This document shows, one piece after another, positions 1 to 59,168 of a DNA stretch of 59,168 bases. The notes under the pieces were generated by a model. That model was not told the origin of the DNA. It searched no databases and saw only the letters and a program-made list of their open reading frames with translations. Made by a program: the position numbers and the translations under genes. Location of the stretch: positions 1-59,168 of the IMG/VR virus record IMGVR_UViG_3300048837_000773. One strand, given 5' to 3'. Source of the stretch: a virus. Lineage: Duplodnaviria; Caudoviricetes. Each line of letters starts with the position of its first letter. The stretch's first letter is position 1.

Positions 1-40
1 AGCGTAGCGGCCCGCACTGACCCGAACCGGCTTCAGATGG

Positions 41-68
41 AAACAAAAAATCGGAGATTGCTCTCCGA
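41..68 (-). terminator. Host intrinsic terminator originally downstream of the tRNA
   Basis: tcggaga-ttgc-tctccga hairpin followed on the minus strand by a T-run, just outside the left att copy. Confidence 0.6.
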
Positions 69-77
69 TCTCATGTG

Positions 78-121
78 TGTCGGGGCGGGCGGATTTGAAC
101 CGCCGACCTCACGGACCCGAA
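78..121 (-). repeat. att core copy (3' fragment of tRNA-Pro), left prophage boundary
   Basis: tgtcggggcgggcggatttgaaccgccgacctcacggacccgaa is identical to 59071-59114; identity stops in the anticodon loop, as is typical for tRNA-targeting integrases. Confidence 0.95.
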
Positions 122-174
122 TCATGATCCGTGTGGATGAACCGTAGGGATCACGGGGCGGATTATAGGGTAAT

Positions 175-218
175 CCGTGATGCAGTTGGTAAGGCGAACC
201 GTGATGCAGTTGGTAAGG
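175..218 (+). repeat. Two 20-bp direct repeats, probable integrase arm-type sites
   Basis: ccgtgatgcagttggtaagg at 175-194 and 199-218; a 15/16 match occurs at 58975-58990 near the other att. Confidence 0.65.
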
Positions 219-243
219 TGCATGTTGATCGGAATAAGTTTTT

Positions 244-456
244 TTATCGGACTATGAACAAAATGGCGGATGACGCTATGAAGGCCAGGCCGACTAAAGC
301 GGCAAATTTCTCTTTTGGCGTAAGCGAATCGCCGCCAAACATGCTGCTGGCGCTGGTATCGATCATGGTTCTGACTGCCCAGGGGATGATGCCCTTTCCC
401 AAAAAGAAGATGCCGAAACTGAGCAAAAATAGCGTTGAAACGACGTTGAGATTCAC
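244..456 (-). CDS. Small membrane protein (2 TM)
   Basis: 70-aa ORF with two hydrophobic segments. Confidence 0.5.
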   Translation of the reverse strand: MNLNVVSTLFLLSFGIFFLGKGIIPWAVRTMIDTSASSMFGGDSLTPKEKFAALVGLAFIASSAILFIVR

Positions 457-542
457 GTTTTTTCCCTGTTTTTGGGCTTTTTCGTGAAAGTGGTAATCGG
501 ACCGGTAATAGCATATTTCAAATCGGACTATACCAGTCTATT

Positions 543-807
543 ACCACTCCCACCGGTCGAAAGACAAAATTTTGGACGTTTTAGGCCATCCTAAAAAATG
601 GGCTGGGAGACCGGCAATAATAAGAGGTAGAAATAGGGCATTTTGTGGGATTTCACCTCATTTTTAGGGGTATATGCGTCATTTTTAAGGGATTACGCAG
701 GAATATGAAAAAATGTTTGCAAAAAACAAGGGGTATATGTTTTAACCGGTGGGAGTGGTGGGACCGGTAAAAATGGCCGTATAACCACTCTAACCACTCC
801 CACCGGT
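543..807. repeat. AT-rich non-coding region with three 15-bp accactcccaccggt repeats (candidate origin or operator array)
   Basis: Direct copies at 543-557 and 793-807, inverted copy at 745-759; extra accggt cores nearby. Confidence 0.55.
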
Positions 808-852
808 CTGGGAGATAAGACATAACATTTTTCGCAATTAATCAAATTGCAT

Positions 853-872
853 CCGATAACATACATTATCGG
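853..872. repeat. dif/Xer-like site 1
   Basis: ccgataa-cataca-ttatcgg(ttct). Confidence 0.8.
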
Positions 873-874
873 TT

Positions 875-1435
875 CTAATTCCCAAAACTTACTATCCCTT
901 GGCAAGTTACCACACCATAAGATGCTGAAGACTCTCCATTTTTCCACTGCTCACCGTTTACCAATATGACACACTCCACTCTTCCTGTTTCCCCCTGATT
1001 CTGAGCAACAAGTGAGACAGTAGTACCATTTCCTACAACCATAGTTTTTGACCACGGTAGTTTTGCCTCCAATTGGTCTATTCCCCCATCCTCATTTATG
1101 TAGGTTATCAGAGAGGATTTTGCAGATCCAGTCACTTCGTACCTGACTGCACTATCGAATATGGTCACTGATTTTTCTGGAGTATCACCATTAGTAATGG
1201 AATTCAGTAATTCTTGTTCAATGCGATTGGTTTCTTTCTGGATGTAATTTACTCCCAAGATAACAGCAAGTAGAACAGCAGCTCCGAACAATAGCGCTAC
1301 TACTGCGCGAGCATTGCTTGAATTTTGCTGCGGCGAGTTAGGATCCTTTTTTAATGTCTCCAACTCGCGGTTACAAAAACGACACATGATTGCTTCGTTC
1401 TGGATTTCTTCAGCACAGTATGGGCACTTTTTCAT
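875..1435 (-). CDS. Zinc-ribbon membrane protein with MmpS-like C-terminal beta domain
   Basis: N-terminal CPYC..CRFC, one TM helix, C-terminal VRYEVTG...LPWSKT...C...C pattern. Confidence 0.7.
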
Positions 1436-1444
1436 CTGTCCTCC

Positions 1445-1723
1445 CTATTTGAGCAGCCGATATGTGATTAATGGGGCAACGGAGTAAACCGTGATTGCAA
1501 CACAGAGGGATGCTATCCAAAGGATAGGGACCATAATGGGTGGAACTGTTTGTGCAGGCGGCATCATCACGAGATTTACCAGCGTGATAATCGCATGAAG
1601 GAGTGCAAGTCTGAAGATAACCGGTAGACGTTGGAATTTATTTTTAAAAAAAAGAAACCGAAGGAAGTGAATTGCCAGGTTACGGCGTACCCGGCCCAGG
1701 ACGTTCCACGCGTCGGGAAGCAA
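1445..1723 (-). CDS. Small membrane protein
   Basis: Hydrophobic 92-aa ORF between repressor and zinc-ribbon gene; start uncertain. Confidence 0.4.
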   Translation of the reverse strand: MLPDAWNVLGRVRRNLAIHFLRFLFFKNKFQRLPVIFRLALLHAIITLVNLVMMPPAQTVPPIMVPILWIASLCVAITVYSVAPLITYRLLK

Positions 1724-2078
1724 TTTTCTTATCTCCTTCTCCAGCTAAAAAGCGTATGAAATCAATAGCCTGCTGACGTTTATCTTCAGGAAGTTGGGAC
1801 AATAAATATTCGGCTTCAGCAGTAAGGGGGTCATCATCAGGTAAATGAGGGAGAAGCCCAGCAGACCGAAAAACAATCTCGGGACGTATTTTTAGAGCCT
1901 TAGCAATTGCATTGCAAACGTCAGGGCCTGGCTTGCGTTCTCCTGACATGATTTTGGATATGGCGCCAGAAGAAATACCCCCACGGCGAGTGAGTTCTAT
2001 TTGAGCCCACCCGCGAGCGTCCAATTCAAACTGAAGCCATTCCGCGAAATCTGTCATATGACAGAATAATGTTATCAT
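1680..2078 (-). CDS. XRE-family HTH prophage repressor (CI-like, no peptidase domain); probable start 2057
   Basis: RGWAQIELTRRGGISSGAISKIMSGERKPG HTH_3 signature; divergent from a small DNA-binding gene. Confidence 0.85.
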   Translation of the reverse strand: MITLFCHMTDFAEWLQFELDARGWAQIELTRRGGISSGAISKIMSGERKPGPDVCNAIAKALKIRPEIVFRSAGLLPHLPDDDPLTAEAEYLLSQLPEDKRQQAIDFIRFLAGEGDKKIASRRVERPGPGTP

Positions 2079-2114
2079 GTGATATATTTCCTATGGGACG
2101 AATAATATTGACTA

Positions 2115-2145
2115 TTGACAGATAATAGCGCCCGTGCTATTATCT
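2115..2145 (+). promoter_or_regulatory. Sigma70-type rightward promoter overlapped by a palindromic operator
   Basis: TTGACA (2115-2120)-17 bp-TATTAT (2138-2143); inverted repeat agataatagc-N6-gctattatct at 2120-2145. Confidence 0.75.
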
Positions 2146-2180
2146 TCCTTGAGGAAGATTTTTTCATCCAAGAGGAAAAC

Positions 2181-2372
2181 ATGACCGAGAGTGAGTACGT
2201 TAATATAAGCCTGACATTCGATAAAGAAACCCTTCGGCGGCTGCGTGAATTGGCCACAGCGACGGACCGCAGTCTTTCAGCTATGGCTCGCTGGTGCGTA
2301 AATAATGAGTACGAGCGAATAACACAGGCCAGCCAACCCCCCGCTTCTTCCCCAGAAGATAAAACCGAATAG
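2181..2372 (+). CDS. Ribbon-helix-helix (CopG-like) DNA-binding protein in the Cro position
   Basis: VNISLTFDKETLRRLRELATATDRSLSAMARWCV strand-helix-helix pattern; agagga RBS before ATG 2181. Confidence 0.7.
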   Translation: MTESEYVNISLTFDKETLRRLRELATATDRSLSAMARWCVNNEYERITQASQPPASSPEDKTE

Positions 2373-2457
2373 CACGCACCACCAAGGGGTGTGCTTAACG
2401 TTCGTTTTTTCCGGTAATACCTGGGTGGGAATGGCATCAGTTTAGGGGAATGGAACA

Positions 2458-3522
2458 GTGATGGATAAAAAGACCGAAATCGTTCCGTTGTTTGGCGAGG
2501 TGGTGGTTGCCACGGCAAGGCCAGAGCCTGGTCCGCGTGAGACGGACCGGATGTCGGCGTGGGCGGAAGCCTTCGAGCTGTGGATGGGCAGCCTGAAAAC
2601 GGAAAACACCCGGCGGGCATACCGCAAGGCGTGGGACGATTTCCTTTCTTTCACGGGGAAGAATCCGTGGGTGGTGGGAAAAACGGACGTGGCGCGGTGG
2701 GTGGAAGATATGCGGATGCGGGGTTTGAGTGCGTGCACGATCCAGCAGCGGATCGCGGCGGTGAGCTCCTTTTTCCGCTACACCAACGATGAGCACACGG
2801 TGATCAGCCCGGACGGGCGGGAAGTGTCGCTGCACTCGATCAACCCGGCGGCGGGGAAGAGCCTGCGGCCGAAAGTGGTGCCGTACGGTAAGGCGATCCA
2901 CCTTTCCGCCGAGGAAGCGCGGGCGCTGCTCAAGGCAATCAAGCGGAATACGCTGCAAGGGCTGCGGGATTACGCGTTGATTTTGGCTTACCTGTTTACG
3001 GGTCGGCGGAACAGCGAAGTGCGGGTGCTGCGCTGGGGTGACTTTGAGGTGAGTGCGGGGCGGGCCTGGTACCGGTGGAGTGGGAAGCATCACGAGAATG
3101 AGCGCTTTGAGCTTCCGGCGCCGGTGTGGGAGGCGATCCGGGCGTACCTGAAAGCGGCCGGGCGGTTGGAAGCGATGCAGGATGGCGACCCAATCTTCAC
3201 GGCGCTTTCGAACCGCGCGACGCGGCTGCCGAACGTGAACGCGCTGGCATTCCTGCCGACACGCCAACCGCTCTCGATGCGCGAGGTTGGACGGCTGCTG
3301 AAGGTGTACGCGAAGCGGGCGGGGTTGGACCCTAAAAAGGTGCACGTGCATACGCTGCGACATACGGCGGCGATGCTGCGAAAAGAAGCGGGTGATGACG
3401 TGCAGAAGATTAGCGCGTTTCTGGGTCACAGCTCGCTCGCGATTACCCAGATCTACCTTCATAAAGTGGAAGGCCAGAAGGATGAGAGCTGGGCGAAAGT
3501 GGAGAGTTTGTTGGGCCTGTAA
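2458..3522 (+). CDS. XerC/XerD-like tyrosine recombinase (second recombinase, not at att)
   Basis: N-terminal SAM-like domain (NTRRAY), RDYALI..TGRRNSE (R), HTLRH, LGHSS, TQIY catalytic residues all present. Confidence 0.9.
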   Translation: MMDKKTEIVPLFGEVVVATARPEPGPRETDRMSAWAEAFELWMGSLKTENTRRAYRKAWDDFLSFTGKNPWVVGKTDVARWVEDMRMRGLSACTIQQRIAAVSSFFRYTNDEHTVISPDGREVSLHSINPAAGKSLRPKVVPYGKAIHLSAEEARALLKAIKRNTLQGLRDYALILAYLFTGRRNSEVRVLRWGDFEVSAGRAWYRWSGKHHENERFELPAPVWEAIRAYLKAAGRLEAMQDGDPIFTALSNRATRLPNVNALAFLPTRQPLSMREVGRLLKVYAKRAGLDPKKVHVHTLRHTAAMLRKEAGDDVQKISAFLGHSSLAITQIYLHKVEGQKDESWAKVESLLGL

Positions 3523-3552
3523 GGCCAGGCATCGGTACGGTTACGTATTCAG

Positions 3553-4062
3553 TTGAGGTGGGATATGGATCTGATGAAAGTACGGAACGAGTTATTGCCT
3601 CTCCAGCCCAGGGAGGCAGCCAGCATGCTACAAGCCCTTCCGGTGCATACGCTCCAGGGGCTGCAGGATCACGCAATGCTGGTAACGGCGCTGGGCTTGC
3701 GGCTGCGGATTCGCGAAACGCTGGCGATGACGGTGGATGAAGCAGAAGGGTTATCGGAAGCGTTGGTACAAGCGCTGACCCAGACGTACTATGCCGCGAT
3801 GAAACAGCGGTACTGCGTTCTTGGTTGGGATAATGCCTTCCCGGCCCTCCACATTCGTGAACGCGGGCAGGTGACTGCCCGATCTAACAGGAGTTTTGTT
3901 CTGACGTTGAAACTGGCGGCCGACGGCGCGGGGATCGACCCGGACCGGATCGATCAGGGAACCTGGCGGCAACTGGCATACCAGATTCACAGCAGGCCTG
4001 GCGGTTTCGCGGCATTCGTTTCTACGTTCGCACCATTTGCGACGCCGGGAAACCAGTACTGA
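3553..4062 (+). CDS. Truncated, catalytically dead paralog of the recombinase catalytic domain
   Basis: TLQGLQDHAML aligns with TLQGLRDYALI, and AGIDPDRI with AGLDPKKV; HxxR, LGH and Tyr motifs absent. Confidence 0.6.
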   Translation: MRWDMDLMKVRNELLPLQPREAASMLQALPVHTLQGLQDHAMLVTALGLRLRIRETLAMTVDEAEGLSEALVQALTQTYYAAMKQRYCVLGWDNAFPALHIRERGQVTARSNRSFVLTLKLAADGAGIDPDRIDQGTWRQLAYQIHSRPGGFAAFVSTFAPFATPGNQY

Positions 4063-4078
4063 TAACAGGCATTATCAG
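4059..4078. repeat. dif/Xer-like site 2
   Basis: ctgataa-caggca-ttatcag, overlapping the stop codon at 4060-4062. Confidence 0.75.
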
Positions 4079-4123
4079 CATACACGATCAACGATGGTCA
4101 CCATAGGAAAGGAGGAGAACGGG

Positions 4124-4552
4124 ATGATTTTTCGCAGTTGGCTATATGAGCCTACGACCTGGTTGGTGCTGGCGTTTCTGCTGGTTTTTGGCATCAGCTA
4201 CAACGCACTGGTAGCGCAGCTGGAGTCGATGCGGCATGACCGGGGGTATACGGCTTTTTTGGTCGTGGGTGGTTGTTTGGTCACACTGGCAGGGGGCAGC
4301 ATGCTGGCCGGTTTCGAGATGGGGGCATGGTTTACAGCCTGTTTCGCAGCCAGCGGTCTGCCGATGGTGATCGGCAGTTGGGCAAGGAATTCGCGGGCGC
4401 GGGTGGCCGAGGAGAAAAAGGTCGCCGATCTGGCGAAGGAGATGCTTAATGACGCCGAGGAAACCGAAAGGGTATGCGATCAATGCGGAGATTGCCCGCG
4501 CAATCAATGCGAATGGGGCGGCCAGGAGAGCGCTGCTGCGCATCCTAGATGA
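4124..4552 (+). CDS. Membrane protein (about 3 TM)
   Basis: ggagga RBS; hydrophobic segments. Confidence 0.6.
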   Translation: MIFRSWLYEPTTWLVLAFLLVFGISYNALVAQLESMRHDRGYTAFLVVGGCLVTLAGGSMLAGFEMGAWFTACFAASGLPMVIGSWARNSRARVAEEKKVADLAKEMLNDAEETERVCDQCGDCPRNQCEWGGQESAAAHPR

Positions 4553-4694
4553 GACGCCGGGGCCGCAGCTGACGGCAATGCTGATCGCAAAAGCGGCGGC
4601 GGCACTGGGTGAGAATCTGGACGCCCTGCGTGAGATTGAGAAGATTGCCGGGCGGCCGAGAAAGAGAACGTCTGAAACCGATAAGCAAGTTTGA
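4449..4694 (+). CDS. Hypothetical protein
   Basis: 81-aa ORF with aggag RBS; overlaps the upstream ORF. Confidence 0.5.
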   Translation: MTPRKPKGYAINAEIARAINANGAARRALLRILDETPGPQLTAMLIAKAAAALGENLDALREIEKIAGRPRKRTSETDKQV

Positions 4695-4760
4695 TCTTTT
4701 GAAATTATCCACGGGTCACAGGAGCCCACGCGAGGAACCCCTGCTTCGCGAAAATCCTGA

Positions 4761-4829
4761 GGGCGAGTAGCTCAATGGTAGAGCGCGGTACCCACCACCG
4801 AAATGCAGGTTCGATCCCTGCCTCGTCCA
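4761..4829 (+). tRNA. Degenerate tRNA or tRNA-like RNA with a shortened anticodon arm (nominal anticodon CCA)
   Basis: Acceptor GGGCGAG/CTCGTCC, D-arm GCTC-AATGGTA-GAGC, T-arm GCAGG-TTCGATC-CCTGC; anticodon stem only 4 bp and loop ACCCACC lacks U33 and purine 37. Confidence 0.65.
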
Positions 4830-4860
4830 ATCCCACCAGGTCGGATGCCTGGCGGAAAAA

Positions 4861-4937
4861 GGAGCGGCGGCGTGGACGCGACACGCAACCACATCGATTG
4901 GCGAATCGATTTACCCCGTCGACTCGGGGCCGCTCCC
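4861..4937 (+). ncRNA. Second, highly divergent tRNA-like cloverleaf
   Basis: GGAGCGG/CCGCTCC acceptor-like stem; GCGTG/CACGC, ATCGATT/AATCGAT and CCCCG-TCGACT-CGGGG arms. Confidence 0.5.
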
Positions 4938-5047
4938 CTGTTTACCGGTAGTTATTGGTGCTTTTAGCGGTTTCTTTAGCGGTAGATCTTCATCCACTGG
5001 TGCGGCGGCGCGACCGCCGCACCAGGAAACACAACAGGAGGGGCTCA

Positions 5048-5335
5048 ATGAAAGGGTTTGGGGCGTTGGCGGTTTTCATTGTGGTGGCATACGCATTTGC
5101 GCTGCTGGTGGGGGGGGTGTTGAACGTGCTGCCGGGCTTCGAGTACGTGGACGGCAAGCAGGCTTTTGTTTACCCGACTGAGACCGGAGAAGTTGCGCTG
5201 GTGCTGGCCAGCGGGGAATACCTGGTGGAGGGGACGAGCATCCAGACAGGGTGCTACAAGCTGGAGCAGCCGGAGTATGGGCAGATCCGCGGGCGCGCGC
5301 ACTGGATCTGGCCGTTGTGCGGAGAGGCGAAGTAA
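5048..5335 (+). CDS. Hypothetical protein with N-terminal TM or signal segment
   Basis: ggagg RBS; hydrophobic N-terminus. Confidence 0.55.
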   Translation: MKGFGALAVFIVVAYAFALLVGGVLNVLPGFEYVDGKQAFVYPTETGEVALVLASGEYLVEGTSIQTGCYKLEQPEYGQIRGRAHWIWPLCGEAK

Positions 5336-5872
5336 ATGAACCGGTTTAAGTTGATCGTGGTTGGGATCGTGGCGCTGATTATTGCGGGCGCCATTTGCAC
5401 GGCGAGTGGGAGCAGCCTGATGAACAACACCAGCCACGCAATCACATCACAGGCCAACCTGGAAGGCATACGGACCATGCGCTTTATGGCTGGCACGATC
5501 GACCGCCAGGCGACGATGAACACGATTGCATTGGGGATTGTGGCGGTTGTCCTACTGGTAATGGCGCTGATCGTTGGGGCGCTGGTGGTGCGATTTATCT
5601 TGGTGGGTGGCGGGCGGTCTGGAAGCTCGCGTGCTGGATGGATGCCAGAACGCGGACGGATGCCGAAATTTATCAGCCTGGGGAGTGACGTACGGCCGTA
5701 CCTGGACCGGCTAAACCCGGAACAGAAAACCCTGCTGCTTGAAAGGCTGTACACCATTTGCTCTTACCTGGAGCGGGACCTGGGGAACCGGCGGATGGGC
5801 CGAGGCAGAGAACAGCGGATGACGGTATATGAGCGGGATGACGACTCCAATTCGGCGATCTTCTGGGGATAG
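5336..5872 (+). CDS. Membrane protein (2 TM)
   Basis: Abuts the upstream stop; two hydrophobic helices. Confidence 0.6.
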   Translation: MNRFKLIVVGIVALIIAGAICTASGSSLMNNTSHAITSQANLEGIRTMRFMAGTIDRQATMNTIALGIVAVVLLVMALIVGALVVRFILVGGGRSGSSRAGWMPERGRMPKFISLGSDVRPYLDRLNPEQKTLLLERLYTICSYLERDLGNRRMGRGREQRMTVYERDDDSNSAIFWG

Positions 5873-5876
5873 CGGT

Positions 5877-7832
5877 ATGCGTGGATTTGTGGCTATGGTG
5901 CTCTTCATCGGGTTTTGTTACCTGGTCTACCTGGCGGCGACCGGTGGAGAAGGGCTGCCGGAGCTGGAAGCGGTGAGCGGCGCGCTCGATACGCGGGCGG
6001 CGGCGTATGACGCAACCAGCCAGGCGGCCGAATTCCAGGCGGCGCAGATCCGGACGGCGCAAGCTATCCGTACGCAGGAAGCAGCAGCAGTGAGCCAGTG
6101 GATTGCGGCAACCGGACAGGCGGAGATGATGGCTATCACGCAGGCGGCAGGCCGAGAGACGGCCGCGGTGGCGATGCAGTTCACGCGTGAGGCATTCCAG
6201 TACACGGTGGAAGCAGGGCAAGCGAACCAGACCGCAACCGCGCGCGTGCTGGAGACTGTAACGGAAGCAACGAAAGCCGCGATGGACCTGCAGCAGACGG
6301 CGGATGTGGCGGGGCTGAACGCGTTTGCTACCGAGCAGGCGCAGATCAACCAGCGCGCGGAATTAGAGCTGCGCAAGAAGGCCATCGAAACCCGGACCGC
6401 GGAGAGTACGTGGTACCTGAAGCCATTGGGCTGGGTGGCGGTGGGGATTTTTATCGCAGTGGTGGTCTTCTGGCTGCTCAAGATGAAGGATGACACGAAT
6501 ATCAAGAGTATTCCCCGGGCTTTTACCGGGGAAACGGAAGCTGTTGTGGCGAAGGGAAAGGTAATCAACCCGGATCGGGGCATTGGACCGGTGATCGATC
6601 CGTACCATCCTGTGTCTTCTGGCACGCCGGACCAGATGCGGGTAACGCTGACGGACCAGGGCATGGCGGGAATCGGGCGGCTGACCCGGGCAGGATACCC
6701 GGTTTCGGCGCGCCAGGCGGCGGAACGGTTGGCGGGGCAGGCTGCTGCGGGCGCTCAGCAGCTCCCGGCGCAGGGGGAGGAGCTGCCCAGCGTGGCGCCG
6801 TGGGATCTGACGGGATGGACGGGCAGCACGCTGCCGTTGGGGATTGGCGTGGGGCGAACGGCGATTACGTTGAACCCGGAGCGGACGCCAAACCTGCTGG
6901 TGGCCGGTACGAGCCGGTCTGGGAAGACCATGATGGGGATGCGGCCGGTGATGGCCGAGGGGCTGGTGAGCGGCTGGCAAGTAATTTTGCTAAACGAAAA
7001 AGGCGGCGACTTCACGCCGTTGAAGAGTCACACAAACCTGGTAGCGGTGGACGGCGAGGCTGAGTCTGTTGCGGCTGTACTGGAAGGGATGGCGCGGGAA
7101 GTCAGCCGAAGGGACAGGATCCTCAAAGAGGCAGGTATATCGACGTATTACCGGCTGACGAATGCCAGCCAGGCGCTTGGACCGCGGGTGATGGTGGTGA
7201 TTGACGAGCTGGTAAGCCTGATCAACGGAGCCCCATCAAAGGCGATGAGCGACCACATCTGGAGGCTGGCGGTGGCCATCACCAGCAAATGCGGCGCAAT
7301 GGGAATGATGGTAGTGATCGGCAGCACCGATCCCAGTTACCGCACGCTGGGGCGGCAAGGGTTGACGGTACGGGATAACTGCGGGCGGATGGTGTTCCGG
7401 ATGCGCGATATGAGCAGCTCACGAGCTGCGCTGGATATCGGCGGGGCTGAGTCATTGACGGGCGCGCAGTTTATCGCGCAGCTCGACACGGAAGCGGTCA
7501 AAGGGGTGGCGTTCCACCCCGAGGATGAGGACGTGGCGCGGTTTTTGGCAAACCGGCCGGTGGCGGCGCTGCCACAACCGAGGTGGTTGGGTGGTGGATC
7601 CGTCGAGGGTTCGCAGCCCGAAATCAGCGTTTGGGAAGCGGAGACAATCGCGCTGGCGAAGAAGATTGAAGAGGTTTGGAAGGCGGGTGGGAGTAAGCGC
7701 GCCATGGCCCGGTCTGCTGGGTTTGAGTATGTCGGGAACCACTGCATCAAGATCGACCGAGCAATTGAATACCTGGTTGCTACTACTACTGCTAACGATG
7801 ATGATTTGGCCGAAAATGCGGAGGTTGGTTAG
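5877..7832 (+). CDS. Membrane-anchored FtsK/SpoIIIE (TraB-like) ATPase
   Basis: Two TM segments, LLVAGTSRSGKT Walker A, VMVVIDE Walker B, RDNCGRMVFR, C-terminal HTH-like SKRAMARSAG. Confidence 0.8.
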   Translation: MRGFVAMVLFIGFCYLVYLAATGGEGLPELEAVSGALDTRAAAYDATSQAAEFQAAQIRTAQAIRTQEAAAVSQWIAATGQAEMMAITQAAGRETAAVAMQFTREAFQYTVEAGQANQTATARVLETVTEATKAAMDLQQTADVAGLNAFATEQAQINQRAELELRKKAIETRTAESTWYLKPLGWVAVGIFIAVVVFWLLKMKDDTNIKSIPRAFTGETEAVVAKGKVINPDRGIGPVIDPYHPVSSGTPDQMRVTLTDQGMAGIGRLTRAGYPVSARQAAERLAGQAAAGAQQLPAQGEELPSVAPWDLTGWTGSTLPLGIGVGRTAITLNPERTPNLLVAGTSRSGKTMMGMRPVMAEGLVSGWQVILLNEKGGDFTPLKSHTNLVAVDGEAESVAAVLEGMAREVSRRDRILKEAGISTYYRLTNASQALGPRVMVVIDELVSLINGAPSKAMSDHIWRLAVAITSKCGAMGMMVVIGSTDPSYRTLGRQGLTVRDNCGRMVFRMRDMSSSRAALDIGGAESLTGAQFIAQLDTEAVKGVAFHPEDEDVARFLANRPVAALPQPRWLGGGSVEGSQPEISVWEAETIALAKKIEEVWKAGGSKRAMARSAGFEYVGNHCIKIDRAIEYLVATTTANDDDLAENAEVG

Positions 7833-7864
7833 CAAGTTAGCAGTTAGTAGCAGTAGTAGTAGCA
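7778..7864. repeat. 17-bp perfect inverted repeat plus gttagca direct repeats spanning the FtsK-like gene end
   Basis: tgctactactactgcta (7778-7794) / tagcagtagtagtagca (7848-7864). Confidence 0.7.
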
Positions 7865-7879
7865 CTCGAAAATGGATGA

Positions 7880-7899
7880 CTGATAAGGCTTCTTATCGG
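7880..7899. repeat. dif/Xer-like site 3
   Basis: ctgataa-ggcttc-ttatcgg(aact), intergenic. Confidence 0.8.
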
Positions 7900-7913
7900 A
7901 ACTGGAGAAGAGG

Positions 7914-8201
7914 ATGGTTTACCTGCTGCATTTTGAAAAACCTTATTGCCATGCCCGGCATTACATGGGGTTTACAGATAACCTGGACCGGCGATTGGCT
8001 GAGCACCGGAACGGCAGCGGGTCGCGGCTGATGGAAGTGATCAGCCAGGCGGGAATCGGTTGGGAGCTGGCACGCACCTGGCCCAAGGGGGACCGCGCTT
8101 TGGAACGCAAGCTCAAAAAGCAGAAGCATGCGTGGCGGCATTGCCCGATCTGCCGGGCCGAACGGCACATGCGTGAAGTGATCGAACTTTCAAAAGAGTA
8201 G
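7914..8201 (+). CDS. GIY-YIG-family nuclease-like protein
   Basis: VYLLHF..HYMGFT..LDRRLAEH..G; ERKLK helix. Confidence 0.75.
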   Translation: MVYLLHFEKPYCHARHYMGFTDNLDRRLAEHRNGSGSRLMEVISQAGIGWELARTWPKGDRALERKLKKQKHAWRHCPICRAERHMREVIELSKE

Positions 8202-8209
8202 GAGGACAT

Positions 8210-8575
8210 ATGACGGAGCAGATCGTGAACGGAGTCGAGGTCGAGCGGATGCGGGACCTGGCGGAGCAGGTAACGCCGGTGGCGCAGGTGTGCCGGGTGT
8301 TCCACCCGTGCGGCGAGACAGCCGCGGTTGTGACAGAAAGCGGCCGGGTGATTGCGCGAGGCCTGCGCCTGGCGGATGCGCAGTTCTTTGCGGAGGGACC
8401 GCGGGCAGTGATAGAGCTGTGCAACGAAGTGAGCCTGCTGAAGGCGTACGTGGAGTACGTGAGTATCTCGGTTGAGCTCGCGGGCATCATGTTTCAGAAC
8501 GGACTGTACGAAAAGATGTTGCCGATGACGTATGACGTGTGGGTTGCGATGGTGGCGAAGGGGATGGAGCCATGA
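8210..8575 (+). CDS. Hypothetical protein
   Basis: ggagg RBS, operon context. Confidence 0.6.
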   Translation: MTEQIVNGVEVERMRDLAEQVTPVAQVCRVFHPCGETAAVVTESGRVIARGLRLADAQFFAEGPRAVIELCNEVSLLKAYVEYVSISVELAGIMFQNGLYEKMLPMTYDVWVAMVAKGMEP

Positions 8576-9099
8576 GTACTCTGGAAATTCCAGATACTTT
8601 CACTGCTTTGACGATACCGGTGCCGCCTTCCCCTATTTTGGAGAACGCACTCGGCTACCGCCAGCATGCGCGGTGGTTTGCGACCTGGTGGGAACCAGGT
8701 GGAGACGAGGCGATGGTCAGTGATGGCCATATTGCAATGACCGGCAGTTGGGAAGGTTTTTTGACTTTCACAAAGCCGTTCTACAAGCAATTGGAAGTCT
8801 TCGAGCTTGGTAACTCGGACGTACCGGCAAAACACTGGCTAATGATCGACAGGGAAGCGCGCAAGGCATATGCGGCGCCAGCGCGCGAGGCCGGGCGGTT
8901 TTTGCGGGCGCAGTGGCCCAAAACGAATGTCACCCACATTACGGAGGAGCAATGGCGGGAGATCGTGGAAAAACTGCAAGAGCAGCTCCGGATTGTCAAG
9001 CCGCCAACGGCCAGAGAAATGGCGGCAGCCTACCAGGCACACATGGACGCGCAGGCGACGCTGCAGGCATGGCTGAACGTATGGTTCAACCGAAATTAG
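8572..9099 (+). CDS. Hypothetical protein
   Basis: ATGA overlap with the upstream gene. Confidence 0.6.
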   Translation: MSTLEIPDTFTALTIPVPPSPILENALGYRQHARWFATWWEPGGDEAMVSDGHIAMTGSWEGFLTFTKPFYKQLEVFELGNSDVPAKHWLMIDREARKAYAAPAREAGRFLRAQWPKTNVTHITEEQWREIVEKLQEQLRIVKPPTAREMAAAYQAHMDAQATLQAWLNVWFNRN

Positions 9100-9299
9100 G
9101 GAACCCGAGCCGGTGTAGGCGGTATTTTTCTCTTTTGGAGAAATTGGGCGAGGAGATGCGGCAAGATCCTACGATTGAAGAAACGGTGGATGATGCGCTG
9201 GCCAGGCTGCGGGCGCACTTTGAAGTTTGCCCTGACTGCCAGGCCTGGTGGAAGTGGATTTGGGAAGTGACAGAACCGAAAAAGGAGCTGCAAGCGTGA
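9069..9299 (+). CDS. Small hypothetical protein with HxxxCxxC motif
   Basis: C-terminal part of ORF 8913-9299; stop overlaps the parA GTG. Confidence 0.45.
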   Translation: MAERMVQPKLGNPSRCRRYFSLLEKLGEEMRQDPTIEETVDDALARLRAHFEVCPDCQAWWKWIWEVTEPKKELQA

Positions 9300-10099
9300 A
9301 AACAATCGGCATTATGAATCAGAAGGGCGGAGTTGGAAAAACCACAAGCGCGGTCAACCTATCGGCATGGTTCGCGAACCACGGTTTCCGGGTGCTGCTG
9401 GTGGATATGGACGTGCAGGGGCATGCGGGAATTAGTCTGGGGGCCGGGAAAGGGGATGGTACGTACCGGTGGCTGCGTGAGGGCGAGGCGCTGAGGGGTC
9501 TGGTAAGCCATGCCCGGCCAGGCCTGGACGTGCTGCGCAGCAACAAACAGACGGAAAAGATCCGTTCGCACATGATGGAAATGATTGCGCGCGAGCTGTA
9601 CATTGCACGGCGCCTGGCAGAGGACGCGAACGATTACGACCTGGTGGTTTTGGATATGGCGCCGGGCAGCGACGTGGTGCAGATCGGCGGGCTGGCTGCC
9701 TGTGATTATTTCCTGGTCCCCTGCCCTATGGAATTTCTGAACCTGGACGGGGTCGTGGAAGCGATCAATTCGGCGCGCTCCCTGGGGCTGTTTCCATCGA
9801 TCGAGCCGCCGATGCTGGCCGGTGTGCTGCCCACGAAGTTCGAGCGGCGGCCGAATGACGTGCACGAGAACGTGACGCGGCTGAGCGAAGTGGTGCCGGT
9901 CGAGCAGATATTACCGCCGATCCCGAAGGACGTGCGGGCGCCGGAAGCGGCCGCGCGGGGAATGACAATCTGGGAGTATGCGCCATCAACGGCGGCAGCG
10001 ATCGGGTACAAGACCGACCAGACGCGGGGGGTCAACAGCCTGGGCAACCTGGGCGGGTACCAGCACGTGGCGGAAATTCTCAACACGCTGCTGTTTTAG
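9296..10099 (+). CDS. parA: ParA/Soj-family partition ATPase
   Basis: NQKGGVGKTT deviant Walker A, VLLVDMDVQG, YDLVVLDMAP. Confidence 0.9.
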   Translation: MKTIGIMNQKGGVGKTTSAVNLSAWFANHGFRVLLVDMDVQGHAGISLGAGKGDGTYRWLREGEALRGLVSHARPGLDVLRSNKQTEKIRSHMMEMIARELYIARRLAEDANDYDLVVLDMAPGSDVVQIGGLAACDYFLVPCPMEFLNLDGVVEAINSARSLGLFPSIEPPMLAGVLPTKFERRPNDVHENVTRLSEVVPVEQILPPIPKDVRAPEAAARGMTIWEYAPSTAAAIGYKTDQTRGVNSLGNLGGYQHVAEILNTLLF

Positions 10100-10108
10100 G
10101 AGGTAGAG

Positions 10109-10501
10109 ATGGCAATCAAAAAGGATGCACCGGTGCAAGCGCTGGTGGACCCAGCCGTGCAGGCGGCGCTGGGGGAACAAAGCGCTGACCCGGTATACAG
10201 CGGGATCCACCGGCTGCAGGCCGCGCGGGGAATGACGCCGGGGAAAGCCAAGAAGCGGCAGCGCGACCGCGAACGATCGAAAGTTACGTTCGATTGGCCA
10301 CAGTGGCTGATCGAGCGGCTTGAGGAAATGGCGGGCGAGGAAGACAACTCCTTCCCCATCAACCAGCTTACCGCCATTCTCGTGATCGAGGGACTGCGGG
10401 CTGTGGCGGCCGGGCGGCTGGATATCCGGGCGCGGAAGATCCCAACCAGGACGCCAAAATTCGATTGGTTCCTGCGCGTGGATGACGAAACGGATCTATA
10501 A
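10109..10501 (+). CDS. Probable centromere-binding partner of ParA (RHH-like)
   Basis: Small gene right after parA; KVTFDWPQWLIERLEEMA strand-helix pattern. Confidence 0.55.
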   Translation: MAIKKDAPVQALVDPAVQAALGEQSADPVYSGIHRLQAARGMTPGKAKKRQRDRERSKVTFDWPQWLIERLEEMAGEEDNSFPINQLTAILVIEGLRAVAAGRLDIRARKIPTRTPKFDWFLRVDDETDL

Positions 10502-10562
10502 GCTATGCGAAACGATACGCGACGCGGGAAAAACAGCGGAATGGGCGAATGGGCAAAAATCT

Positions 10563-10646
10563 ACGCCAGCGATAACGCCAGCATAAACGCCGGGAATAAC
10601 GCCAGCATAAACGCCAGCATAAACGCCAGCGATAACGCCGGGATAC
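10563..10646 (+). repeat. Seven tandem 12-bp repeats (acgccagc-gata/ataa), candidate parS or iteron array
   Basis: acgccagcgata|acgccagcataa|acgccgggaata|acgccagcataa|acgccagcataa|acgccagcgata|acgccgggatac, intergenic. Confidence 0.8.
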
Positions 10647-10767
10647 AAACGGCCAGGAAGGGCGCACACGAACGTATATAGGGGGCCGGTTCTCGTAAGT
10701 GGTCCATATCAAAAATGCATTCTACGGACTCTACGCGGGTCTTTTACGGGCGACCAGATGAGGCATT

Positions 10768-13700
10768 ATGAGCATTGTTGATGAGGTAAAAGCACGGCTG
10801 GATATCCTTGATGAGGTGTCTGCAAGCGTGAAATTGAAGCGGGCCGGGAAAAATCACACTGGCATGTGCCCGTTTCACGATAACAAGCGCACGCCGTCGT
10901 TTGTGGTTTTTCCGGGCACCGGTACATGGCGGTGTTTTGGGAGCTGCAACACAGGTGGAGACATTATTAGTTTTGTGATGAAACGGGACGGGTGCGACTT
11001 CCAGGAGGCGCTGCGGAAACTGGCGGGTAAGGCGGGTGTGGAGATGCGGCCGATGAGCCCGGAAGAGCAGCGCAAGATCGCAGTGCGGCGCGAACGGGAA
11101 GAGATATTGGCCGTCATTGCAGAGTTCTTCCGCCGGCAAATGGGAGCGCCGGCAATGCTGCCAGTGCGGGCGGAAGATTTCAATGAGGGTTTGAAGTACG
11201 CGGTATACGAGCGCAAATGGGAAACCGAAACGATCCGCAACGCAAACCTGGGGTATTTTGGTCGTGACTGGGATGGCATTCGCCACGCGCTGGTTCTGGC
11301 AGAGATTGACCCGGAGTCGCCGGCGGCTGTGGCGTTTGTGGGATACCGGGGCGACGTGGCTGCCTGGGGGATGAAGTGGGGGGTCAAACCGGCTCCCGGA
11401 TGGGTGGAAGATAAGAAGATCCCGGCGATGCCGCCGAATATGTTGATGTACGTGCACCTGCACAGGGGCCGGTGCGTTTACATCAGCGGGCGCAAGCTGG
11501 AGACAGAGGACGGACACGCGAAGAGCTGGAACCCACCCAGCGAGCTGGTTGGTGAGCGGCAGGCGTACTTCAATCACATCTGGAGCGGGGAGAAAGACCC
11601 AAAGCACCTGGTGATTGTGGAGGGACAGGGAGACGCGGTAACACTGGCGCAATGGGGCATCCTGGCTGTTGCGCTGGCCGGGTCGGGAAATTTGCGGCCA
11701 GAAACCTTAACAAATGGTGAGGAAGAAGTTAGAACCGATAATGTTTTATTATCGGAACTGAAACGAAAGATCAAAAATGAATCATCGCGGGCGAAAGCAT
11801 CTACGCGGATCGTCGTGGCGCTGGACCAGGATGAGCCAGGGAAAAAGCTCCAGGCAAGCGTTATCGAGGCGCTCTGCAGCGCCGGAATCGGGCCAACGCA
11901 GATCGCTATGTTGGAATGGCCGGAAAAAGATGCAAATGCCTGGCTGCAGGCAGGGGGGACGGCCAAGGCCGCGGCCGACGCGCTGGCCAGCGCGGAAAGC
12001 CTGCTGGAGGCGCTTATTTTGAGCGCGGAACCGATTGGCGGGAAAAGCGACGATGAAGCGGTGCAGAAATTGTTCGCGGAGCTGGCGAAGCTGAACCCAT
12101 TCGAGATCGAGAAGGTGCGCGAGGTGGTGTGCGAGCGGTTAAATCTGCGCCGGCGGGTTTTTGACGGTTTGCTGAAAGCGGCGCGCCGGGATGCAGGAAA
12201 AGGCGACGATGGCCAACCGGCATATTTTGTGGAGGGTGGCCGAGTCTTCGCGCGCTCTTTCGACGCACGCGGAGGGGAGACCGTCGAGGCGCTGTGCAAT
12301 TTTTCTGCCTTCATCCAAGGCGACGTGCTGCGGGATAACGGGCAAGACGTGATTCGCGAGTTCCATATTCGCGGGGCGATCGGGAAGCATAACCTGCCTA
12401 CGGCGCGGGTCAAGGCAGAAGATTTTGCAAAGATGGAATGGCCTATCTCGGCCTGGGGGAGCCGGGCGATCATCGAGGCTGGCGCGCGCCGGCGGGATCA
12501 GCTTCGCGCAGCTATCCAACACTTGAGCAAGGAGGTAAAGCGGATGACGATCTATACACATACCGGATGGAGAGAGGTGGAGAACGGCAACGGGGCAAAG
12601 CGCATCTATCTGACGGCCGCGGGCGCCGTGGGTGGGGAAGCGGTGGACGTGGAACTGGACCGGGATTTGGATTTGTACCAGGTGCCGACGGTTGCCCAGA
12701 ACCCGGGCGAAGCTATGGCGCTGAGCCTGTCTTACCTGGATATCGCGCCTGACCGGATTGCGTTCCCGATCTGGGCAGGGATGTACCTGGCGCCACTGCG
12801 GGACCTGGTCAACGTGGCGTTTTCGCTGTGGATCTACGGCGCCAGTGGGACGATGAAGAGCACGTACGCGGCGCTGGGGCTGAATCACTACGGGCCGGGT
12901 TTCGACGATAAGCACCTGCCGGCCAATTTTACGGATACGGCGAACCGGCTGGAGCAAAAAAGCTTTGTGATCAAAGACGCGCCGCTGTTGATCGACGATT
13001 TTGCGCCACAGAAAGATCAGCGGTCCTATACGGAGTATACCCGGACGGCGCACCGGATCGTGCGCGCCGCGGGCAACCTGGCCGGTCGCGGCCGGTTGAC
13101 GGCCGACGCCAGTGCTCGCACAACGTATGACCCGCGCAGCCTGGTGATCATCACCGGCGAGGATTTGCCGGAAAGCGAAAGCCTGGTGGCCCGGCTGTAC
13201 GTGGTGGAGGTAAACCGGGGCGATGTGGATAAGGTCAAGTTGAGCTCCCTGCAGGGCAAGCGCGACCGGCTTTGCCACGCTATGAGCGGGTACCTGACCT
13301 GGGCCAGCGAGAGCTGGCCAGGATGGGTGGAAACAATACCAAAGGCATGGAGGGAGTATCGGCAGCGCGCTTTCGAGGCCGGGTATCACCTGCGGCTGCC
13401 GGAGGCGGTGGCAGGGCTCATGATCGGGTCGGAGATGGGGCTGCGATACGCCAGCGCACTGGGTGTGATTAGTTCTGTGGAGTATGCGCGGTACATGGAC
13501 CGCGCTTGGGCAGCGCTGCAGGATGGGGCATCGGCGATGAGCAACCGGGTGAAGGAAGAAAAACCGGAGGCGCTGTTCCTGCGAACGCTGAGCGATTTGA
13601 TCACGCAGGGGAAGATCACATTCAAGGGCACGAACGGGCTGACCAACCTGGGTGGGGATCCCACTCCATTGGCGGAGATGCTGGGCTGGTACGACCACGA

Positions 13701-13929
13701 TTGGTTGTATCTGCTGCCGGACGCGACCTATAACCGGATCGCAAAACATTTCCGAGAACAGGGCAACGTCTTTCCGGTGCGGGAGGTGACGTTGCGAAAG
13801 ATGCTGGCAGAGGGGGGCATGATCAAGGTGGTGGATGGGCGGCGAACACCGGCCGTGAGCCTGGAAGGGGTGACACGGCGGGTGATGATGCTGAAGCGTT
13901 CGTTTTTGAATGAGGAAGAAGGCAAGTAG
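10768..13929 (+). CDS. Primase-helicase: CHC2 zinc finger + TOPRIM + DUF927-like/AAA+ helicase
   Basis: CPFHDNKRTPSF..CFGSC, VIVEGQGD, ALDQDEPG, KDAN, WIYGASGTMKS, LLIDD. Confidence 0.85.
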   Translation: MSIVDEVKARLDILDEVSASVKLKRAGKNHTGMCPFHDNKRTPSFVVFPGTGTWRCFGSCNTGGDIISFVMKRDGCDFQEALRKLAGKAGVEMRPMSPEEQRKIAVRREREEILAVIAEFFRRQMGAPAMLPVRAEDFNEGLKYAVYERKWETETIRNANLGYFGRDWDGIRHALVLAEIDPESPAAVAFVGYRGDVAAWGMKWGVKPAPGWVEDKKIPAMPPNMLMYVHLHRGRCVYISGRKLETEDGHAKSWNPPSELVGERQAYFNHIWSGEKDPKHLVIVEGQGDAVTLAQWGILAVALAGSGNLRPETLTNGEEEVRTDNVLLSELKRKIKNESSRAKASTRIVVALDQDEPGKKLQASVIEALCSAGIGPTQIAMLEWPEKDANAWLQAGGTAKAAADALASAESLLEALILSAEPIGGKSDDEAVQKLFAELAKLNPFEIEKVREVVCERLNLRRRVFDGLLKAARRDAGKGDDGQPAYFVEGGRVFARSFDARGGETVEALCNFSAFIQGDVLRDNGQDVIREFHIRGAIGKHNLPTARVKAEDFAKMEWPISAWGSRAIIEAGARRRDQLRAAIQHLSKEVKRMTIYTHTGWREVENGNGAKRIYLTAAGAVGGEAVDVELDRDLDLYQVPTVAQNPGEAMALSLSYLDIAPDRIAFPIWAGMYLAPLRDLVNVAFSLWIYGASGTMKSTYAALGLNHYGPGFDDKHLPANFTDTANRLEQKSFVIKDAPLLIDDFAPQKDQRSYTEYTRTAHRIVRAAGNLAGRGRLTADASARTTYDPRSLVIITGEDLPESESLVARLYVVEVNRGDVDKVKLSSLQGKRDRLCHAMSGYLTWASESWPGWVETIPKAWREYRQRAFEAGYHLRLPEAVAGLMIGSEMGLRYASALGVISSVEYARYMDRAWAALQDGASAMSNRVKEEKPEALFLRTLSDLITQGKITFKGTNGLTNLGGDPTPLAEMLGWYDHDWLYLLPDATYNRIAKHFREQGNVFPVREVTLRKMLAEGGMIKVVDGRRTPAVSLEGVTRRVMMLKRSFLNEEEGK
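11735..11755. repeat. dif/Xer-like site 4 (7-bp spacer, inside the primase)
   Basis: (agaa)ccgataa-tgtttta-ttatcgg(aact). Confidence 0.7.
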
Positions 13930-13946
13930 AGAAAGGAAGGGGTGCT

Positions 13947-14804
13947 ATGGGTACGCGGTTTTTTATCGATAGCAGCGAGGAGAAGCTGGACCAGGTGATT
14001 CGCGCTGTGCAGGCGGTTAACGATCTGCAGGGGAAGCGGGTGATCGAGTCGCAGCGGTTGGTATGCCTGGAAGTCGAGCGGGAAGATATTGCCCAGGCGC
14101 TGGAGACCCTGCTGGACTGCAGCGGCGTGCGGCACGTGCGGGCAACACCGGTGACGGCTGGCAAAGCCCAGCCTGAAGCGCAACAGGAAATGGCGGATCA
14201 GGAAGATCCGGCGGATCAGGAAGATCCGGCGGCGGCAGAGGAACCGATCATCATCGAGGAGGAACCGTTGACAAAGACTGTTTTGGACGTTTGTGAGATT
14301 TGTGGAGAGGCGCCGGTTTCGCGGCCAGGGGCAAAGATTTGCACATCGGTGAAGTGCCGGAAGGAACATAAACGGCTGTACATGAAGGAGTATTTCAACC
14401 GGAAGCGGCGTCAGGAAGCAGAACCTGGCTTATCGGACGAGGAACGCGAATTCGAGGCGCTGCTGGAGGCCGAAACGCTGGCCGAGCAGGTGCAGGAGGA
14501 GAAGGATCCGAAAAGTGAAGACCCGGAGGGCGAGGCGTTTGAAGACCTGATCGAAGAAGCGCCAGAGGATGATGAGTACACGCTGGCAGCGAACGGGGAG
14601 CGATTTAGCCGGGACGCGCTGATGATGGTGCTGCAACAGCGCCAGCTCCTTCCGGGTACGCTGCTGCGCAAGGGGAACCGGTTCTACACCGTCAATGGGT
14701 GCTATGAGCTGCGCCGGAAGTCGGTTTCGGTCAAAATTGCCAACGCTTTCCGCGATCGGGATGCTTACCGGAATAACTGGCAAAGCGGTAGTCAGAACCG
14801 ATAA
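13947..14804 (+). CDS. Acidic hypothetical protein with a zinc-finger-like segment
   Basis: CEIC...CTSVKC; E/D-rich. Confidence 0.65.
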   Translation: MGTRFFIDSSEEKLDQVIRAVQAVNDLQGKRVIESQRLVCLEVEREDIAQALETLLDCSGVRHVRATPVTAGKAQPEAQQEMADQEDPADQEDPAAAEEPIIIEEEPLTKTVLDVCEICGEAPVSRPGAKICTSVKCRKEHKRLYMKEYFNRKRRQEAEPGLSDEEREFEALLEAETLAEQVQEEKDPKSEDPEGEAFEDLIEEAPEDDEYTLAANGERFSRDALMMVLQQRQLLPGTLLRKGNRFYTVNGCYELRRKSVSVKIANAFRDRDAYRNNWQSGSQNR

Positions 14805-14817
14805 GCCAGGTTATCGG
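14798..14817. repeat. dif/Xer-like site 5
   Basis: (agaa)ccgataa-gccagg-ttatcgg; overlaps a stop codon and directly precedes ATG 14818. Confidence 0.85.
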
Positions 14818-15069
14818 ATGACCACGGTTTTGAATTGGAGCGTGACAGTGGGATCTACAAACAGTGATTATGTGACGCTTGGTTGGACCTGCCACGTGGG
14901 GCGGGAAGGGACCCGGGGCGGGTACCGCGCGTGGGCAAGAAAGGGTGATGAACGGATTAGCACCCGGTTGTACTTTGGGAAAGGGGCAAAGGGAAGGGCG
15001 CAACGCGAGCTGATGATGGCCATCAACCAGAAAGAAATGATTGGGGAACGTTCCGAACGTTCCGGTTGA
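14818..15069 (+). CDS. Hypothetical protein
   Basis: C-terminal part of ORF 14695-15069. Confidence 0.5.
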   Translation: MTTVLNWSVTVGSTNSDYVTLGWTCHVGREGTRGGYRAWARKGDERISTRLYFGKGAKGRAQRELMMAINQKEMIGERSERSG

Positions 15070-15133
15070 TCGTTCCCATGGATGCTTAAAGGGGAACGGA
15101 GCGATGACCACGGATTTGAATTGGAGGTTGGCT

Positions 15134-16147
15134 ATGGCAGAAACGAGGATCGAATGGGCAGATGCGGTATGGAACCCGGTGGTGGGCTGCTCGCGGGTAA
15201 GTGAGGGGTGTAGGCACTGTTACGCGGAGCGGATGGCCTTCCGACTGGCAAAAATGGGAAAGCTGGGGTACGCGGACGTGGCGGTTACGCGTGGGTGGAC
15301 GGGGAAGGTGAACGTGCTGCGGTCGAAGCTGGAGGAGCCGTTGGGGTGGAAGAAGCCGCGGCGGGTGTTTGTGAACAGCATGAGCGATTTGTTCCATGAG
15401 GCGCTGGTTGCAAAACCGGAATGGAGCGAAGTACTCACGGATATGTGGCAGACGATGGCCGCAACCCCAAAGCATACGTATTTGATCCTGACGAAGCGCC
15501 CACACATTATGGAGCGCGAGGTGAAGCTATTAATCGCCGAGGCGGGGTTCCCTGTGCTGCCGAATGTTTGGCTGGGTACGTCGATCAGCATCCAGCGGGA
15601 TAGGGACCGGTTTCTGCCGTATCTGCTGGAGACACCCGCAGCGAAGCGGTTTGTGAGCTGCGAGCCGCTGCTGGGGCCGGTGCACCTGCTGGGGTCAGTG
15701 AAGACGCAGGATCACTGGTACCCGGCGCCGCTGCGGGGTGGAATGATCGACTGGGTGATCTGCGGGGGGGAGAGCGGGCCGGGGGCGCGGCCGATGCACC
15801 CGGATTGGGCGCGGGGTCTGCGGGACCAGTGCCAGGCGGCGGGGGTTCCGTTCTTCTTCAAGCAGTGGGGGGAATTTCATCCAGCGTTCGAAGGAAAAGA
15901 TTTCGAGGCGACCTGCGCGGTATGCGGGTGCTCGGATAATGATCCGTGTGAAGGTGGGTGTTACTGGATCGGAGACGAGCGCGCGGATGACGATATGAGG
16001 GACCGATGCAGCCAGTGCAAGGGCGTGAAGTGCCACCGGTGGCCGGACGGTTCGTACTCATACAGAGTTAGGAAGAGGGTCGCCGGCCGGCTGTTGGATG
16101 GGCAGGCGTGGGATGAGTATCCGATCACGGGAAGGGAAACGGCGTGA
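15134..16147 (+). CDS. Phage Gp37/Gp68-family (DUF5131) radical-SAM-like protein
   Basis: TRIEWAD..WNPVVGCSRVSEGCRHCYAE, FVNSMSDLFH, LTKRP, SCEPLLGP, WVICGGESG, FFFKQWG. Confidence 0.9.
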   Translation: MAETRIEWADAVWNPVVGCSRVSEGCRHCYAERMAFRLAKMGKLGYADVAVTRGWTGKVNVLRSKLEEPLGWKKPRRVFVNSMSDLFHEALVAKPEWSEVLTDMWQTMAATPKHTYLILTKRPHIMEREVKLLIAEAGFPVLPNVWLGTSISIQRDRDRFLPYLLETPAAKRFVSCEPLLGPVHLLGSVKTQDHWYPAPLRGGMIDWVICGGESGPGARPMHPDWARGLRDQCQAAGVPFFFKQWGEFHPAFEGKDFEATCAVCGCSDNDPCEGGCYWIGDERADDDMRDRCSQCKGVKCHRWPDGSYSYRVRKRVAGRLLDGQAWDEYPITGRETA

Positions 16148-16162
16148 AAACGGGAGGCGGGT

Positions 16163-16327
16163 ATGGATGGGCTGGTAGCAGTGGCGTTGGTGATTTTCGC
16201 GGCGGGGCTGCTGATGGGCTGGAGCATGGCGCGGTCGGGGAAGTCGAGGGCGGGGGCGCGGCGCAGATCCGCGCCGGCAAGGAGGCGGAAGGCAACCAGG
16301 CCGAGGAAGTGGGTGGTGTGGCGTTGA
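16163..16327 (+). CDS. Small TM protein with basic tail (below the ORF-track cutoff)
   Basis: ggagg RBS; MDGLVAVALVIFAAGLLMGW...RRRKATRPRKW. Confidence 0.5.
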   Translation: MDGLVAVALVIFAAGLLMGWSMARSGKSRAGARRRSAPARRRKATRPRKWVVWR

Positions 16328-16338
16328 ATGGAGGATGC

Positions 16339-16611
16339 ATGGAAGAACAAATCCAGAAGTTATCAGAGGAGATGAAAGCGATTGCGGAAGAGCGGGATTG
16401 GTACACACTGGAGTGCGCGCGGCTGCTGGAAGAGGTGGGCCAGTTGAATGCACGCTGGACTACGGAAATGCGGCAGCGGTATATCGAGGGTCTGAACGTG
16501 GCGCTGAGCCAGCTTTGGGGCGGTGGTACGAAGCAGGATGCCATCGATGCGATTACGAAGCTGATCCAGGCGGAACAGTACAAGTGGGTCAAGGAAGGAG
16601 GGGCGAAGTGA
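16339..16611 (+). CDS. Coiled-coil hypothetical protein
   Basis: ggagg RBS; stop overlaps the next GTG. Confidence 0.55.
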   Translation: MEEQIQKLSEEMKAIAEERDWYTLECARLLEEVGQLNARWTTEMRQRYIEGLNVALSQLWGGGTKQDAIDAITKLIQAEQYKWVKEGGAK

Positions 16612-17249
16612 GCGACCAGGAATATTGTGGGAACTGCAATGGAACAGGCTATGTTCGCGAGGGATATGACGGAGTGACACCTTGCTCTTGGTGCAACGTC
16701 TCACCGGAAGATTTACTAAGTGACGCTGTAGAGAAAATTGATAAGTTGCAAGTGGAGCTGGTCCAGGCGAAAGCGAGCCTGTTTAGCGAACGATCTGCTC
16801 ACGAGGAAATCGTGAAACAGTGGGAAGGGATCGTCCAGGAAGACGAGGCGATCATCGAAAGTCTGCGGGATGAAGTTGCGCTGTTTAAAAGCACATTGGC
16901 AGACAACGAGGCCTACGGGATGGCAGTGATGACAGAAAGGGACGCGTTGCGGAGTGCATTGAATCATGCAGTGTATATGCAGGACAAGATCCGCGCGGAG
17001 CGAGATACGGCAGAAGATTTGGCTGAGAAGCTGCGAAAGCACGCGAAGACAGAAGAGGATTTCCACCCACGCGCGGTAAAGCTACTGCGCAAGCGCAAGC
17101 CGTTTTTGGTTGTGGCAAACGATGAGCCGTACTACCGCCAGGTCTACGATTTGATCCGGGACAACGAAATGCTACGTGGAGAATGGACTACATCGGACCA
17201 GTGGCGATATGAAGATGCGATTGCGGCATGGAAGGACGGTCAGAAATGA
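16608..17249 (+). CDS. Hypothetical protein (CxxCxGxG zinc motif + coiled coil)
   Basis: CGNCNGTG..CSWC; coupled start/stop. Confidence 0.6.
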   Translation: MSDQEYCGNCNGTGYVREGYDGVTPCSWCNVSPEDLLSDAVEKIDKLQVELVQAKASLFSERSAHEEIVKQWEGIVQEDEAIIESLRDEVALFKSTLADNEAYGMAVMTERDALRSALNHAVYMQDKIRAERDTAEDLAEKLRKHAKTEEDFHPRAVKLLRKRKPFLVVANDEPYYRQVYDLIRDNEMLRGEWTTSDQWRYEDAIAAWKDGQK

Positions 17250-17569
17250 TGACGCCAGAGGGAGAGAAGAATCACGACCGGTTATTAGATGCAGTGAACG
17301 GCAACTCTGGATATGCGCTGATGGATTGCGCGGAAGAGTTGTCTAACCTGCAGTCGCTGTTGGAACTGACCCGACAGCAGCGGGATGAGGTCCGCGCTGA
17401 AGTGGATCGTTTGAGGGCAGAGCGGGAAAAAATTGCTACAGACATTAATGCAGCCCGAGGCTTTATTGGCCACTTGATTTGCATTGGTTATTTCCGTGGA
17501 ACGCTAAGGTACGCTAACAGAGCTTTAGAAATCGTTGATTGGTTGTCAAAGTGGGATGGTGGGGAATGA
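17246..17569 (+). CDS. Hypothetical protein
   Basis: ATGA overlaps on both sides. Confidence 0.55.
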   Translation: MMTPEGEKNHDRLLDAVNGNSGYALMDCAEELSNLQSLLELTRQQRDEVRAEVDRLRAEREKIATDINAARGFIGHLICIGYFRGTLRYANRALEIVDWLSKWDGGE

Positions 17570-18267
17570 GCAAGAAGGAGGATCTTTCACCTGCCCTATC
17601 CCAATATACCCACCTGGGAGTCTTTCTCATCGTTGATGGGCGTGTGTGTAATCCTGTTGGCTCGACGGAACGCACCGTGACGGCGCGATGGAAGGATGAT
17701 AAGTTTTGGTGGGTTGTTCGCTACGTGGATACAGGTGAGTTGGCGGAGGTGGTGGCGGAAGATCTTAGGGATATTACGAACTGCGAGGGATACAAAAAAC
17801 TGCTGGCAGACGTGCAGAAAGACGAAATGAAGGCGCCGGGCTTCCATGATTACAGGGGAAAACTTGTATGGGTGATAGAGCGGGCGCAGAAATATGCGGA
17901 AGTCACCGGGCTGAAGACGGTGGATATCTTGAACACGTGGGAAAAGCACAGGCGGTACTGGTACATGAATTACTACCAGGAAAGCAACCAGCCTCTGCCA
18001 ACCTCAGAACGAGTGCGGATCCTTAAGACGAGGCAGGAGCTGCTAGACGCAATCGGAGAAGCGGGCTTCCGCTGCCCGGCATGCGGGGGCAGGTCCACCT
18101 CGCCGTACGAGTGCGATTCGGGTAAAGAAATGGAGCCGGGAAAGATCTGTGATTGGAAAGTGTATGGGCTTCTGAAGGACCTGGGAAAGGGAGTGTACGT
18201 CTTTGTGAAAGACCAGTTCTACGGAGAGACAATCTTTATGCCTATTGCATGGGAAGCGGCGGCGTAG
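17566..18267 (+). CDS. Hypothetical phage protein
   Basis: RRYWYMNYYQESNQP and CPACGG..PYEC..CDWK motifs. Confidence 0.6.
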   Translation: MSKKEDLSPALSQYTHLGVFLIVDGRVCNPVGSTERTVTARWKDDKFWWVVRYVDTGELAEVVAEDLRDITNCEGYKKLLADVQKDEMKAPGFHDYRGKLVWVIERAQKYAEVTGLKTVDILNTWEKHRRYWYMNYYQESNQPLPTSERVRILKTRQELLDAIGEAGFRCPACGGRSTSPYECDSGKEMEPGKICDWKVYGLLKDLGKGVYVFVKDQFYGETIFMPIAWEAAA

Positions 18268-18282
18268 GAAAGGGGAACGGAA

Positions 18283-18504
18283 ATGGAGGAAGCATTGAGT
18301 GATGGGGATCTGGTGGTTGTGCGAACGGCACGTGGCGAGGGGCAGTTTATCTGCCGGCTGGACGGGTCGCATTTGTACCTGCAGGAGGTGGATCGGGGAA
18401 CAGTCAAGCGGATCACGGGATATGGGGGGTGCGTGCTGCCGGCGCGGCCGGCGACGGGTGTAACGGTTGAAAAGGTCAAGGAGAAGAGTAATGGAAGAAA
18501 ATAG
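18283..18504 (+). CDS. Hypothetical protein
   Basis: 73-aa ORF in operon. Confidence 0.5.
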   Translation: MEEALSDGDLVVVRTARGEGQFICRLDGSHLYLQEVDRGTVKRITGYGGCVLPARPATGVTVEKVKEKSNGRK

Positions 18505-18877
18505 CGTGGAAGCGATGCGGGAGAAGATGAAGGGGTACCTGGCGGCGGTCGCGAAGCTGCCGGCGGGTGAGCGTTTCGAGCTGCTGGAGGGGTTGGCGCG
18601 GGAGACGCGATTGAATGTAACCATCCGGTTAGAGCAGAGGGACGGAGAGTTTGTGGAGCATATCGATCTGCGGGGGGAAACAGAGAAGAGTGTGGTCAAT
18701 GAGCTGCTGGAGCGCGCGCTATCAGCAGAAATGATGGTGGAGACGCTGGTGAAGCAGCTCTTGTGGGCAAAACACTGGATTGACCTTGCGATCACGAAGC
18801 GGGTAGATCCTGCCTGCCTGCCCGATTCCACGCCGATCTCTGAGGCGCTTGGTACCTATTTGGAGTGGAAGAGGTAA
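18491..18877 (+). CDS. Hypothetical protein
   Basis: Operon context, RBS. Confidence 0.55.
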   Translation: MEENSVEAMREKMKGYLAAVAKLPAGERFELLEGLARETRLNVTIRLEQRDGEFVEHIDLRGETEKSVVNELLERALSAEMMVETLVKQLLWAKHWIDLAITKRVDPACLPDSTPISEALGTYLEWKR

Positions 18878-18880
18878 ACA

Positions 18881-19288
18881 ATGTGCGAATGCGGATGTGG
18901 CGATTTTCGACCGTACAAGTCTTTCCTGGTGGGCGACCTGGTGCTTTCCGTGGAGGTGTATCCGGGCTGCCAGGAATGTGGTACCGGGATTATGGTGGCC
19001 TTGAACATTTTTACGATGGAAGAAGCTGCTCGGTGGATTGAGGACATCGAAGCGCTGCCGCAGCTTCAGCCAGTGAAGGGCGATTATGGATGGAAGCGGG
19101 AGGATGTCCCGCTGATTGGCGAAGAAGACATTGTGGAATGGGCAGAAAAGCAGCGCGTGCTTCTTGGCGAGGAGGGGTCGTATTCCACGTTGGAAGATTA
19201 TTTAGCCGATAACGGGCTGGACCTGCTCCAGGGTGGGTTGGAGATCCGGCTAAAGAAGAACCGGGATGCGGAAAATAAGAACCGGTAA
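18881..19288 (+). CDS. Hypothetical protein (Cys-rich N-terminus)
   Basis: MCECGC..CQEC; gaggt RBS. Confidence 0.6.
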   Translation: MCECGCGDFRPYKSFLVGDLVLSVEVYPGCQECGTGIMVALNIFTMEEAARWIEDIEALPQLQPVKGDYGWKREDVPLIGEEDIVEWAEKQRVLLGEEGSYSTLEDYLADNGLDLLQGGLEIRLKKNRDAENKNR

Positions 19289-19301
19289 TGTGTCTTATCG
19301 G
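19282..19301. repeat. dif/Xer-like site 6
   Basis: (agaa)ccggtaa-tgtgtc-ttatcgg; overlaps a stop codon. Confidence 0.8.
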
Positions 19302-19318
19302 CCATGGAGGGAAAGGGG

Positions 19319-20308
19319 ATGAATCACGATATCGTGAAAGATGGCGAAAAGTTTCGGTGCCGGGTGTGCAACTGGAGCTGGAAGAGCAAGCCAGGCACGA
19401 GCTGCCCGGGCGTGACGCGGTACGAGTGGCAGGGCGCGCCGGCGAATTTGAAAACAGAAGCACAGCTCAGGAAGGTTTATTTGAAACCTGGTCCGCGGCG
19501 GGGGATTGTGAAAACGCGCCGGATGACGGAATGGTTGTATGACGTGAATGAGGTGATTCCGTTCACGGACGAGGAGACCCGGGATGCGAAGGAAAGGGCG
19601 CGCAAGGCACGATACCGAACCTGCAAAAAGTGCAAGAAGGAGGTTCGTCGGGAGAAATGGGACAGCGAGTGGAAAGCTTGCGACGCTTGCCGGCCAGATT
19701 TGATCAAGGATTATTACCGGCAGCAGGCGATCGAGGAAGCAATCCGGGAGGAGGAGCATCAAAAGTTCCTCGACGAAAACCGGGCGGCGGCGCAGGAGGA
19801 GGCGCGGCTGTGGCTGGCGCTGGGCAAACAGGCTGTAATCCTGGACACAGAAACGACCGGGCTTGACTATGACGCTGAGGTGGTACAGATTGGGTTGATT
19901 GATTTGCAGGGAAATGTGCTGATGGACTGCCTGGTGCATCCACAGAAACCAATTCCTGACGATGCGATGCGGATTCACGGGATTACGAATGAGATGGTAG
20001 CAACCGCGCCTGGTTTTGAGGAGGTACACCACAAGCTTTATGGGCTGCTGGATGGAAAACTGGTGATTACGTATAACGCGGCCTATGACAAGCGGGTGAT
20101 CTTACAGAGCGCGAAACAGTGCGGCTGTGCACTGGATCAGTTGATCGTGCGAGATTGGGTGTGCGCGATGGAAATGTATGCCCAGTACGTAGGAGAGTGG
20201 AGTGAGTATCACGGGTCTTTCCGGTGGCAGAAGCTGCCGGCAGGCGATCACAGCGCGGTGGGTGACTGTCAGGCAACACTGGCGATTATCCATAAGATGG
20301 CCGGGTGA
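19319..20308 (+). CDS. DnaQ-like DEDDh 3'-5' exonuclease with N-terminal zinc motifs
   Basis: ILDTETTGL, IHGIT, YNAAYD, HSAVGDC. Confidence 0.85.
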   Translation: MNHDIVKDGEKFRCRVCNWSWKSKPGTSCPGVTRYEWQGAPANLKTEAQLRKVYLKPGPRRGIVKTRRMTEWLYDVNEVIPFTDEETRDAKERARKARYRTCKKCKKEVRREKWDSEWKACDACRPDLIKDYYRQQAIEEAIREEEHQKFLDENRAAAQEEARLWLALGKQAVILDTETTGLDYDAEVVQIGLIDLQGNVLMDCLVHPQKPIPDDAMRIHGITNEMVATAPGFEEVHHKLYGLLDGKLVITYNAAYDKRVILQSAKQCGCALDQLIVRDWVCAMEMYAQYVGEWSEYHGSFRWQKLPAGDHSAVGDCQATLAIIHKMAG

Positions 20309-20331
20309 ATCACAAACCGTTGGAGGGGTAC

Positions 20332-20733
20332 ATGAACAATTTGATGATCGGTTATCTGGTGATGGGAATTCTGATGGCGGTGGGGACGATCGCCACACGT
20401 TTCAGCCGGGGCGAGAAGATTGACCGGTGGGGCATGGTCTCTTACCTGGCAATGCTGCCGTTGTGGCCATTCTTTGCGGGGCTGGCTTTGGCGGCGATGC
20501 TGCGGAAACCAGGAGTGCGGTGCGCGTACTGCAACTACCTGGCAGCGACGGACCGGGAGGTGCGCGACCATTTCGCCGTATGTAAGAAGCATCCAATGTA
20601 CCGGCTGACCCGGGCGAGCTGGGCGCTGCTGGATGCAATTGTCGACACACCTTTGAGCATGGAGGCGAGCCTGGCCGAGATCGAGCTGAAGCAAGAACTG
20701 CGCCGGTTGGACCCGCAGGGGGAACCGCTGTGA
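20332..20733 (+). CDS. Membrane protein with a zinc-finger-like segment
   Basis: 2 TM, CAYC..H..C..HP. Confidence 0.55.
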   Translation: MNNLMIGYLVMGILMAVGTIATRFSRGEKIDRWGMVSYLAMLPLWPFFAGLALAAMLRKPGVRCAYCNYLAATDREVRDHFAVCKKHPMYRLTRASWALLDAIVDTPLSMEASLAEIELKQELRRLDPQGEPL

Positions 20734-21125
20734 AAGGCAACTGGTTCGAGGTTTACCACGCGCCTGACGTAAAGCAGGCCGCGGCGTACTGTGGATTTGC
20801 GCGCTTCGATCTGCGTGCGCCGCCATTTGACCTGAGGGCTATCGAACGAGGAAGGGTGCGGTACTATCTGCGCTATCACCTGCCCTGGGAGTACGCACTG
20901 CCGGGGGTGGAAACGCCCGATATTATTTTCGATGGGCCAATCGCGTACGCGGAATGGTTCGCGGCAGAGCACTGTGGAATGGAAAACGCGCAGGCGCAGG
21001 CTTACCGGCGGCAGGGCGAGGTGTGGGTGGTGGAAGTGACGGACGAGCGACAGGCGGTAACCATTGAGGTGTTTATCGATAATGAGCGCTTCAGTGCAAA
21101 TCAAATTATTGGAATGCACTACTAG
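20730..21125 (+). CDS. Hypothetical protein
   Basis: GTGA overlap. Confidence 0.55.
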   Translation: MKGNWFEVYHAPDVKQAAAYCGFARFDLRAPPFDLRAIERGRVRYYLRYHLPWEYALPGVETPDIIFDGPIAYAEWFAAEHCGMENAQAQAYRRQGEVWVVEVTDERQAVTIEVFIDNERFSANQIIGMHY

Positions 21126-21135
21126 GGAGGTTGGT

Positions 21136-21849
21136 ATGAATGAGGTGCGAAGGTATTGGCGAGAGTACGTCTGGCAATCGAAAGTGCTGGCGCGGGCGTG
21201 GTGGTCGCTGCAGCAGGGCAAGGCGGATGGACAGGCGGCGGCGAGCCTGTTCCGGTTGAACCGGCTGGCGAAGAATGGCACGGGCAAGGTAGAGATCTAC
21301 CAGATGAAAAGTCACCTGATCCGGCATTTCTATAAAAAAGGGTTTTGCATCCGGGCGGAGAAATCCATCCAGGAGCTGGAGTGCTGGCATACGATGCGCT
21401 ACCTGTCCGGTGTGGATGAGGTGTGTCCCAAGTGCGATAACACGGGGATATTTGCGCGGCACGAGCTGTTCCAGTTTACATTTTTGGTGGACGGACTGCG
21501 GTACGCGTGGCATCAGCCCATGCGACTGGTGGATTGGCCGGTGGAGCTGAGTGAAGGCAAGCCGAGTGTGTATACCGGCCGGTGCGCGGATTGGGATTTG
21601 GATGTGGTCCAGGCGAATTGGGATCAGGCGGTATTATGGGTTTATCTGCGCTGCCTGGGAGTGCGGGATCTGCCTGAGCTGCGCACGGTTCGAGGCTTGA
21701 TGCGAATTGCACGGTTCTATTGGGTAACGCGAAAGTTGGATATCTGGACACGCCGAACACGCCGGCGGATTGAGAAGCGCCTGGAAGGAAAGCGCGGCTG
21801 GATGGCCGAGCGGATCCGGGAGTGGGCGAGCGATGGGTTTCCTTTTTAG
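21136..21849 (+). CDS. Hypothetical protein
   Basis: ggagg RBS; CPKC motif. Confidence 0.6.
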   Translation: MNEVRRYWREYVWQSKVLARAWWSLQQGKADGQAAASLFRLNRLAKNGTGKVEIYQMKSHLIRHFYKKGFCIRAEKSIQELECWHTMRYLSGVDEVCPKCDNTGIFARHELFQFTFLVDGLRYAWHQPMRLVDWPVELSEGKPSVYTGRCADWDLDVVQANWDQAVLWVYLRCLGVRDLPELRTVRGLMRIARFYWVTRKLDIWTRRTRRRIEKRLEGKRGWMAERIREWASDGFPF

Positions 21850-21858
21850 GGAGGGAAA

Positions 21859-22032
21859 ATGGAACGAAGAACGAAAGTGCTGCTGGCGATCATGGCGGCG
21901 GTTCTGACGATCGCGCTAGTGATTGCGAATGTGAATGCGGAAGGGGTACAGCCGCCTCCGTGTATTCGGGGTGATCTGGCGGCGCAGATCTGCGGTCGGA
22001 GCACACTTTATTTGCCAATGGTGGTGCGGTAA
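21859..22032 (+). CDS. 57-aa secreted peptide ending in LYLPMVVR
   Basis: ggagg RBS; signal-peptide-like N-terminus; below the ORF-track cutoff. Confidence 0.6.
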   Translation: MERRTKVLLAIMAAVLTIALVIANVNAEGVQPPPCIRGDLAAQICGRSTLYLPMVVR

Positions 22033-22036
22033 TGGG

Positions 22037-22075
22037 AGGGCCCCGGCCGAGCTCGGCCGGGGCCCTGTTTCAATT
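22037..22075 (+). terminator. 30-bp perfect palindrome, probable terminator of the early operon
   Basis: agggccccggccgag|ctcggccggggccct followed by gtttcaattt. Confidence 0.65.
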
Positions 22076-22094
22076 TCGGCTTAGAAATTCATAC

Positions 22095-22123
22095 TTGACA
22101 ACGAGTGATATTATACGTACAAT
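22095..22123 (+). promoter_or_regulatory. Sigma70-type promoter of the accessory module
   Basis: TTGACA-17 bp-TACAAT. Confidence 0.75.
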
Positions 22124-22171
22124 ATCAATAAGGATTGAACAAGAACCAATCAAGAGCAGAAGGACTAAGAA

Positions 22172-22612
22172 ATGACCACCATCAGCATCCATCGCGACAG
22201 TTTCAGCCATTTCGATGGCGACACCTACACCGTGAACCTCGAGCGCAAGTTTGAGGGTTACGAGACCGGCGACCTGATCTGCTTTGTCCAGCCTTTCGGG
22301 AGCAATCTTCCGCTGATGCTGGAAATCGCTATTCGCAAAAATGGCGAGATGGCATTCCGGTCATGGGGGTGGAGCGGCAGGGGTAACCAGTACCTGCATA
22401 CCGAAGAGACTGCCGCGATTGACCCTGAGCGCCCGTTTACTCAACCCTTTATCCCGACGCCGGAGCAGATTGAGACAGTAAACGGTCTGTTCAGCGGGCG
22501 CATCACCTTCGAGGGACTACGGCTTAGTCCCGGCGCAAGCCTGCAGCGCGTCTGCCCGGTGGACGTACAGGCAGAGGAAGCGCGCGTGGGCAAAAATATT
22601 TTCTTGGCGTAA
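22172..22612 (+). CDS. Hypothetical protein
   Basis: First ORF after the promoter; aagga RBS. Confidence 0.65.
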   Translation: MTTISIHRDSFSHFDGDTYTVNLERKFEGYETGDLICFVQPFGSNLPLMLEIAIRKNGEMAFRSWGWSGRGNQYLHTEETAAIDPERPFTQPFIPTPEQIETVNGLFSGRITFEGLRLSPGASLQRVCPVDVQAEEARVGKNIFLA

Positions 22613-22656
22613 AGCACAGCCGCGCCGGTCGAGCCAAAGGCCGGCAAGGAGGTCAC

Positions 22657-23358
22657 GTGGTAAAAGGTGGGAGGAGGGAAGGGGCAGGCCGACCGACCCT
22701 TGACGTAGAACGTCTGTATGTTACTCTGAGGCGGCCTCAGATCGAATGGCTGAAAGGCAAAGGGAACGCTTCAGAGGTTTTGCGGTCCCTGGTGGACCGC
22801 GCAATCGAGGAGGAGGGATCCGTGCACCTTTACGAAGTTGGCAAACCGTACACCGACCGAAAGCATTGGCCCGAACTGGCGCAGTATAACTACCGGTCCG
22901 GCGAACACGAGCTAATTCTGTTTTTCGACCGGCCCAGCTCCAAGGAGGTCCAGGCGGTGCGAAAAGATCCGTTTGAGCTGGCACTCTACACAGCAGGTAT
23001 GCAGATTGTGCTGCTTTATCGATTTGGCCAGGTAATCCCCTGGAGCGATGCGCCATACAGCATCCACCTTGTTCCACCCGAGCAGCGCACGCTGCCGTTG
23101 CCGACCGGGTCAGAAGAGCAGGCCTGGCTGCACGTGGTTCTGGTGGACGCGTCCAATGGTATTGTGCGTGCACTGCGCTCGCTAACAATGTCCGCGGAAT
23201 TCACCCAGGCGCTGCACCAGTCGATCCGCGCGCAGGCGGATATGCCGTTTACGCGCGCCAACTACAACGGCGAGCTGGAAGCGCTGTTCGCGGAGAACTC
23301 ATCTGCGGACCTGGCCAGTATGGCGCAGATCCGGTACACGAGTAATCAGGACCGATAA
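22657..23358 (+). CDS. Hypothetical protein with N-terminal GGxRxGAGR and RHH-like DNA-binding segment
   Basis: GGRREGAGRP..LYVTL..NASEVLRSLVD. Confidence 0.65.
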   Translation: MVKGGRREGAGRPTLDVERLYVTLRRPQIEWLKGKGNASEVLRSLVDRAIEEEGSVHLYEVGKPYTDRKHWPELAQYNYRSGEHELILFFDRPSSKEVQAVRKDPFELALYTAGMQIVLLYRFGQVIPWSDAPYSIHLVPPEQRTLPLPTGSEEQAWLHVVLVDASNGIVRALRSLTMSAEFTQALHQSIRAQADMPFTRANYNGELEALFAENSSADLASMAQIRYTSNQDR

Positions 23359-23371
23359 GAGCAATTATGAG
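23352..23371. repeat. dif/Xer-like site 7
   Basis: ccgataa-gagcaa-ttatgag; spans stop 23356-58 and ATG 23367. Confidence 0.65.
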
Positions 23372-24020
23372 CATCCTCATCCGTCCACCCAAACCACCCG
23401 TCACGAACACCATCGCGGTCTTGACCTATACCGCGGACCTGGTGCAGGCGCGCCTGCCCGAGAAACATGAGGATTTCCGCGAGGTTGTGAAGGCGCGCGG
23501 TTATCACTGGAACGGCTGGAACCGCGTGTGGGAGAAGCACATCAATGGCCAGACCGGGCCATCGCTGCATCGCGCCGCGGAAGTTGGCCGGGCGCTGCTG
23601 GAAGCCGGTTTTATCGTTGATTTCCCCGACCAGGCTGTGTTGGACCTGGCCGTCTCGGGGGAGTGGGAGCCGGAGTGCCGGCGCTGGGTGCTGGCCGTGG
23701 TGAAAGGCGAGTATGCGGGTTGGTTCGCGCTCAAGTGGGCGCGCGATGAGGATTACTATACCCGCGCGCGCCGGCTTCCCGGATCGCGCTACAGCTCGCC
23801 CAATGTGGTGGTACCGCCAGATGCGTTCGCGGAGGTGCTGGATTTTGCCGAGGTACACGGGTTCCGGGTTGGCAAGGCGGCGATGGAGATTGCCGAGCAG
23901 GCGCGGGCCCGGGTGGACCAGGCGCTGCTGGTGGAGCTGAAGACGCCGGAGCCGAAACAGGCAGCGGCAGAGCCGGAAACCTACGAGGTTGCGGATGAAC
24001 TGCTTGACGAGCCTCTATAG
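23367..24020 (+). CDS. Hypothetical protein (possible HARP-like helicase partner)
   Basis: Directly upstream of and overlapping the SNF2 helicase; Trp-rich repeats. Confidence 0.55.
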   Translation: MSILIRPPKPPVTNTIAVLTYTADLVQARLPEKHEDFREVVKARGYHWNGWNRVWEKHINGQTGPSLHRAAEVGRALLEAGFIVDFPDQAVLDLAVSGEWEPECRRWVLAVVKGEYAGWFALKWARDEDYYTRARRLPGSRYSSPNVVVPPDAFAEVLDFAEVHGFRVGKAAMEIAEQARARVDQALLVELKTPEPKQAAAEPETYEVADELLDEPL

Positions 24021-25401
24021 CCACCAGCAGCGTGCGGTGGATAAGCTGGCCCGTTCGCGGGTGGGTGCGCTCATCATGGAGATGGGCACCGGCAAAACCC
24101 GCACGGCGATTGAGTTTATCCGCTTGCGCGAGCAGCGCACCAGCCGGGCAATCTGGTACTGCCCGGTCGCGTTGAAAGACACCATTGCCTATGAGATTGC
24201 CAAACATACCGATCTCAGACCGGACCAGGTACACGTTTTCGACGAGCACACCAGCCCGCGAAACCTGCCGCCGGCGCGTATCTATATCATCGGCATCGAG
24301 AGCATGTCATCTAGCAATCGGGTCATCCTGGCCGCGAACAAGCTTATTGACGAAAACAGCTTCGTTATCGTCGATGAAAGCAGCTACATCAAAGGCCACA
24401 ACGCGCTGCGCACGCGTCGAATTACGCGTCTGGCCGAGCGGGCGAAATATCGCATGATCCTGACCGGCACGCCGCTTTCGCAAGGCGTGGTGGATCTGTA
24501 CGCACAGATGAAGTTTCTCTCGCCGCAAATCCTCGGGTACAAATCGTTCTACTCATTTGCGCACAATCACCTGGAGTACAGCGAGAAATACCCCGGCATG
24601 ATCTTGCGGGCGCTGAATACAGACCTTCTCGCGGCCAAGATCCACCCATACAGCTACCAGGTGACAAAAGAAGAGTGCCTGGATCTACCGAAGAAGCTGA
24701 CCGATGAATTGTTTTTCTATCTCACGGAGGAGCAGCGAGAAGCCTACCAGCAGGCGAAAGACGAGATATTGGCCGAACTCGATTATGACCGGTTTGACTC
24801 GATCACGATCTTCCGCCTGTTTACCGCGCTGCAGCAGATCGTAAGCGGATTTTGGAACAAGGACGGCAAGCTGCTGGAATTTCCGCATCGCCGGTTGGAC
24901 ATGGTCGATGCGGCCATCGACTACCAGATCCCCACCGGGGATAAGGTCATTATCTGGACAAAATACGTCTACTCGCTCCAGCGGATCGTAGAGCGGCTGC
25001 GAGAACGCTTTGGCGCGGACGCCGTATCGCTGCTGTATGGCGACCAGTCGGGGGAGACGCGGAAGCGTGAGGTAGATCGCTGGCGGTCGGAGGCGCAATT
25101 CCTGGTATCCACCCAGTCCACCGGCGGGCACGGGTTCACGTTCAACGAGGCGTGCCACGTTATTTTCTACGAGAATGGATTTAAGTACAGCGAGCGGTTG
25201 CAGGCGGAAGACCGCTGTCACCGGATCGGGCAGACCATGCCGGTGACCTACATCGACATCCGTTCGAGCGGTGGCATCGATTACCGTATCCGGGATGCGC
25301 TGGCCAGGAAAGGGAATGTGGTCAACGAATTCCGGCAAAAGGTGGAGCGTATCAAAGACAAAAAGCGCGCGGAAGTGCGAAAGATGATCAAGGACCTATG
25401 A
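23989..25401 (+). CDS. SNF2-family SF2 helicase/ATPase
   Basis: MEMGTGKT, IVDESS, LTGTP, QAEDRCHRIGQ. Confidence 0.9.
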   Translation: MRMNCLTSLYSHQQRAVDKLARSRVGALIMEMGTGKTRTAIEFIRLREQRTSRAIWYCPVALKDTIAYEIAKHTDLRPDQVHVFDEHTSPRNLPPARIYIIGIESMSSSNRVILAANKLIDENSFVIVDESSYIKGHNALRTRRITRLAERAKYRMILTGTPLSQGVVDLYAQMKFLSPQILGYKSFYSFAHNHLEYSEKYPGMILRALNTDLLAAKIHPYSYQVTKEECLDLPKKLTDELFFYLTEEQREAYQQAKDEILAELDYDRFDSITIFRLFTALQQIVSGFWNKDGKLLEFPHRRLDMVDAAIDYQIPTGDKVIIWTKYVYSLQRIVERLRERFGADAVSLLYGDQSGETRKREVDRWRSEAQFLVSTQSTGGHGFTFNEACHVIFYENGFKYSERLQAEDRCHRIGQTMPVTYIDIRSSGGIDYRIRDALARKGNVVNEFRQKVERIKDKKRAEVRKMIKDL

Positions 25402-26786
25402 GCAAAACGTACCTGGATATGGACGTGCTTACAGCCGCCCGTGAACGCATACGATTTATTTTCGATCACTATGAAAAAATTGTGGTCTCCTACTCGGGCG
25501 GGAAGGATTCGACGGTGCTGCTGGAACTGGCCCGGCAAGAGGCCGAACGGCGCGGGCGGAAGATCTACGCACTATTTATCGACCCGGAAGCGCAGTACGC
25601 CGAAACCATCCGGCAAATTGAACACGCTATTCTGCATGATCCGGTCATTATTCCGATCTGGATCTGCATCCCGCTTTTATGGCGCAACGCGGTAAGCGTG
25701 TTTCAACCTCATTGGCGCTCCTGGGACCCGGAAGAGCGGGAGCGCTGGGTCCGACCTGTTCCGGAGCATGATTGCGTAATTGCCGATACAGCCGCGTTCC
25801 CGTTTTACGATGAGAACTACGGCATCGATGAGGTGGTGGAGGAAATCCCCGGCTGGCTGATCCAGCCCGGCGAGAACTATGCTTCGCTTGTTGGTATTCG
25901 CGCGGATGAGAGCTTCCACCGCTACACGGCAGTGAAAGGAAGGCGAAAGAAGAACTACCTGGAGCTGGGCGGTCGCAAAATCCACTGGTCCACCATACCA
26001 AACGAGAAGCGCCCGGAGATTGTCAATTTTTATCCGATCTTCGATTGGCACGTCTCAGACGTGTGGCGCTTCATTCACGATGCAGGCATACGCTACAACG
26101 GCATCTATGACCTGATGTACCTGGCGGGAGTGCCGATCATCGAGCAGCGCGTATGCCAGCCGTATGGCGACGAGCAGCGGCGAGGCCTGGACCAGTGGGC
26201 CAAGATTGAGCCGGAGACGTGGGCCGCGGCGCTGGAGCGGGTCTCGGGCGTGAACTACGGGGCGCGCTACTCGGGTGACAAAATGCTGGGGTATCATCGC
26301 GGCGTGGGATTGCCGGATGGTCACACGTGGAAAAGCTACACGTTTTTCCTGCTATCAACGCTTCCGGATGTTGTGCGCGAGCGCTACATGGCCAATTTTG
26401 CCATCGCGCTGGAGTGGTACGCGAAGAAACGATTTTTGGGGAGCGTGGCGGAACTGGCGGATGACGATACGCCCATTCCCAACCCAACCGAGTTCAACAT
26501 CCCGAGCTGGCGCAAGCTGGCTCTGTCCATCGCGAAAAATGATTTTTGGGGCAATACGCTGGATATTGGCGTGACGAAATATCCAATGCGCGATATCTAC
26601 GAGAGCGTAGAAGCGGACGGGCGGGTGAAGGTGCGCGTTTCGGTGCAACCGTACTATGATCTGTTCCGCGAGCAGTTCCAGGTGTACCAGGCGCGGGGAA
26701 TGGATGCGGTCCATATGGATTTTGAACACCCGACCGCGAAGGGCGCCGTTCGGGAGATGATCAAGAAACGCTACGAGGACCTATGA
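25398..26786 (+). CDS. PAPS-reductase-family protein (IbrA/YbdN/DUF3440-like)
   Basis: SYSGGKDS PP-loop, GIRADES, YPIFDW, QRVCQPYG, IPSWRKL. Confidence 0.85.
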   Translation: MSKTYLDMDVLTAARERIRFIFDHYEKIVVSYSGGKDSTVLLELARQEAERRGRKIYALFIDPEAQYAETIRQIEHAILHDPVIIPIWICIPLLWRNAVSVFQPHWRSWDPEERERWVRPVPEHDCVIADTAAFPFYDENYGIDEVVEEIPGWLIQPGENYASLVGIRADESFHRYTAVKGRRKKNYLELGGRKIHWSTIPNEKRPEIVNFYPIFDWHVSDVWRFIHDAGIRYNGIYDLMYLAGVPIIEQRVCQPYGDEQRRGLDQWAKIEPETWAAALERVSGVNYGARYSGDKMLGYHRGVGLPDGHTWKSYTFFLLSTLPDVVRERYMANFAIALEWYAKKRFLGSVAELADDDTPIPNPTEFNIPSWRKLALSIAKNDFWGNTLDIGVTKYPMRDIYESVEADGRVKVRVSVQPYYDLFREQFQVYQARGMDAVHMDFEHPTAKGAVREMIKKRYEDL

Positions 26787-27202
26787 ATATTCAAAAGTTT
26801 GACCACGACGAAGAGAACGAGTTTTTCTGGTCGAAAATGGGCCGCTTTTTTGCCTCGCCGAAAGTGCGCGCTTCGGTGGGCGGCTTTATGACGTCCGGGC
26901 CGGCGTTTACCTGGTGGGTGGCCTTCGACGATGGGGGCCAGGTGATGGGATTCTGCGCGGCCAAGCGCGAGCGGGGCGGGGAGCAGGTTTACCTGACCTA
27001 TGCGTACGTGCTGCCGGAGCATCGGGGAAAGGGCGTTTACACCGCGCTGTTCCACGCGCGGCAGGCGGACGTAGTCACATGGCCAGGGGTGAAACGGCTT
27101 CACTCTGTGGTCAACCTGCATTCCGAGCCGATTTTTCCGGAGAATGGGTTTGTGAAATGTGGCGAGCGGGGCAGTTTTACCATCATGGAGAAAATTTTAT
27201 GA
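26783..27202 (+). CDS. GNAT-family acetyltransferase
   Basis: AYVLPEHRGKGV acetyl-CoA motif. Confidence 0.8.
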   Translation: MNIQKFDHDEENEFFWSKMGRFFASPKVRASVGGFMTSGPAFTWWVAFDDGGQVMGFCAAKRERGGEQVYLTYAYVLPEHRGKGVYTALFHARQADVVTWPGVKRLHSVVNLHSEPIFPENGFVKCGERGSFTIMEKIL

Positions 27203-27852
27203 AACAGGAAAGCCTGTTTGAGGTTGGCAATGAGAAAATCGTAGAAATGGCGCGGGGGCTGTGCGAGGAGCTGGCCAGACTGCCAGAAGAGCAGCGCATC
27301 CCGACGCTGAACCAGGTGCGCGCCATGCTGCATCAGGTTAGCCCGTTCCGAGACGAGCCGGTAGACCTGGTGCAGTGGGTGCAGGCGGATGACGTGGAGG
27401 GCAATTCGTACAACCCAAACCGGGTCGCGCCGCCAGAAATGAAACTGCTGGCCCGTTCCGTGGCAATGGACGGCTATACTCAGCCGATTGTGGGTTGGTC
27501 CGTGAACAGCCACGTGGAAGTGGTAGATGGCTTCCACCGGGCGCGGGTAGGAAAGGAGATCGGCGAAGTGCGCCGGCGCGTGCGCGGGTACCTACCGGTG
27601 GTGATGATCAACGCCAGCCGGGAGGATGCAAAAGACCGCATGGCCGCGACGATCCGCCACAACCGCGCGCGTGGCGTGCATGGTGTGCTGCCGATGACAG
27701 ACATCGTCGCGGCGCTGTTGCGCGAAGGCTGGAGCGATGATGAGGTGGCCCGCGAACTGGGCATGGACGCAGATGAGGTGCTGCGGTTCAAGCAAAATAC
27801 GGGGTTACCGGAGCTGTTCAAAAATTCGGATTATGGGAGAGCGTGGGAATGA
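27199..27852 (+). CDS. ParB/sulfiredoxin-like protein (IbrB/YbdM-like)
   Basis: NSYNPNRVAPPEM, DGYTQPIV, VVDGFHR, TIRHNRARG, LGMDADEVLR. Confidence 0.85.
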   Translation: MKQESLFEVGNEKIVEMARGLCEELARLPEEQRIPTLNQVRAMLHQVSPFRDEPVDLVQWVQADDVEGNSYNPNRVAPPEMKLLARSVAMDGYTQPIVGWSVNSHVEVVDGFHRARVGKEIGEVRRRVRGYLPVVMINASREDAKDRMAATIRHNRARGVHGVLPMTDIVAALLREGWSDDEVARELGMDADEVLRFKQNTGLPELFKNSDYGRAWE

Positions 27853-28124
27853 AGGATAAATTTCAGGAAGCAATCAATGTATTAAATGAATACGCGAGGC
27901 TGACGATTAACCAATATTATTGTGGAGCAACGGGGTGGATGGCAATTGCCATTGAGGAAAAAGCCGTAAAGATCGCCATGATCACCGGCGAAGAGACAAG
28001 CGCTATTCTGAAGCGCTTCTCCGCGATCGCCCGGGAAGAAGCGCGTACAAGCACGGATATGTACGAAGATATTTTCTATGCTATGCTGGAGCGTGAGTTG
28101 ATGATCCGCGCTCGCGGAGAATGA
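27849..28124 (+). CDS. Hypothetical protein
   Basis: ATGA overlap with the ParB-like gene. Confidence 0.55.
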   Translation: MKDKFQEAINVLNEYARLTINQYYCGATGWMAIAIEEKAVKIAMITGEETSAILKRFSAIAREEARTSTDMYEDIFYAMLERELMIRARGE

Positions 28125-28175
28125 TACCGGGTGATTATTCGGAGATTTACTTCATCACTGTTTGATAATGGCACA

Positions 28176-28210
28176 AAACCGCCCAAGCTCCTCAAGCTCG
28201 GGCGGTTTGT
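28176..28210 (+). terminator. Intrinsic terminator closing the accessory module
   Basis: aaaccgcccaagc...gctcgggcggttt hairpin. Confidence 0.55.
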
Positions 28211-28394
28211 CTATTCGAAAACAGTTAGCGCATGTGGATCAGGGTTATTAGCCAGTCGAGGGTGCGCTTGTCCATACGGTCAAACCAAGAATAACAGCAG
28301 TACATTGGATCCTCCATTTGTTTTTCTTGGTATAAAGAAACGCTTTCATCTGAAAAAGTTAATCAGTGAATCCAAAAATCTTTTCGCATATATG

Positions 28395-28414
28395 CCGATA
28401 AGGGGGATTATCTG
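28395..28414. repeat. dif/Xer-like site 8
   Basis: ccgataa-ggggga-ttatctg(ttct), intergenic. Confidence 0.75.
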
Positions 28415-28435
28415 TTCTGATGTAGGATAGAACAC

Positions 28436-28464
28436 TTGTCTTGCGAGTCGGTACGTGCTACACT
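28436..28464 (+). promoter_or_regulatory. Possible promoter for the lysis/packaging operon
   Basis: TTGTCT-17 bp-TACACT with TGn extended -10. Confidence 0.4.
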
Positions 28465-28601
28465 ATAGGTGGTAATTTCCTATTACCTAAAAATCAATAG
28501 TAGGTTTACCTAAATTTGGATTTAGGCGGCGGTGGGGGATTACCTGCGGGCTGGGCGGGCCAGACCGCAAGAGCTTGCTTACTTGTTGGAGGAATTACCA
28601 T

Positions 28602-28958
28602 ATGGAAGAGCTGGTGATGCTGTTTGTTTCGCTGGTTGGCGTGGGGTCGCTGATCAGCATCGTGGTCAACATCCTTAAAACCAAGGGTTGGGTAAAAGAT
28701 GGGTCGGCGCCGTCCTGGGTGCTGGGGCTCAACCTGGTGGGGATGGTGACGCTGTTCATCCTTCAGACCTTTTTCCCGCAGGTGGACATCGGCAGCCTGG
28801 ACCAGGTGGCCGGTACCGTGGCGCAGATCCTGGCGCTGGTGTTCGGGCTGGTGCTTCAGTTGGGTTCTTCCAAACTGACCCACGCGGCCGTGAAAGGAAT
28901 GCCGCTAATTGGCAAGAGCTATACAGACGAGTTCCAGCGCGGCTATTCGTTGAAGTAG
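28602..28958 (+). CDS. Holin-like membrane protein (3 TM)
   Basis: ggagg RBS; three TM helices, small size. Confidence 0.6.
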   Translation: MEELVMLFVSLVGVGSLISIVVNILKTKGWVKDGSAPSWVLGLNLVGMVTLFILQTFFPQVDIGSLDQVAGTVAQILALVFGLVLQLGSSKLTHAAVKGMPLIGKSYTDEFQRGYSLK

Positions 28959-29028
28959 GCATTGCGCGCCGGCTGCACTGCGGGCTGGCAGCGCAGCCGG
29001 CGCTACTCCAGGGCTGGGGGTTAGCGGT

Positions 29029-29442
29029 ATGGATATTTGGGATGCGCTGGCTAAGTTGGGCGGGTTTACCGGTATCGCGGCGCTGGTGGTGGTCATCATC
29101 GATTGGTCATCGAAGCGCCAAAAGGCAAAAACCGACACGATGGGCGCCGTAGTGGACGGGGCGGGCGACCTGGTAGAACACTATCGCAAATTGGTGGGGG
29201 AGATGAACGATCAGTTGGGGGAGCTGCGCAAAATCCAGGAGCGGCATACGCAACAGATTAACAAGCTCAACCGGACTGTGACCCGGTTTGGCCAGCGCAT
29301 TGCGTATCTGACCGGCGGCATCCACCAGTTGATCCACCAGATTCAGACGATGGATGCCGAGCCGGTATGGAAACCGGATGAATGGTCTCCAGACGATGGG
29401 GAAGACGCCGGCCGCGAAACCCCCATGCCCCCGGGTGATTAA
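29029..29442 (+). CDS. TM + coiled-coil protein (holin/antiholin-like)
   Basis: N-terminal TM followed by a coiled coil. Confidence 0.55.
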   Translation: MDIWDALAKLGGFTGIAALVVVIIDWSSKRQKAKTDTMGAVVDGAGDLVEHYRKLVGEMNDQLGELRKIQERHTQQINKLNRTVTRFGQRIAYLTGGIHQLIHQIQTMDAEPVWKPDEWSPDDGEDAGRETPMPPGD

Positions 29443-29498
29443 AGAGCGGCTTCGCCGTTTCTTTAAAAGATAAAATTCCGAATCTTCCGATTTTCGGG

Positions 29499-30110
29499 GT
29501 GATCATGGCGCAGCAGGATGATGAAAACACCGCGTTCCCGGCTTCGGCCGCGACGCCCGGCCAGGCAGACAGCCGGCGGGCGCGCCATGCGTTTTTACAG
29601 AATGCGAAGGACTGCCCGTGGCTGCAGGATTATCTGCAGCTGCGGCTGGAGGGTTGGGACTGGCGCAAGGCGGCCTACATTGCCTGGAAAGCCTCGCCGC
29701 TGGATGGGCGCGCGCCGAAGACACAGCAGGAGCTGGCTACGGATGTGCTTGGACTGCGGTCGGACCGGGCGATTCGGAATTGGATCGAGAAGGATCCGGC
29801 AATCGAAGAACGGGTGGCGCGGCTGCAGATCGAGCCGTTATTCCAGCACCGGCGGGATGTGATCAATACCTTGATCGAGTCGGCGAAAGCAGCCGGGCGC
29901 GAGGGAGCGGCTGACCGGAAACTATATTTCACCCTGACGGGAGACCTGAAAACCGGGAAGGGCGAGGGCGAAACCACTCCAGGCCGGCAAGCGCCTGGTT
30001 CTTCTCCGTTCGAGGGAGTGAGCGACGATGAGCTGGAGCGGATTATCCGAAACCTCCAGGCTGCTGTTGGCGACGCAGGCGCAGAGCCAGAATCCGAAGA
30101 ATCGGACTGA
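29499..30110 (+). CDS. Terminase small subunit
   Basis: KTQQELA..LGL..RAIRNW HTH; immediately upstream of the large subunit. Confidence 0.7.
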   Translation: MIMAQQDDENTAFPASAATPGQADSRRARHAFLQNAKDCPWLQDYLQLRLEGWDWRKAAYIAWKASPLDGRAPKTQQELATDVLGLRSDRAIRNWIEKDPAIEERVARLQIEPLFQHRRDVINTLIESAKAAGREGAADRKLYFTLTGDLKTGKGEGETTPGRQAPGSSPFEGVSDDELERIIRNLQAAVGDAGAEPESEESD

Positions 30111-31815
30111 GCTGGAGCGCCTGGCGATTGCGCTGGCGGAGCGCGCGCGGCGAGGGGGCTGGGCGCGATCTACCTCCGCGGCGCCATCCAGTGCGTCCCA
30201 CCAGGACCTGTTGACCTGGTCGATTGTCAACCGGGCGAACCTCAAACCGGGTCTTCCGTTCAACCTGTTGGAGCACCCGTACTTGAAGGGGATTTACCAG
30301 GAGACTGCCAAGGTTGTGGTGCTCTATAAGGCCAGCCAGATGGGGGCCAGCGAGTACGCAGTTTCGTATGCTTTGCACGCGGCCGACGCGCGCATGGCGA
30401 CGGTTCTGTACATTTTCCCAACCGATACCCACGTGAGCGATTTCTCCAGCGCCCGCATTGGACCGGCCATCGAAGCCAGCCCCTACCTGAATTCGATCGT
30501 GGTCGAAGGTGGCGGGAAAGACGGTAAGCGAGGGGCGGACCGCGTGACGCTGAAACGGGTGCGCGATCGCTTTATTTATCTGCGCGGCGGCCAGGTGAAA
30601 ACCAACGGCCAGGCGCCACAGCTCAAATCTATCGATGCGGACCTGATTGTGCTGGACGAGGTGGATGAGATGGACCCGCGGGCGCCATCCATCGCGGAGA
30701 AGCGCCTGGGACATTCCACGATCGCTGAGCAGCGGTGGATCTCTACGCCAACCTACCCGGGGGTTGGGATCCACGCCAAATGGTTGGAGAGCGACCAGCG
30801 TGAGTGGTTTGTGCGCTGCGAGGCGTGTGGAGAACGGCAGCCGATGACGATCCACCAGGTGGTGGACGCGTGGGACGAATTGGGCAGGCCTACGGCCTGG
30901 CACGATTACGTGGCGTGCCAGAAGTGCAGGCGGCCGCTGAACCGCCTGGCGCCGGGCGAATGGGTCGCGGCGTTTCCAGATCGGGAGATTGCCGGGTTCC
31001 ATTTGACAAAGCTGTTTGGACCAACCACCAGCCTGAAACACCTGGTACAGGGGTTGGTCACCACGGATGAAACCAAGCGGCGCGAGGCGTTTAATCAGGA
31101 CCTGGGGGAAACGTACACGCCGCGGGGCGGACAGATCACGGATGGAACGCTGGACGACTGCCGGCGCGATTATGGGCGCGGGCCCGTGGCGGGCGAGCGA
31201 ACAGTGATGGGCGTAGACGTGAACAAGACGCTCAACGTGGTGATTCGGGGTCCGCGGAACGCGGAAACGGGGGAGCGGCCGCTGCGCTTCGCCGGCGAGC
31301 TGGAGAGTTTCGAGGCGGTGGGGTACCTGATCAAACAATACCGGGTTGAGCGGTGCGTCATCGATGCGCTGCCGGAAACGCGGAAGGCGCGCGAGCTGCA
31401 GGCAGATTTTGCACCCAGCGTACGCAAAAACGGGATGGAGACCCTGCTCTTCGAGCGCGGGGTGGTATGGCTGGCCTATTACGTGGTCCAGAAGACCGGG
31501 TCTAAAAACGCGGAAATGGCGGTGTGGGATAAAGAGAAAGGGGTTGTGAACATCGACCGGACGCGAGCGCTGGATAACACCTTCGCGCTGTTCTATGACC
31601 AGCAGAACACGCTGCCCGGGGATGCACGTGATCTCCCAGACTACTACGCTCATTTGAAAGCCCCGGTACGCACGGTTGAAAAAGACGCGACCGGACAGCC
31701 GGTGGCGCGGTACGTAGAGAGCAACCCGGATCACTACGCACACGCGGAAAATTACTGCAATATCGCGACGATGGAAATGGCGGTAAAACGAGCTGGAACG
31801 TGGGGAAGGAGATAA
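30028..31815 (+). CDS. Terminase large subunit (lambda GpA-like ATPase)
   Basis: KASQMGAS, VLDEVD, ISTPT, CEAC/CQKC, MGVD, DHYAHA. Confidence 0.85.
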   Translation: MSWSGLSETSRLLLATQAQSQNPKNRTELERLAIALAERARRGGWARSTSAAPSSASHQDLLTWSIVNRANLKPGLPFNLLEHPYLKGIYQETAKVVVLYKASQMGASEYAVSYALHAADARMATVLYIFPTDTHVSDFSSARIGPAIEASPYLNSIVVEGGGKDGKRGADRVTLKRVRDRFIYLRGGQVKTNGQAPQLKSIDADLIVLDEVDEMDPRAPSIAEKRLGHSTIAEQRWISTPTYPGVGIHAKWLESDQREWFVRCEACGERQPMTIHQVVDAWDELGRPTAWHDYVACQKCRRPLNRLAPGEWVAAFPDREIAGFHLTKLFGPTTSLKHLVQGLVTTDETKRREAFNQDLGETYTPRGGQITDGTLDDCRRDYGRGPVAGERTVMGVDVNKTLNVVIRGPRNAETGERPLRFAGELESFEAVGYLIKQYRVERCVIDALPETRKARELQADFAPSVRKNGMETLLFERGVVWLAYYVVQKTGSKNAEMAVWDKEKGVVNIDRTRALDNTFALFYDQQNTLPGDARDLPDYYAHLKAPVRTVEKDATGQPVARYVESNPDHYAHAENYCNIATMEMAVKRAGTWGRR

Positions 31816-31959
31816 CAGGCGATGATTGACACTTTAGCAGAAGATGGTCATTACCTCGCCGATCAACCATTACGACAATGGCGAGTTCGCGTTCGAGGTG
31901 GGAACCAGGAAGCGGCGCTGGCGGGTTATCGCAAAGATGGTAGAGGTTTAAAAACAGTA

Positions 31960-31979
31960 CTGATAATCGAGCTTATCGG
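31960..31979. repeat. dif/Xer-like site 9
   Basis: ctgataa-tcgagc-ttatcgg, between terminase and portal. Confidence 0.8.
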
Positions 31980-32008
31980 CATGGATAGCGGTAAGGGTAG
32001 GAGGCAGT

Positions 32009-33418
32009 ATGGCGAAAAAAGCGGTGGAAAATGCGCTGAACGATAACCAGATTATGACGCTCAGCTCTGTGCTGGGGCGGTCGATGCTGGCGCGCAGCAT
32101 GGCGGGCGGAATGCAGTTCCAGGGGAAACGGGATATGTATGAGGTCCTGGGGTATCCAAAAAATATCCAGTGGGATGCGTACCTGGAGAAATATCGCCGG
32201 CAGGATATTGCCGGCAAAGTGGTGGACTTGCCGCCGCAGGATACCTGGCGAAAGCCGCCGAAGATCCTGGACGGGGATGAGGATTCGACTATGGACGAAG
32301 TGCGGAGCCCTTTCTTGCAGGGGATCCGCTTCCTGGTCCAGAAGCGGCGCATGTGGCACTACCTGCACCGGCTTGACCGGCTATCGGGTGTTGGTCGGTA
32401 TGGGGTGATGTTGATCGGGGCAGCCGAGGGTAAGCCGCTGCTGGAACCGTTGGAGGCCAATTCTCTGCGGAAGCCGCAGGACGTAATTTACCTGTCGGTT
32501 TTTAGCGAGGGAAGCGCGACCGTACAGGAGCTGGTGCGAGATACAGCAAATGAGCGGTACGGGCTGCCAGATCGGTACGTGCTGCAGCTGGGGCAGGGGC
32601 TGGGATCTACGGTGGCGCACTGGTCCAGAACGCTGCACGTGGCAGAAGACTTGCTGGAAGATGATATCTACGGCATGCCGCGGCTGGAACGGGTCTACAA
32701 CCGGTTGGATGACCTGTTGAAGCTGGTCGGCGGCGGCGCGGAAGCCACCTGGAAGAACATGGACCGGGGCCTGGTGGCCAACGCCAAAGAGGGCTACGAT
32801 ATTCCGGCAGACGAAGCCGAGCGCCTAGAAGATGAAATCACCGAGTATATCCATGGCCTGCGGAGGTTTATCCGCACCCAAGGGATGGACATCACCGCAT
32901 TGGGGAGTGAGGTGATCGATCCGAAGGGGGCGTTTGAGACGATTATCGCGCTGATTTCCGCGGCAACGGACATCCCGCAGCGGATTTTGCTGGGCAGCGA
33001 GCGGGGCGAACTGGCCAGCAGCCAGGACCAGGCAACCTGGGCTGGGGTGATTGCCAGCCGGCAGACACAGCACGCAGAGCCGGTGATCCTGCGGCCATTC
33101 ATCGACCGGCTGATCTGGGCAGGCGCGCTGCCGGCGCCAACCAACGGCGAATATAGTGTGGAATGGGAAACGCTGTTCGAGCTGACCGAGCTGGAGAAAT
33201 CCCAGGTGGCGGAACGGTACGCCAATGCTGTGTCGAAGATCGCTCCACCCGGAGCGCCGGAGCTGGTGGTGCTGCCGAGCGAGTTCCGCGAGCGGTATAT
33301 GGCGTTGCCGCCCATGGAAATGGATGAGCGCCAGGCGCTGGACGAAGAAGACGATACCGAGGAAGACGAAACGGCGGAAGGCGAAGAACCGGACGGGACA
33401 GAAGGCGCTTTAGACTAA
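32009..33418 (+). CDS. Portal protein (DUF1073-like)
   Basis: IAGKVVDLPPQDTW, IPQRILLGSERGELAS; position after terminase. Confidence 0.8.
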   Translation: MAKKAVENALNDNQIMTLSSVLGRSMLARSMAGGMQFQGKRDMYEVLGYPKNIQWDAYLEKYRRQDIAGKVVDLPPQDTWRKPPKILDGDEDSTMDEVRSPFLQGIRFLVQKRRMWHYLHRLDRLSGVGRYGVMLIGAAEGKPLLEPLEANSLRKPQDVIYLSVFSEGSATVQELVRDTANERYGLPDRYVLQLGQGLGSTVAHWSRTLHVAEDLLEDDIYGMPRLERVYNRLDDLLKLVGGGAEATWKNMDRGLVANAKEGYDIPADEAERLEDEITEYIHGLRRFIRTQGMDITALGSEVIDPKGAFETIIALISAATDIPQRILLGSERGELASSQDQATWAGVIASRQTQHAEPVILRPFIDRLIWAGALPAPTNGEYSVEWETLFELTELEKSQVAERYANAVSKIAPPGAPELVVLPSEFRERYMALPPMEMDERQALDEEDDTEEDETAEGEEPDGTEGALD

Positions 33419-33434
33419 AACAAAAGGGGGAAGC

Positions 33435-33704
33435 GTGGTATCACAGGCTGTTCGTACCGTAAAAATAGAGAGCATCCCATACACCTGCCCGAACTGCGGC
33501 GCGCAGGTAGGAGAATTTGTACCGGTCAATGGCGCGGTGCTGCTGGATGCCGGCGGGTGGCTGATCGCGGACGGCTCACGGCACTGCCATCGCTGCGGTA
33601 GGCTGATCCACATGAAAGCGCCGCGGGATAGCTGGCCGGTGCTGGTAGAGCGCTACCTGGCGCGCCTGGCAGCCGCGGCGGCGATGGGAGGCGCCAGTGG
33701 GTAA
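33435..33704 (+). CDS. Small zinc-ribbon protein
   Basis: CPNC...CHRC. Confidence 0.55.
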   Translation: MVSQAVRTVKIESIPYTCPNCGAQVGEFVPVNGAVLLDAGGWLIADGSRHCHRCGRLIHMKAPRDSWPVLVERYLARLAAAAAMGGASG

Positions 33705-34671
33705 ACCGAAATCAGAGAACGCACGGCGAGATCCCACCCGGACTGCAATGCTGCGCCGAGAGTACGTGACGGCATGCCGGAAGCGTTTCACACGCGCACT
33801 GTCGCTGATCCGGGAGACCGTGGTGAAGAACGATGCGCTGTACCTGCAGGAGCGCTCTGGCCTGGCAGCTTTTGCCCGGGCTGCCCGGCGTTATGATTTT
33901 CCCTCTGACCCGGCGGGGAAAGCGGGCGCTTTTATGGATTGGCTGCGCGAGATGGTGGATGAGGAAATCCTCGCCATCGAGCAGCGCGATGGCCAGCGGA
34001 TCAGCCTGCGTGAGGAGTGGCAAAACCTGTACGTGCGGACGGCTTATGTGAAGGGTGTGGCGCAGGCAGACCGTTTGCTTGGCTGGGCGGGAATCAGCCG
34101 GCCGGAACAGGAGATTTGGCAGATCTTCCAGCAGCCGATCCACGCGAACACGCTGGCCATGTTGTACACGCGAAACTTCGAGGAGCTGCGCGGGATCACC
34201 GACGCGATGAGTCAGGGGATCAGCCGGAGCCTGACGGAGGGACTGGCGCGCGGCTGGGGAAGCGCGAAGATTGCGCGCGCACTGGCGGACCAGGTGGATG
34301 GGATCGGGATCCGGCGGGCCACGCTGCTGGCCAGGACTGAGGTGATCCGGGCGTACGCGGAAGGAACGTTGAACCGGTTCGAGGAAACGGGGATTACCGA
34401 AGTGATTGGGGACGTGGAGTTTTCGACGGCCGGCGATGCGCGGGTATGCCCAATCTGCAAGGCGCTGCAGGGTCGAACCTACACCATCCAGGAGGCGCAT
34501 GGGATTATTCCGGTGCATCCACAGTGCCGGTGCGCCTGGCTGCCGGTGATTTTGGCCACGAACAGCCGGGGAATCATCATCCAGAGCTTTTATAGGTTTT
34601 TCGGGATAACGTGTGGCAATGATAGAGCAAAATCAAAGCGACTTAACCACCTTAACGCAAAGGCTTCTTGA
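33697..34671 (+). CDS. Minor head morphogenesis protein (SPP1 gp7/Mu gpF family)
   Basis: DPTRT, RATLLARTE, DARVCPIC, PVHPQCRC. Confidence 0.85.
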   Translation: MGKPKSENARRDPTRTAMLRREYVTACRKRFTRALSLIRETVVKNDALYLQERSGLAAFARAARRYDFPSDPAGKAGAFMDWLREMVDEEILAIEQRDGQRISLREEWQNLYVRTAYVKGVAQADRLLGWAGISRPEQEIWQIFQQPIHANTLAMLYTRNFEELRGITDAMSQGISRSLTEGLARGWGSAKIARALADQVDGIGIRRATLLARTEVIRAYAEGTLNRFEETGITEVIGDVEFSTAGDARVCPICKALQGRTYTIQEAHGIIPVHPQCRCAWLPVILATNSRGIIIQSFYRFFGITCGNDRAKSKRLNHLNAKAS

Positions 34672-36181
34672 GATTTTTGACTGCGAGATCTGCGGCGCAG
34701 GCGAAAAAATCATGGCTGCCGTGATGATGCACGATCGGGAGCGGTTGAGAGCCTGCTACGAATTGTTAAGCAGAGATATTGGTTGTGATCTTTTACAACG
34801 GATTTACCAGTATCACCTGGCGGACCGCGAGAAAAACAAACAGGATTTCACCCCGCTATCGATCGGGCGTTTGCTTGATCGTGTTACCCCTGATGAGGGT
34901 GTGATCTATGATCTGTGCGCTGGCAGCGGGAGCCTGACCATCCAGAAATGGAGCGGAAATCAAGACGCGACATTTATTTGTGAGGAGATAGATCATCGGG
35001 TTATCCCGTTTTTGCTTCTCAACCTGGTTGTTCGTAACATCGATGGATGGGTTATTCATCGAAACGCGTTGACGCTGGAGACCAATGCGGTTTATCAACT
35101 GAAAGCATCGGAAACATTCTCATTGGTTCAGGCAGTGGGAGAACCCCCAATCCTTAAGGCTAATGCCATTATCTCTAATCCGCCCTACAACATTCCCTGG
35201 CAGCCACCTGATCCATTGTTTGCCGATGAGCGCTTTGGGCTTGGTATCCCCCCGAAAAGCAATGCCAACCTGGCGTTTGTATTGACAGCGCTTTCCAGAC
35301 TAGAGCGCGGCGGGAAATGCGCTTTTGTGCTACCTGTAGGCGTGCTCACATCCTCGAATGAGCGCCCTATCCGGAAAACTCTGATTGATGCGGGATTGCT
35401 CGAAACGGTAATCGCCCTGCCTGATAGCATGTTCGAATCAACGGACATTCCTGTTTGCGTGATTATTTTTGGCGATGGTCATGCCGCGCAAGGCCATATC
35501 AATGTTTTGGACTGCCGGAAATTTTTCGATGTGGAGATGCGCTTTCAAAATGGTCAGTATGGCGGGAAATCGCATGAGGGGCGTACCTATCACAAAGAAA
35601 TCAAAACGTTTTCCGATCAGCGAATCTCAGAGATCCTGGCATCGTTTGGAAAACCTGTCCCAGGGCTTGCAGCGCGTCCATCCTTGGATGATATCGCAAA
35701 GCAGGATTACATACTGACACCCAGTCGCTATATTTCACAGACGGAGGAAGTGAAGAAAGGTCATCGCCCCTACGAGGAGATTATTGACGACATCAACCGG
35801 ATTTGCCGTGAGCGCAATGTCGTCAGGATTACCGTGAACGAAACTTTAGCACGAGAATTGGGGTTGGCTGAGATCTGTGAAGCTGTAAAGAGCAGCCAAG
35901 AGAACGCAAAGGGTTTAGAGAAAACATTTGCTCTTTTTGGAAAGAAGGTGATTCAGTCCGATTATATTGGACTGTCGAAAAATAAAAACGAATTGCGCAT
36001 TGAAAACCGGGATAAGGAATATTTTTCGAGCCTTCTAGCAATTTTTCTTCCGATGTGGCGGCAGCACATTTTTTATCTGAACATGGAAGAAAACCGACTA
36101 TTAGCGGAATTGCGAGATGCTCTGATCCCGGATTTGATGAGCGGAAAGATCGTGATTCCACACGAGGAAGTTAATGTGTGA
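34613..36181 (+). CDS. Orphan N6-adenine DNA methyltransferase (HsdM-like)
   Basis: QDFTP, YDLCAGSGSL (SAM motif), ISNPPYN catalytic motif. Confidence 0.85.
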   Translation: MAMIEQNQSDLTTLTQRLLEIFDCEICGAGEKIMAAVMMHDRERLRACYELLSRDIGCDLLQRIYQYHLADREKNKQDFTPLSIGRLLDRVTPDEGVIYDLCAGSGSLTIQKWSGNQDATFICEEIDHRVIPFLLLNLVVRNIDGWVIHRNALTLETNAVYQLKASETFSLVQAVGEPPILKANAIISNPPYNIPWQPPDPLFADERFGLGIPPKSNANLAFVLTALSRLERGGKCAFVLPVGVLTSSNERPIRKTLIDAGLLETVIALPDSMFESTDIPVCVIIFGDGHAAQGHINVLDCRKFFDVEMRFQNGQYGGKSHEGRTYHKEIKTFSDQRISEILASFGKPVPGLAARPSLDDIAKQDYILTPSRYISQTEEVKKGHRPYEEIIDDINRICRERNVVRITVNETLARELGLAEICEAVKSSQENAKGLEKTFALFGKKVIQSDYIGLSKNKNELRIENRDKEYFSSLLAIFLPMWRQHIFYLNMEENRLLAELRDALIPDLMSGKIVIPHEEVNV

Positions 36182-36465
36182 AACCAACGTATGAGTATAA
36201 GGGATGGGAGGGAAGCGTGAAGCATATACCGCATAACAATCACCACAAGCCAGGAACGTGGAAGGGGCTGATGGTGCCAATCGATGAAATAGGGAAACGC
36301 TATCGAAAGAGCGCAAGTATGACGTGCCCGGAGTGTGGTCAGATCAGCTCACTATCGGGGCACGATATTGCCGACGATGGGATAGTTTCTCCGAGCGTGG
36401 TTTGCCCATACGAGTTGTGCCATTTCCATGAATTCATCAAACTGGAGGGGTGGGACCCTGTCTGA
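36178..36465 (+). CDS. Small Cys/His hypothetical protein
   Basis: CPECG..H..SPSVVC..CHFH. Confidence 0.55.
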   Translation: MKPTYEYKGWEGSVKHIPHNNHHKPGTWKGLMVPIDEIGKRYRKSASMTCPECGQISSLSGHDIADDGIVSPSVVCPYELCHFHEFIKLEGWDPV

Positions 36466-36481
36466 TAAGTGTTCTTATCGG
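36462..36481. repeat. dif/Xer-like site 10
   Basis: ctgataa-gtgttc-ttatcgg(agct); overlaps a stop codon. Confidence 0.8.
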
Positions 36482-36505
36482 AGCTAAAATCCGTGGTTTC
36501 GGTGG

Positions 36506-36642
36506 TTGAAATTCTGAACAGGCGTGCTATAATCTTTGTGTGACAACAACCCTTCGGGGGTTATAGCGCGGCTTCGGCCGTCATAGGTTTTACCGGAAGT
36601 ACCGCCCGGAGACTCGCAAGAGTCTTCGGGCGGTTTTCGTTT
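36506..36642 (+). promoter_or_regulatory. Promoter plus structured leader with terminator-like hairpin before the head genes
   Basis: TTGAAA-16-TATAAT with TGn; cUUCGg hairpins and accgcccggagactc-GCAA-gagtcttcgggcggt-ttt. Confidence 0.6.
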
Positions 36643-36659
36643 AACTCCAATCAGGTGCA

Positions 36660-38471
36660 GTGATGAAGATGCAGATCAGGATCAACCAGGTGCAGGGACA
36701 GGTGCGGCGGGAGACGCTGGCCGGCCGCGATTACCTGGTGGCGCCGGTGGTGGCCATCCGCGCGGGGGTGCTGAATAACGCGCTGGCGCCGCTGGAGGAG
36801 ATTGGGCGGTTTGTCGATGCCTGGAACGGGATCCCCGTTCCGCTCGGTCATCCAAAGGTGAACGGCCTGCCGGTTTCGGCCAATTCTCCTGAGCTGGAAG
36901 CCCAGGCGGTGGTGGGGCGCTTCTGGCGGGCTGAGCTGGTGGATGACCGCCTGGTGGGGGAGATCTGGATCGATGTGGAGAAGGCGCGGGCGCTGGGGGG
37001 CGATGCGCTGACGGTGCTGGAGCGCCTGGAGAAGGGCGAGGGGATCGAGGTCTCGACCGCGTATTTCTGTGACCTGGAGGAGAAGCCGGGCACATTCAAC
37101 GGGCAGCGCTTTTTCGGGATCCAGCGCAACCTGCGTCCGGATCACCTGGCGCTGCTGTTACACCAGATCGGGGCGTGTTCCTGGAAGGACGGCTGTGGCG
37201 TGCCAAGATTGAACGAACTGCAGACGAACGAACAGCATACCGGAGTGATGATCGCGCTGTACCCATCCGCGGAAGCGGCTGCACAGCTCGCGCTGAGCGG
37301 AGAGGGAGGACTGCCGGAGGATGCAACCATCACGCCGGCAGGGGAAATCCATTTGACGTTGGCGTACCTGGGCGATTCTGCGGAGCTGAAGCCGGAGTAC
37401 CACGGAAGCCTGCTGCAGCGGGTGATGGAGTGGGCGAAGATGACGCCAATTGTACGGGGGAACGTCAGCGGGATTGGGCGCTTCACCACACCCACCACGG
37501 ATGGAATGCAGGCGGTTTTCTTGCTGTACGACTGCGGTTACCTGGAGCACCTGCGCTGGTGGCTGACAGATGGCCTTCCGGTCTCTACACCTAACCGCGG
37601 GTTTATCCCGCACATTACGCTGGCCTACGTGCCGGCGGATGCACCTACCCCTGGCCTGGCACCGGCGCCGCAAGAGCTGGTTTTCGACCGGGTTGGGGTG
37701 GCATGGGGCGGGCAGGTCACTCTGTTCGATCTGCAGGGGGAGGCGGCCATCGCTTCGAATGAGGCGGGGGAGGAGACCGGGATGCAGACCAAAAATGGGT
37801 TTAACCCGGTGAGCCTGGCACGAAAGGCCTTGCAGGGGCTGGCCAGGGCGCTGGGATGGACTGAAACACTGACGGAAGAAACGCCGGCAGTAAACGATGC
37901 CCCTGGGGCGGGGGAACAATCTGAGGAGGTGGCGATGGATCGGGAAGGATTGATTGCGAAGCTGGTTGGGAATGCGAACTGCCCGTTTGATCAGGCAGAG
38001 CTGCAGGCGATGCCAGACAGCGCGCTGACCAAGCTGGAGCAGAAGCTGGAGCATGGATGCGGCACTCCGGCCGCCAACGAAGCAACTGTTGAAGCGGCTC
38101 CGGTGACCAACGAACCAGCCACTGCGGTGGCTGCGGTCGAGCTGACTGTGCCGGCGGAGCTGCAGGAGGTAACAAACCTTCTGCGGGAACTGGGCGGGGT
38201 GCAGGGGGTGAAAGCGGCGCTGGAGACCATCCAGGCGAACGCGAACCTGCGGAAAGGTGAGCTGACTGCCGAGCTGAAGGCCAACGAGCGCTGCGCGTTC
38301 TCGGAAGAGGATCTGCAGGCGATGCGTGTGGACCAGCTGGAGAAGCTGGCCAGCAGCCTGAAGCCGGCCGATTATGGCGGGCGCGGCGGACCGCGGGGCA
38401 ACGCGAGAACCGAGGTGCACCAGGTGCCCGAACCGCCGAAGATCTTGCTGGCAGAACCTGATACGGACTGA
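36660..38471 (+). CDS. DUF2213-type prohead protease/scaffold with an inserted 2H phosphoesterase domain
   Basis: EVSTAY, NLRPDHLALL, GACSWKDGCG; then HLTL and HITL motifs; acidic scaffold-like tail. Confidence 0.75.
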   Translation: MMKMQIRINQVQGQVRRETLAGRDYLVAPVVAIRAGVLNNALAPLEEIGRFVDAWNGIPVPLGHPKVNGLPVSANSPELEAQAVVGRFWRAELVDDRLVGEIWIDVEKARALGGDALTVLERLEKGEGIEVSTAYFCDLEEKPGTFNGQRFFGIQRNLRPDHLALLLHQIGACSWKDGCGVPRLNELQTNEQHTGVMIALYPSAEAAAQLALSGEGGLPEDATITPAGEIHLTLAYLGDSAELKPEYHGSLLQRVMEWAKMTPIVRGNVSGIGRFTTPTTDGMQAVFLLYDCGYLEHLRWWLTDGLPVSTPNRGFIPHITLAYVPADAPTPGLAPAPQELVFDRVGVAWGGQVTLFDLQGEAAIASNEAGEETGMQTKNGFNPVSLARKALQGLARALGWTETLTEETPAVNDAPGAGEQSEEVAMDREGLIAKLVGNANCPFDQAELQAMPDSALTKLEQKLEHGCGTPAANEATVEAAPVTNEPATAVAAVELTVPAELQEVTNLLRELGGVQGVKAALETIQANANLRKGELTAELKANERCAFSEEDLQAMRVDQLEKLASSLKPADYGGRGGPRGNARTEVHQVPEPPKILLAEPDTD

Positions 38472-38472
38472 A

Positions 38473-38492
38473 CCGGTAATCGACGTTACCGG
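38473..38492. repeat. dif/Xer-like site 11
   Basis: (gaa)ccggtaa-tcgacg-ttaccgg, right after a stop codon. Confidence 0.75.
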
Positions 38493-38528
38493 ACGTAATT
38501 CAACTATTTGCAGGAGTGTGGAGGAACT

Positions 38529-38987
38529 ATGGCTCCGAAGACAGTGCTTTTGAAGGGCGACCCAATCCGCAAGGAAGGGAAGGCTGGTGGGGCGATCACC
38601 CCGGGTCATCTGATTGATTTTGACTCGAGCGGTGACCTGGTTGTGCATGCGACTGCCGGCGGGAACGCCCAGCCGCGCTTCGCCATCGAAGAGGATTTCA
38701 TCGGTGATGGCATTGATACGGCGTATGCCGATGACTCGAACGTGCAGTATGTGGTGGCCCGGCAGGGCGATGAGATGTACGCGATCTTGACCACCAGCCA
38801 GACGATCGCGAAGGGCGCTGCGCTGGAAAGCGCCGGCGATGGTACCCTGCGCGCGCATACTCCGCTGGCGATCGCTGAGGGCGGAACGGCCAACAAAACG
38901 GCCTACGCTGACGCGGTGGTAGGGTACGCGCTGGAAGCAGTGACGACCACATCCGCTACCAAGCGCATCCGGGTCGAAGTGGCGTAA
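38529..38987 (+). CDS. Head decoration/cement protein
   Basis: AGGAITPG..LESAGDGTL..VGYALEA; directly upstream of the capsid gene. Confidence 0.7.
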   Translation: MAPKTVLLKGDPIRKEGKAGGAITPGHLIDFDSSGDLVVHATAGGNAQPRFAIEEDFIGDGIDTAYADDSNVQYVVARQGDEMYAILTTSQTIAKGAALESAGDGTLRAHTPLAIAEGGTANKTAYADAVVGYALEAVTTTSATKRIRVEVA

Positions 38988-39042
38988 GCCCTCCCGGCTG
39001 TGATTCCTACTGGTTATTTATTGGTTCCTGGAGGGAATACCA

Positions 39043-40026
39043 ATGGCTCCAAATGAAAATGCTGCTGCTCTGATCACCGACGCGAAGGAATTCTCTGGTT
39101 CGGCGCCGGTGCGGCTGATGCAGGCCGGGTTCATAATCAACGCGCTGCGGACCAATGCGCTGCTGCGCGATACCGAATGGCAGGAAATCGACCGCGCTGT
39201 GGTCGACATTGCGCGCGCGCAGCTCAACGGCATCGCCGATCTGCGCCAGTATGGGTTGGTGCACCCGTTGGGCGGCCTTGGCACCATCCTGACCGCTTAC
39301 GATCTGCAGTCGGACATGACCGATGCGAACATCGACATGAGCGGCGTGACGCCTGGTGAAGAAGACAAGCTGGACTTCACCCAGGTGAACGTTCCTGTGC
39401 CGATCGTCCACAAGGATTTTCGCCTGAACATCCGCCAGCTCGAGGCTTCGCGCCGGATGGGCGATGGGCTGGACGTTTCGCAGAGCCAGGTGGCCACGCG
39501 CAAGGTAGTCGAGGGCCTGGAAGGGCTGCTGTTCAACGGTTCGACCATGAAGGTGAACGGAAACAGCATCTACGGGTACACCACGCACCCGAACCGCAAC
39601 ACCATGACCGGCGCAGACTGGGGCACAATCGCGAACATCTACACCAACGTCAATTCGGCTGTGGCTGCGGCGGAAGCGGACAACTACTATGGCCCGTATG
39701 GCCTGTACGTTGCGTCGGCGCAGTACGCGCAGACCCGCGAGGTCTACACGGACGGGTCCGGCCAGACCGCTGCACAGCGCTGTTTGGCGTCGATCCCGAG
39801 CTTGAAGTACATCAAGCCGTCGAGCAAGCTCACCGACGGTACTGCCGTGCTGGTAACGCTGCAGAAAGACGTGGTAGACCTGGCCATTGCGCAGGATATC
39901 GTGCCTGTGGAGTGGGACGCGCAGGGCGGCCTGGTGCAGTTCTTCAAGGTCATGTGCGCCATGGTTCCGCGGGTGAAAGCGGACGCCGACAGCAAGTCGG
40001 GCATCGTTCACATCTCCGGGATCTAA
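39043..40026 (+). CDS. Major capsid protein (HK97 fold, Linocin-M18/encapsulin-like)
   Basis: LLRDTEWQEIDRAVV, PVPIVHKDF, YGYTTHPNR, YYGPY. Confidence 0.8.
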   Translation: MAPNENAAALITDAKEFSGSAPVRLMQAGFIINALRTNALLRDTEWQEIDRAVVDIARAQLNGIADLRQYGLVHPLGGLGTILTAYDLQSDMTDANIDMSGVTPGEEDKLDFTQVNVPVPIVHKDFRLNIRQLEASRRMGDGLDVSQSQVATRKVVEGLEGLLFNGSTMKVNGNSIYGYTTHPNRNTMTGADWGTIANIYTNVNSAVAAAEADNYYGPYGLYVASAQYAQTREVYTDGSGQTAAQRCLASIPSLKYIKPSSKLTDGTAVLVTLQKDVVDLAIAQDIVPVEWDAQGGLVQFFKVMCAMVPRVKADADSKSGIVHISGI

Positions 40027-40115
40027 ATTGCCCGGTGTTTTACTGGTGGAGGGGAGGGAGCGGCCGGGCTACCCGGAGGCCGCTCCCCCACCCAACCGAT
40101 GGAAAGCGAGGCAAC

Positions 40116-40547
40116 ATGAGGTATCGAATCAGGACCGGCAAGCACTACCGGCAGTTTGAGCGGTTCGGCGCTGGCGACGTGATAGAGCCTACCGAGGCCG
40201 AACTAAAAGCGTTCGGCGACCGGTTTGAGGCCATCGCCGATCCGGCTGATACGACGGGGAAGCCGATGGTGATTGAGACGGTTGCGCCGCTCGAAACGAT
40301 CCTGGGGATTGTGCACGGGCTTAAGGCGCTAGACAGCCAGGCGGACATGGCTGAGCTGCCCGAGTTGCCGGGGGGCGCGAACCAGGCGCTGGCAGAAGCG
40401 GGGATCACCACGCTCGAGCAACTCGCGGCGCTGGCAATGGCGCCGGAAGCGCTGGAGAAGGTGCGTGGGATTGGTAAGACGAAAGCCCGGGCGATCCGGG
40501 AAGCGCTGATGGCAATGGCTGTGGCTGGCGAGGGCGAAAATGGCTGA
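40116..40547 (+). CDS. Protein with C-terminal helix-hairpin-helix (alpha-CTD-like) domain
   Basis: ALAEAGITTLEQL..LEKVRGIGKTKA. Confidence 0.65.
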   Translation: MRYRIRTGKHYRQFERFGAGDVIEPTEAELKAFGDRFEAIADPADTTGKPMVIETVAPLETILGIVHGLKALDSQADMAELPELPGGANQALAEAGITTLEQLAALAMAPEALEKVRGIGKTKARAIREALMAMAVAGEGENG

Positions 40548-40911
40548 GCGTAACCCGAACGCACGCGTAGATGCAGAACAGGTAAGAGATATTATCAGCA
40601 CTGGCCTGACGGATGGGCAGGTGAACGCGATGATCAACACCGCGCACCTGGTCATCGAAGAACGGCTGGGGGATAAGCGTCTGAGCGCGAGCCTGCTCGG
40701 GCAAATCGAGCTGTGGCTGGCTGCGCATTACGTGTGCATGCGGGATCCGCGTAAAAAACAGGTGAAGGTCGACGATACGTCCGTCACATACCAGGGCGAA
40801 ACCGGGATGGGGCTTAAAGCGACAAGCTACGGCCAGCAGGCTATGGACCTGGATCCTACCGGAACGCTGGCCAGCACCAGCATGAAGCGGGCGTCGCTAC
40901 GGGCGGAGTAA
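40540..40911 (+). CDS. Head-tail adaptor (DUF4054-like)
   Basis: IELWLAAH, GLKATSYGQ..LD. Confidence 0.7.
   Translation: MAERNPNARVDAEQVRDIISTGLTDGQVNAMINTAHLVIEERLGDKRLSASLLGQIELWLAAHYVCMRDPRKKQVKVDDTSVTYQGETGMGLKATSYGQQAMDLDPTGTLASTSMKRASLRAE
40579..40598. repeat. dif/Xer-like site 12 (near the 5' end of the adaptor gene)
   Basis: (agaa)caggtaa-gagata-ttatcag. Confidence 0.6.
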
Positions 40912-41271
40912 ATGTTCAACAGCGAAGAACTGGGGCAACTGCGAGAACTGCAAGAATCGGCCATGCCAGATACGGTGACTGTACTGCGCATTACGGTGCA
41001 GGACGACGCCGATCACGGCGGGTCGATCGAGCAGGAAACCACGCTGGAGACAACGCACGGCCGGCAGGAGCCCACCGGATTATCGCCGGAGGAACAAACC
41101 ATCGCGGCGCGCGCGGCGGGCAAGATCACCACAAATTGGATACTGCCATACAGCTCGCAAGCGGAGGATACCGATATCGTGATCGCCGGCGGCAGGCGCT
41201 ACCTGGTGTTGGGGGTAATGCGAAAATCACTGGCCACGGCGCGCCGGCTGGTGTGCGTGGAGGTCCTGTGA
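40912..41271 (+). CDS. Head closure/stopper protein
   Basis: Position; DIVIAGGRRYLV motif. Confidence 0.65.
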   Translation: MFNSEELGQLRELQESAMPDTVTVLRITVQDDADHGGSIEQETTLETTHGRQEPTGLSPEEQTIAARAAGKITTNWILPYSSQAEDTDIVIAGGRRYLVLGVMRKSLATARRLVCVEVL

Positions 41272-41471
41272 AGAAGATCCGTATCAAGATCCTGCCGAAG
41301 GATATGCGGAACACCACGATCACGATGACTTTGCGCGGCGAGGTCTACCAGGTGGAGCGGTGGTTCCATCCGCAGATCCAGATCGGATACGTGCTTATGC
41401 GGGCCGGCATGAAAATCGTGGAGCTGGGCGTCCGGATGATGGGCGTGCAATGGAACGAGGAGCGCGAATGA
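41268..41471 (+). CDS. Small hypothetical protein
   Basis: Overlapping start and stop with both neighbours. Confidence 0.5.
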   Translation: MKKIRIKILPKDMRNTTITMTLRGEVYQVERWFHPQIQIGYVLMRAGMKIVELGVRMMGVQWNEERE

Positions 41472-41989
41472 TTGGAAACGTGGTGCTAGAGTACGACGGC
41501 TTCGACGAACTGGCCGCGGCGCTGCCGCGGGCGGTGGGTCGAATCGTGTGGCGCAGCGCCAACCGGATCCGGTCGTTTGCGATGACGTTGATGCGGGGAG
41601 CCAAGCACGGGCGGTTGTACCGGCGATCGGCGATCCGGAAATCCTACAAGCTGGGCGGGCGCGGGTTCCGGGCATGGCAGGGGGCAGGGGCGAAGGCTGC
41701 CATTGATGGCGACCGGGCCACGTTTGTAACAGGGTACAAGTTCCACCGGGCCAGCGCGCCGGGGGAAGCGCCGGCGATCGACACCGGGAACCTGCGGGGT
41801 TCGATCAGCGCGGATATGACCGGTGATACCACGGCGATGGTTTCGGTGAATGCCGAGCACGGGATCTACCTGGAATACGGCACACGGAAGATGGCCAAGA
41901 GGCCATGCATCCGGCCGGCCGTAGAAGCAGAGCGTCCGCGGTTTACCGCGGATATGCGGAACCTGGAATCTGAATGGAGGCGGGGATGA
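41468..41989 (+). CDS. HK97 gp10-like neck protein
   Basis: ASAPGEAPAIDTGNLRGSI, YLEYGTRKM..RP. Confidence 0.8.
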   Translation: MIGNVVLEYDGFDELAAALPRAVGRIVWRSANRIRSFAMTLMRGAKHGRLYRRSAIRKSYKLGGRGFRAWQGAGAKAAIDGDRATFVTGYKFHRASAPGEAPAIDTGNLRGSISADMTGDTTAMVSVNAEHGIYLEYGTRKMAKRPCIRPAVEAERPRFTADMRNLESEWRRG

Positions 41990-42405
41990 TCAACAGCCTG
42001 ACCTCTACAGATTGGGTGGTCCAGACGCTGCGCAGCGATCCGGAAACGCGCGATATGGTTGATGGCCGGGTGTACCTTGACCTGATCAACCCGCAAACCA
42101 CACCGCAGTACCCGTACATCGTGGTGAGCAAAGCGGCCAGCACGCCAGTCACCAACGCGAGCGCGGACATCTACATGCTGGAGGAACTGATCGACGTGGA
42201 CGTGTACGACCGGTCGAGCACTCCAGAACTGGCGGCGCAGATCCTGGACCAGGTACAGGCGACGCTGCACCAGGCCAGTGGAGAAACCATCGAGGGTACT
42301 GTGATCGGGTGCGTTTTTGAGGGGGAAACTCCGCTGCCTCCATCGGTGGAGGAGCGCGTCATTTACCAACATAAGAGCGGAACGTTCCGCATTTTTACGC
42401 AGTGA
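41986..42405 (+). CDS. Tail terminator (DUF3168-like)
   Basis: VDGRVY..YPYIV..DVY. Confidence 0.7.
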   Translation: MINSLTSTDWVVQTLRSDPETRDMVDGRVYLDLINPQTTPQYPYIVVSKAASTPVTNASADIYMLEELIDVDVYDRSSTPELAAQILDQVQATLHQASGETIEGTVIGCVFEGETPLPPSVEERVIYQHKSGTFRIFTQ

Positions 42406-42413
42406 GGTGAAGC

Positions 42414-43385
42414 ATGGCCGAAAAAGCCGCCATTTTCCAGGGCTTACAGGTAGGGATTGAGAGCGTTGCAGGCACGCCGGTTGCGGCGAACCGCAAGCTG
42501 CTGGCAACCTCGTTCGAGCTAAACCCGCGCAGTGACGGAAACGCCTTCCGCGCCGCGGGGAACAAATATGCCTCGTTCGTGACGGTCAACAAAGAATGGA
42601 CCGAGCTGGGGATGAGCGGCAGGCTGACGTTTAATGAAATCCTGTATCCGCTCGCGTCGCTGATCTCTGAACCGACACCGACGCAGCAGGACGCTACCCC
42701 GGCATATCTGTGGAGCTTCTTTTCGAACACGAGCGCGCCGGACGTCGGGCGTACATTAACAGTCGAACAGGGCGACGCGGACAGCGCCTGGCGCAGCGCC
42801 GGCGTGCAGGTGAATGGAATGACCTTCACCTTCAACCGGAATGAAGTTTCCTTCGCCGGAAACGCGCTGGGTGAAGCCCTGGAGAAGGGAATTACCCTGT
42901 CGGCCAGCCCGACCAGCCTGACGCCGCTGCCGGTGCTGCCAGCCCAGGTGAAGTTCTACACCGCATCTACCCGGACAGGATTGGCCGGGGCTACAGCGAT
43001 GACGCGCGGGTTCTCGCTGGTGTGGGGCCTGACGGATAAGAGCGAACTGGCCTGGCCTGTTGGGGCTGATCCGTTCACGATTGAGAAAGAGCCGAAAGCC
43101 GGCGGGACATTGCGGCTGGCCAGCGATGCGGCCGGTATGGGCATTTTGGACAACCTGCGCAATGGATCGACGTTGTGGTTCCGGGTGGAAGCGATTGGGG
43201 CGTTGATCCAGTCCACGTACTACCAGAAATTCACGCTGGACTTCCCGGCGCAGGTGGAATCGGTGCCCGGTTTTGGCGTGGAGAACAGCGTGCACGTGAT
43301 CGAGTACGGGCTGACTAATGTCCACGATTCGACATGGGGAAGGTCTTTCCAGATCGATATCATCACGAACGTGCAGACGCTGTAA
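42414..43385 (+). CDS. Major tail tube protein
   Basis: QVGIESVAGT N-terminus; position before chaperones and tape measure; no sheath gene seen. Confidence 0.7.
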   Translation: MAEKAAIFQGLQVGIESVAGTPVAANRKLLATSFELNPRSDGNAFRAAGNKYASFVTVNKEWTELGMSGRLTFNEILYPLASLISEPTPTQQDATPAYLWSFFSNTSAPDVGRTLTVEQGDADSAWRSAGVQVNGMTFTFNRNEVSFAGNALGEALEKGITLSASPTSLTPLPVLPAQVKFYTASTRTGLAGATAMTRGFSLVWGLTDKSELAWPVGADPFTIEKEPKAGGTLRLASDAAGMGILDNLRNGSTLWFRVEAIGALIQSTYYQKFTLDFPAQVESVPGFGVENSVHVIEYGLTNVHDSTWGRSFQIDIITNVQTL

Positions 43386-43400
43386 GACCTGAAATTAGAG

Positions 43401-43420
43401 CTGATAAGAACTGTTAGCGG
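43401..43420. repeat. dif/Xer-like site 13
   Basis: ctgataa-gaactg-ttagcgg, intergenic. Confidence 0.75.
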
Positions 43421-43431
43421 TAGGAGGATGC

Positions 43432-43758
43432 ATGCCCATTCACGTCAAGAAACTGAACGATCGCACCTTAAGCGTGGCGTTTACCTACATGGGTGAGACC
43501 ATGGAGGTGGAATACCGGCCGAACGCAATCACGCGAACGGATTTCTTCGAAGAGCTGAAGCAATTCGAGGACGTTGACCAGAGCTTAGTGTTCCAGCTTC
43601 AGGCGGCCGTGGCGCGGTGGGAACTGCTGGACGATGCAGGGAAACCGGAAGAAATCACGCTGGAGCTGGTCAAATCGATCGAGCGGCCGTTCTGGTTTGC
43701 CTTGATCGAGGCGATTAACCAGGACATGGAGCGGCGGATCGCCGCAAAAAATCCTTAA
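43432..43758 (+). CDS. Tail assembly chaperone (gpG-like)
   Basis: Between tail tube and tape measure; ends in slippery A AAA AAT. Confidence 0.75.
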   Translation: MPIHVKKLNDRTLSVAFTYMGETMEVEYRPNAITRTDFFEELKQFEDVDQSLVFQLQAAVARWELLDDAGKPEEITLELVKSIERPFWFALIEAINQDMERRIAAKNP

Positions 43759-43970
43759 CGGCCTACCTCGTTGCGCCGGACCTGTACGAGAAACCGGACA
43801 GGGAAACCATCGACCTGTGGAACTTGGTGCAGTTGGGACGATGGTTGGGCGGGGTGGGGCCGTGGGAGGTCCTGGAGCACATGGACTGGTATGACGATCT
43901 GCTGATGCTGATGGAGGCGGATCGGGCCAAAGCAGAGGACGATGAGAAGCGCTGGAGGCTGAAGGAATGA
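43746..43970 (+). CDS. gpGT-like extension reached by a -1 programmed frameshift
   Basis: The -1 frame from A AAA AAT (43746-43752) is open for 74 codons to TGA 43968-70, which overlaps the tape-measure ATG. Confidence 0.7.
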   Translation, partial: KKSLTAYLVAPDLYEKPDRETIDLWNLVQLGRWLGGVGPWEVLEHMDWYDDLLMLMEADRAKAEDDEKRWRLKE

Positions 43971-46468
43971 CGATTACAGCGGCGCGGCTGCGGGTAGAGA
44001 TTGGCGCGGATACCAAAGGCGCCGAGGATGGGCTGGGCAAGGTCCAAAAGGGGCTGCACCAGCTCGGCTCGGTTGGCCAGGTGGCGCTGGGCACTGTGCT
44101 TGGCCAGGCGATTACGGGCGCCGGGCGGGCGCTGGTGGGCCTGGGGGGCGAAGCGCTGACCGCGTACGGCAGTTTTGAACGGTTGGGATCGTCATTGCAG
44201 CAGTTGGTGGCGAAGGAGCTGCTCCATACCGGGCAGGCCTCGGATATGGGGGAAGCGCTGAGCATGGCTGCGGAGAAAGCGGCCGGGCTGCAGGGATGGG
44301 TGCAAAAGCTGGCTATTCAAAGCCCGTTCACGGCCGCGGGCGTAAGCCAGGCATACCGGATGGCGATGGCGTACGGGTTCAATACACAAGAAGCCAAGCG
44401 CCTGACACAGGCGATGATCGATTACAGCGCCGGATCTGGGGCGAGTGAAGAAACGATGCAGCGGGTCGCGCTGGCTTTGGGGCAGATCCAGGCGCGCGGA
44501 AAGCTGGCCGGGCAAGAGGTGCTGCAGCTCACGGAAGCAGGCCTGAACGTGGACCGGATCCTGGCGGATGCTTTCGGGAAAACGACCGGAGAGATCCAGA
44601 CGATGCGGGAAAAGGGCCTGATCCCGGCGAACCAAGCAATTGAGGCGATTGTAACCAGCCTGGAGCGGGATTTCGGCGGCGCGGCGCGCCGGCAGAGCGG
44701 CACCATTTCGGGCCTGGTTAGCTCGCTGGAAGACCTGAAGGAAGTGGGGCTGCGGGAATTCTTCGGCGGCGTGTTCCGGGAGTTTCAGCCAGACGTGGAG
44801 CTCATGGTGGAAACACTGCAGGATCCGCGCACAATTGAGCAGCTGCGCGAGATGGGTACAACCTTTGCGCGGACGGCCAGGACGATCGTCACAGAAGCGG
44901 GCGAGGTAGTGAACTGGTTCATGGAGATGGACGAAGGGACGCGGAACCTGGCGCTGGGATTGGGCGCCATCGCGCTGGTTGGGCCAACGGTTGTACAGGT
45001 GATGACTGGGCTCTACACCGTGGCAGTAGGGCTACCGGCCGTTTTGGGCACGATCACCACCATGTGGGCGGCGTGGAATGCCGGTTTGAGCCTTACGACC
45101 GTGCTGCAGATCGGGCTCGCGCCGATGGCGGTAACGCTGGGGGCTATTGCGTTAGCCGGCGGCGCAGTGGTGGCGATGTGGAGCGCCTGGAATACTCAAA
45201 TCGTCAAAACGAACGAGCGGGGCAGCGGCGCAGTCGGCGGCGCCATGCAGGAAATGCTGGAGGATATGCGCCAGAGCGGGGCCGATGCGCCGAAATTGGC
45301 GGATGAATTTATCGCGGCGTACGGCCGCATGAACGAACAGATCGCAAATGCGGGCGTAGCGGGTGCTTTCGTCGATCGCATTGGGCTGGCACAGCAGAGC
45401 CTGGCGGCGCTTTCCGGGGAGATTTCAAAAAGCGGGGCCGGTTACAGCACCTACATCACGCAGATGGAACGCGCTGCCCAGGGCGCCGGACTGTTTACAC
45501 AGCGCACCGAGAACGGGCTGCGGGTGTACCAGCGGTCGGCCGGCCGAATCATCGAGATGAGCGACGCAATAGGCGTTCTTACAAGAGAGCAATTCGGCAA
45601 CATCCAGGCGCAGCAGGAAACCCAGCGCGCCACGGCACTGGCCGCGGACGCACAGCGTTATGCAGCTCAGGCGGCGCAAGACCTGGGACAGGCATATCAG
45701 GAGCAGAGCAATTGGGCGGGCGAGGTAAAAACGAAGTTCGACGCGCTGAAAGATGCGCAGCTCAAGCTGAATGAGGCGCAGGCTTCGTTTTCGCAGAACT
45801 ACGCGGATAAGGTGGTCTCGAAGCTGGAGGCGGCGGGGATTAAAGGCGAAGACCTGGCGCGGGCGCTTGGGGCGCTCGATGACAAGATGGGCACGAATAC
45901 GCTGGCAACCTACGAGGCCAACAAGGCGCTTGATGAGGCGATCAAGAATTACGGGAAGACGAAGAACCTGGAAGACTTCGACAAAGCGCTCGAGGCCAAC
46001 AAATCGGCCTGGGAAAAGCTGGATGAGCGCCTGCAGCAGGCAAAAAGCGGGTTCGAAGAGGCGCAGACCGCATTCAATAATTTCATCGCGCGCATCCAAG
46101 AAGCAAACGGGATGGAAGTGACCATCTACGTCAATTCGCTTATGAAAGGCGGCAGCCAAACCAAATCCTCGAAGCGATGGGGCGGAGACGTGACTGACCT
46201 GGACGATACGCGCGCTGCGGGTGGGCCGACGCTGGCCGGGCGGCCGTACCTGGTGGGCGAGGAAGGGCCGGAAATGTTCATGCCGCGGACATCGGGGACG
46301 GTGGTGAACGCCCGGCAGACACAGCAGCTCATCGAAGCGCTGATGACCGGGGGCGGACGCGGCGCGCCGGCGCAGGTGGTTTTCCAGCGCGGTTCGATTG
46401 TGGCGGCGTCGAATATGAGCACACGCGACCTGGCCGTGGCTGTGATCAACGAGATCCGGAGGATGTAA
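43967..46468 (+). CDS. Tape measure protein
   Basis: 833 aa; SPFT..ALGQIQARGKL..E..QL tape-measure domain; RAAGGP..YLVGEEGPE C-terminus. Confidence 0.9.
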   Translation: MTITAARLRVEIGADTKGAEDGLGKVQKGLHQLGSVGQVALGTVLGQAITGAGRALVGLGGEALTAYGSFERLGSSLQQLVAKELLHTGQASDMGEALSMAAEKAAGLQGWVQKLAIQSPFTAAGVSQAYRMAMAYGFNTQEAKRLTQAMIDYSAGSGASEETMQRVALALGQIQARGKLAGQEVLQLTEAGLNVDRILADAFGKTTGEIQTMREKGLIPANQAIEAIVTSLERDFGGAARRQSGTISGLVSSLEDLKEVGLREFFGGVFREFQPDVELMVETLQDPRTIEQLREMGTTFARTARTIVTEAGEVVNWFMEMDEGTRNLALGLGAIALVGPTVVQVMTGLYTVAVGLPAVLGTITTMWAAWNAGLSLTTVLQIGLAPMAVTLGAIALAGGAVVAMWSAWNTQIVKTNERGSGAVGGAMQEMLEDMRQSGADAPKLADEFIAAYGRMNEQIANAGVAGAFVDRIGLAQQSLAALSGEISKSGAGYSTYITQMERAAQGAGLFTQRTENGLRVYQRSAGRIIEMSDAIGVLTREQFGNIQAQQETQRATALAADAQRYAAQAAQDLGQAYQEQSNWAGEVKTKFDALKDAQLKLNEAQASFSQNYADKVVSKLEAAGIKGEDLARALGALDDKMGTNTLATYEANKALDEAIKNYGKTKNLEDFDKALEANKSAWEKLDERLQQAKSGFEEAQTAFNNFIARIQEANGMEVTIYVNSLMKGGSQTKSSKRWGGDVTDLDDTRAAGGPTLAGRPYLVGEEGPEMFMPRTSGTVVNARQTQQLIEALMTGGGRGAPAQVVFQRGSIVAASNMSTRDLAVAVINEIRRM

Positions 46469-47805
46469 TGGCGTACCAACTGCGGCTTACAGACGGCACG
46501 AATACGCTGTTTACCTTTTCGGATGGGGTGAACTGCATCATCCAGGCGGGGATGGGCGAGTCGCCGGCGCTGCCCACGGAAGACGTGGCGTGGGTGGAGG
46601 AGGTGGTGCCGATCCTGTTGATGGGCGGGCTGACCACGATCCAGAACAATATGCGAACGATCAACCGGACGCTGGCGGATGCACGCTATAAAGAGACGGC
46701 GCGCGCCGGCGGGCATATCTACCTGGAGAAGAGCGCAAGCGATACGGATGGATGGTGGCGGGCGAAGATCCGCGGCGGGGAGCTGAGTGGATACTCCATC
46801 GACCAGGCCATTCGAACGGGGAAGATGCTGGTCCAGCTTACGGTGGAGCGGGTGGATTACTGGGAGGGTGCGCTGACGAGTGTGACGGTATCGAACCGGC
46901 ACGGGACGAACGCGACCGGGTTGACCGTATATAACCACATGGACGGGGACGCGGACAATTACGTGCAGCTCGCAGCGAACCAGATCACCGGCGATCTGCC
47001 CACGCCGGCATTGATCGAACTGACCAACCTGTTTGCCGGAAACGTGAATTTCGTGTGGATTGGGCATAAATTTACGGGCGCACCGGCAACATTTTCGCCG
47101 GTTTACGAGGGTGAAGCAGCGATCGGTAAGAGCGGCACAACCTATACGGATGCATCGAACGGGCGGTATGAGGCGCTGCAGGCGTTCAGCGGAATAACTA
47201 CACAACTGCTTACCTGGACGCTGAGCACAGCGCAAATGGACGCGGCAGCGGGGGGATGGTTCCACGTGTTTGTGCGCCTGGCTTCTGCAAGCGCTTTTCC
47301 TCACGTAACGCGGTTCGAGCTGGCGCTGACACAGGGCGCCGGGCGCGTGTGGGCGTCGGGAACACATATGCCTGGCGACTCCTTTATGACGCTGTACGAC
47401 CTGTTCTTGATGCGCCTGCCACCATGGCTGCCAGGCGCGACCGGGAGCGGCTCGCTGACGATGGAGCTGCTGGCGCTGCAGGCGAGTGGGGCCACGGCGT
47501 ACTACAACGTGGATTACGTGTACCTGATGCCGGCAGATGGCTTCCGGCACTACCGGGTAGAGTCGTACGCGATTGGACAGAACCAGCGCCTGGTGGATAA
47601 CGGGCCAGACGATGAGGTGTACCGGGATGCCGGGAATGGGACGGGGAAGATTGGGAACGTGATTGCCGCGGGGGATCCGATTATGCTGCGGCCGGGCAAG
47701 CTGCAACGGTTGTACTTCCTGGTGCAAGACATCAACGGAAACAGCCAGGTAGCGAGAACCGCGTCCGCTAAGATCTCTTATCGGCCCAGGCGGCGGGATC
47801 TATGA
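46468..47805 (+). CDS. Distal tail-like protein
   Basis: Directly after tape measure, beta-rich. Confidence 0.55.
   Translation: MAYQLRLTDGTNTLFTFSDGVNCIIQAGMGESPALPTEDVAWVEEVVPILLMGGLTTIQNNMRTINRTLADARYKETARAGGHIYLEKSASDTDGWWRAKIRGGELSGYSIDQAIRTGKMLVQLTVERVDYWEGALTSVTVSNRHGTNATGLTVYNHMDGDADNYVQLAANQITGDLPTPALIELTNLFAGNVNFVWIGHKFTGAPATFSPVYEGEAAIGKSGTTYTDASNGRYEALQAFSGITTQLLTWTLSTAQMDAAAGGWFHVFVRLASASAFPHVTRFELALTQGAGRVWASGTHMPGDSFMTLYDLFLMRLPPWLPGATGSGSLTMELLALQASGATAYYNVDYVYLMPADGFRHYRVESYAIGQNQRLVDNGPDDEVYRDAGNGTGKIGNVIAAGDPIMLRPGKLQRLYFLVQDINGNSQVARTASAKISYRPRRRDL
47765..47784. repeat. dif/Xer-like site 14 (3' end of the distal tail gene)
   Basis: ccgctaa-gatctc-ttatcgg. Confidence 0.75.
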
Positions 47806-49332
47806 GCAGCGTGGTTTTTCGCGATCGCGGGTTCCTGGCCAAGCCGGTTGACGGCCTGGTCTTCGACGTGGAACGGTATTCCTGGAGCGCCAAGGGCGGA
47901 CCGTTTAAGGCGACGATAAAGGTCACCGGCGACCCGCTGAAAATGCGGGAAATGCTGACCTGGCTGCGCTATGCGGTGGAAATCTTTAATGATCGCGGAA
48001 AAGGCGTGTGGTGGGGGTACGTGGAATCGGTGGAGATTGCAGGGCGATATTTTACCCGGCGATCGACGCTGGATGGGTTGTATAACCGGGTCGCGGTGGC
48101 TTATACGAGCGTGGCGGTGGGGCAGGAGACAATCGGGGTACGGGGAACCACGGCATGGGCCGAGGATGCGGACAGCGTGCGCGAGTTTGGAAAGCGCGAG
48201 CTGCTGGACAGCTTTTCGGGCACGACGCAGACGGTTGCGGTCAATCTGCGGAACCGAAAACTGGCGAAGACGCGGTTCCCGAAGATCTTAAAGGTGCGTG
48301 AAACGATGCTGGCGCCTGGCCAGGAAGAAACGGCAACGATCACCTGCCGGGGGTGGTGGACCACGCTGGAATGGCAGTACTGCACGATCCCGACACGGCT
48401 GGCCATGGCTGCCTGGCAGTGGCGCGGCGCACGGCCGCCGCGGCCGGTGGGCGCCACTGCGGCCAACCTGGGACTGATGCAAACATTTTCGTTGACGGGA
48501 GCAACGAACGTGCTGCAGGTTGGTGTTTACGGTCGGAAAATAGGCAGCCCAACCGATAACCTGAGCCTGGCCATTTATTCGCTGACCAGCGACGTACCCA
48601 ATCAGTCGCTGGGAAGCGCGAATCTGAGCGGGGTATTGATCCAAAACACGAGCGCCGAGCTGTTGTTTACCTTCAGCTCGAACGTAGCGCTCAGCGCAAA
48701 TACCCAGTACGGCCTGGTGCTCAGCAGAAGCACCGGAGATATCGACGATTATTTCCTGATGCCGGTTGACGTACCCGGATACGGCGGCGGGATTTTGCGG
48801 CAGGGGAGCGGTTCGAGCTGGAGCACACTGGCGGGGGAATCGCTGGCATTCCGGATATACGCGAACGATATGCGGCCGACCAGCACACAGATGGAGAACA
48901 TCATTTCGACGTACGGGGAATTTATCAATACTGTGCGCGTGCTCAATGCGAGCGGGGTATCTTCGGACAGCTATCGAAACGGTACCTACTACGCCCTGGA
49001 TGAGATTGAAGACCTGATGGAGGCGGGAACGGCCAACAACCGGCGGCTGCTGGCCAACGTGGATATCTACCGGAACGTGGCCATCTATGAAGAACCAGCA
49101 GGGGAATGTTTACCGGGGGGATGGGATGCTGGATCCATCCACCTGCCCGTGCGGAATCTGGGTGAAGGACCGGGATGAGCCGGCGTACACCAACGCCGGG
49201 CCGTTTTCCTGGAATGAGCCGGTATTTCTTGAGGAGTGCGAATACGAAGAACAGACACGCCGGCTGACGCCCAAGTGGCTGGAAGAGTTGGACATTATGC
49301 AGGAAATTGGAGGAGGGATCAAAGATGGCTAG
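47802..49332 (+). CDS. Tail tip/baseplate hub protein, apparently frameshifted near 49100-49130
   Basis: ORF 47802-49178 ends in odd sequence while the overlapping frame 49087-49332 reads protein-like to the next gene. Confidence 0.5.
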
Positions 49333-50998
49333 AGGGCATACGAATACCAGAGAGATGCGCAAGCACCAGCCATTTTTGGCGCAGATGGCTGGGAACGTTA
49401 CGGTTGATACGACTGCTGAGACGAACCAGGAGCTGACGGATCACATCGCGGCGACGGCCGCGTTTGGCCATAGTGCGGGTGTAGGGCTGCATACGCACCA
49501 GGCGCCGATCGAGGGGGGGCTGCTGGATCATGGGCTGGCGCTAAGTGGCCTTGAAGATGACGATCACCTGCAGTATTTCCGGGTAGATGGAGTGCGGGGT
49601 ATGTCGGGACACGTGCTGCCGACGCTGCCAGATACGTATGATTTGGGCAGCTCGACGCTGCTGTGGCGAAAGGGCTGGCTGAGCGAGATGGACGCGGTCC
49701 TGTTTGCCGAAAACACGATCAGTGTGATTGGCGGGTGGTTCTACATCACGAAGGACCAGGGCGCGCTGGTCGCAGCGCTGCCCGCGGCGGCGGTCACCTA
49801 CGATTTTGGCAAGACGATGACGCCGAACGATTTTGTGGTGTTCCGGGCGGCGCTGATGGTCGAGTACATCCGGATTGGGACGCTGGTGAGCGGCACCACC
49901 TACAACATTACTCGGAACCTGGATGGGACCGGGGCGAATGACTGGCCTGCGGGGGCGGTCTACGCGGTGCTGGGCGCGCCTGGCCAGGGGCGGATCGAGC
50001 TCAACGCCTACGACACTCCACGGATCAGCATCATCGAGCAGGGCGCAACCTACAATGCGCAGACGGAGCGGATCCGGCTCGGCGACCTGGCGGCCTGGCA
50101 GGCGGCCGGGCTGACCGGATACGGGATGGCGATGGGCGATTTTGCTGGCGGGGAGTACCTGTACTACACCTCTGGCAGCGGGCTGGTTATCCGGGGGACT
50201 GTGCGCGCGGATGATGGGTACCTGGGTAACCTGACCATCAGCGGCACCATGCGGACCGGGGTCAGCCCGAATCCGCGGATCGAGTTATCGGGCTCGCAAC
50301 TGGCGGGATACAGCAATGCGGCAACAAGGCAGTTCTGGCTGAACGCCAGTGACGGAAAGGCGTATGCCGGCCTTGGAAACATCGTTTTAGACAGTACGGG
50401 AATAACGGTGTACGGACACTCCGTCGACTTTTTCCGAGATTCATCGCAATCGATTCATGGTTGGCTTGTGATGGAGGATCGGGAAGCGTCTAATATGCTC
50501 AACCTGGTTCGGTATGGAGGATTTTCAAACCAATACACCCGTATTGGCCTTACGGGTACCGATATCCGCTTTTATCTGGATGATTCTGAGGTGGCCACCC
50601 TCACGTCTACCGGCTTTCCAAGGTTCGTGCCGATTGATCCCCCGATCACATCATCGACTTTCAACGGTAATGCATTCAGCACTACCGGAAAAACCGCCAT
50701 TACGGTTTCTACAGCGTTCTCAGGGGTGCCTTCGAATGCCAAGGCGCTGTACTGCCGGGTTAGCGTCCGCGATAGCGGGTCGGCCAACAACGCCAATGTA
50801 TGGTTTGGCCTGTCATCGAACACCACTGGGGGCGTCTTCCATATCGGCGTAAGCCCGCGCGGACTTCCGAACGACTACTACTCTGAGGAAGACGGGATTT
50901 GCCCGGTAACAGCCAACGGGCTCATTTATTACCAGGTTAGCGCATCCGGCACCGCCACGATGGACGTGGTGATCACCGTTTGCGGCTATTTTATCTAG
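49325..50998 (+). CDS. Tail fibre/receptor-binding-like protein
   Basis: DDDHLQY motif, DLGSSTLLWR, beta-rich C-terminal domain ending GYFI. Confidence 0.6.
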   Translation: MARGHTNTREMRKHQPFLAQMAGNVTVDTTAETNQELTDHIAATAAFGHSAGVGLHTHQAPIEGGLLDHGLALSGLEDDDHLQYFRVDGVRGMSGHVLPTLPDTYDLGSSTLLWRKGWLSEMDAVLFAENTISVIGGWFYITKDQGALVAALPAAAVTYDFGKTMTPNDFVVFRAALMVEYIRIGTLVSGTTYNITRNLDGTGANDWPAGAVYAVLGAPGQGRIELNAYDTPRISIIEQGATYNAQTERIRLGDLAAWQAAGLTGYGMAMGDFAGGEYLYYTSGSGLVIRGTVRADDGYLGNLTISGTMRTGVSPNPRIELSGSQLAGYSNAATRQFWLNASDGKAYAGLGNIVLDSTGITVYGHSVDFFRDSSQSIHGWLVMEDREASNMLNLVRYGGFSNQYTRIGLTGTDIRFYLDDSEVATLTSTGFPRFVPIDPPITSSTFNGNAFSTTGKTAITVSTAFSGVPSNAKALYCRVSVRDSGSANNANVWFGLSSNTTGGVFHIGVSPRGLPNDYYSEEDGICPVTANGLIYYQVSASGTATMDVVITVCGYFI

Positions 50999-51005
50999 GA
51001 GGCAT

Positions 51006-51206
51006 ATGAGCGAGAACATCACACAGGCCAGGGACCGGTACATCCAGCAGCGCGAGCAGGCGCTGGCGCGACAGCACGAGCTGGAGAAGGAGCTGGTGCG
51101 GGTGCAACAGCTCACCATCGCGTTGAGCGGGGCCATCGAAGCCCTGGACGCGCTGCTGCAGGAAGGGCGGGTGCAGCAGGAAAACAGAACCGATAAGACA
51201 AGTTAG
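51006..51206 (+). CDS. Small coiled-coil protein
   Basis: ggagg RBS. Confidence 0.6.
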   Translation: MSENITQARDRYIQQREQALARQHELEKELVRVQQLTIALSGAIEALDALLQEGRVQQENRTDKTS

Positions 51207-51209
51207 CGG
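51190..51209. repeat. dif/Xer-like site 15
   Basis: (agaa)ccgataa-gacaag-ttagcgg; overlaps a stop codon. Confidence 0.8.
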
Positions 51210-51220
51210 TAGGAGGCGGT

Positions 51221-52948
51221 ATGGCTGGATTTGGCGAGAAGGCGATTTTTGTTTGGAACAATGAGAAGATCAACAAAAACGCGGCGGTGGTCACATCGCT
51301 GTTGGCAAATGCTGGCTTCGAGGCAGCGCACCTGCACGCGGTTAATGTATGGACCTGGAAGACGGCTTCGCGCCTGGCGCTGGTCCAGACACTGCGTGCG
51401 GCCGGAATCCAGGCGTATGGATCGGCGGGTGTATATGGATATAAGCCAGAGGAGGAGGGGCGCCTGGCGGGGGAGCTGGTACGCGATTTGGGCCTGGCCG
51501 GGTTTATCTTCGACGCCGAAGGTATCTTCGACGCTCAACCTACGGCCGCGGCGAACGCGATCACGATGCTCAGGGCATACAAGCAGGTGACAAGCCAGCC
51601 GGCCGCCTGGTGCTGGTGGCCGTTCTACAAAAACCCGTACCCGCCTTTTCAATCGTACCATCCGGTAGAAGTACTCAAGGCCGCGATGCGGATCGCGGAC
51701 GTGGGTATGCCAATGGCGTACTGGTCGTGGGGGGATACGGCGCCGGACGCGGTGCGCTACCTGAATGCTGTGTGGCCACAGTGGAGGGCGGTTACGAATA
51801 AGCCGCTGGTGATCGCCGGGCGGGCGTGCGTTGGCGACGGCGGGACCGCGCGGCCGGCGGCGATGCTGGCGTTTGAGGCGCGGGCGCGCGAACTGGGCGC
51901 AATCGGGATGACCTGGTGGTCGATGGAGCACGCGCTCGACAAGGTGAATCTGCCTGGCGTATGGGAAGCGCTTGGCCAGACAATGCAAATGGGAAAAGGC
52001 GGAGGAGGTGTACCGGTGGTGGAGAATCACTACAAAAAAACGGCAATGGGGCTGATTACAAAGAAGCCCGGGTGGACAAATAAAGAATTTGCGTTCATCG
52101 TTGGGGAAGCGGGGGAATCGTGGTACAAGCCTAACCCGGATCTGAAGGCAATCGAGGAGCAGGCAGCGGCAGAGGGGAAACCGTTCCTGGCGCTGTACCG
52201 TTTCAGTGTCGATTTCTACATCCGGCAGCAGTACCCGATGGACGTGGATCTGTGGCCTACCCTGGCGCAGGATGAGCCATACCAGATGTGCATCCGCGCG
52301 ATCGGAAACCGGAACGTGAAGGCGGTGATCGTCGAGGTGACAAACGAGAAGAATCACGATGGCAAGGAGCAAGACAAGGACTGGATCTCGTTTGCATCGA
52401 AGATCTTCCTCGGGCGTGTGGGGGATTGGCTGGCGCGGAATAAGCCCGGTGTGCCATTGCTGCTGGCCAGCTCGAACGAGTTTATCCAGAGTAAGGCGCC
52501 GAATATGAACATCTGGGCGCATACCTACGCGAGCTGCATCACGCAGCCGGCGCAATTGGCGCTGCTGGATGAGAGCTTCCCGGGCAGAACCGATAAGCCA
52601 AATTATCTGGGGAACTCGGATGGGTGGAAGTTTTGGGCGCATTACACCTTCAAAAGTAACGGGGACCGCCTGGCGATCTTCAACGGGGACCGGGCAGCGC
52701 TGGAGCGCTGGCTGAAGGTGGAAAACGGACAGGAGCCTGAGAAGCCGGGAGAACCGGAGAAGCCGCCTGTACCAACGCCGGATCCAGAGCTTGAAAAAGC
52801 GGTGAAGGCGTTGACGGATAGAACCGCGGCGCTGGGACAGGAAATCCAGGCGTTGAATGGAAAGATCGAGGGAATCGGGCAACGGCTGGCGGCGCTGGAA
52901 TCGCGCTACCAGGCGCATACACACAAGATTACGGTCGAAAAGCCGTAA
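51221..52948 (+). CDS. Putative endolysin with two glycoside-hydrolase-like TIM-barrel domains
   Basis: GFIFDAE and MPMAYW in domain 1; GH25-like WKFWAHY..FNGDRAAL in domain 2; Pro-rich linker and coiled-coil tail. Confidence 0.55.
   Translation: MAGFGEKAIFVWNNEKINKNAAVVTSLLANAGFEAAHLHAVNVWTWKTASRLALVQTLRAAGIQAYGSAGVYGYKPEEEGRLAGELVRDLGLAGFIFDAEGIFDAQPTAAANAITMLRAYKQVTSQPAAWCWWPFYKNPYPPFQSYHPVEVLKAAMRIADVGMPMAYWSWGDTAPDAVRYLNAVWPQWRAVTNKPLVIAGRACVGDGGTARPAAMLAFEARARELGAIGMTWWSMEHALDKVNLPGVWEALGQTMQMGKGGGGVPVVENHYKKTAMGLITKKPGWTNKEFAFIVGEAGESWYKPNPDLKAIEEQAAAEGKPFLALYRFSVDFYIRQQYPMDVDLWPTLAQDEPYQMCIRAIGNRNVKAVIVEVTNEKNHDGKEQDKDWISFASKIFLGRVGDWLARNKPGVPLLLASSNEFIQSKAPNMNIWAHTYASCITQPAQLALLDESFPGRTDKPNYLGNSDGWKFWAHYTFKSNGDRLAIFNGDRAALERWLKVENGQEPEKPGEPEKPPVPTPDPELEKAVKALTDRTAALGQEIQALNGKIEGIGQRLAALESRYQAHTHKITVEKP
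52590..52609. repeat. dif/Xer-like site 16 (inside the lysin gene)
   Basis: (agaa)ccgataa-gccaaa-ttatctg. Confidence 0.7.
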
Positions 52949-52957
52949 AGGGAGGGG

Positions 52958-53512
52958 ATGATGGCACAGTATTCTGAAACGCTTCGCAATGCCATGGTAG
53001 GCGTGTTCGAAAGTGCGATCGGGGCAAGTCCGGCACTTGTTGTTCGCAGCGGCGCCATGCCGGCAAACTGCGCAGCGACGGCAACCGGCAGCGTGCTGGT
53101 AACAATCAACCTGGCGGCCGATTGGATGAGCGCGCCATCCGGCGGGTCGGTACAGATGAACGGCACACCAGAAGACACGTCTGCGGATGGGACCGGTCTG
53201 GCCGGGTATTACCGTATTAATCAGGGCGCTACCTGCCACGAACAGGGGCTGGTGGCGGAAACCTGGCTGGGCAGCAAAGCATACCTGGCTGGGCAGCAGG
53301 TGAGCAACGATAGCGGCAGATGCTATCGCTGCATTACTGCCGGGACCAGCGCGGCGTCCGGTGGTCCGACCGGCACCGGGGCCAACATCGCGGATAATAC
53401 GGCAGCCTGGCAGTACGTTGGCCTGGTCGATATGACCATCGCCAACACCAGCATCAACGCTGGCCAGCCGGTGACCATTACGCAATGGCAAGTTACCGCG
53501 CCGGGGGCATAG
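52958..53512 (+). CDS. Virion structural protein with an inserted carbohydrate-binding-like module
   Basis: DTSADGTGLAGYYRI, W..SKAY..GQQV..YRCITAGTS. Confidence 0.6.
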   Translation: MMAQYSETLRNAMVGVFESAIGASPALVVRSGAMPANCAATATGSVLVTINLAADWMSAPSGGSVQMNGTPEDTSADGTGLAGYYRINQGATCHEQGLVAETWLGSKAYLAGQQVSNDSGRCYRCITAGTSAASGGPTGTGANIADNTAAWQYVGLVDMTIANTSINAGQPVTITQWQVTAPGA

Positions 53513-53569
53513 AGACAATCGGGAGCGGGGGCCGGGATCGGCCTCCGCTCCACCAAACAAGGATGGGCT

Positions 53570-55834
53570 ATGGCAAACCGCGCGGCAGAGATTAGAGCAA
53601 CAGTGCAGAGCCAGTCCCCCGGCGCCGTGGTGACCGCACGGGGACGTAACTGGATTGAGCACGCGCTGGTCGATGGTCGGCGCGTGCTCGACGCCGGCCT
53701 CGGGCCGCTCCACGTTGCCGGGACTGAGACAGAGATCGATACGGCCTGGCGGGCCACAACCGGCGCGTGGCAGTACCAGATGGTGCTGGCCGACTACAAC
53801 GCCTACGCCCGTAGCCAGCTAAATGCGGGTGACACGGTACAGTACCGCGACCCAGGGAGCGGCGAGACCGTCACATTCCAACCATTGGCGCTAAATTGGG
53901 TCAACGAGGTTGGTTCGCGGCAGCAGATCACGCAACCGCAGAGCGTGATGGCGACGGTTGCCGATGACGTGCTGCGGTGGCAAAACGGGTATGGCGCTGG
54001 ACGGCATTTTCGGTGGCAGGCGCAAAGTGCGCGGCTGCAGAAGCTATTGACGATCGACAGCGCGGCCAACTTGCCTGCTCCAGCAGCATGGCTAACGGGG
54101 ACGAGGTGGCTGGAGCTTGAATTTATCGTTAAATTTTCGGCAGGGATTGATCCCTGGCTGGATGGGGTTAAATGGTCGCGCGGCACGACGCCAGTACGGA
54201 CGGCCAACCGTGTCGAGTTCCGCTCCATTGCCAGCGGAGCCGCGCTGTGGCACCTGGACTACCCGCGCGCCTGGGACAGCGCGGGGAATGAGGTTGTTGG
54301 GCAGTACGAGTTACGCAGGCAGTCGAGCAGTTACTACATCACCGTGCGCGTGCCGCAGGCATGGCTGCAGTCGGCTGTGTACCCTGTGTACATCGACCCG
54401 ACGATTGAGGTGTCGGTGAGTGCGGGCAGCAACGACGGCCATTGGTGGGAGGGCACCACCGATTTTGATGCTGACTCCTCATATATGCTCGTCGGCAACG
54501 GGAACCAATGGGGGCGGGGGGCGATGAACGGCTTTGCACGCTTTGTAGGGTTGGCTGGCCTGCAAGGCATGACCGTGGACAGCGCTTACCTGCGTTACAC
54601 GGCTAATGAGTCGTTTAGCACAGCGACCTGTCGTATTCGGATACGGGCTGTGGCGGCGGATAATCCCGCTGCGCCAACCAGCTACGCTCAGGCCGAGGGC
54701 GCAACGCGCACCACGGCCTACGTGGACTGGTCGGTGCCTGCGGACGTCAACAACGTCGCAAAAAACAGCCCAGACATTGCCGCTGTGGTGCAGGAGGTGG
54801 TCAACCGCTCGGGATTCGGCGGCGCACTCATCGTCTACCTCGAAGATAACGCTTCTGACAACAACGCCAGGAGGTACGTTGGCCCGTACGACTGGTCGGC
54901 TACCAATGCGCCGTTGCTGCACATAGAGTACTCGGAGGGATTGCCAGAGGGGATTAGCGCATCAGTCACACAAATGGTCCCGACCTTTTCCATGAGCAGC
55001 ACGGGACGCGTGGGCGCTAGAGGATCTGTGGCTTCTATAATCCGTAGACCGGGCGCTTCCAGCGCCGCAGCGCCTCGGGTAACTGGGTTTGCTCAGGGAA
55101 CAATGCAGATCGTCGCCACCAGCAAAGCAGTCCAGGTTCGCGCAAACGGATCCCGGGCCGTGGTCCTGACTCGGCCAGCAAACACGAATATGGCGGCAAC
55201 GCGGGTTCATGTTTCTGCGGCGCCAGGATCCGTCCAGAGGATGAATACCAGCGCTGCTGCCCAGGTGGCCGCTGGCGGATCACGGACCACCGTTTTCCAA
55301 ATTCAAACCCTGGCAGGTGGAGGGGTGCAGATACGCGGGTCTGCGGAAGCGGTTTTAAGGTTCGTCCTGGCTGCGGCTGGAACGGTGGGAGAACCAGGTG
55401 AAACAATCACAGGGCAGATCCACCGAGTGCTGGAGAAACTCGATACGAGTTACCGCGTGCAATTGGGCGCGCCTGCATTGACCAATCAGGCGATTCACGC
55501 ATCCAGCAGCAGCAGGACAGCCCAGGTCAAGACGTTCGGCAGGACGACCATTGAAAGGGTTATGGCGGAGATGGAATCCACCGCATCCGCTGGCGTGCAG
55601 GTCACTGGATGGCTGGTAGAGGAGCAGGGATTTGAACGAGATCGCACGATGCAGGCGGGGGTTTCAGGGTACCTGGCCTATACGATTGCGAAATTGCTCA
55701 AGGCTGCGGTGGCGCGCGCGGGAGCGTTTGGGCCCAATGCGCAGCTCGTTTTGACTATCGTCGAGCCCGTCATGCTGGCGGTCATGGAACAACAAGAAAC
55801 GACGCTCCATTTGAGCGAAAGCGAGGGTCAATGA
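53570..55834 (+). CDS. Large virion-associated protein (DNRLRE-like domain)
   Basis: AVYPVYIDPT, TVDSAYL, PLLHIEY; Ala/Thr-rich C-terminus. Confidence 0.55.
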   Translation: MANRAAEIRATVQSQSPGAVVTARGRNWIEHALVDGRRVLDAGLGPLHVAGTETEIDTAWRATTGAWQYQMVLADYNAYARSQLNAGDTVQYRDPGSGETVTFQPLALNWVNEVGSRQQITQPQSVMATVADDVLRWQNGYGAGRHFRWQAQSARLQKLLTIDSAANLPAPAAWLTGTRWLELEFIVKFSAGIDPWLDGVKWSRGTTPVRTANRVEFRSIASGAALWHLDYPRAWDSAGNEVVGQYELRRQSSSYYITVRVPQAWLQSAVYPVYIDPTIEVSVSAGSNDGHWWEGTTDFDADSSYMLVGNGNQWGRGAMNGFARFVGLAGLQGMTVDSAYLRYTANESFSTATCRIRIRAVAADNPAAPTSYAQAEGATRTTAYVDWSVPADVNNVAKNSPDIAAVVQEVVNRSGFGGALIVYLEDNASDNNARRYVGPYDWSATNAPLLHIEYSEGLPEGISASVTQMVPTFSMSSTGRVGARGSVASIIRRPGASSAAAPRVTGFAQGTMQIVATSKAVQVRANGSRAVVLTRPANTNMAATRVHVSAAPGSVQRMNTSAAAQVAAGGSRTTVFQIQTLAGGGVQIRGSAEAVLRFVLAAAGTVGEPGETITGQIHRVLEKLDTSYRVQLGAPALTNQAIHASSSSRTAQVKTFGRTTIERVMAEMESTASAGVQVTGWLVEEQGFERDRTMQAGVSGYLAYTIAKLLKAAVARAGAFGPNAQLVLTIVEPVMLAVMEQQETTLHLSESEGQ

Positions 55835-56118
55835 AGATCAATACGTATGACGTGGGAGATAGGCCAAAAATCACGGGGCAGTTTTACCGTGAGGGAGAAC
55901 TGGTAGATCCCGACTCGGTGGCAGCTACTGTGAGAGATCCGGCCGGCATGGTCACCACGCTGGAAGTAGGCACGGGGCTGGAGCGCGTATCGGTTGGAAC
56001 GTACAGCTTCACAATCGACATCACTGCCAGCGGTACCTGGTTTTATCGGCTTGCCGGCAGTGGCGCACACCAGGCGGCAGCGGAGGGAGCTTTCCGAGTG
56101 CGGCCAAGTCGCGTTTAA
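55831..56118 (+). CDS. Small beta-rich phage protein
   Basis: ATGA overlap; LVDP..GTY..GTWFYR. Confidence 0.6.
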   Translation: MKINTYDVGDRPKITGQFYREGELVDPDSVAATVRDPAGMVTTLEVGTGLERVSVGTYSFTIDITASGTWFYRLAGSGAHQAAAEGAFRVRPSRV

Positions 56119-56124
56119 TCGCGG

Positions 56125-56144
56125 CTGATAACGGTACTTATCGG
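56125..56144. repeat. dif/Xer-like site 17
   Basis: ctgataa-cggtac-ttatcgg, intergenic. Confidence 0.8.
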
Positions 56145-56162
56145 TACAGAAATGGGGGAACA

Positions 56163-57572
56163 TTGAACCCGACGCCGAAGGAACTTGCAGAACAACATGA
56201 CGCCGGTTTGACATACGCAGAAATCGGCGAGCGTTATGGAAAATCGGGCGACTGGGTCGCCGGGCGAATTCGCCGGTATCTGAACCGGCAGCGGCTTCGT
56301 GAAGCGGCTCGGAGCGCGGCGCTTGACCGGGGAGCGGATCAGGCGCCGCCTGTTGAAACGGACGGAGACGGGGAAGTGGGTGGGGATAAGATCGAGATTG
56401 TCTCCAGCCAGAACAGCCAGGAGATTGACACACGCAGCCGGAGGATCCAGACGCTCGAGCAGCTGCTCGAGGCTTGCAAGGTGGACCTGGATACATGGAG
56501 CGTGGACCATTACGTGGTCAACAAATGGGAAGTGGGGTCAAAAGACCCGGATGGTCAGATCGCGGTGGCGCCGCTATTTCAGGTGAAGGCCTGGTTGGTG
56601 CGGAAGGTGCCGGTCAAAGTGCGACCGGTGGTTTCGCCGGTGGAGATCCAGGTGCGCGCGCGCGCGATTCCGCGATCGCATTCGCGCGAAATGAAGGCGG
56701 CGCTGTGCCTGGCGGATCCACACTTTGGTTTTCGAAAGGACATGGTGAGCGGTGCGCTGCAGCCGTTTCACGACCGGCGGGCGCTGGATGCCGTGTTGAA
56801 AATCGCCTACGTGCTGGCGCCGGATGACGTGTTTTTCCTGGGCGATGTGAATGATTTTGCAGGATGGTCGGATAAATTCCTGAAAGAACCGGGGTTTTAT
56901 TTCACGACACAACCGGCGCTGATCGAAGCGGCGTGGGTGATCGGGCAATTTAAGGCGGCGACACGTGGGGGACGGACGGTCCTCATCGATGGGAATCACG
57001 ACGTGCGGCCCGAGCGGGCGATGGTGAATCACCTGGTGGAGGCGTATCAGCTGCGCGCGGCGGATCAAATGGAGCTGCCGGCGGTGATGAGCATCGATAA
57101 CTTGCTGGGGCTTTCGCGGATGGGGGTGGAGTACCTGGAGGGCTACCCGGACCGAGACGTGTGGATCAACGAGCACGCGCGGCTGATCCATGGTGAAAAA
57201 GTGCGCGCGCAGCCAGGCCAGACGGCCGCGGCGGTGGTGCGAGATGCACACGAGACTACGGTTTTCGGCCACATTCACCGGCGCGAGATGGCCACCAAGA
57301 CCATCGCCGGCCGGCGGGGGCCGCGGCTGGTGCAGGCGTACTGCCCTGGCTGCCTGTGTCACGTGGATGGGCGCGTGCCGGGGTCCAGCCGGCGGGCGCA
57401 GTGGCAGCAGGGCGCGGTGGTGATCTGGTACAACGATGAGACGTGCAATATCACTCCGATCGACATCGAAAACGGCCACGCGTTCTTCAATGGCCACGTT
57501 TTCGAGGGCGAGGATTACGCGCGCGAGCTTTCGCAGCAAACCGGCTGGGAGTTTGGCAGAGATGCGCTATAA
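56163..57572 (+). CDS. HTH + calcineurin-like metallophosphoesterase
   Basis: GLTYAEIGERYG HTH; DPH, GDVND, GNHD, HG, GHIH motifs. Confidence 0.8.
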   Translation: MNPTPKELAEQHDAGLTYAEIGERYGKSGDWVAGRIRRYLNRQRLREAARSAALDRGADQAPPVETDGDGEVGGDKIEIVSSQNSQEIDTRSRRIQTLEQLLEACKVDLDTWSVDHYVVNKWEVGSKDPDGQIAVAPLFQVKAWLVRKVPVKVRPVVSPVEIQVRARAIPRSHSREMKAALCLADPHFGFRKDMVSGALQPFHDRRALDAVLKIAYVLAPDDVFFLGDVNDFAGWSDKFLKEPGFYFTTQPALIEAAWVIGQFKAATRGGRTVLIDGNHDVRPERAMVNHLVEAYQLRAADQMELPAVMSIDNLLGLSRMGVEYLEGYPDRDVWINEHARLIHGEKVRAQPGQTAAAVVRDAHETTVFGHIHRREMATKTIAGRRGPRLVQAYCPGCLCHVDGRVPGSSRRAQWQQGAVVIWYNDETCNITPIDIENGHAFFNGHVFEGEDYARELSQQTGWEFGRDAL

Positions 57573-57670
57573 TCGAAAAAGTAAACCCACCACGCCTCTG
57601 GCCTGTGGTCATGCGCAACGAGGGTCGCTGACCAGCGCGCGCGGCAGGCGCCGGCGATTGCCTGACCGCG

Positions 57671-57713
57671 AAAAAAAGTACAGCTCCGGAGAACATCCGG
57701 AGCTGCTTTTTAT
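57671..57713. terminator. Bidirectional intrinsic terminator
   Basis: aaaaaaag..cagctccgga-gaaca-tccggagctg-ctttttatt between convergent genes. Confidence 0.75.
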
Positions 57714-57925
57714 TCACGCGGTTTGCGGATACAGTAGGGGTTGACCAGGCGGAGCAGGCCTCGATCGACCAGGTCATAGGCGAGGTCAAGATCAACGTGG
57801 GTGCGCTCGCCAGCGATGACCAGGCGGCCGTTGGCCTGGACCATGATCCAGACGCCTGGCTCATCCAGCCGGCGGAGCAGCTCTTCGGGGTCCGTGATGC
57901 GGTTCCAGTTTTTCATAGGTTCCAA
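57710..57925 (-). CDS. Small hypothetical protein coupled to the integrase
   Basis: 71-aa ORF overlapping the integrase stop. Confidence 0.5.
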   Translation of the reverse strand: MEPMKNWNRITDPEELLRRLDEPGVWIMVQANGRLVIAGERTHVDLDLAYDLVDRGLLRLVNPYCIRKPRE

Positions 57926-58866
57926 TTATCCACTGGGCTGGCAATGCGATGACCGCGGTCGATATCGATTTGGGCAATGCGCAGATAGGTACGCACCATT
58001 TCCATGGTGGTGTGGCCCAGCAGCTCCTGGAGGGTATAGGCATCGCCACCATTGCGCAGGTACTGGATGGCAAAGGTGTGGCGAAAGCGATGGGGGTGCA
58101 CGTCTTGCACGCCGGCACGTTCGCCGGCGGTGTGGAGCAGCTTGAGCAGCTGGATGCGATCAAGCGCGTGGTTCTGACCGGTTTTGAATAACGGCGCGTT
58201 GACGTTCTCGCCTTTTCGAGTGGTCAGGTATTTAAAAAGGGCCTGGCCTGTACGGGCAGAGAAAGGCAGCTTGCGCTCTTTGTCGCCTTTTCCGAATGGG
58301 ATGGCATACCGGTTGCGCATGTCTACCTCGATGATTTTTAGGGAGCAGATTTCGGTTGCGCGCATGCCGGTATCGAGGAGGAGCATGATGATGGCGCGGT
58401 TGCGATCGGCTTCCGGAAGTTTATGACGACTGGTGCGCTTTCCAGGCCGGGAGTAGGGTTTGGAGTAGGTGAGCTGGTCGAGGATCCGGCGCACGTCATC
58501 CTCGGTGTAGGGGACGATGGCGCGCTCTTCTGGTTGGGGCGGTTGGATTTTACGCACCACGTTTTCCTGTACGTGTTCGAACAGGACTGCCCAAGACCAG
58601 AGGGCGCTGAGGCCGGTGTGGTAATTGAGCACGGTTTTTTTGGAGACCGTGGTCTGGGCAGCCAGAAAGGCTTCAACGTGGGAATAGGTTATGGCAGCGA
58701 GTGGCAGGTCTTCGCGCAGGAAAGCGGCGAATTTGCGATAGGTGGTCATGTAATCGGCAATGGTGTGGTCTGATTTGTGGCGGGCCTGAAGATTGAGTTG
58801 GATCCCGTCAACAGCCTGGGAAAAGGTGATGCCATCGTATATGGCGATTGGTTTCTTCTTGCGCAT
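57913..58866 (-). CDS. int: Phage tyrosine integrase
   Basis: DTGMRATE, GKGDKER, HPHRFRH, LLGHTT, TYL; ggagg RBS before ATG 58866; adjacent to att/tRNA. Confidence 0.92.
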   Translation of the reverse strand: MRKKKPIAIYDGITFSQAVDGIQLNLQARHKSDHTIADYMTTYRKFAAFLREDLPLAAITYSHVEAFLAAQTTVSKKTVLNYHTGLSALWSWAVLFEHVQENVVRKIQPPQPEERAIVPYTEDDVRRILDQLTYSKPYSRPGKRTSRHKLPEADRNRAIIMLLLDTGMRATEICSLKIIEVDMRNRYAIPFGKGDKERKLPFSARTGQALFKYLTTRKGENVNAPLFKTGQNHALDRIQLLKLLHTAGERAGVQDVHPHRFRHTFAIQYLRNGGDAYTLQELLGHTTMEMVRTYLRIAQIDIDRGHRIASPVDNWNL

Positions 58867-58884
58867 CCGTGTATCCTCCGGTTC

Positions 58885-58900
58885 CGGAACGAGTGTTCCG
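58885..58900. promoter_or_regulatory. Putative LexA (Cheo-type) SOS box upstream of the integrase
   Basis: CGGAAC-GAGT-GTTCCG, matches GAAC-N4-GTTC, about 20 bp from the start codon. Confidence 0.55.
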
Positions 58901-59019
58901 ATAATATCGGCATTAGTTCTGATAATTGGTTCGCCGATTTTTTTTAAACCTGAGGGGTCGAACGCGGTTTTTCCCCGTGATGCATTTGGTTTGAAAAGAG
59001 GGGTTGGAGGGTGAAGCAA

Positions 59020-59058
59020 AGACCTCACGGATAGACGTTCTATCTACCCGTGAGGTCT
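59020..59058 (-). terminator. Phage-supplied hairpin downstream of the tRNA
   Basis: agacctcacgg / ccgtgaggtct inverted repeat followed by a short T-run on the minus strand. Confidence 0.55.
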
Positions 59059-59070
59059 GCGGTTGTCATT

Positions 59071-59114
59071 TGTCGGGGCGGGCGGATTTGAACCGCCGAC
59101 CTCACGGACCCGAA
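59071..59114 (-). repeat. att core copy, right prophage boundary
   Basis: Identical to 78-121. Confidence 0.95.
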
Positions 59115-59147
59115 CCGTGCACTCTATCCGGACTGAGCCACGCCCCG
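59073..59147 (-). tRNA. tRNA-Pro(CGG)
   Basis: CGGGGCG acceptor, CACGG-TTCGGGT-CCGTG anticodon arm, GGCGG-TTCAAAT-CCGCC T-arm. Confidence 0.95.
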
Positions 59148-59168
59148 CTGACCTCCCTATTCTACCAT

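Follow-up and report, generated by a model that had tools for sequence, protein, structure and literature searches.

What reads the short inverted repeats that recur along this temperate phage genome, and what would a phage do with so many? The window is the whole virus record of 59,168 nt, with host DNA absent except for a tRNA gene at its right end; the host is probably among uncultured, Chloroflexi-type bacteria. A first-pass annotation had listed 17 dif-like sites and proposed that their unique spacers form an address code for module exchange or multimer resolution by the recombinase encoded at 2458–3522. The explanation that we favor, although tentatively, is that the 17 elements serve this Xer-like recombinase as core-type DNA sites, at which it would recombine one copy with another. 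The layout of the array is common to many relatives and is apparently undescribed so far.

Sites in the Phage Genome

Searching the record with the strict pattern CYGRTAA-N6-TTABCDG gave 24 strand-matches, corresponding to 15 distinct positions (all sites in Table 1 except sites 4 and 7), and 100 dinucleotide shuffles of the record gave no match. With the two deviating sites, the array of 17 is real. Weaker copies that had been reported at 231, 4678 and 58898 were marginal on inspection and were left out of the count. The arms are inverted, as had been claimed, but the sites are not fully symmetric: a conserved AA-n-CAGAA extension lies 5′ of the left arm with no mirror-image counterpart, and the outer bases of the left arm carry 2.69 bits of information versus 1.19 bits for the right. 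No two spacers are identical or reverse-complementary; their minimum distance is 1 when both orientations are considered. The deviant arms of site 12 recur at the syntenic position in G001 (with the same spacer) and in L006 and G004 (with other spacers).

In 12 of the 17 cases the stop codon of the preceding gene is within the site or at most 48 bp before it, and a thirteenth site (47765) is followed by the next start after 17 nt. Spacing is even: the coefficient of variation is 0.28, whereas uniformly placed sites would give 0.92 and sites at randomly chosen gene junctions 0.86 (P < 5e-5 against the junction null); values of 0.28–0.40 were obtained in five genomes (P ≤ 0.0015). Density is one site per 3–4.5 kb, and the even spacing suggests that some copy is needed within every few kilobases.

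Table 1. Positions of the repeat sites and of genes considered in their interpretation.
Feature	Position	Strand	Remarks
Site 1	853–872	−	CCGATAA-N6-TTATCGG; only site in minus-strand gene block; AGAA extension on minus strand
Site 2	4059–4078	+	left arm contains stop codon of gene 3553–4062
Site 3	7880–7899	+	FtsK-like gene ends 48 bp before; next start 14 nt after
Site 4	11735–11755	+	7-nt spacer; within primase ORF 10768–13929
Site 5	14798–14817	+	left-arm end is TAA stop of upstream gene
Site 6	19282–19301	+	left arm holds upstream stop; 2 nt to next start
Site 7	23352–23371	+	deviant right arm (TTATGAG); left arm holds upstream stop
Site 8	28395–28414	+	before low-GC gap, itself 5′ of packaging genes
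Site 9	31960–31979	+	TerL/portal junction; site at same junction in many relatives
Site 10	36462–36481	+	left arm holds upstream TGA stop
Site 11	38473–38492	+	prohead-protease gene ends 2 bp before; next start 15 nt after
Site 12	40579–40598	+	arms CAGGTAA/TTATCAG
Site 13	43401–43420	+	stop 16 bp before; AGGAGG then ATG directly after
Site 14	47765–47784	+	in last 40 nt of gene 46468–47805
Site 15	51190–51209	+	right arm holds upstream TAG stop; then AGGAGG, ATG
Site 16	52590–52609	+	within ORF 51221–52948 as called here
Site 17	56125–56144	+	stop 7 bp before; next start 18 nt after
XRE-type repressor	1680–2078	−	opposite strand to recombinase gene
Xer-like tyrosine recombinase (2458-type)	2458–3522	+	proposed reader of sites; just right of XRE repressor gene
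Small gene	4037–4552	+	3′ of recombinase gene in 6 genomes
HTH protein, small-terminase-like (TerS-like)	29499–30110	+	upstream of TerL
Second Xer-like recombinase (int2-type)	57913–59028	−	next to tRNA-Pro; probably the integrase
tRNA-Pro	59072–59147	−	right end of record; probably the attachment target

Conservation of the Array

The array is shared across the family: contigs of related phages show the same design, with inverted arms of up to 11 bp whose inner ends read (A/G/C)TAA, a variable center of 6 or 7 bp, and lineage-specific outer arm bases. Bacterial dif arms have ATAA and TTAT at their inner edges. PMC2958812 gives dif as two 11-bp arms and a 6-bp spacer, and the Xer/dif-like architecture that had been claimed is borne out by G011, G014, G015, G016 and G018, which have 11-bp arms on both sides of a 6- or 7-bp center. 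Equal density of the motif in the host chromosome had been named as grounds for doubt, but the sites are phage-specific: in a 4.1-Mb Anaerolineales genome, all 11 motif matches fell within one prophage (the reversed-pattern control gave 4).

Pairing between the arms was assessed with 48 sites. Watson-Crick pairs were observed 20 times at positions 2/19 (18.8 expected) and 31 times at positions 4/17 (27.6 expected). The arms thus vary independently, as duplex half-sites rather than hairpins would.

The 2458-Type Recombinase

The 2458 protein is Xer-like, with a SAM-like N-terminal domain and a catalytic domain, and residues R184, E187, K210, H298, R301, H324 and Y333 are invariant in eight homologues of 35–60% identity. 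It nevertheless scores far below the NCBIfam cut-offs for XerC, XerD and XerA (103 versus 220–335 bits). Its gene adjoins the XRE repressor gene, on the opposite strand, in G000, G010, G011 and G014, and this position suggests early expression. The record also encodes a ParA-like ATPase and an FtsK-like ATPase.

Divergence of the arms tracks that of the recombinase. In Mantel tests, in which any gene linked to the recombinase would give a similar result, outer-arm distance correlated with recombinase distance across nine related genomes (rho 0.76, P 0.0002), and in the six genomes with all three proteins the values were 0.65 (P 0.019) for the recombinase, 0.36 (P 0.094) for int2 and −0.22 for the TerS-like protein. 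Of 15 genomes, 5 have a site no more than 60 bp downstream of the recombinase gene; for int2 the count is 1 of 10. Six genomes have the recombinase and no array; among their 36 TAA..TTA candidates, 5 have at least six of eight outer pairs (chance 0.0042 per candidate), one each in five of the six genomes. Controls gave 1/117 and 1/53 with the reversed pattern and 0/16 in genomes without a 2458-type recombinase. The link to this recombinase that had been proposed is strengthened by both results. Some genomes fit less simply: the contig of G017 carries 15 strict sites but lacks a 2458-type gene, although it starts only 2 kb before ParA; the contigs of G002 (6 sites) and G003 (5 sites) also lack the recombinase; and in G020 only one site accompanies the two recombinases and the TerS-like gene.

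From these associations we infer that the recombinase binds the sites and exchanges strands there. Each site would be built from a pair of inverted half-sites, at most 11 bp long and ending in (A/G/C)TAA, around an asymmetric center of 6 bp (once 7 bp), and a recombinase dimer would bind it on duplex DNA. Productive exchange by tyrosine recombinases needs matching centers, so each site would recombine only with another copy of itself. Such a copy might be found in a very close relative or a sister genome, at a terminally redundant end, or in a further unit of a concatemer or multimer; the different sites of one genome would not recombine together. The most economical purpose would be to join or resolve, early in infection, genome forms that are redundant or multimeric, with gene gain or loss beside sites as a by-product. 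For a recombining array the spacers of G028, four pairs of which differ by at most 1 nt, look risky.

The resemblance to Xer/dif systems (XerC/D, XerA, XerS, XerH) lies in the inverted arms of about 11 bp, the 6-bp center, the Xer-like enzyme and the FtsK-like ATPase encoded nearby. However, dif occurs once per replicon, in the terminus region, whereas here 17 sites with their own centers are spread evenly over gene junctions in 59 kb of phage DNA. Cre/loxP of P1 is likewise a phage tyrosine recombinase acting on a simple inverted-arm site with an asymmetric center; Cre serves to resolve dimers and to cyclize DNA with terminal redundancy. Since the P1 genome contains only one loxP, Cre cyclizes only molecules with lox in both redundant ends. 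Unlike a single loxP, an array would, hypothetically, cover every permutation.

Alternative Explanations

Rather less probable is the alternative raised in the first-pass annotation, that the recombinase (or the recombinase pair) binds without strand exchange, serving across the genome as a roadblock, a silencer or an architectural protein. The precedent exists: PMC10516654 describes MrpR (YopR) of SPbeta as having a tyrosine-recombinase fold and as keeping lysogeny from about 10 dispersed intergenic SPBRE sites, 15 bp long and in promoter regions, of one prophage. The location of the present sites between stop codons and ribosome-binding sites in long one-way operons, and the asymmetric extension running with transcription (at site 1 included), would suit a role in gene expression, as the even spacing would suit silencing or organizing. 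In the same text, however, MrpR is without catalytic residues and recombination activity, whereas here all these residues are retained; the present sites are 28–29 bp long, have a variable center and lie within operons, and a PDB sequence search with the 2458 protein did not return MrpR at E ≤ 0.001. Because it lies opposite in strand to the XRE repressor gene, the recombinase gene is probably in a lytic-side operon and not expressed in lysogeny. Indels cluster at the sites, which suggests DNA breakage and joining there. Cluster A stoperators, as presented in PMC9283540 and PMC4351075, are similarly numerous across phage genomes, in short intergenic gaps and oriented with transcription; according to PMC9283540 they lack symmetry and their binder is an HTH immunity repressor acting as a monomer, whereas the present elements are inverted repeats with a free center that co-vary with a recombinase.

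That another phage protein reads the sites, be it the TerS-like protein, the int2-type integrase or an unrecognized regulator, is unlikely, although one observation is unexplained by the recombinase alone. Of the recombinase-positive genomes, 9 of the 11 that encode the TerS-like protein have arrays, as against 0 of the 7 that do not encode it (Fisher P 0.0011), which counts against the recombinase as sole reader. The TerS-like cluster, which has a clear HTH, is the best presence/absence marker, found in 13 of 14 array genomes (G004 has a copy but fell out at the ORF filter) versus 1 of 10 array-less genomes, but because relatives were collected with TerL or the TerS-like protein its presence is partly a collection effect. 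Its divergence does not track the arms (rho 0.26, P 0.18, and the negative value above), 19 of 50 loci anchored on it lack a candidate site, the array-less G020 carries it, and 11-bp half-sites would be long for a single HTH. As for int2, it is also Xer-like and its tree resembles that of the recombinase, but it correlates less well with the arms and rarely has an adjacent site, and it is absent from the DNA compared for the G011 region and G018, both of which have arrays. Note also that no site lies between 853 and 4059, where the XRE gene is located and the rightward genes begin. Another dispersed repeat is found in Cluster O mycobacteriophages, where PMC4351075 describes more than 30 dyads of 17 bp (7-3-7, with invariant arms), mostly off promoters and about a third inside genes, of undetermined function and with a predicted dimeric binder; it reports no link to insertions or deletions, and those phages lack an integrase. 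The present sites differ in being 11-6/7-11, in lying at junctions with indels at sites, and in the recombinases encoded alongside.

An address-coded array serving chiefly for module exchange between related phages at cognate sites is improbable. Four of six indel or replacement breakpoints, from two close pairs of genomes, lie within 6 bp of a site, and the same sites occur in genomes that otherwise share little. Six events are a small sample, however, gene insertions favor junctions anyway, and the inserted ORFs are not bracketed by two sites. The address code itself is not supported by the spacers, which drift at syntenic sites: between the window and G001, its closest relative, three pairs differ and one is identical, and at one syntenic site the spacer differs within flanks that are 92–100% identical. 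Cognate matching would therefore work only between near-identical genomes. Nor are spacers selected for distinctness, which is at chance level for 6-mers; within-genome pairs differing by at most 2 nt numbered 70 versus 35 expected (12 genomes), making spacers more alike than random. Integrons also have imperfect palindromes after successive co-oriented genes and an Xer-related recombinase, and genes are gained and lost beside the sites here. But attC sites are of variable length and are recombined in a folded, single-stranded form, whereas the present sites have a fixed length, no co-variation in pairing and no inserted ORFs between two sites; the integron-integrase model gave the recombinase 54 bits against a cut-off of 265.

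Very improbable is a role as RNA, in which intercistronic hairpins would control processing, stability or translation. The junctions are transcribed, the elements point in the direction of transcription just 5′ of ribosome-binding sites, and 10 of the 17 fold with z ≤ −2; the other seven have z > −2 (four of these z > −1), compensatory co-variation between the arms is absent in the 48 sites, an Rfam search gave no family, and the alternative palindrome of G007 has a center of only 2 nt. A conserved stem with a free loop would also be the opposite of typical hairpin recognition. Least probable of all are host-derived or selfish (REP/MITE-like) repeats, host regulator sites or parS centromeres on which the ParA-like ATPase would act; these would suit small intergenic palindromes in a phage encoding ParA, but the 4.1-Mb host genome has no copies outside the prophage, G010, G014, G015, G016 and G018 have arrays and no ParA homologue, and the arm sequence co-varies with a phage protein.

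Sites in the window

The dif-like inverted repeats dispersed through the window are, in the reading to which we commit, predicted core-type sites of the phage's own Xer-like tyrosine recombinase (the 2458 recombinase, named for the start of its gene). The first-pass annotation had described 17 such sites, and the array is borne out: its pattern was matched at 15 distinct window positions and at none in 100 shuffles, to which are added site 23352, with a deviant right arm, and site 11735, with a 7-nt centre (N7) where the other 16 have 6 nt (N6). Further weak copies at 231, 4678 and 58898 are all only marginal. The sites had also been called symmetric, which holds for the inverted core and not for the whole, the 5' extension AA-n-CAGAA having no mirror image. 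Outer arms of window sites carry 2.69 bits of information on the left versus 1.19 bits on the right, and the conserved arm is 11 bp long on the left and 7-8 bp on the right. At the sole site among minus-strand genes, the extension is on that strand too.

At 12 of the 17 sites, the gene upstream ends within the site or has its stop codon no more than 48 bp before it, and site 47765 is 17 nt ahead of the next start. In nine cases the next start follows 2-29 nt after the site. Judged from gene context only, most sites are placed within operons, next to a stop codon and a ribosome-binding site. There are 71 gene junctions in the window, so that about one in four has a site. Sites 11735, 40579 and 52590 fall within ORFs as called, and 31960 within a doubtful small ORF. 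The N7 site sits in a 1053-codon primase ORF, as called, whose frame by our own reading passes through it without a stop.

Related genomes

The motif recurs in relatives retrieved by way of TerL (11 sites in G001, 6 in G002, 5 in G003, 2 in G004, 5 in G005 and 4 in G010), with no matches to a reversed-pattern control; the motif is absent from four related genomes of 50-57 kb. Sites of the relatives likewise lie at gene junctions. Among loci anchored on the TerS-like protein (an HTH protein encoded upstream of TerL), lineage variants have in common the inner core (G/C)(A/C)TAA, N6 or N7, TTA, while the outer arm bases are lineage-specific and extend to 11 bp per arm. The variants are AGGGCACATAA-N7-TTATGTGCCCT in G014 (13 sites), CCGACTGATAA-N7 in G015 (12 sites), TCTGGGGATAA-N7 in G016 (8 sites), AGC(T/G)CCGCTAA-N6 in G018 and G011, and AGTGnnGATAA-N6 in locus L093; N7 centres are used by whole lineages. 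The contigs behind these comparisons are metagenomic and in many cases incomplete, and counts from the generic dif-like detector are lower bounds, as it recovers 12 of the 17 window sites and 6 of the 15 sites in G017. Named homologues of the TerS-like protein come from Anaerolineales or Chloroflexi MAGs, and its genomic matches lie in Anaerolineae MAGs (3/4) and a Saprospiraceae MAG (1/4); the phages form an uncultured group, apparently of Chloroflexota.

Other palindromes were seen in some relatives. Two motif-less TerL relatives, G007 (L066-L068) and G009 (L072-L074), have a dispersed palindrome, (T)ATTTCC-N2-GGAAAT(A), in 10 and 4 copies, at gene junctions that include the TerL/portal junction, and the proteins encoded upstream of TerL in these relatives are different ones. 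G003 (L056-L057) has CGGCAG-N5-CTGCCG (5 copies) and CGCCAAC..GTTGGCG (3 copies), L121 has GCACC directly followed by GGTGC (5 copies), and L128 has AAGTT-N4-AACTT (4 copies).

The 2458 recombinase as predicted reader

Best PDB matches of the 2458 recombinase are XerA (2e-15) and XerD (1e-9); it scores below NCBIfam cut-offs. All of 8 homologues of 35-60% identity share the catalytic R, E, K, HxxR, H and Y, and from its sequence the enzyme is Xer-like and predicted to be catalytically intact. Used singly as query, the sequence had no matches in viral contigs; an alignment of the 8 homologues as query gave 28 loci there.

For nine genomes with arrays, outer-arm divergence was correlated with recombinase divergence (rho 0.76, P 0.0002, Mantel test uncorrected for relatedness) and not with that of the TerS-like protein (rho 0.26, P 0.18, likewise uncorrected). 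The switch between N6 and N7 in nine genomes had a correlation of 0.47 with the recombinase versus 0.18 with the TerS-like protein; distances of these two proteins correlate weakly with each other (0.35). When the second recombinase of the window (int2-type) was included, values for the six genomes with all three proteins, uncorrected for relatedness, were 0.65 for the 2458 type (P 0.019), 0.36 for int2 (P 0.094) and -0.22 for the TerS-like protein. Five of six array-less genomes with a 2458-type recombinase have one high-quality dif-like site each. At least 6 of 8 outer pairs were formed by 5 of 36 candidates in array-less genomes (chance, 0.0042 per candidate), and controls for this count gave 1/117, 1/53 and 0/16. 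The single site of G026 overlaps the stop codon of the recombinase gene; downstream of that gene, most array-less loci have ordinary GC-rich hairpins and not dif-like sites. In 5 of 15 genomes the recombinase gene is followed by a site at a distance of at most 60 bp, as int2 is in 1 of 10. Arm co-variation, single sites and adjacency tie the sites to the 2458 recombinase; that it binds and cleaves them is predicted, with indirect evidence from the first two.

The link has exceptions. The contig of G017 contains 15 strict sites but lacks a 2458-type gene, though it starts only 2 kb before ParA; G002 and G003 have sites and no recombinase on their contigs; in G020 a single site goes with both recombinases and the TerS-like gene. 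The trees of the 2458-type and int2-type clades are similar. Of the recombinase-positive genomes, 11 have the TerS-like gene and 9 of these an array, while none of the 7 that lack the gene has one (Fisher P 0.0011, uncorrected for relatedness; array status of G024, G025 and G027 judged on loci of 15.6-21 kb only). Due to this distribution and the exceptions, we conclude that a second factor is involved: packaging type, an int2 partner, or simply lineage.

Spacing, centres and breakpoints

Sites are evenly spaced, which is a new observation. The coefficient of variation (CV) of the gaps is 0.28-0.40 in five genomes versus about 0.9 expected (P <= 0.0015 each), with mean gaps of 3.2-4.5 kb. For the window it is 0.28 versus 0.86 for random gene junctions (P < 5e-5), and the longest gap of G015, a circular genome, measures 4,549 bp when the wrap-around is counted.

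The first-pass annotation had taken the unique spacers for an address code. This did not hold up, as syntenic centres drift and close pairs of centres exceed chance (70 pairs no more than 2 nt apart versus 35 expected; 10 versus 4.7 for 1 nt). Centres are not selected for distinctness. Their first and last positions have a complementary bias, and none of 119 examined (N6 and N7) is palindromic, so that every site has a direction, although a palindromic centre is possible for N6 only and by our estimate about one is expected by chance, making 0/119 not significant. At syntenic sites the arms are kept, even deviant ones, while the centres drift: site 40579 has an identical centre in G001 and different ones in locus L006 and G004, three other syntenic pairs of the window and G001 have different centres, and the centre of one site differs within flanks that are 92-100% identical. 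In G028 (L185-L186), 4 of 11 centres end in CCCCA, giving 4 pairs that differ by no more than 1 nt.

It had also been suggested to check whether syntenic sites keep their spacers and mark mosaic breakpoints. The first part fell with the drifting centres; for the second, loci L021 and L024 (93-98% identical) have two discontinuities, both abutting a site, and 2 of 4 breakpoints between L166 and G028 lie no more than 5 bp from one. The total of 4 in 6 (rough binomial P ~0.02 by hand, given that about one junction in four is site-bearing) is, with six events, no more than suggestive. The two small ORFs beside sites in L024 (2445-2601 and 8753-9050) are absent from the near-identical L021; one insert, a hydrophobic ORF of 44 codons, begins 6 bp past a site, and the other is an AT-rich ORF of ~95 codons directly before a site.

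Nine sequencing runs from five studies contain small shares (<=0.16) as contigs. In four of these the pieces are only short and of low depth (~160-360 bp where matching the window) and show nothing on termini, joints at sites or breakpoints. Runs X1-X3 gave identical tables and are apparently a single data set deposited in triplicate.

Proposed role and main rival

Productive exchange by tyrosine recombinases requires matching centres; any site should thus recombine only with another copy of itself. In four genomes the recombinase gene adjoins the repressor gene on the opposite strand, a position that suggests early expression, and from the even spacing it seems that no stretch of more than a few kilobases should be without a copy. 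Our boldest reading, which we consider rather unlikely as it stands, is a distributed Cre/loxP-like system that would cyclise redundant genomes or resolve them. Headful packaging would yield circularly permuted, terminally redundant DNA. If the interval between sites were close to the length of this redundancy, most injected molecules would have one site, asymmetric centre included, duplicated at their two ends, and an early-expressed Xer-like recombinase would cyclise them without host recombination. Conversion between monomers and multimers, in either direction, could likewise serve packaging, and differing centres would forbid deletions between sites. A distributed system of this kind would account for several features at once: sites at regular intervals, centres that are free yet asymmetric, an enzyme with its catalytic residues intact, the position of the recombinase gene, and the presence of arrays only alongside one terminase-associated protein family. 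Note that the nearest cultured relatives of the TerL are only ~26% identical, so that packaging mode cannot be read from TerL. P1 Cre/loxP, which has a role in cyclisation, is a kindred phage system of tyrosine recombinase and site.

A serious rival is binding at the sites without strand exchange, as a roadblock or as genome architecture. What speaks for it is placement: the sites occupy precisely the interval from stop codon to ribosome-binding site, and their orientation follows transcription. MrpR of SPbeta is described as a recombinase-fold protein turned repressor, with dispersed sites and with catalytic residues and activity lost (PMC10516654); the catalytic residues of the 2458 recombinase are all kept. 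The SPBRE repeats of SPbeta are in promoter regions; gene context places most of the present sites within operons. Cluster A stoperators are asymmetric and bound by a monomeric immunity repressor (PMC9283540), whereas the present sites are inverted repeats with a stoperator-like orientation in the outer extension only. The stretch around the XRE repressor gene, from 853 to 4059, has no site within it.

Several features of Xer/dif recur in the predicted sites of the 2458 recombinase. The two ~11-bp inverted arms have counterparts of 11 bp on both sides in five genomes (G011, G014, G015, G016 and G018), the 6-8 bp central region is here N6 or N7, and the tyrosine recombinase predicted to act on the sites keeps its catalytic residues. 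Unlike dif, which is present once per replicon in the terminus region, there are 17 sites in 59 kb, and 5-15 in relatives. Dispersed protein-binding repeats are known in a few phage groups, as stoperators (PMC9283540), SPBRE (PMC10516654) and Cluster O repeats (PMC4351075); as described there, none are dif-like core sites co-evolving with a catalytically intact recombinase, and even spacing is not reported for them in the literature surveyed. Dif-like sites, an intact co-evolving recombinase, placement at junctions and even spacing are combined in none of Xer/dif, Cre/loxP, MrpR/SPBRE, stoperators, Cluster O repeats and attC. No description of such arrays was found in a literature search that covers few subscription journals, and there is a real chance that the array is something new. 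If the sites recombine, phages would be putting site-specific recombination to a novel purpose, in handling their genomes or in mosaicism, and the array would be a natural set of mutually non-recombining lox-like sites for one enzyme, of possible interest for genome engineering. If they bind protein only, a second, independent recombinase would be serving as a genome-wide DNA-binding factor with its catalytic residues kept. Either way, they give a testable handle on these uncultured phages.

Other explanations

The TerS-like protein was considered as reader. Its cluster is the only one present in 7/7 motif genomes and 0/4 others, and it occurs in 13 of 14 array genomes versus 1 of 10 array-less ones, an association inflated because relatives were collected through TerL or the TerS-like protein itself. 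This candidate was rejected due to that bias, its failure in arm co-variation, and the 19 of 50 anchored loci that have no candidate site. The window protein has no match in Pfam, PHROG or NCBIfam; 1 of 18 aligned homologues matched Terminase_2 (7.6e-8), and Foldseek gave weak matches to 2ao9 and Sf6 gp1 (E 0.27 to 7). We tentatively call it a small terminase.

An RNA hairpin or intrinsic terminator was rejected as the main reading. Folding gave z <= -2 for 10 of the 17 window sites and z > -2 for 7 (4 of these z > -1), and Rfam matched only two tRNAs in the window and no other RNA family. Among 48 sites from 7 genomes, variable arm positions had no pairing-preserving co-variation (20 Watson-Crick pairs versus 18.8 expected for positions 2/19, and 31 versus 27.6 for 4/17), in keeping with recognition of duplex DNA by a dimer, each half-site being read independently.

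Genome-wide counts show the motif to be phage-specific. All 11 pattern matches in the 4.1-Mb genome G011 fall within 38 kb of one contig, around a prophage, with 0 outside it (reversed-pattern control, 4 matches), and two other genomes have 1 and 0. Because the G011 matches are so confined, the motif is neither a REP-like host repeat nor a host regulon. Inside this prophage is a 4-kb stretch of low GC (44% versus ~61%; contig C38, ~122-126 kb), and a window-type TerL was not found after the TerS-like gene.

Partition sites (parS/ParB) were rejected, as G010, G014, G015, G016 and G018 have arrays and no ParA homologue. Another candidate reader, g15041, was dropped, being absent from the covered part of G001. 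Integron attC sites pair as folded single strands, whereas the arms here lack pairing co-variation, and the integron-integrase model scored 54 bits versus a cut-off of 265.

Genome of the window

The window is a whole IMG/VR virus record (59,168 bp, linear, ~80% complete), a temperate siphovirus-like genome with nearly all genes on the plus strand. It encodes two ATPases, one FtsK-like and one ParA-like, as well as a primase, a helicase and an exonuclease, and a PAPS-reductase/ParB-like pair is followed by terminase, portal, head and tail genes. An integrase gene beside a tRNA is the usual arrangement for integrase attachment, and tRNA-Pro is probably the attachment site of the second integrase. 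Since the int2-type gene takes the integrase's place, the 2458 enzyme is the extra recombinase, as the first-pass annotation had assumed.

Coordinates of window features
Feature	Position	Strand	Remark
Low-G+C left end	1-2000	-	G+C 45% vs ~59%; genes on minus strand and mostly without family match
XRE repressor	1680-2078	-	
Xer-like tyrosine recombinase	2458-3522	+	
tRNA-Trp	4761-4829	+	inside early region
N7 site	11735-11755		
PAPS-reductase/DUF3440 protein, then ParB-like protein	25398-27852		just upstream of packaging genes
TerS-like HTH protein	29499-30110	+	
Prohead-protease-like fusion	36660-38471		
Second Xer-like recombinase (int2-type)	57913-59028	-	adjoins tRNA-Pro
tRNA-Pro	59072-59147	-	right end, beside second integrase

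Megablast of 20 kb of the window gave no match to cultured phages. PHROG scans of 61 window proteins, many of which lack annotation, named no annealing-type general recombinase. The PAPS-reductase/DUF3440 and ParB-like proteins resemble the IbrA/IbrB co-activator pair; among the relatives compared, a homologue of the PAPS-reductase/DUF3440 gene was found in G005 only. The prohead-protease-like N-terminal part is fused to a region with matches to PHROGs whose annotation is RNA ligase.

Follow-up and report, generated by a model that had tools for sequence, protein, structure and literature searches.

A prophage carries an evenly spaced array of 17 split palindromic sites, each with a different centre

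Results

The stretch of DNA analysed here (59,168 nt, IMGVR_UViG_3300048837_000773:1-59168; the window) is a prophage in tRNA-Pro that carries 17 copies of a split palindrome, spaced more evenly than chance placement would give. That this periodic coverage is under selection is well supported, and a recombinase encoded by the phage itself is tentatively proposed as the protein that binds the sites. When 12 kb of the window was searched by megablast, no match was found among GenBank phages. The prophage has the following attachment cores, neither with an assigned strand.

attL core, 78-126: 49-nt repeat of the 3' part of tRNA-Pro
attR core, 59071-59119: within tRNA-Pro (59072-59147, minus strand)

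Each site is ~30 bp long and consists of inverted 12-bp arms of the form YAGWWC-YGNTAA around a centre of 6 bp (16 sites) or 7 bp (one site). The arrangement ATAA-centre-TTAT was found at 11 of the 17 sites, and the rest were one-base variants (GGTAA, GCTAA, TTAGC or TTACC). The exact core GATAA-N6-TTATC occurs nine times in the window against 0.01 expected. With a position matrix, the 16 sites with 6-bp centres scored 24 to 38; in 20 simulated sequences, the best score was usually under 12 and reached 20.5 in one. Across 11 contigs, the inner TAA/TTA was present in all 64 sites, and C at -7 was accompanied by G at +7 in 62 of them. Of the 61 sites listed, 44 had the YAGWWCY flank (at least six of seven positions) on one side or both, with a chance level of ~1% per side; four of the 17 misses in this count are mis-registered sites with 7-bp centres.

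The first base of the centre was A in one of 57 sites and the last base was T in none of 57. The centre sequence was different at each of the 17 copies, and centres were also unique inside each of seven genomes. Such uniqueness is what chance alone would give, and it counts against a recombinase as the binder. Among the window sites, the flank was on the left in nine, on the right in five, on both sides in one and absent in two (one of them a mis-registered 7-bp site). Over all sites, with flanks scored alone, 23 were left and 15 right. A polarity of the sites with the genes, indicated by the first matrix (15 of 17 sites in the window; 30 agreeing versus 8), was withdrawn in view of the left and right counts from flanks alone, because that matrix had assumed the orientation when it was built and absorbs gene context.

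The sites, none with an assigned strand, are as follows.

Site 1, 848-877 (core 855-870): right-hand flank full; after the stop codon of the minus-strand gene 875-1435
Site 2, 4054-4083 (core 4061-4076): overlaps the stop codon of 3553-4062
Site 3, 7875-7904 (core 7882-7897): intergenic; a start codon at 7914 lies 16 nt further
Site 4, 11730-11760 (core 11737-11753): 7-bp centre, both flanks full; within the primase gene
Site 5, 14793-14822 (core 14800-14815): TAA of the site is the stop codon of 13947-14804 (SQNR*)
Site 6, 19277-19306 (core 19284-19299): GGTAA variant; provides the stop codon of 18881-19288 (NKNR*)
Site 7, 23347-23376 (core 23354-23369): contains the stop codon of 22657-23358 (NQDR*) and the ATG of 23367-24020
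Site 8, 28390-28419 (core 28397-28412): non-coding, between the early-operon terminator and the lysis/packaging genes
Site 9, 31955-31984 (core 31962-31977): TerL/portal junction; the position most conserved among relatives
Site 10, 36457-36486 (core 36464-36479): follows the stop codon of 36178-36465
Site 11, 38468-38497 (core 38475-38490): GGTAA/TTACC; protease/decoration junction; kept in the related contig G001
Site 12, 40574-40603 (core 40581-40596): 41 nt into gene 40540-40911
Site 13, 43396-43425 (core 43403-43418): tail-tube/chaperone junction; kept in G001
Site 14, 47760-47789 (core 47767-47782): final 40 nt of gene 46468-47805; without a good flank
Site 15, 51185-51214 (core 51192-51207): overlaps the end of 51006-51206 (NRTDKTS*)
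Site 16, 52585-52614 (core 52592-52607): within gene 51221-52948
Site 17, 56120-56149 (core 56127-56142): intergenic, ahead of the phosphoesterase gene

The four peptide tails that a preliminary description of this DNA had read as translated sites (those of sites 5, 6, 7 and 15) were all confirmed in the gene ends. The count of 17 leaves out a match at 50561 (score 9.2, chance level), one at 233 (an AATAA variant without flanks) and one further palindrome, again without an assigned strand.

28471-28487: GGTAA-N7-TTACC, just past a promoter-like TTGCGA-17-TATAGG (found by eye); kept in G001

Measured circularly across attP, the gaps between sites were 1400 to 5043 bp (mean 3467), with 3672 bp over the att junction, and their coefficient of variation was 0.27, where random placement gave 0.92. 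No uniform random placement in 200,000 was as even, and neither was any of 200,000 random draws of 17 from the 71 gene junctions, in which a largest gap of at most 5043 bp had P = 1e-5. These permutations bear out the near-regular spacing noted earlier, with gaps of 1.4 to 5.0 kb and ~3.7 kb over attP.

Contact with a start codon, a stop codon or non-coding DNA was found for 11 of the 17 cores, against a mean of 1.4 under the null, and no trial in 20,000 gave as many. The earlier figure of 13 of 17 is recovered when the doubtful ORFs 4037-4552 and 31822-32046 are left out of the gene list. Placement at gene boundaries is real, but may simply reflect avoidance of coding sequence. Four sites lie within coding sequence as described before (11737, 40581, 47767 and 52592); without them the gaps there would be 4.9 to 7.8 kb. 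The place of site 4 in the primase gene is common to G001 and G009, and the place of site 12 in G001 carries an identical 16-mer.

The motif or a variant of it was present at the same spacing in seven related contigs, with each contig even beyond chance (P values from 0.0001 to 0.04). Site lists of the relatives were drawn up by matrix score and regular expression, with 836 of G009 (score 12.4) and 15588 of G001 dropped; sites in G009 score down to 11.5, and some bias towards evenness is possible in that contig. Collectively, the evenness beyond chance, which holds also against the junction-only null, its recurrence in seven related contigs and the filling of gaps by in-gene sites uphold the earlier claim of selection for periodic coverage.

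In a metagenome-assembled genome of the host of one relative (G011, 4.5 Mb, which may be incomplete), all six full-pattern matches fell on the prophage contig, and a reversed-pattern control gave two matches. A second genome, G197, had no match to the N6 pattern. Mimicry of the host dif site was rejected on these two results, and host repeats of the REP or MITE type were rejected on the location of the six matches in G011. A strict-pattern scan of IMG/VR found multiple matches in G001 alone and single matches in three other known relatives (G007, G008 and the L156 contig); the remaining matches were singles in other contigs. Dispersed palindromes in two TerL relatives (L180 and L182) were rejected as arrays, being local clusters of GC-rich hairpins. 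A promoter role was rejected as well: one of the 17 sites had a strong promoter-like match within 50 nt (at 36506-36533).

The ParA partner encoded in the window is of the RHH type; behind it lie 12-nt tandem repeats (10563-10658), and like repeats are found in G009. The dispersed sites were rejected as the ParA centromere, the 12-nt repeats adjoining the RHH partner.

According to the preliminary description, the intervals between sites map onto functional modules. This map broadly agrees with Pfam and PHROG annotation, although three boundaries cut through genes, and a syntenic phage genome cut anywhere into 3.5-kb pieces would yield function-coherent blocks too. The expectation that mosaic breakpoints coincide with sites found no support: 7 of 28 homology breakpoints lay within 150 nt of a site versus 14 of 71 junctions overall (P = 0.27), a comparison of low power, made against four relatives with protein identity of only 25-77%. 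At equivalent sites in relatives, one pair of centres was shared, inside a conserved gene, and the others differed. Public runs, which contain the phage only as short contigs, gave no site-to-site joints, and loose ends lay away from sites, a result that says little either way.

Xer-type recombination sites (dif, xrs and pdif) have two inverted arms of ~11 bp and a central region of 6-8 bp. As judged from its sequence, the build of the window sites (ATAA-6 bp-TTAT with ~12-bp arms) is that of a core site for a tyrosine recombinase of the Xer/Cre type. Two genes of one early operon are relevant to this likeness.

2458-3522, plus strand: second tyrosine recombinase (XerC/D family; the integrase is a separate gene), candidate binder
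5829-7832, plus strand: FtsK/SpoIIIE-like ATPase, in the early operon of the recombinase

By Pfam, the recombinase has a Phage_integrase domain and a SAM-like N-domain, with the catalytic R..HxxR..H..Y motif intact. Its best NCBIfam matches were XerD, XerA and XerC (E 1e-26 to 1e-29, under the equivalog cut-offs). Homologues in G009 and L205 are 54-56% identical, and in both a site lies right after the stop codon of the gene. The sites of the G197 prophage have 7-bp centres, and its recombinase homologue is encoded on contig C124 together with two such sites. FtsK-like genes were found in G008, G009 and G197 as well as in the window. Co-occurrence of recombinase and sites rests on four phages, the other site-bearing contigs stopping short of the recombinase region. 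ATAA-N6/7-TTAT was absent from six Anaerolineae-class contigs with recombinase homologues (E 1e-42 to 1e-85; 2.6-40 kb); thus, the recombinase family is not tied to the sites.

Since Xer-type site anatomy is combined with a phage-encoded XerC/D recombinase and an FtsK-like ATPase, the recombinase is the binder that reads best, and we put it forward as a possible candidate, somewhat short of probable. The even spacing counts against it, as a recombination role alone gives no explanation for this feature.

The main rival as binder is a protein encoded among the packaging genes.

29499-30110, plus strand: small-terminase-like HTH protein, named by its position overlapping TerL

Docking of this protein would make the sites a packaging or condensation mark, similar to pac or cosB but genome-wide, which we consider rather unlikely. 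Homologues of its N-terminal domain were present in each of the 13 site-bearing contigs that extend as far as the packaging genes, including mosaics that have little else in common with the window (G010, L229, L223 and G197, the last with another TerL); however, this presence is partly by construction, the contigs having come from TerL or TerS searches. With 25 invariant columns the domain is strongly conserved, and in the ESM Atlas it lies next to phBC6A51-type HTH clusters (0.94), but it also occurs in 13 of 14 site-free loci, among which L219 (55% identical) has no site in 20 kb. The most conserved site position is directly after TerL, and this is the sole site in L213. For an HTH dimer, 30 bp is a long site, and the small-terminase identity has no structural match behind it (Foldseek E of at least 3; VIA Z of at most 4.1).

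A quite improbable alternative is that the sites act in the manner of stoperators, as roadblocks to transcription, where the phage repressor bound to in-operon sites would halt RNA polymerase in the lysogen. Only three strong sigma-70-like promoters are predicted in the window, so its operons are long, and the sites lie within them, in the little space that separates a stop codon from the following ribosome-binding site. Stoperators are likewise dispersed over temperate phage genomes in the available parts of PMC9283540 and PMC6550527. However, the early promoter at 2115-2143 has no site, and the palindromic core, with the extra flank left at nine sites and right at five, has no polarity with transcription. 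Furthermore, the window, G009 and L205 have sites in common while their immunity genes are unrelated, and L213 encodes a homologue of the window repressor but is almost without sites. No close relative of this repressor was found in IMG/VR.

Very improbable is a role of the sites in loading a sliding clamp of the ParB, KorB or Noc type, or another spreading protein, that would coat the genome. A protein that spreads over a few kilobases would need even spacing and a capped largest gap. Moreover, two distant TerL relatives (G002 and G003) encode canonical ParB-family proteins and carry 9-11 dispersed copies of TATTTCCYRGGAAATA, which is identical at 15 of 16 positions to the Noc-binding consensus as given in the accessible part of PMC7383237. 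The window, however, has no canonical ParB: PF02195 had no match there, and a profile built from the ParB proteins of the relatives found only an IbrB-like ParB/Srx protein (E 0.04). Site-bearing relatives differ in the family of their ParB-like proteins, and G010 combines GATAA sites with three copies of a parS-like palindrome of its own; a split site with a free centre also differs from parS.

RNA or single-strand hairpins, acting in RNA processing, antitermination or priming, are largely refuted: the arms could form a 7-bp stem and sites lie between cistrons, but Watson-Crick pairs at the two variable stem positions showed no excess over shuffled data (22 of 64 against a mean of 23.7, and 44 of 64 against 42.4), G009 keeps GGTAA with TTAGC, which are unable to pair, and a conserved stem with a free loop is the reverse of a structural RNA. 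As the half-sites do not covary, the sites are protein-docking sites in duplex DNA and not hairpins.

Discussion

The array is probably kept even by selection, with every base within ~2.5 kb of a site. If the phage recombinase is the binder, a dimer would dock on every site. Because all centres are different, site-to-site recombination inside one genome would not take place; a site would cross over only with its own counterpart, carried by a sister molecule, by the neighbouring unit of a concatemer or by a close relative resident in the same cell. Alternatively, the recombinase may simply hold the site without catalysis. Coverage might then be needed for resolution and for crossovers that keep the register, or it might have an architectural purpose.

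A more specific scheme, which we regard as unlikely, is that the FtsK-like motor drives the Xer-family recombinase on an even array of 'address-labelled' sites similar to lox or dif, leading to register-preserving exchange of modules. In this unlikely scheme, the same engine, an enzyme of the phage's own acting on unique centres, might also rescue damaged or targeted genome segments. The word 'enzyme-driven' in the preliminary description is plausible with regard to Xer-type anatomy, phage recombinase and FtsK-like protein, but shuffling of modules by the enzyme found no support.

The exchange of modules among phages is usually ascribed to infrequent recombination, either illegitimate or at short homologies. 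A conserved array of evenly spaced recombinase-type sites, each with its own centre, would equip a phage with an inbuilt means of exchange at set junctions. If the sites do not recombine, the capped gap and the sites in long genes would point to a process that needs a bound protein within ~2.5 kb; a literature search found no such need described for tailed phages. G002 and G003 would represent a ParB-linked version of a dispersed array, and evenly spaced sites may be a general, unrecognised feature of phage genomes.

Among known systems, the xrs/pdif sites of Acinetobacter plasmids share the arms, the 6-bp centre and ATAA/TTAT with the window sites, and there too many dif-like sites lie on one replicon, centres differ between sites and gene blocks of a few kilobases are bordered (PMC11705084, in the portion available). 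According to the same portion of PMC11705084, ATAA-central region-TTAT determines XerC/XerD binding and cutting; differing centres block intramolecular recombination, which leaves as partners only sites whose centres match and which lie on two co-resident molecules. The replicons there are plasmids, whereas here the replicon is a tailed temperate phage. The enzymes there are the host XerC/XerD (PMC11705084), whereas the window phage has its own Xer-family enzyme. The Acinetobacter sites flank accessory modules that visibly vary among plasmids, whereas breakpoints in the window showed no enrichment at sites in the low-powered comparison above; even genome-wide spacing is a feature of the window array that the available text of PMC11705084 does not give for the plasmids.

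Stoperators of Cluster A mycobacteriophages resemble the array in being many short sites, mostly in intergenic gaps, with a motif that varies among relatives, and they reach dozens of copies per temperate phage genome (PMC6550527, in the part available). They are asymmetric, oriented with transcription, bound by the immunity repressor and matched to the early-promoter operator, in contrast to the window sites, for which none of these holds.

RK2 has 12 OB sites. Like the window sites, KorB-OB of RK2 comprises palindromes over a mobile replicon of ~60 kb, and ParB-parS and Noc-NBS comprise dispersed palindromic sites on a chromosome, in each case with a protein acting at kilobase distance (available parts of PMC11790492 and PMC7383237, respectively). 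Unlike these systems, the window has no ParB-CTPase, and its site is split by a free centre.

Finally, the inner core and the geometry are shared with dif and IMEX attachment sites. Among the matches listed from IMG/VR, small proviruses of another family have GATGCCGATAA-N6-TTATCGGCATC at their ends, and we infer that these are Xer-dependent. Sites of the dif and IMEX type number one per chromosome or two per integrated element, whereas the window carries an array of 17.

Organization of the prophage

The prophage is approximately 58.9 kb, appears complete, and is bounded by 49-nt att cores (78-126 and 59071-59119) in tRNA-Pro; the GC content of the window is 58.6%. Annotation with Pfam and PHROG gave the following gene order:

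1680-2078, leftward: HTH_3 repressor, one of the immunity genes, which are leftward
2181-2372, rightward: RHH gene, early operon
2458-3522, rightward: second tyrosine recombinase, early operon
4761-4829: tRNA-Trp(CCA)-like gene within the phage early operon
5829-7832, rightward: FtsK-like ATPase, early operon
9248-10099, rightward: ParA, early operon
10768-13929, rightward: DnaG-type primase, early operon
Between the primase and the helicase block: DUF5131 and exonuclease genes
23989-27852: block of SNF2 helicase, PAPS-reductase/DUF3440, GNAT and IbrB-like ParB/Srx-HTH protein (the last at 27199-27852)
Thereafter: lysis and packaging genes, then head and tail genes, then phosphoesterase
57913-59028: integrase, last in the annotated order

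The block at 23989-27852 is not present in the related provirus G001 and looks like a module for modifying DNA or for anti-defence. Terminase relatives were found in Anaerolineae MAG contigs, which may offer a lead to host identity, not proof of it.

Several regulatory features were also observed. In the immunity switch (2051-2160), a perfect 14-bp palindrome, CTGTCATATGACAG, overlies the repressor start region, and a TTGACA-17-TATTAT promoter holds the palindrome GATAATAGC-N6-GCTATTATC between its hexamers. A strong terminator (22037-22066) is directly followed by a near-consensus promoter (22095-22123), and just ahead of the protease gene (36506-36634) a near-consensus promoter precedes a terminator-like hairpin with a 15-bp stem. 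At 28441-28487, GGTAATTT..TATTACCTAAA comes after a promoter-like TTGCGA-17-TATAGG that was recognized by eye; this element is kept in G001 (~12240-12290), precedes the lysis and packaging genes in both phages, and is possibly a late operator or cos element.

Dispersed sites are regularly spaced

The exact core GATAA-N6-TTATC was present in 9 copies in the window, against 0.01 expected. A position matrix scored 16 N6 sites at 24 to 38, while 20 simulated sequences all scored lower (top 20.5); the 17th site, within the primase gene, has a 7-bp centre. Across 64 sites on 11 contigs, the inner TAA/TTA was found without exception and C(-7)/G(+7) in 62. The core is adjoined by a further hexamer, YAGWWC, and the full site is therefore a 12-mer inverted repeat around a free centre. 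When the flank was scored alone (at least 6 of 7 matching; ~1% per side by chance), 23 sites matched on the left side, 15 on the right and 6 on both; the other 17, 4 of them mis-registered N7 sites, had no match. In most copies one arm is full and the other short, as at 14793-14822, where a single flank is present; the site at 11730-11760 is symmetric, with both arms full. An apparent strong polarity of the sites with transcription is an artefact of how the position matrix was built.

As proposed in the preliminary description, the sites are near-regularly spaced: circular gaps measured 1400-5043 bp (CV 0.27), and an arrangement as even was obtained in 0/200,000 trials both by uniform random placement and by random draws of 17 from the 71 gene junctions. 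A largest gap this small had P = 1e-5 under the gene-junction null. The proposal that sites are intergenic or on stop/start codons also held, with 11-13 of 17 cores in sparse non-coding bases or on such codons compared with a null mean of 1.4, and the peptide tails described as translated sites at protein ends were correct. Without the four in-gene sites, gaps would be 6.9, 4.9, 7.8 and 4.9 kb.

The array is shared by related phages

A strict motif scan of IMG/VR identified G001, which runs collinear to the window over the stretch between primase and integrase, with proteins 25-77% identical, and has 13 sites and 50% GC. Terminase-based searches yielded the genomes G007, G008, G009 and G010 and the contigs L151, L156 and L189, among others, and the G197 prophage was found by searching Anaerolineae-class genomes. 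The median internal gap was 3.7 kb across eight contigs, 95% of 42 gaps in seven relatives fell within 2-6.5 kb, and every contig was more even than chance (P from <0.0001 to 0.04). Several site positions are conserved: one lies within the primase, one follows TerL, one is at the protease/decoration junction, one lies 41 nt inside a head-tail gene, and one is where the tube and chaperone genes meet. The motif drifts by lineage, to GGTAA..TTAGC in G009 and CATAA..TTATT in L189; sites of G197 and of contig L223 have an N7 centre, present in every site of the G197 prophage, and other flanks. In the 4.5-Mb host MAG of L189, 6/6 motif matches lay on the prophage contig.

Candidate binders of the site

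Two candidate binders stand out, the XerC/D-family recombinase (2458-3522) and a small-terminase-like (TerS-like) HTH protein (29499-30110). As read from sequence, site anatomy points to a tyrosine recombinase: ~12-bp arms on either side of a 6-7-bp centre with ATAA/TTAT at its borders are the Xer-site pattern given in PMC11705084. This extra phage recombinase has an intact catalytic motif, and an FtsK-like gene lies near it. Its gene is conserved in G009 and contig L205, with a site immediately after the gene, and a homologue is found in the G197 prophage. However, six other contigs with recombinase homologues lack such a site, which counts against this protein, and its assignment as binder is tentative.

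Alternatively, the sites might be bound by the TerS-like protein, which is encoded in all site-bearing contigs reaching the packaging genes, mosaics included. However, terminase queries had been used to find those contigs, and the HTH domain is also present at 13/14 site-free loci; we consider this protein an unlikely binder. Separately, a single 105.6-kb metagenome contig (L267-L269) has three TerS-like gene copies ~38.3 kb apart and no dispersed sites, and has the appearance of a ~38-kb phage genome assembled as a concatemer. Small proviruses of 6-16 kb (L006-L131, e.g. L030/L031, L048/L049, L073/L074) have GATGCCGATAA-N6-TTATCGGCATC, an 11-6-11 dif-like site, at their ends or flanking them, with a tyrosine recombinase gene beside it in 3/5 checked.

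Canonical ParB sites were rejected, as the window has no canonical ParB and G010 has a separate parS-like palindrome of its own. This palindrome, TGTTTGCGCGCAAACA, occurs in three copies (L197 995 and 11531; L198 190). The first is close upstream of a ParB-like gene of 624 aa, and each of the other two precedes a GATAA site by 36 nt, making up a composite element that is repeated. Genomes G002 (L191-L193) and G003 (L194-L196), which have TerL as the sole feature in common with the window, contain 9-11 dispersed copies of TATTTCCYRGGAAATA (15/16 identity to the Noc-binding consensus). They also have canonical ParB-family proteins, which match solved ParB/Noc chains at E 1e-29, and lack a tyrosine recombinase.

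Immunity-repressor operators were rejected because the early promoter has no site and immunity genes are unrelated among phages sharing the sites. The partition centromere is instead the array of 12-nt repeats downstream of the ParA and RHH genes. This locus of plasmid type in an integrated prophage (9248-10658) comprises ParA, a 130-aa RHH protein and about eight 12-nt direct repeats (10563-10658); the gene pair is also found in G008 and G009, and similar repeats in G009. Promoters were dismissed, a single strong promoter-like match of the three (2115, 22095, 36506) lying near any site, as were hairpins, with pairing at variable arm positions no commoner than in shuffled ones.

Mosaicism and comparison with known systems

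The preliminary description had linked the sites to enzyme-driven mosaicism. By gene-level homology to G001, G007, G008 and G009, breakpoints were not enriched at sites (7/28 vs 14/71), a weak test because these relatives are distant, and no site joints were seen in public contigs of the phage, all short. Centres are unique in each genome, as expected by chance, and are not common to relatives apart from one pair, inside a gene. In G010, the TerS-TerL block, the sole block in common with the window, sits between sites 4593 and 7039, a single case that fits the mosaicism idea.

A literature search on regularly spaced palindromes in phage genomes returned nothing relevant. Even spacing is not among the features described for Acinetobacter Xer sites, stoperators or KorB/ParB/Noc sites in the available portions of PMC11705084, PMC6550527, PMC11790492 and PMC7383237. 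The nearest systems to a non-catalytic role are stoperators (PMC6550527) and KorB/ParB/Noc sites (PMC11790492; PMC7383237), and the nearest to a recombinase role is the multiple Xer sites on Acinetobacter plasmids (PMC11705084). On those plasmids, intramolecular events are blocked by differing centres, and co-resident plasmids with matching centres form cointegrates (PMC11705084).
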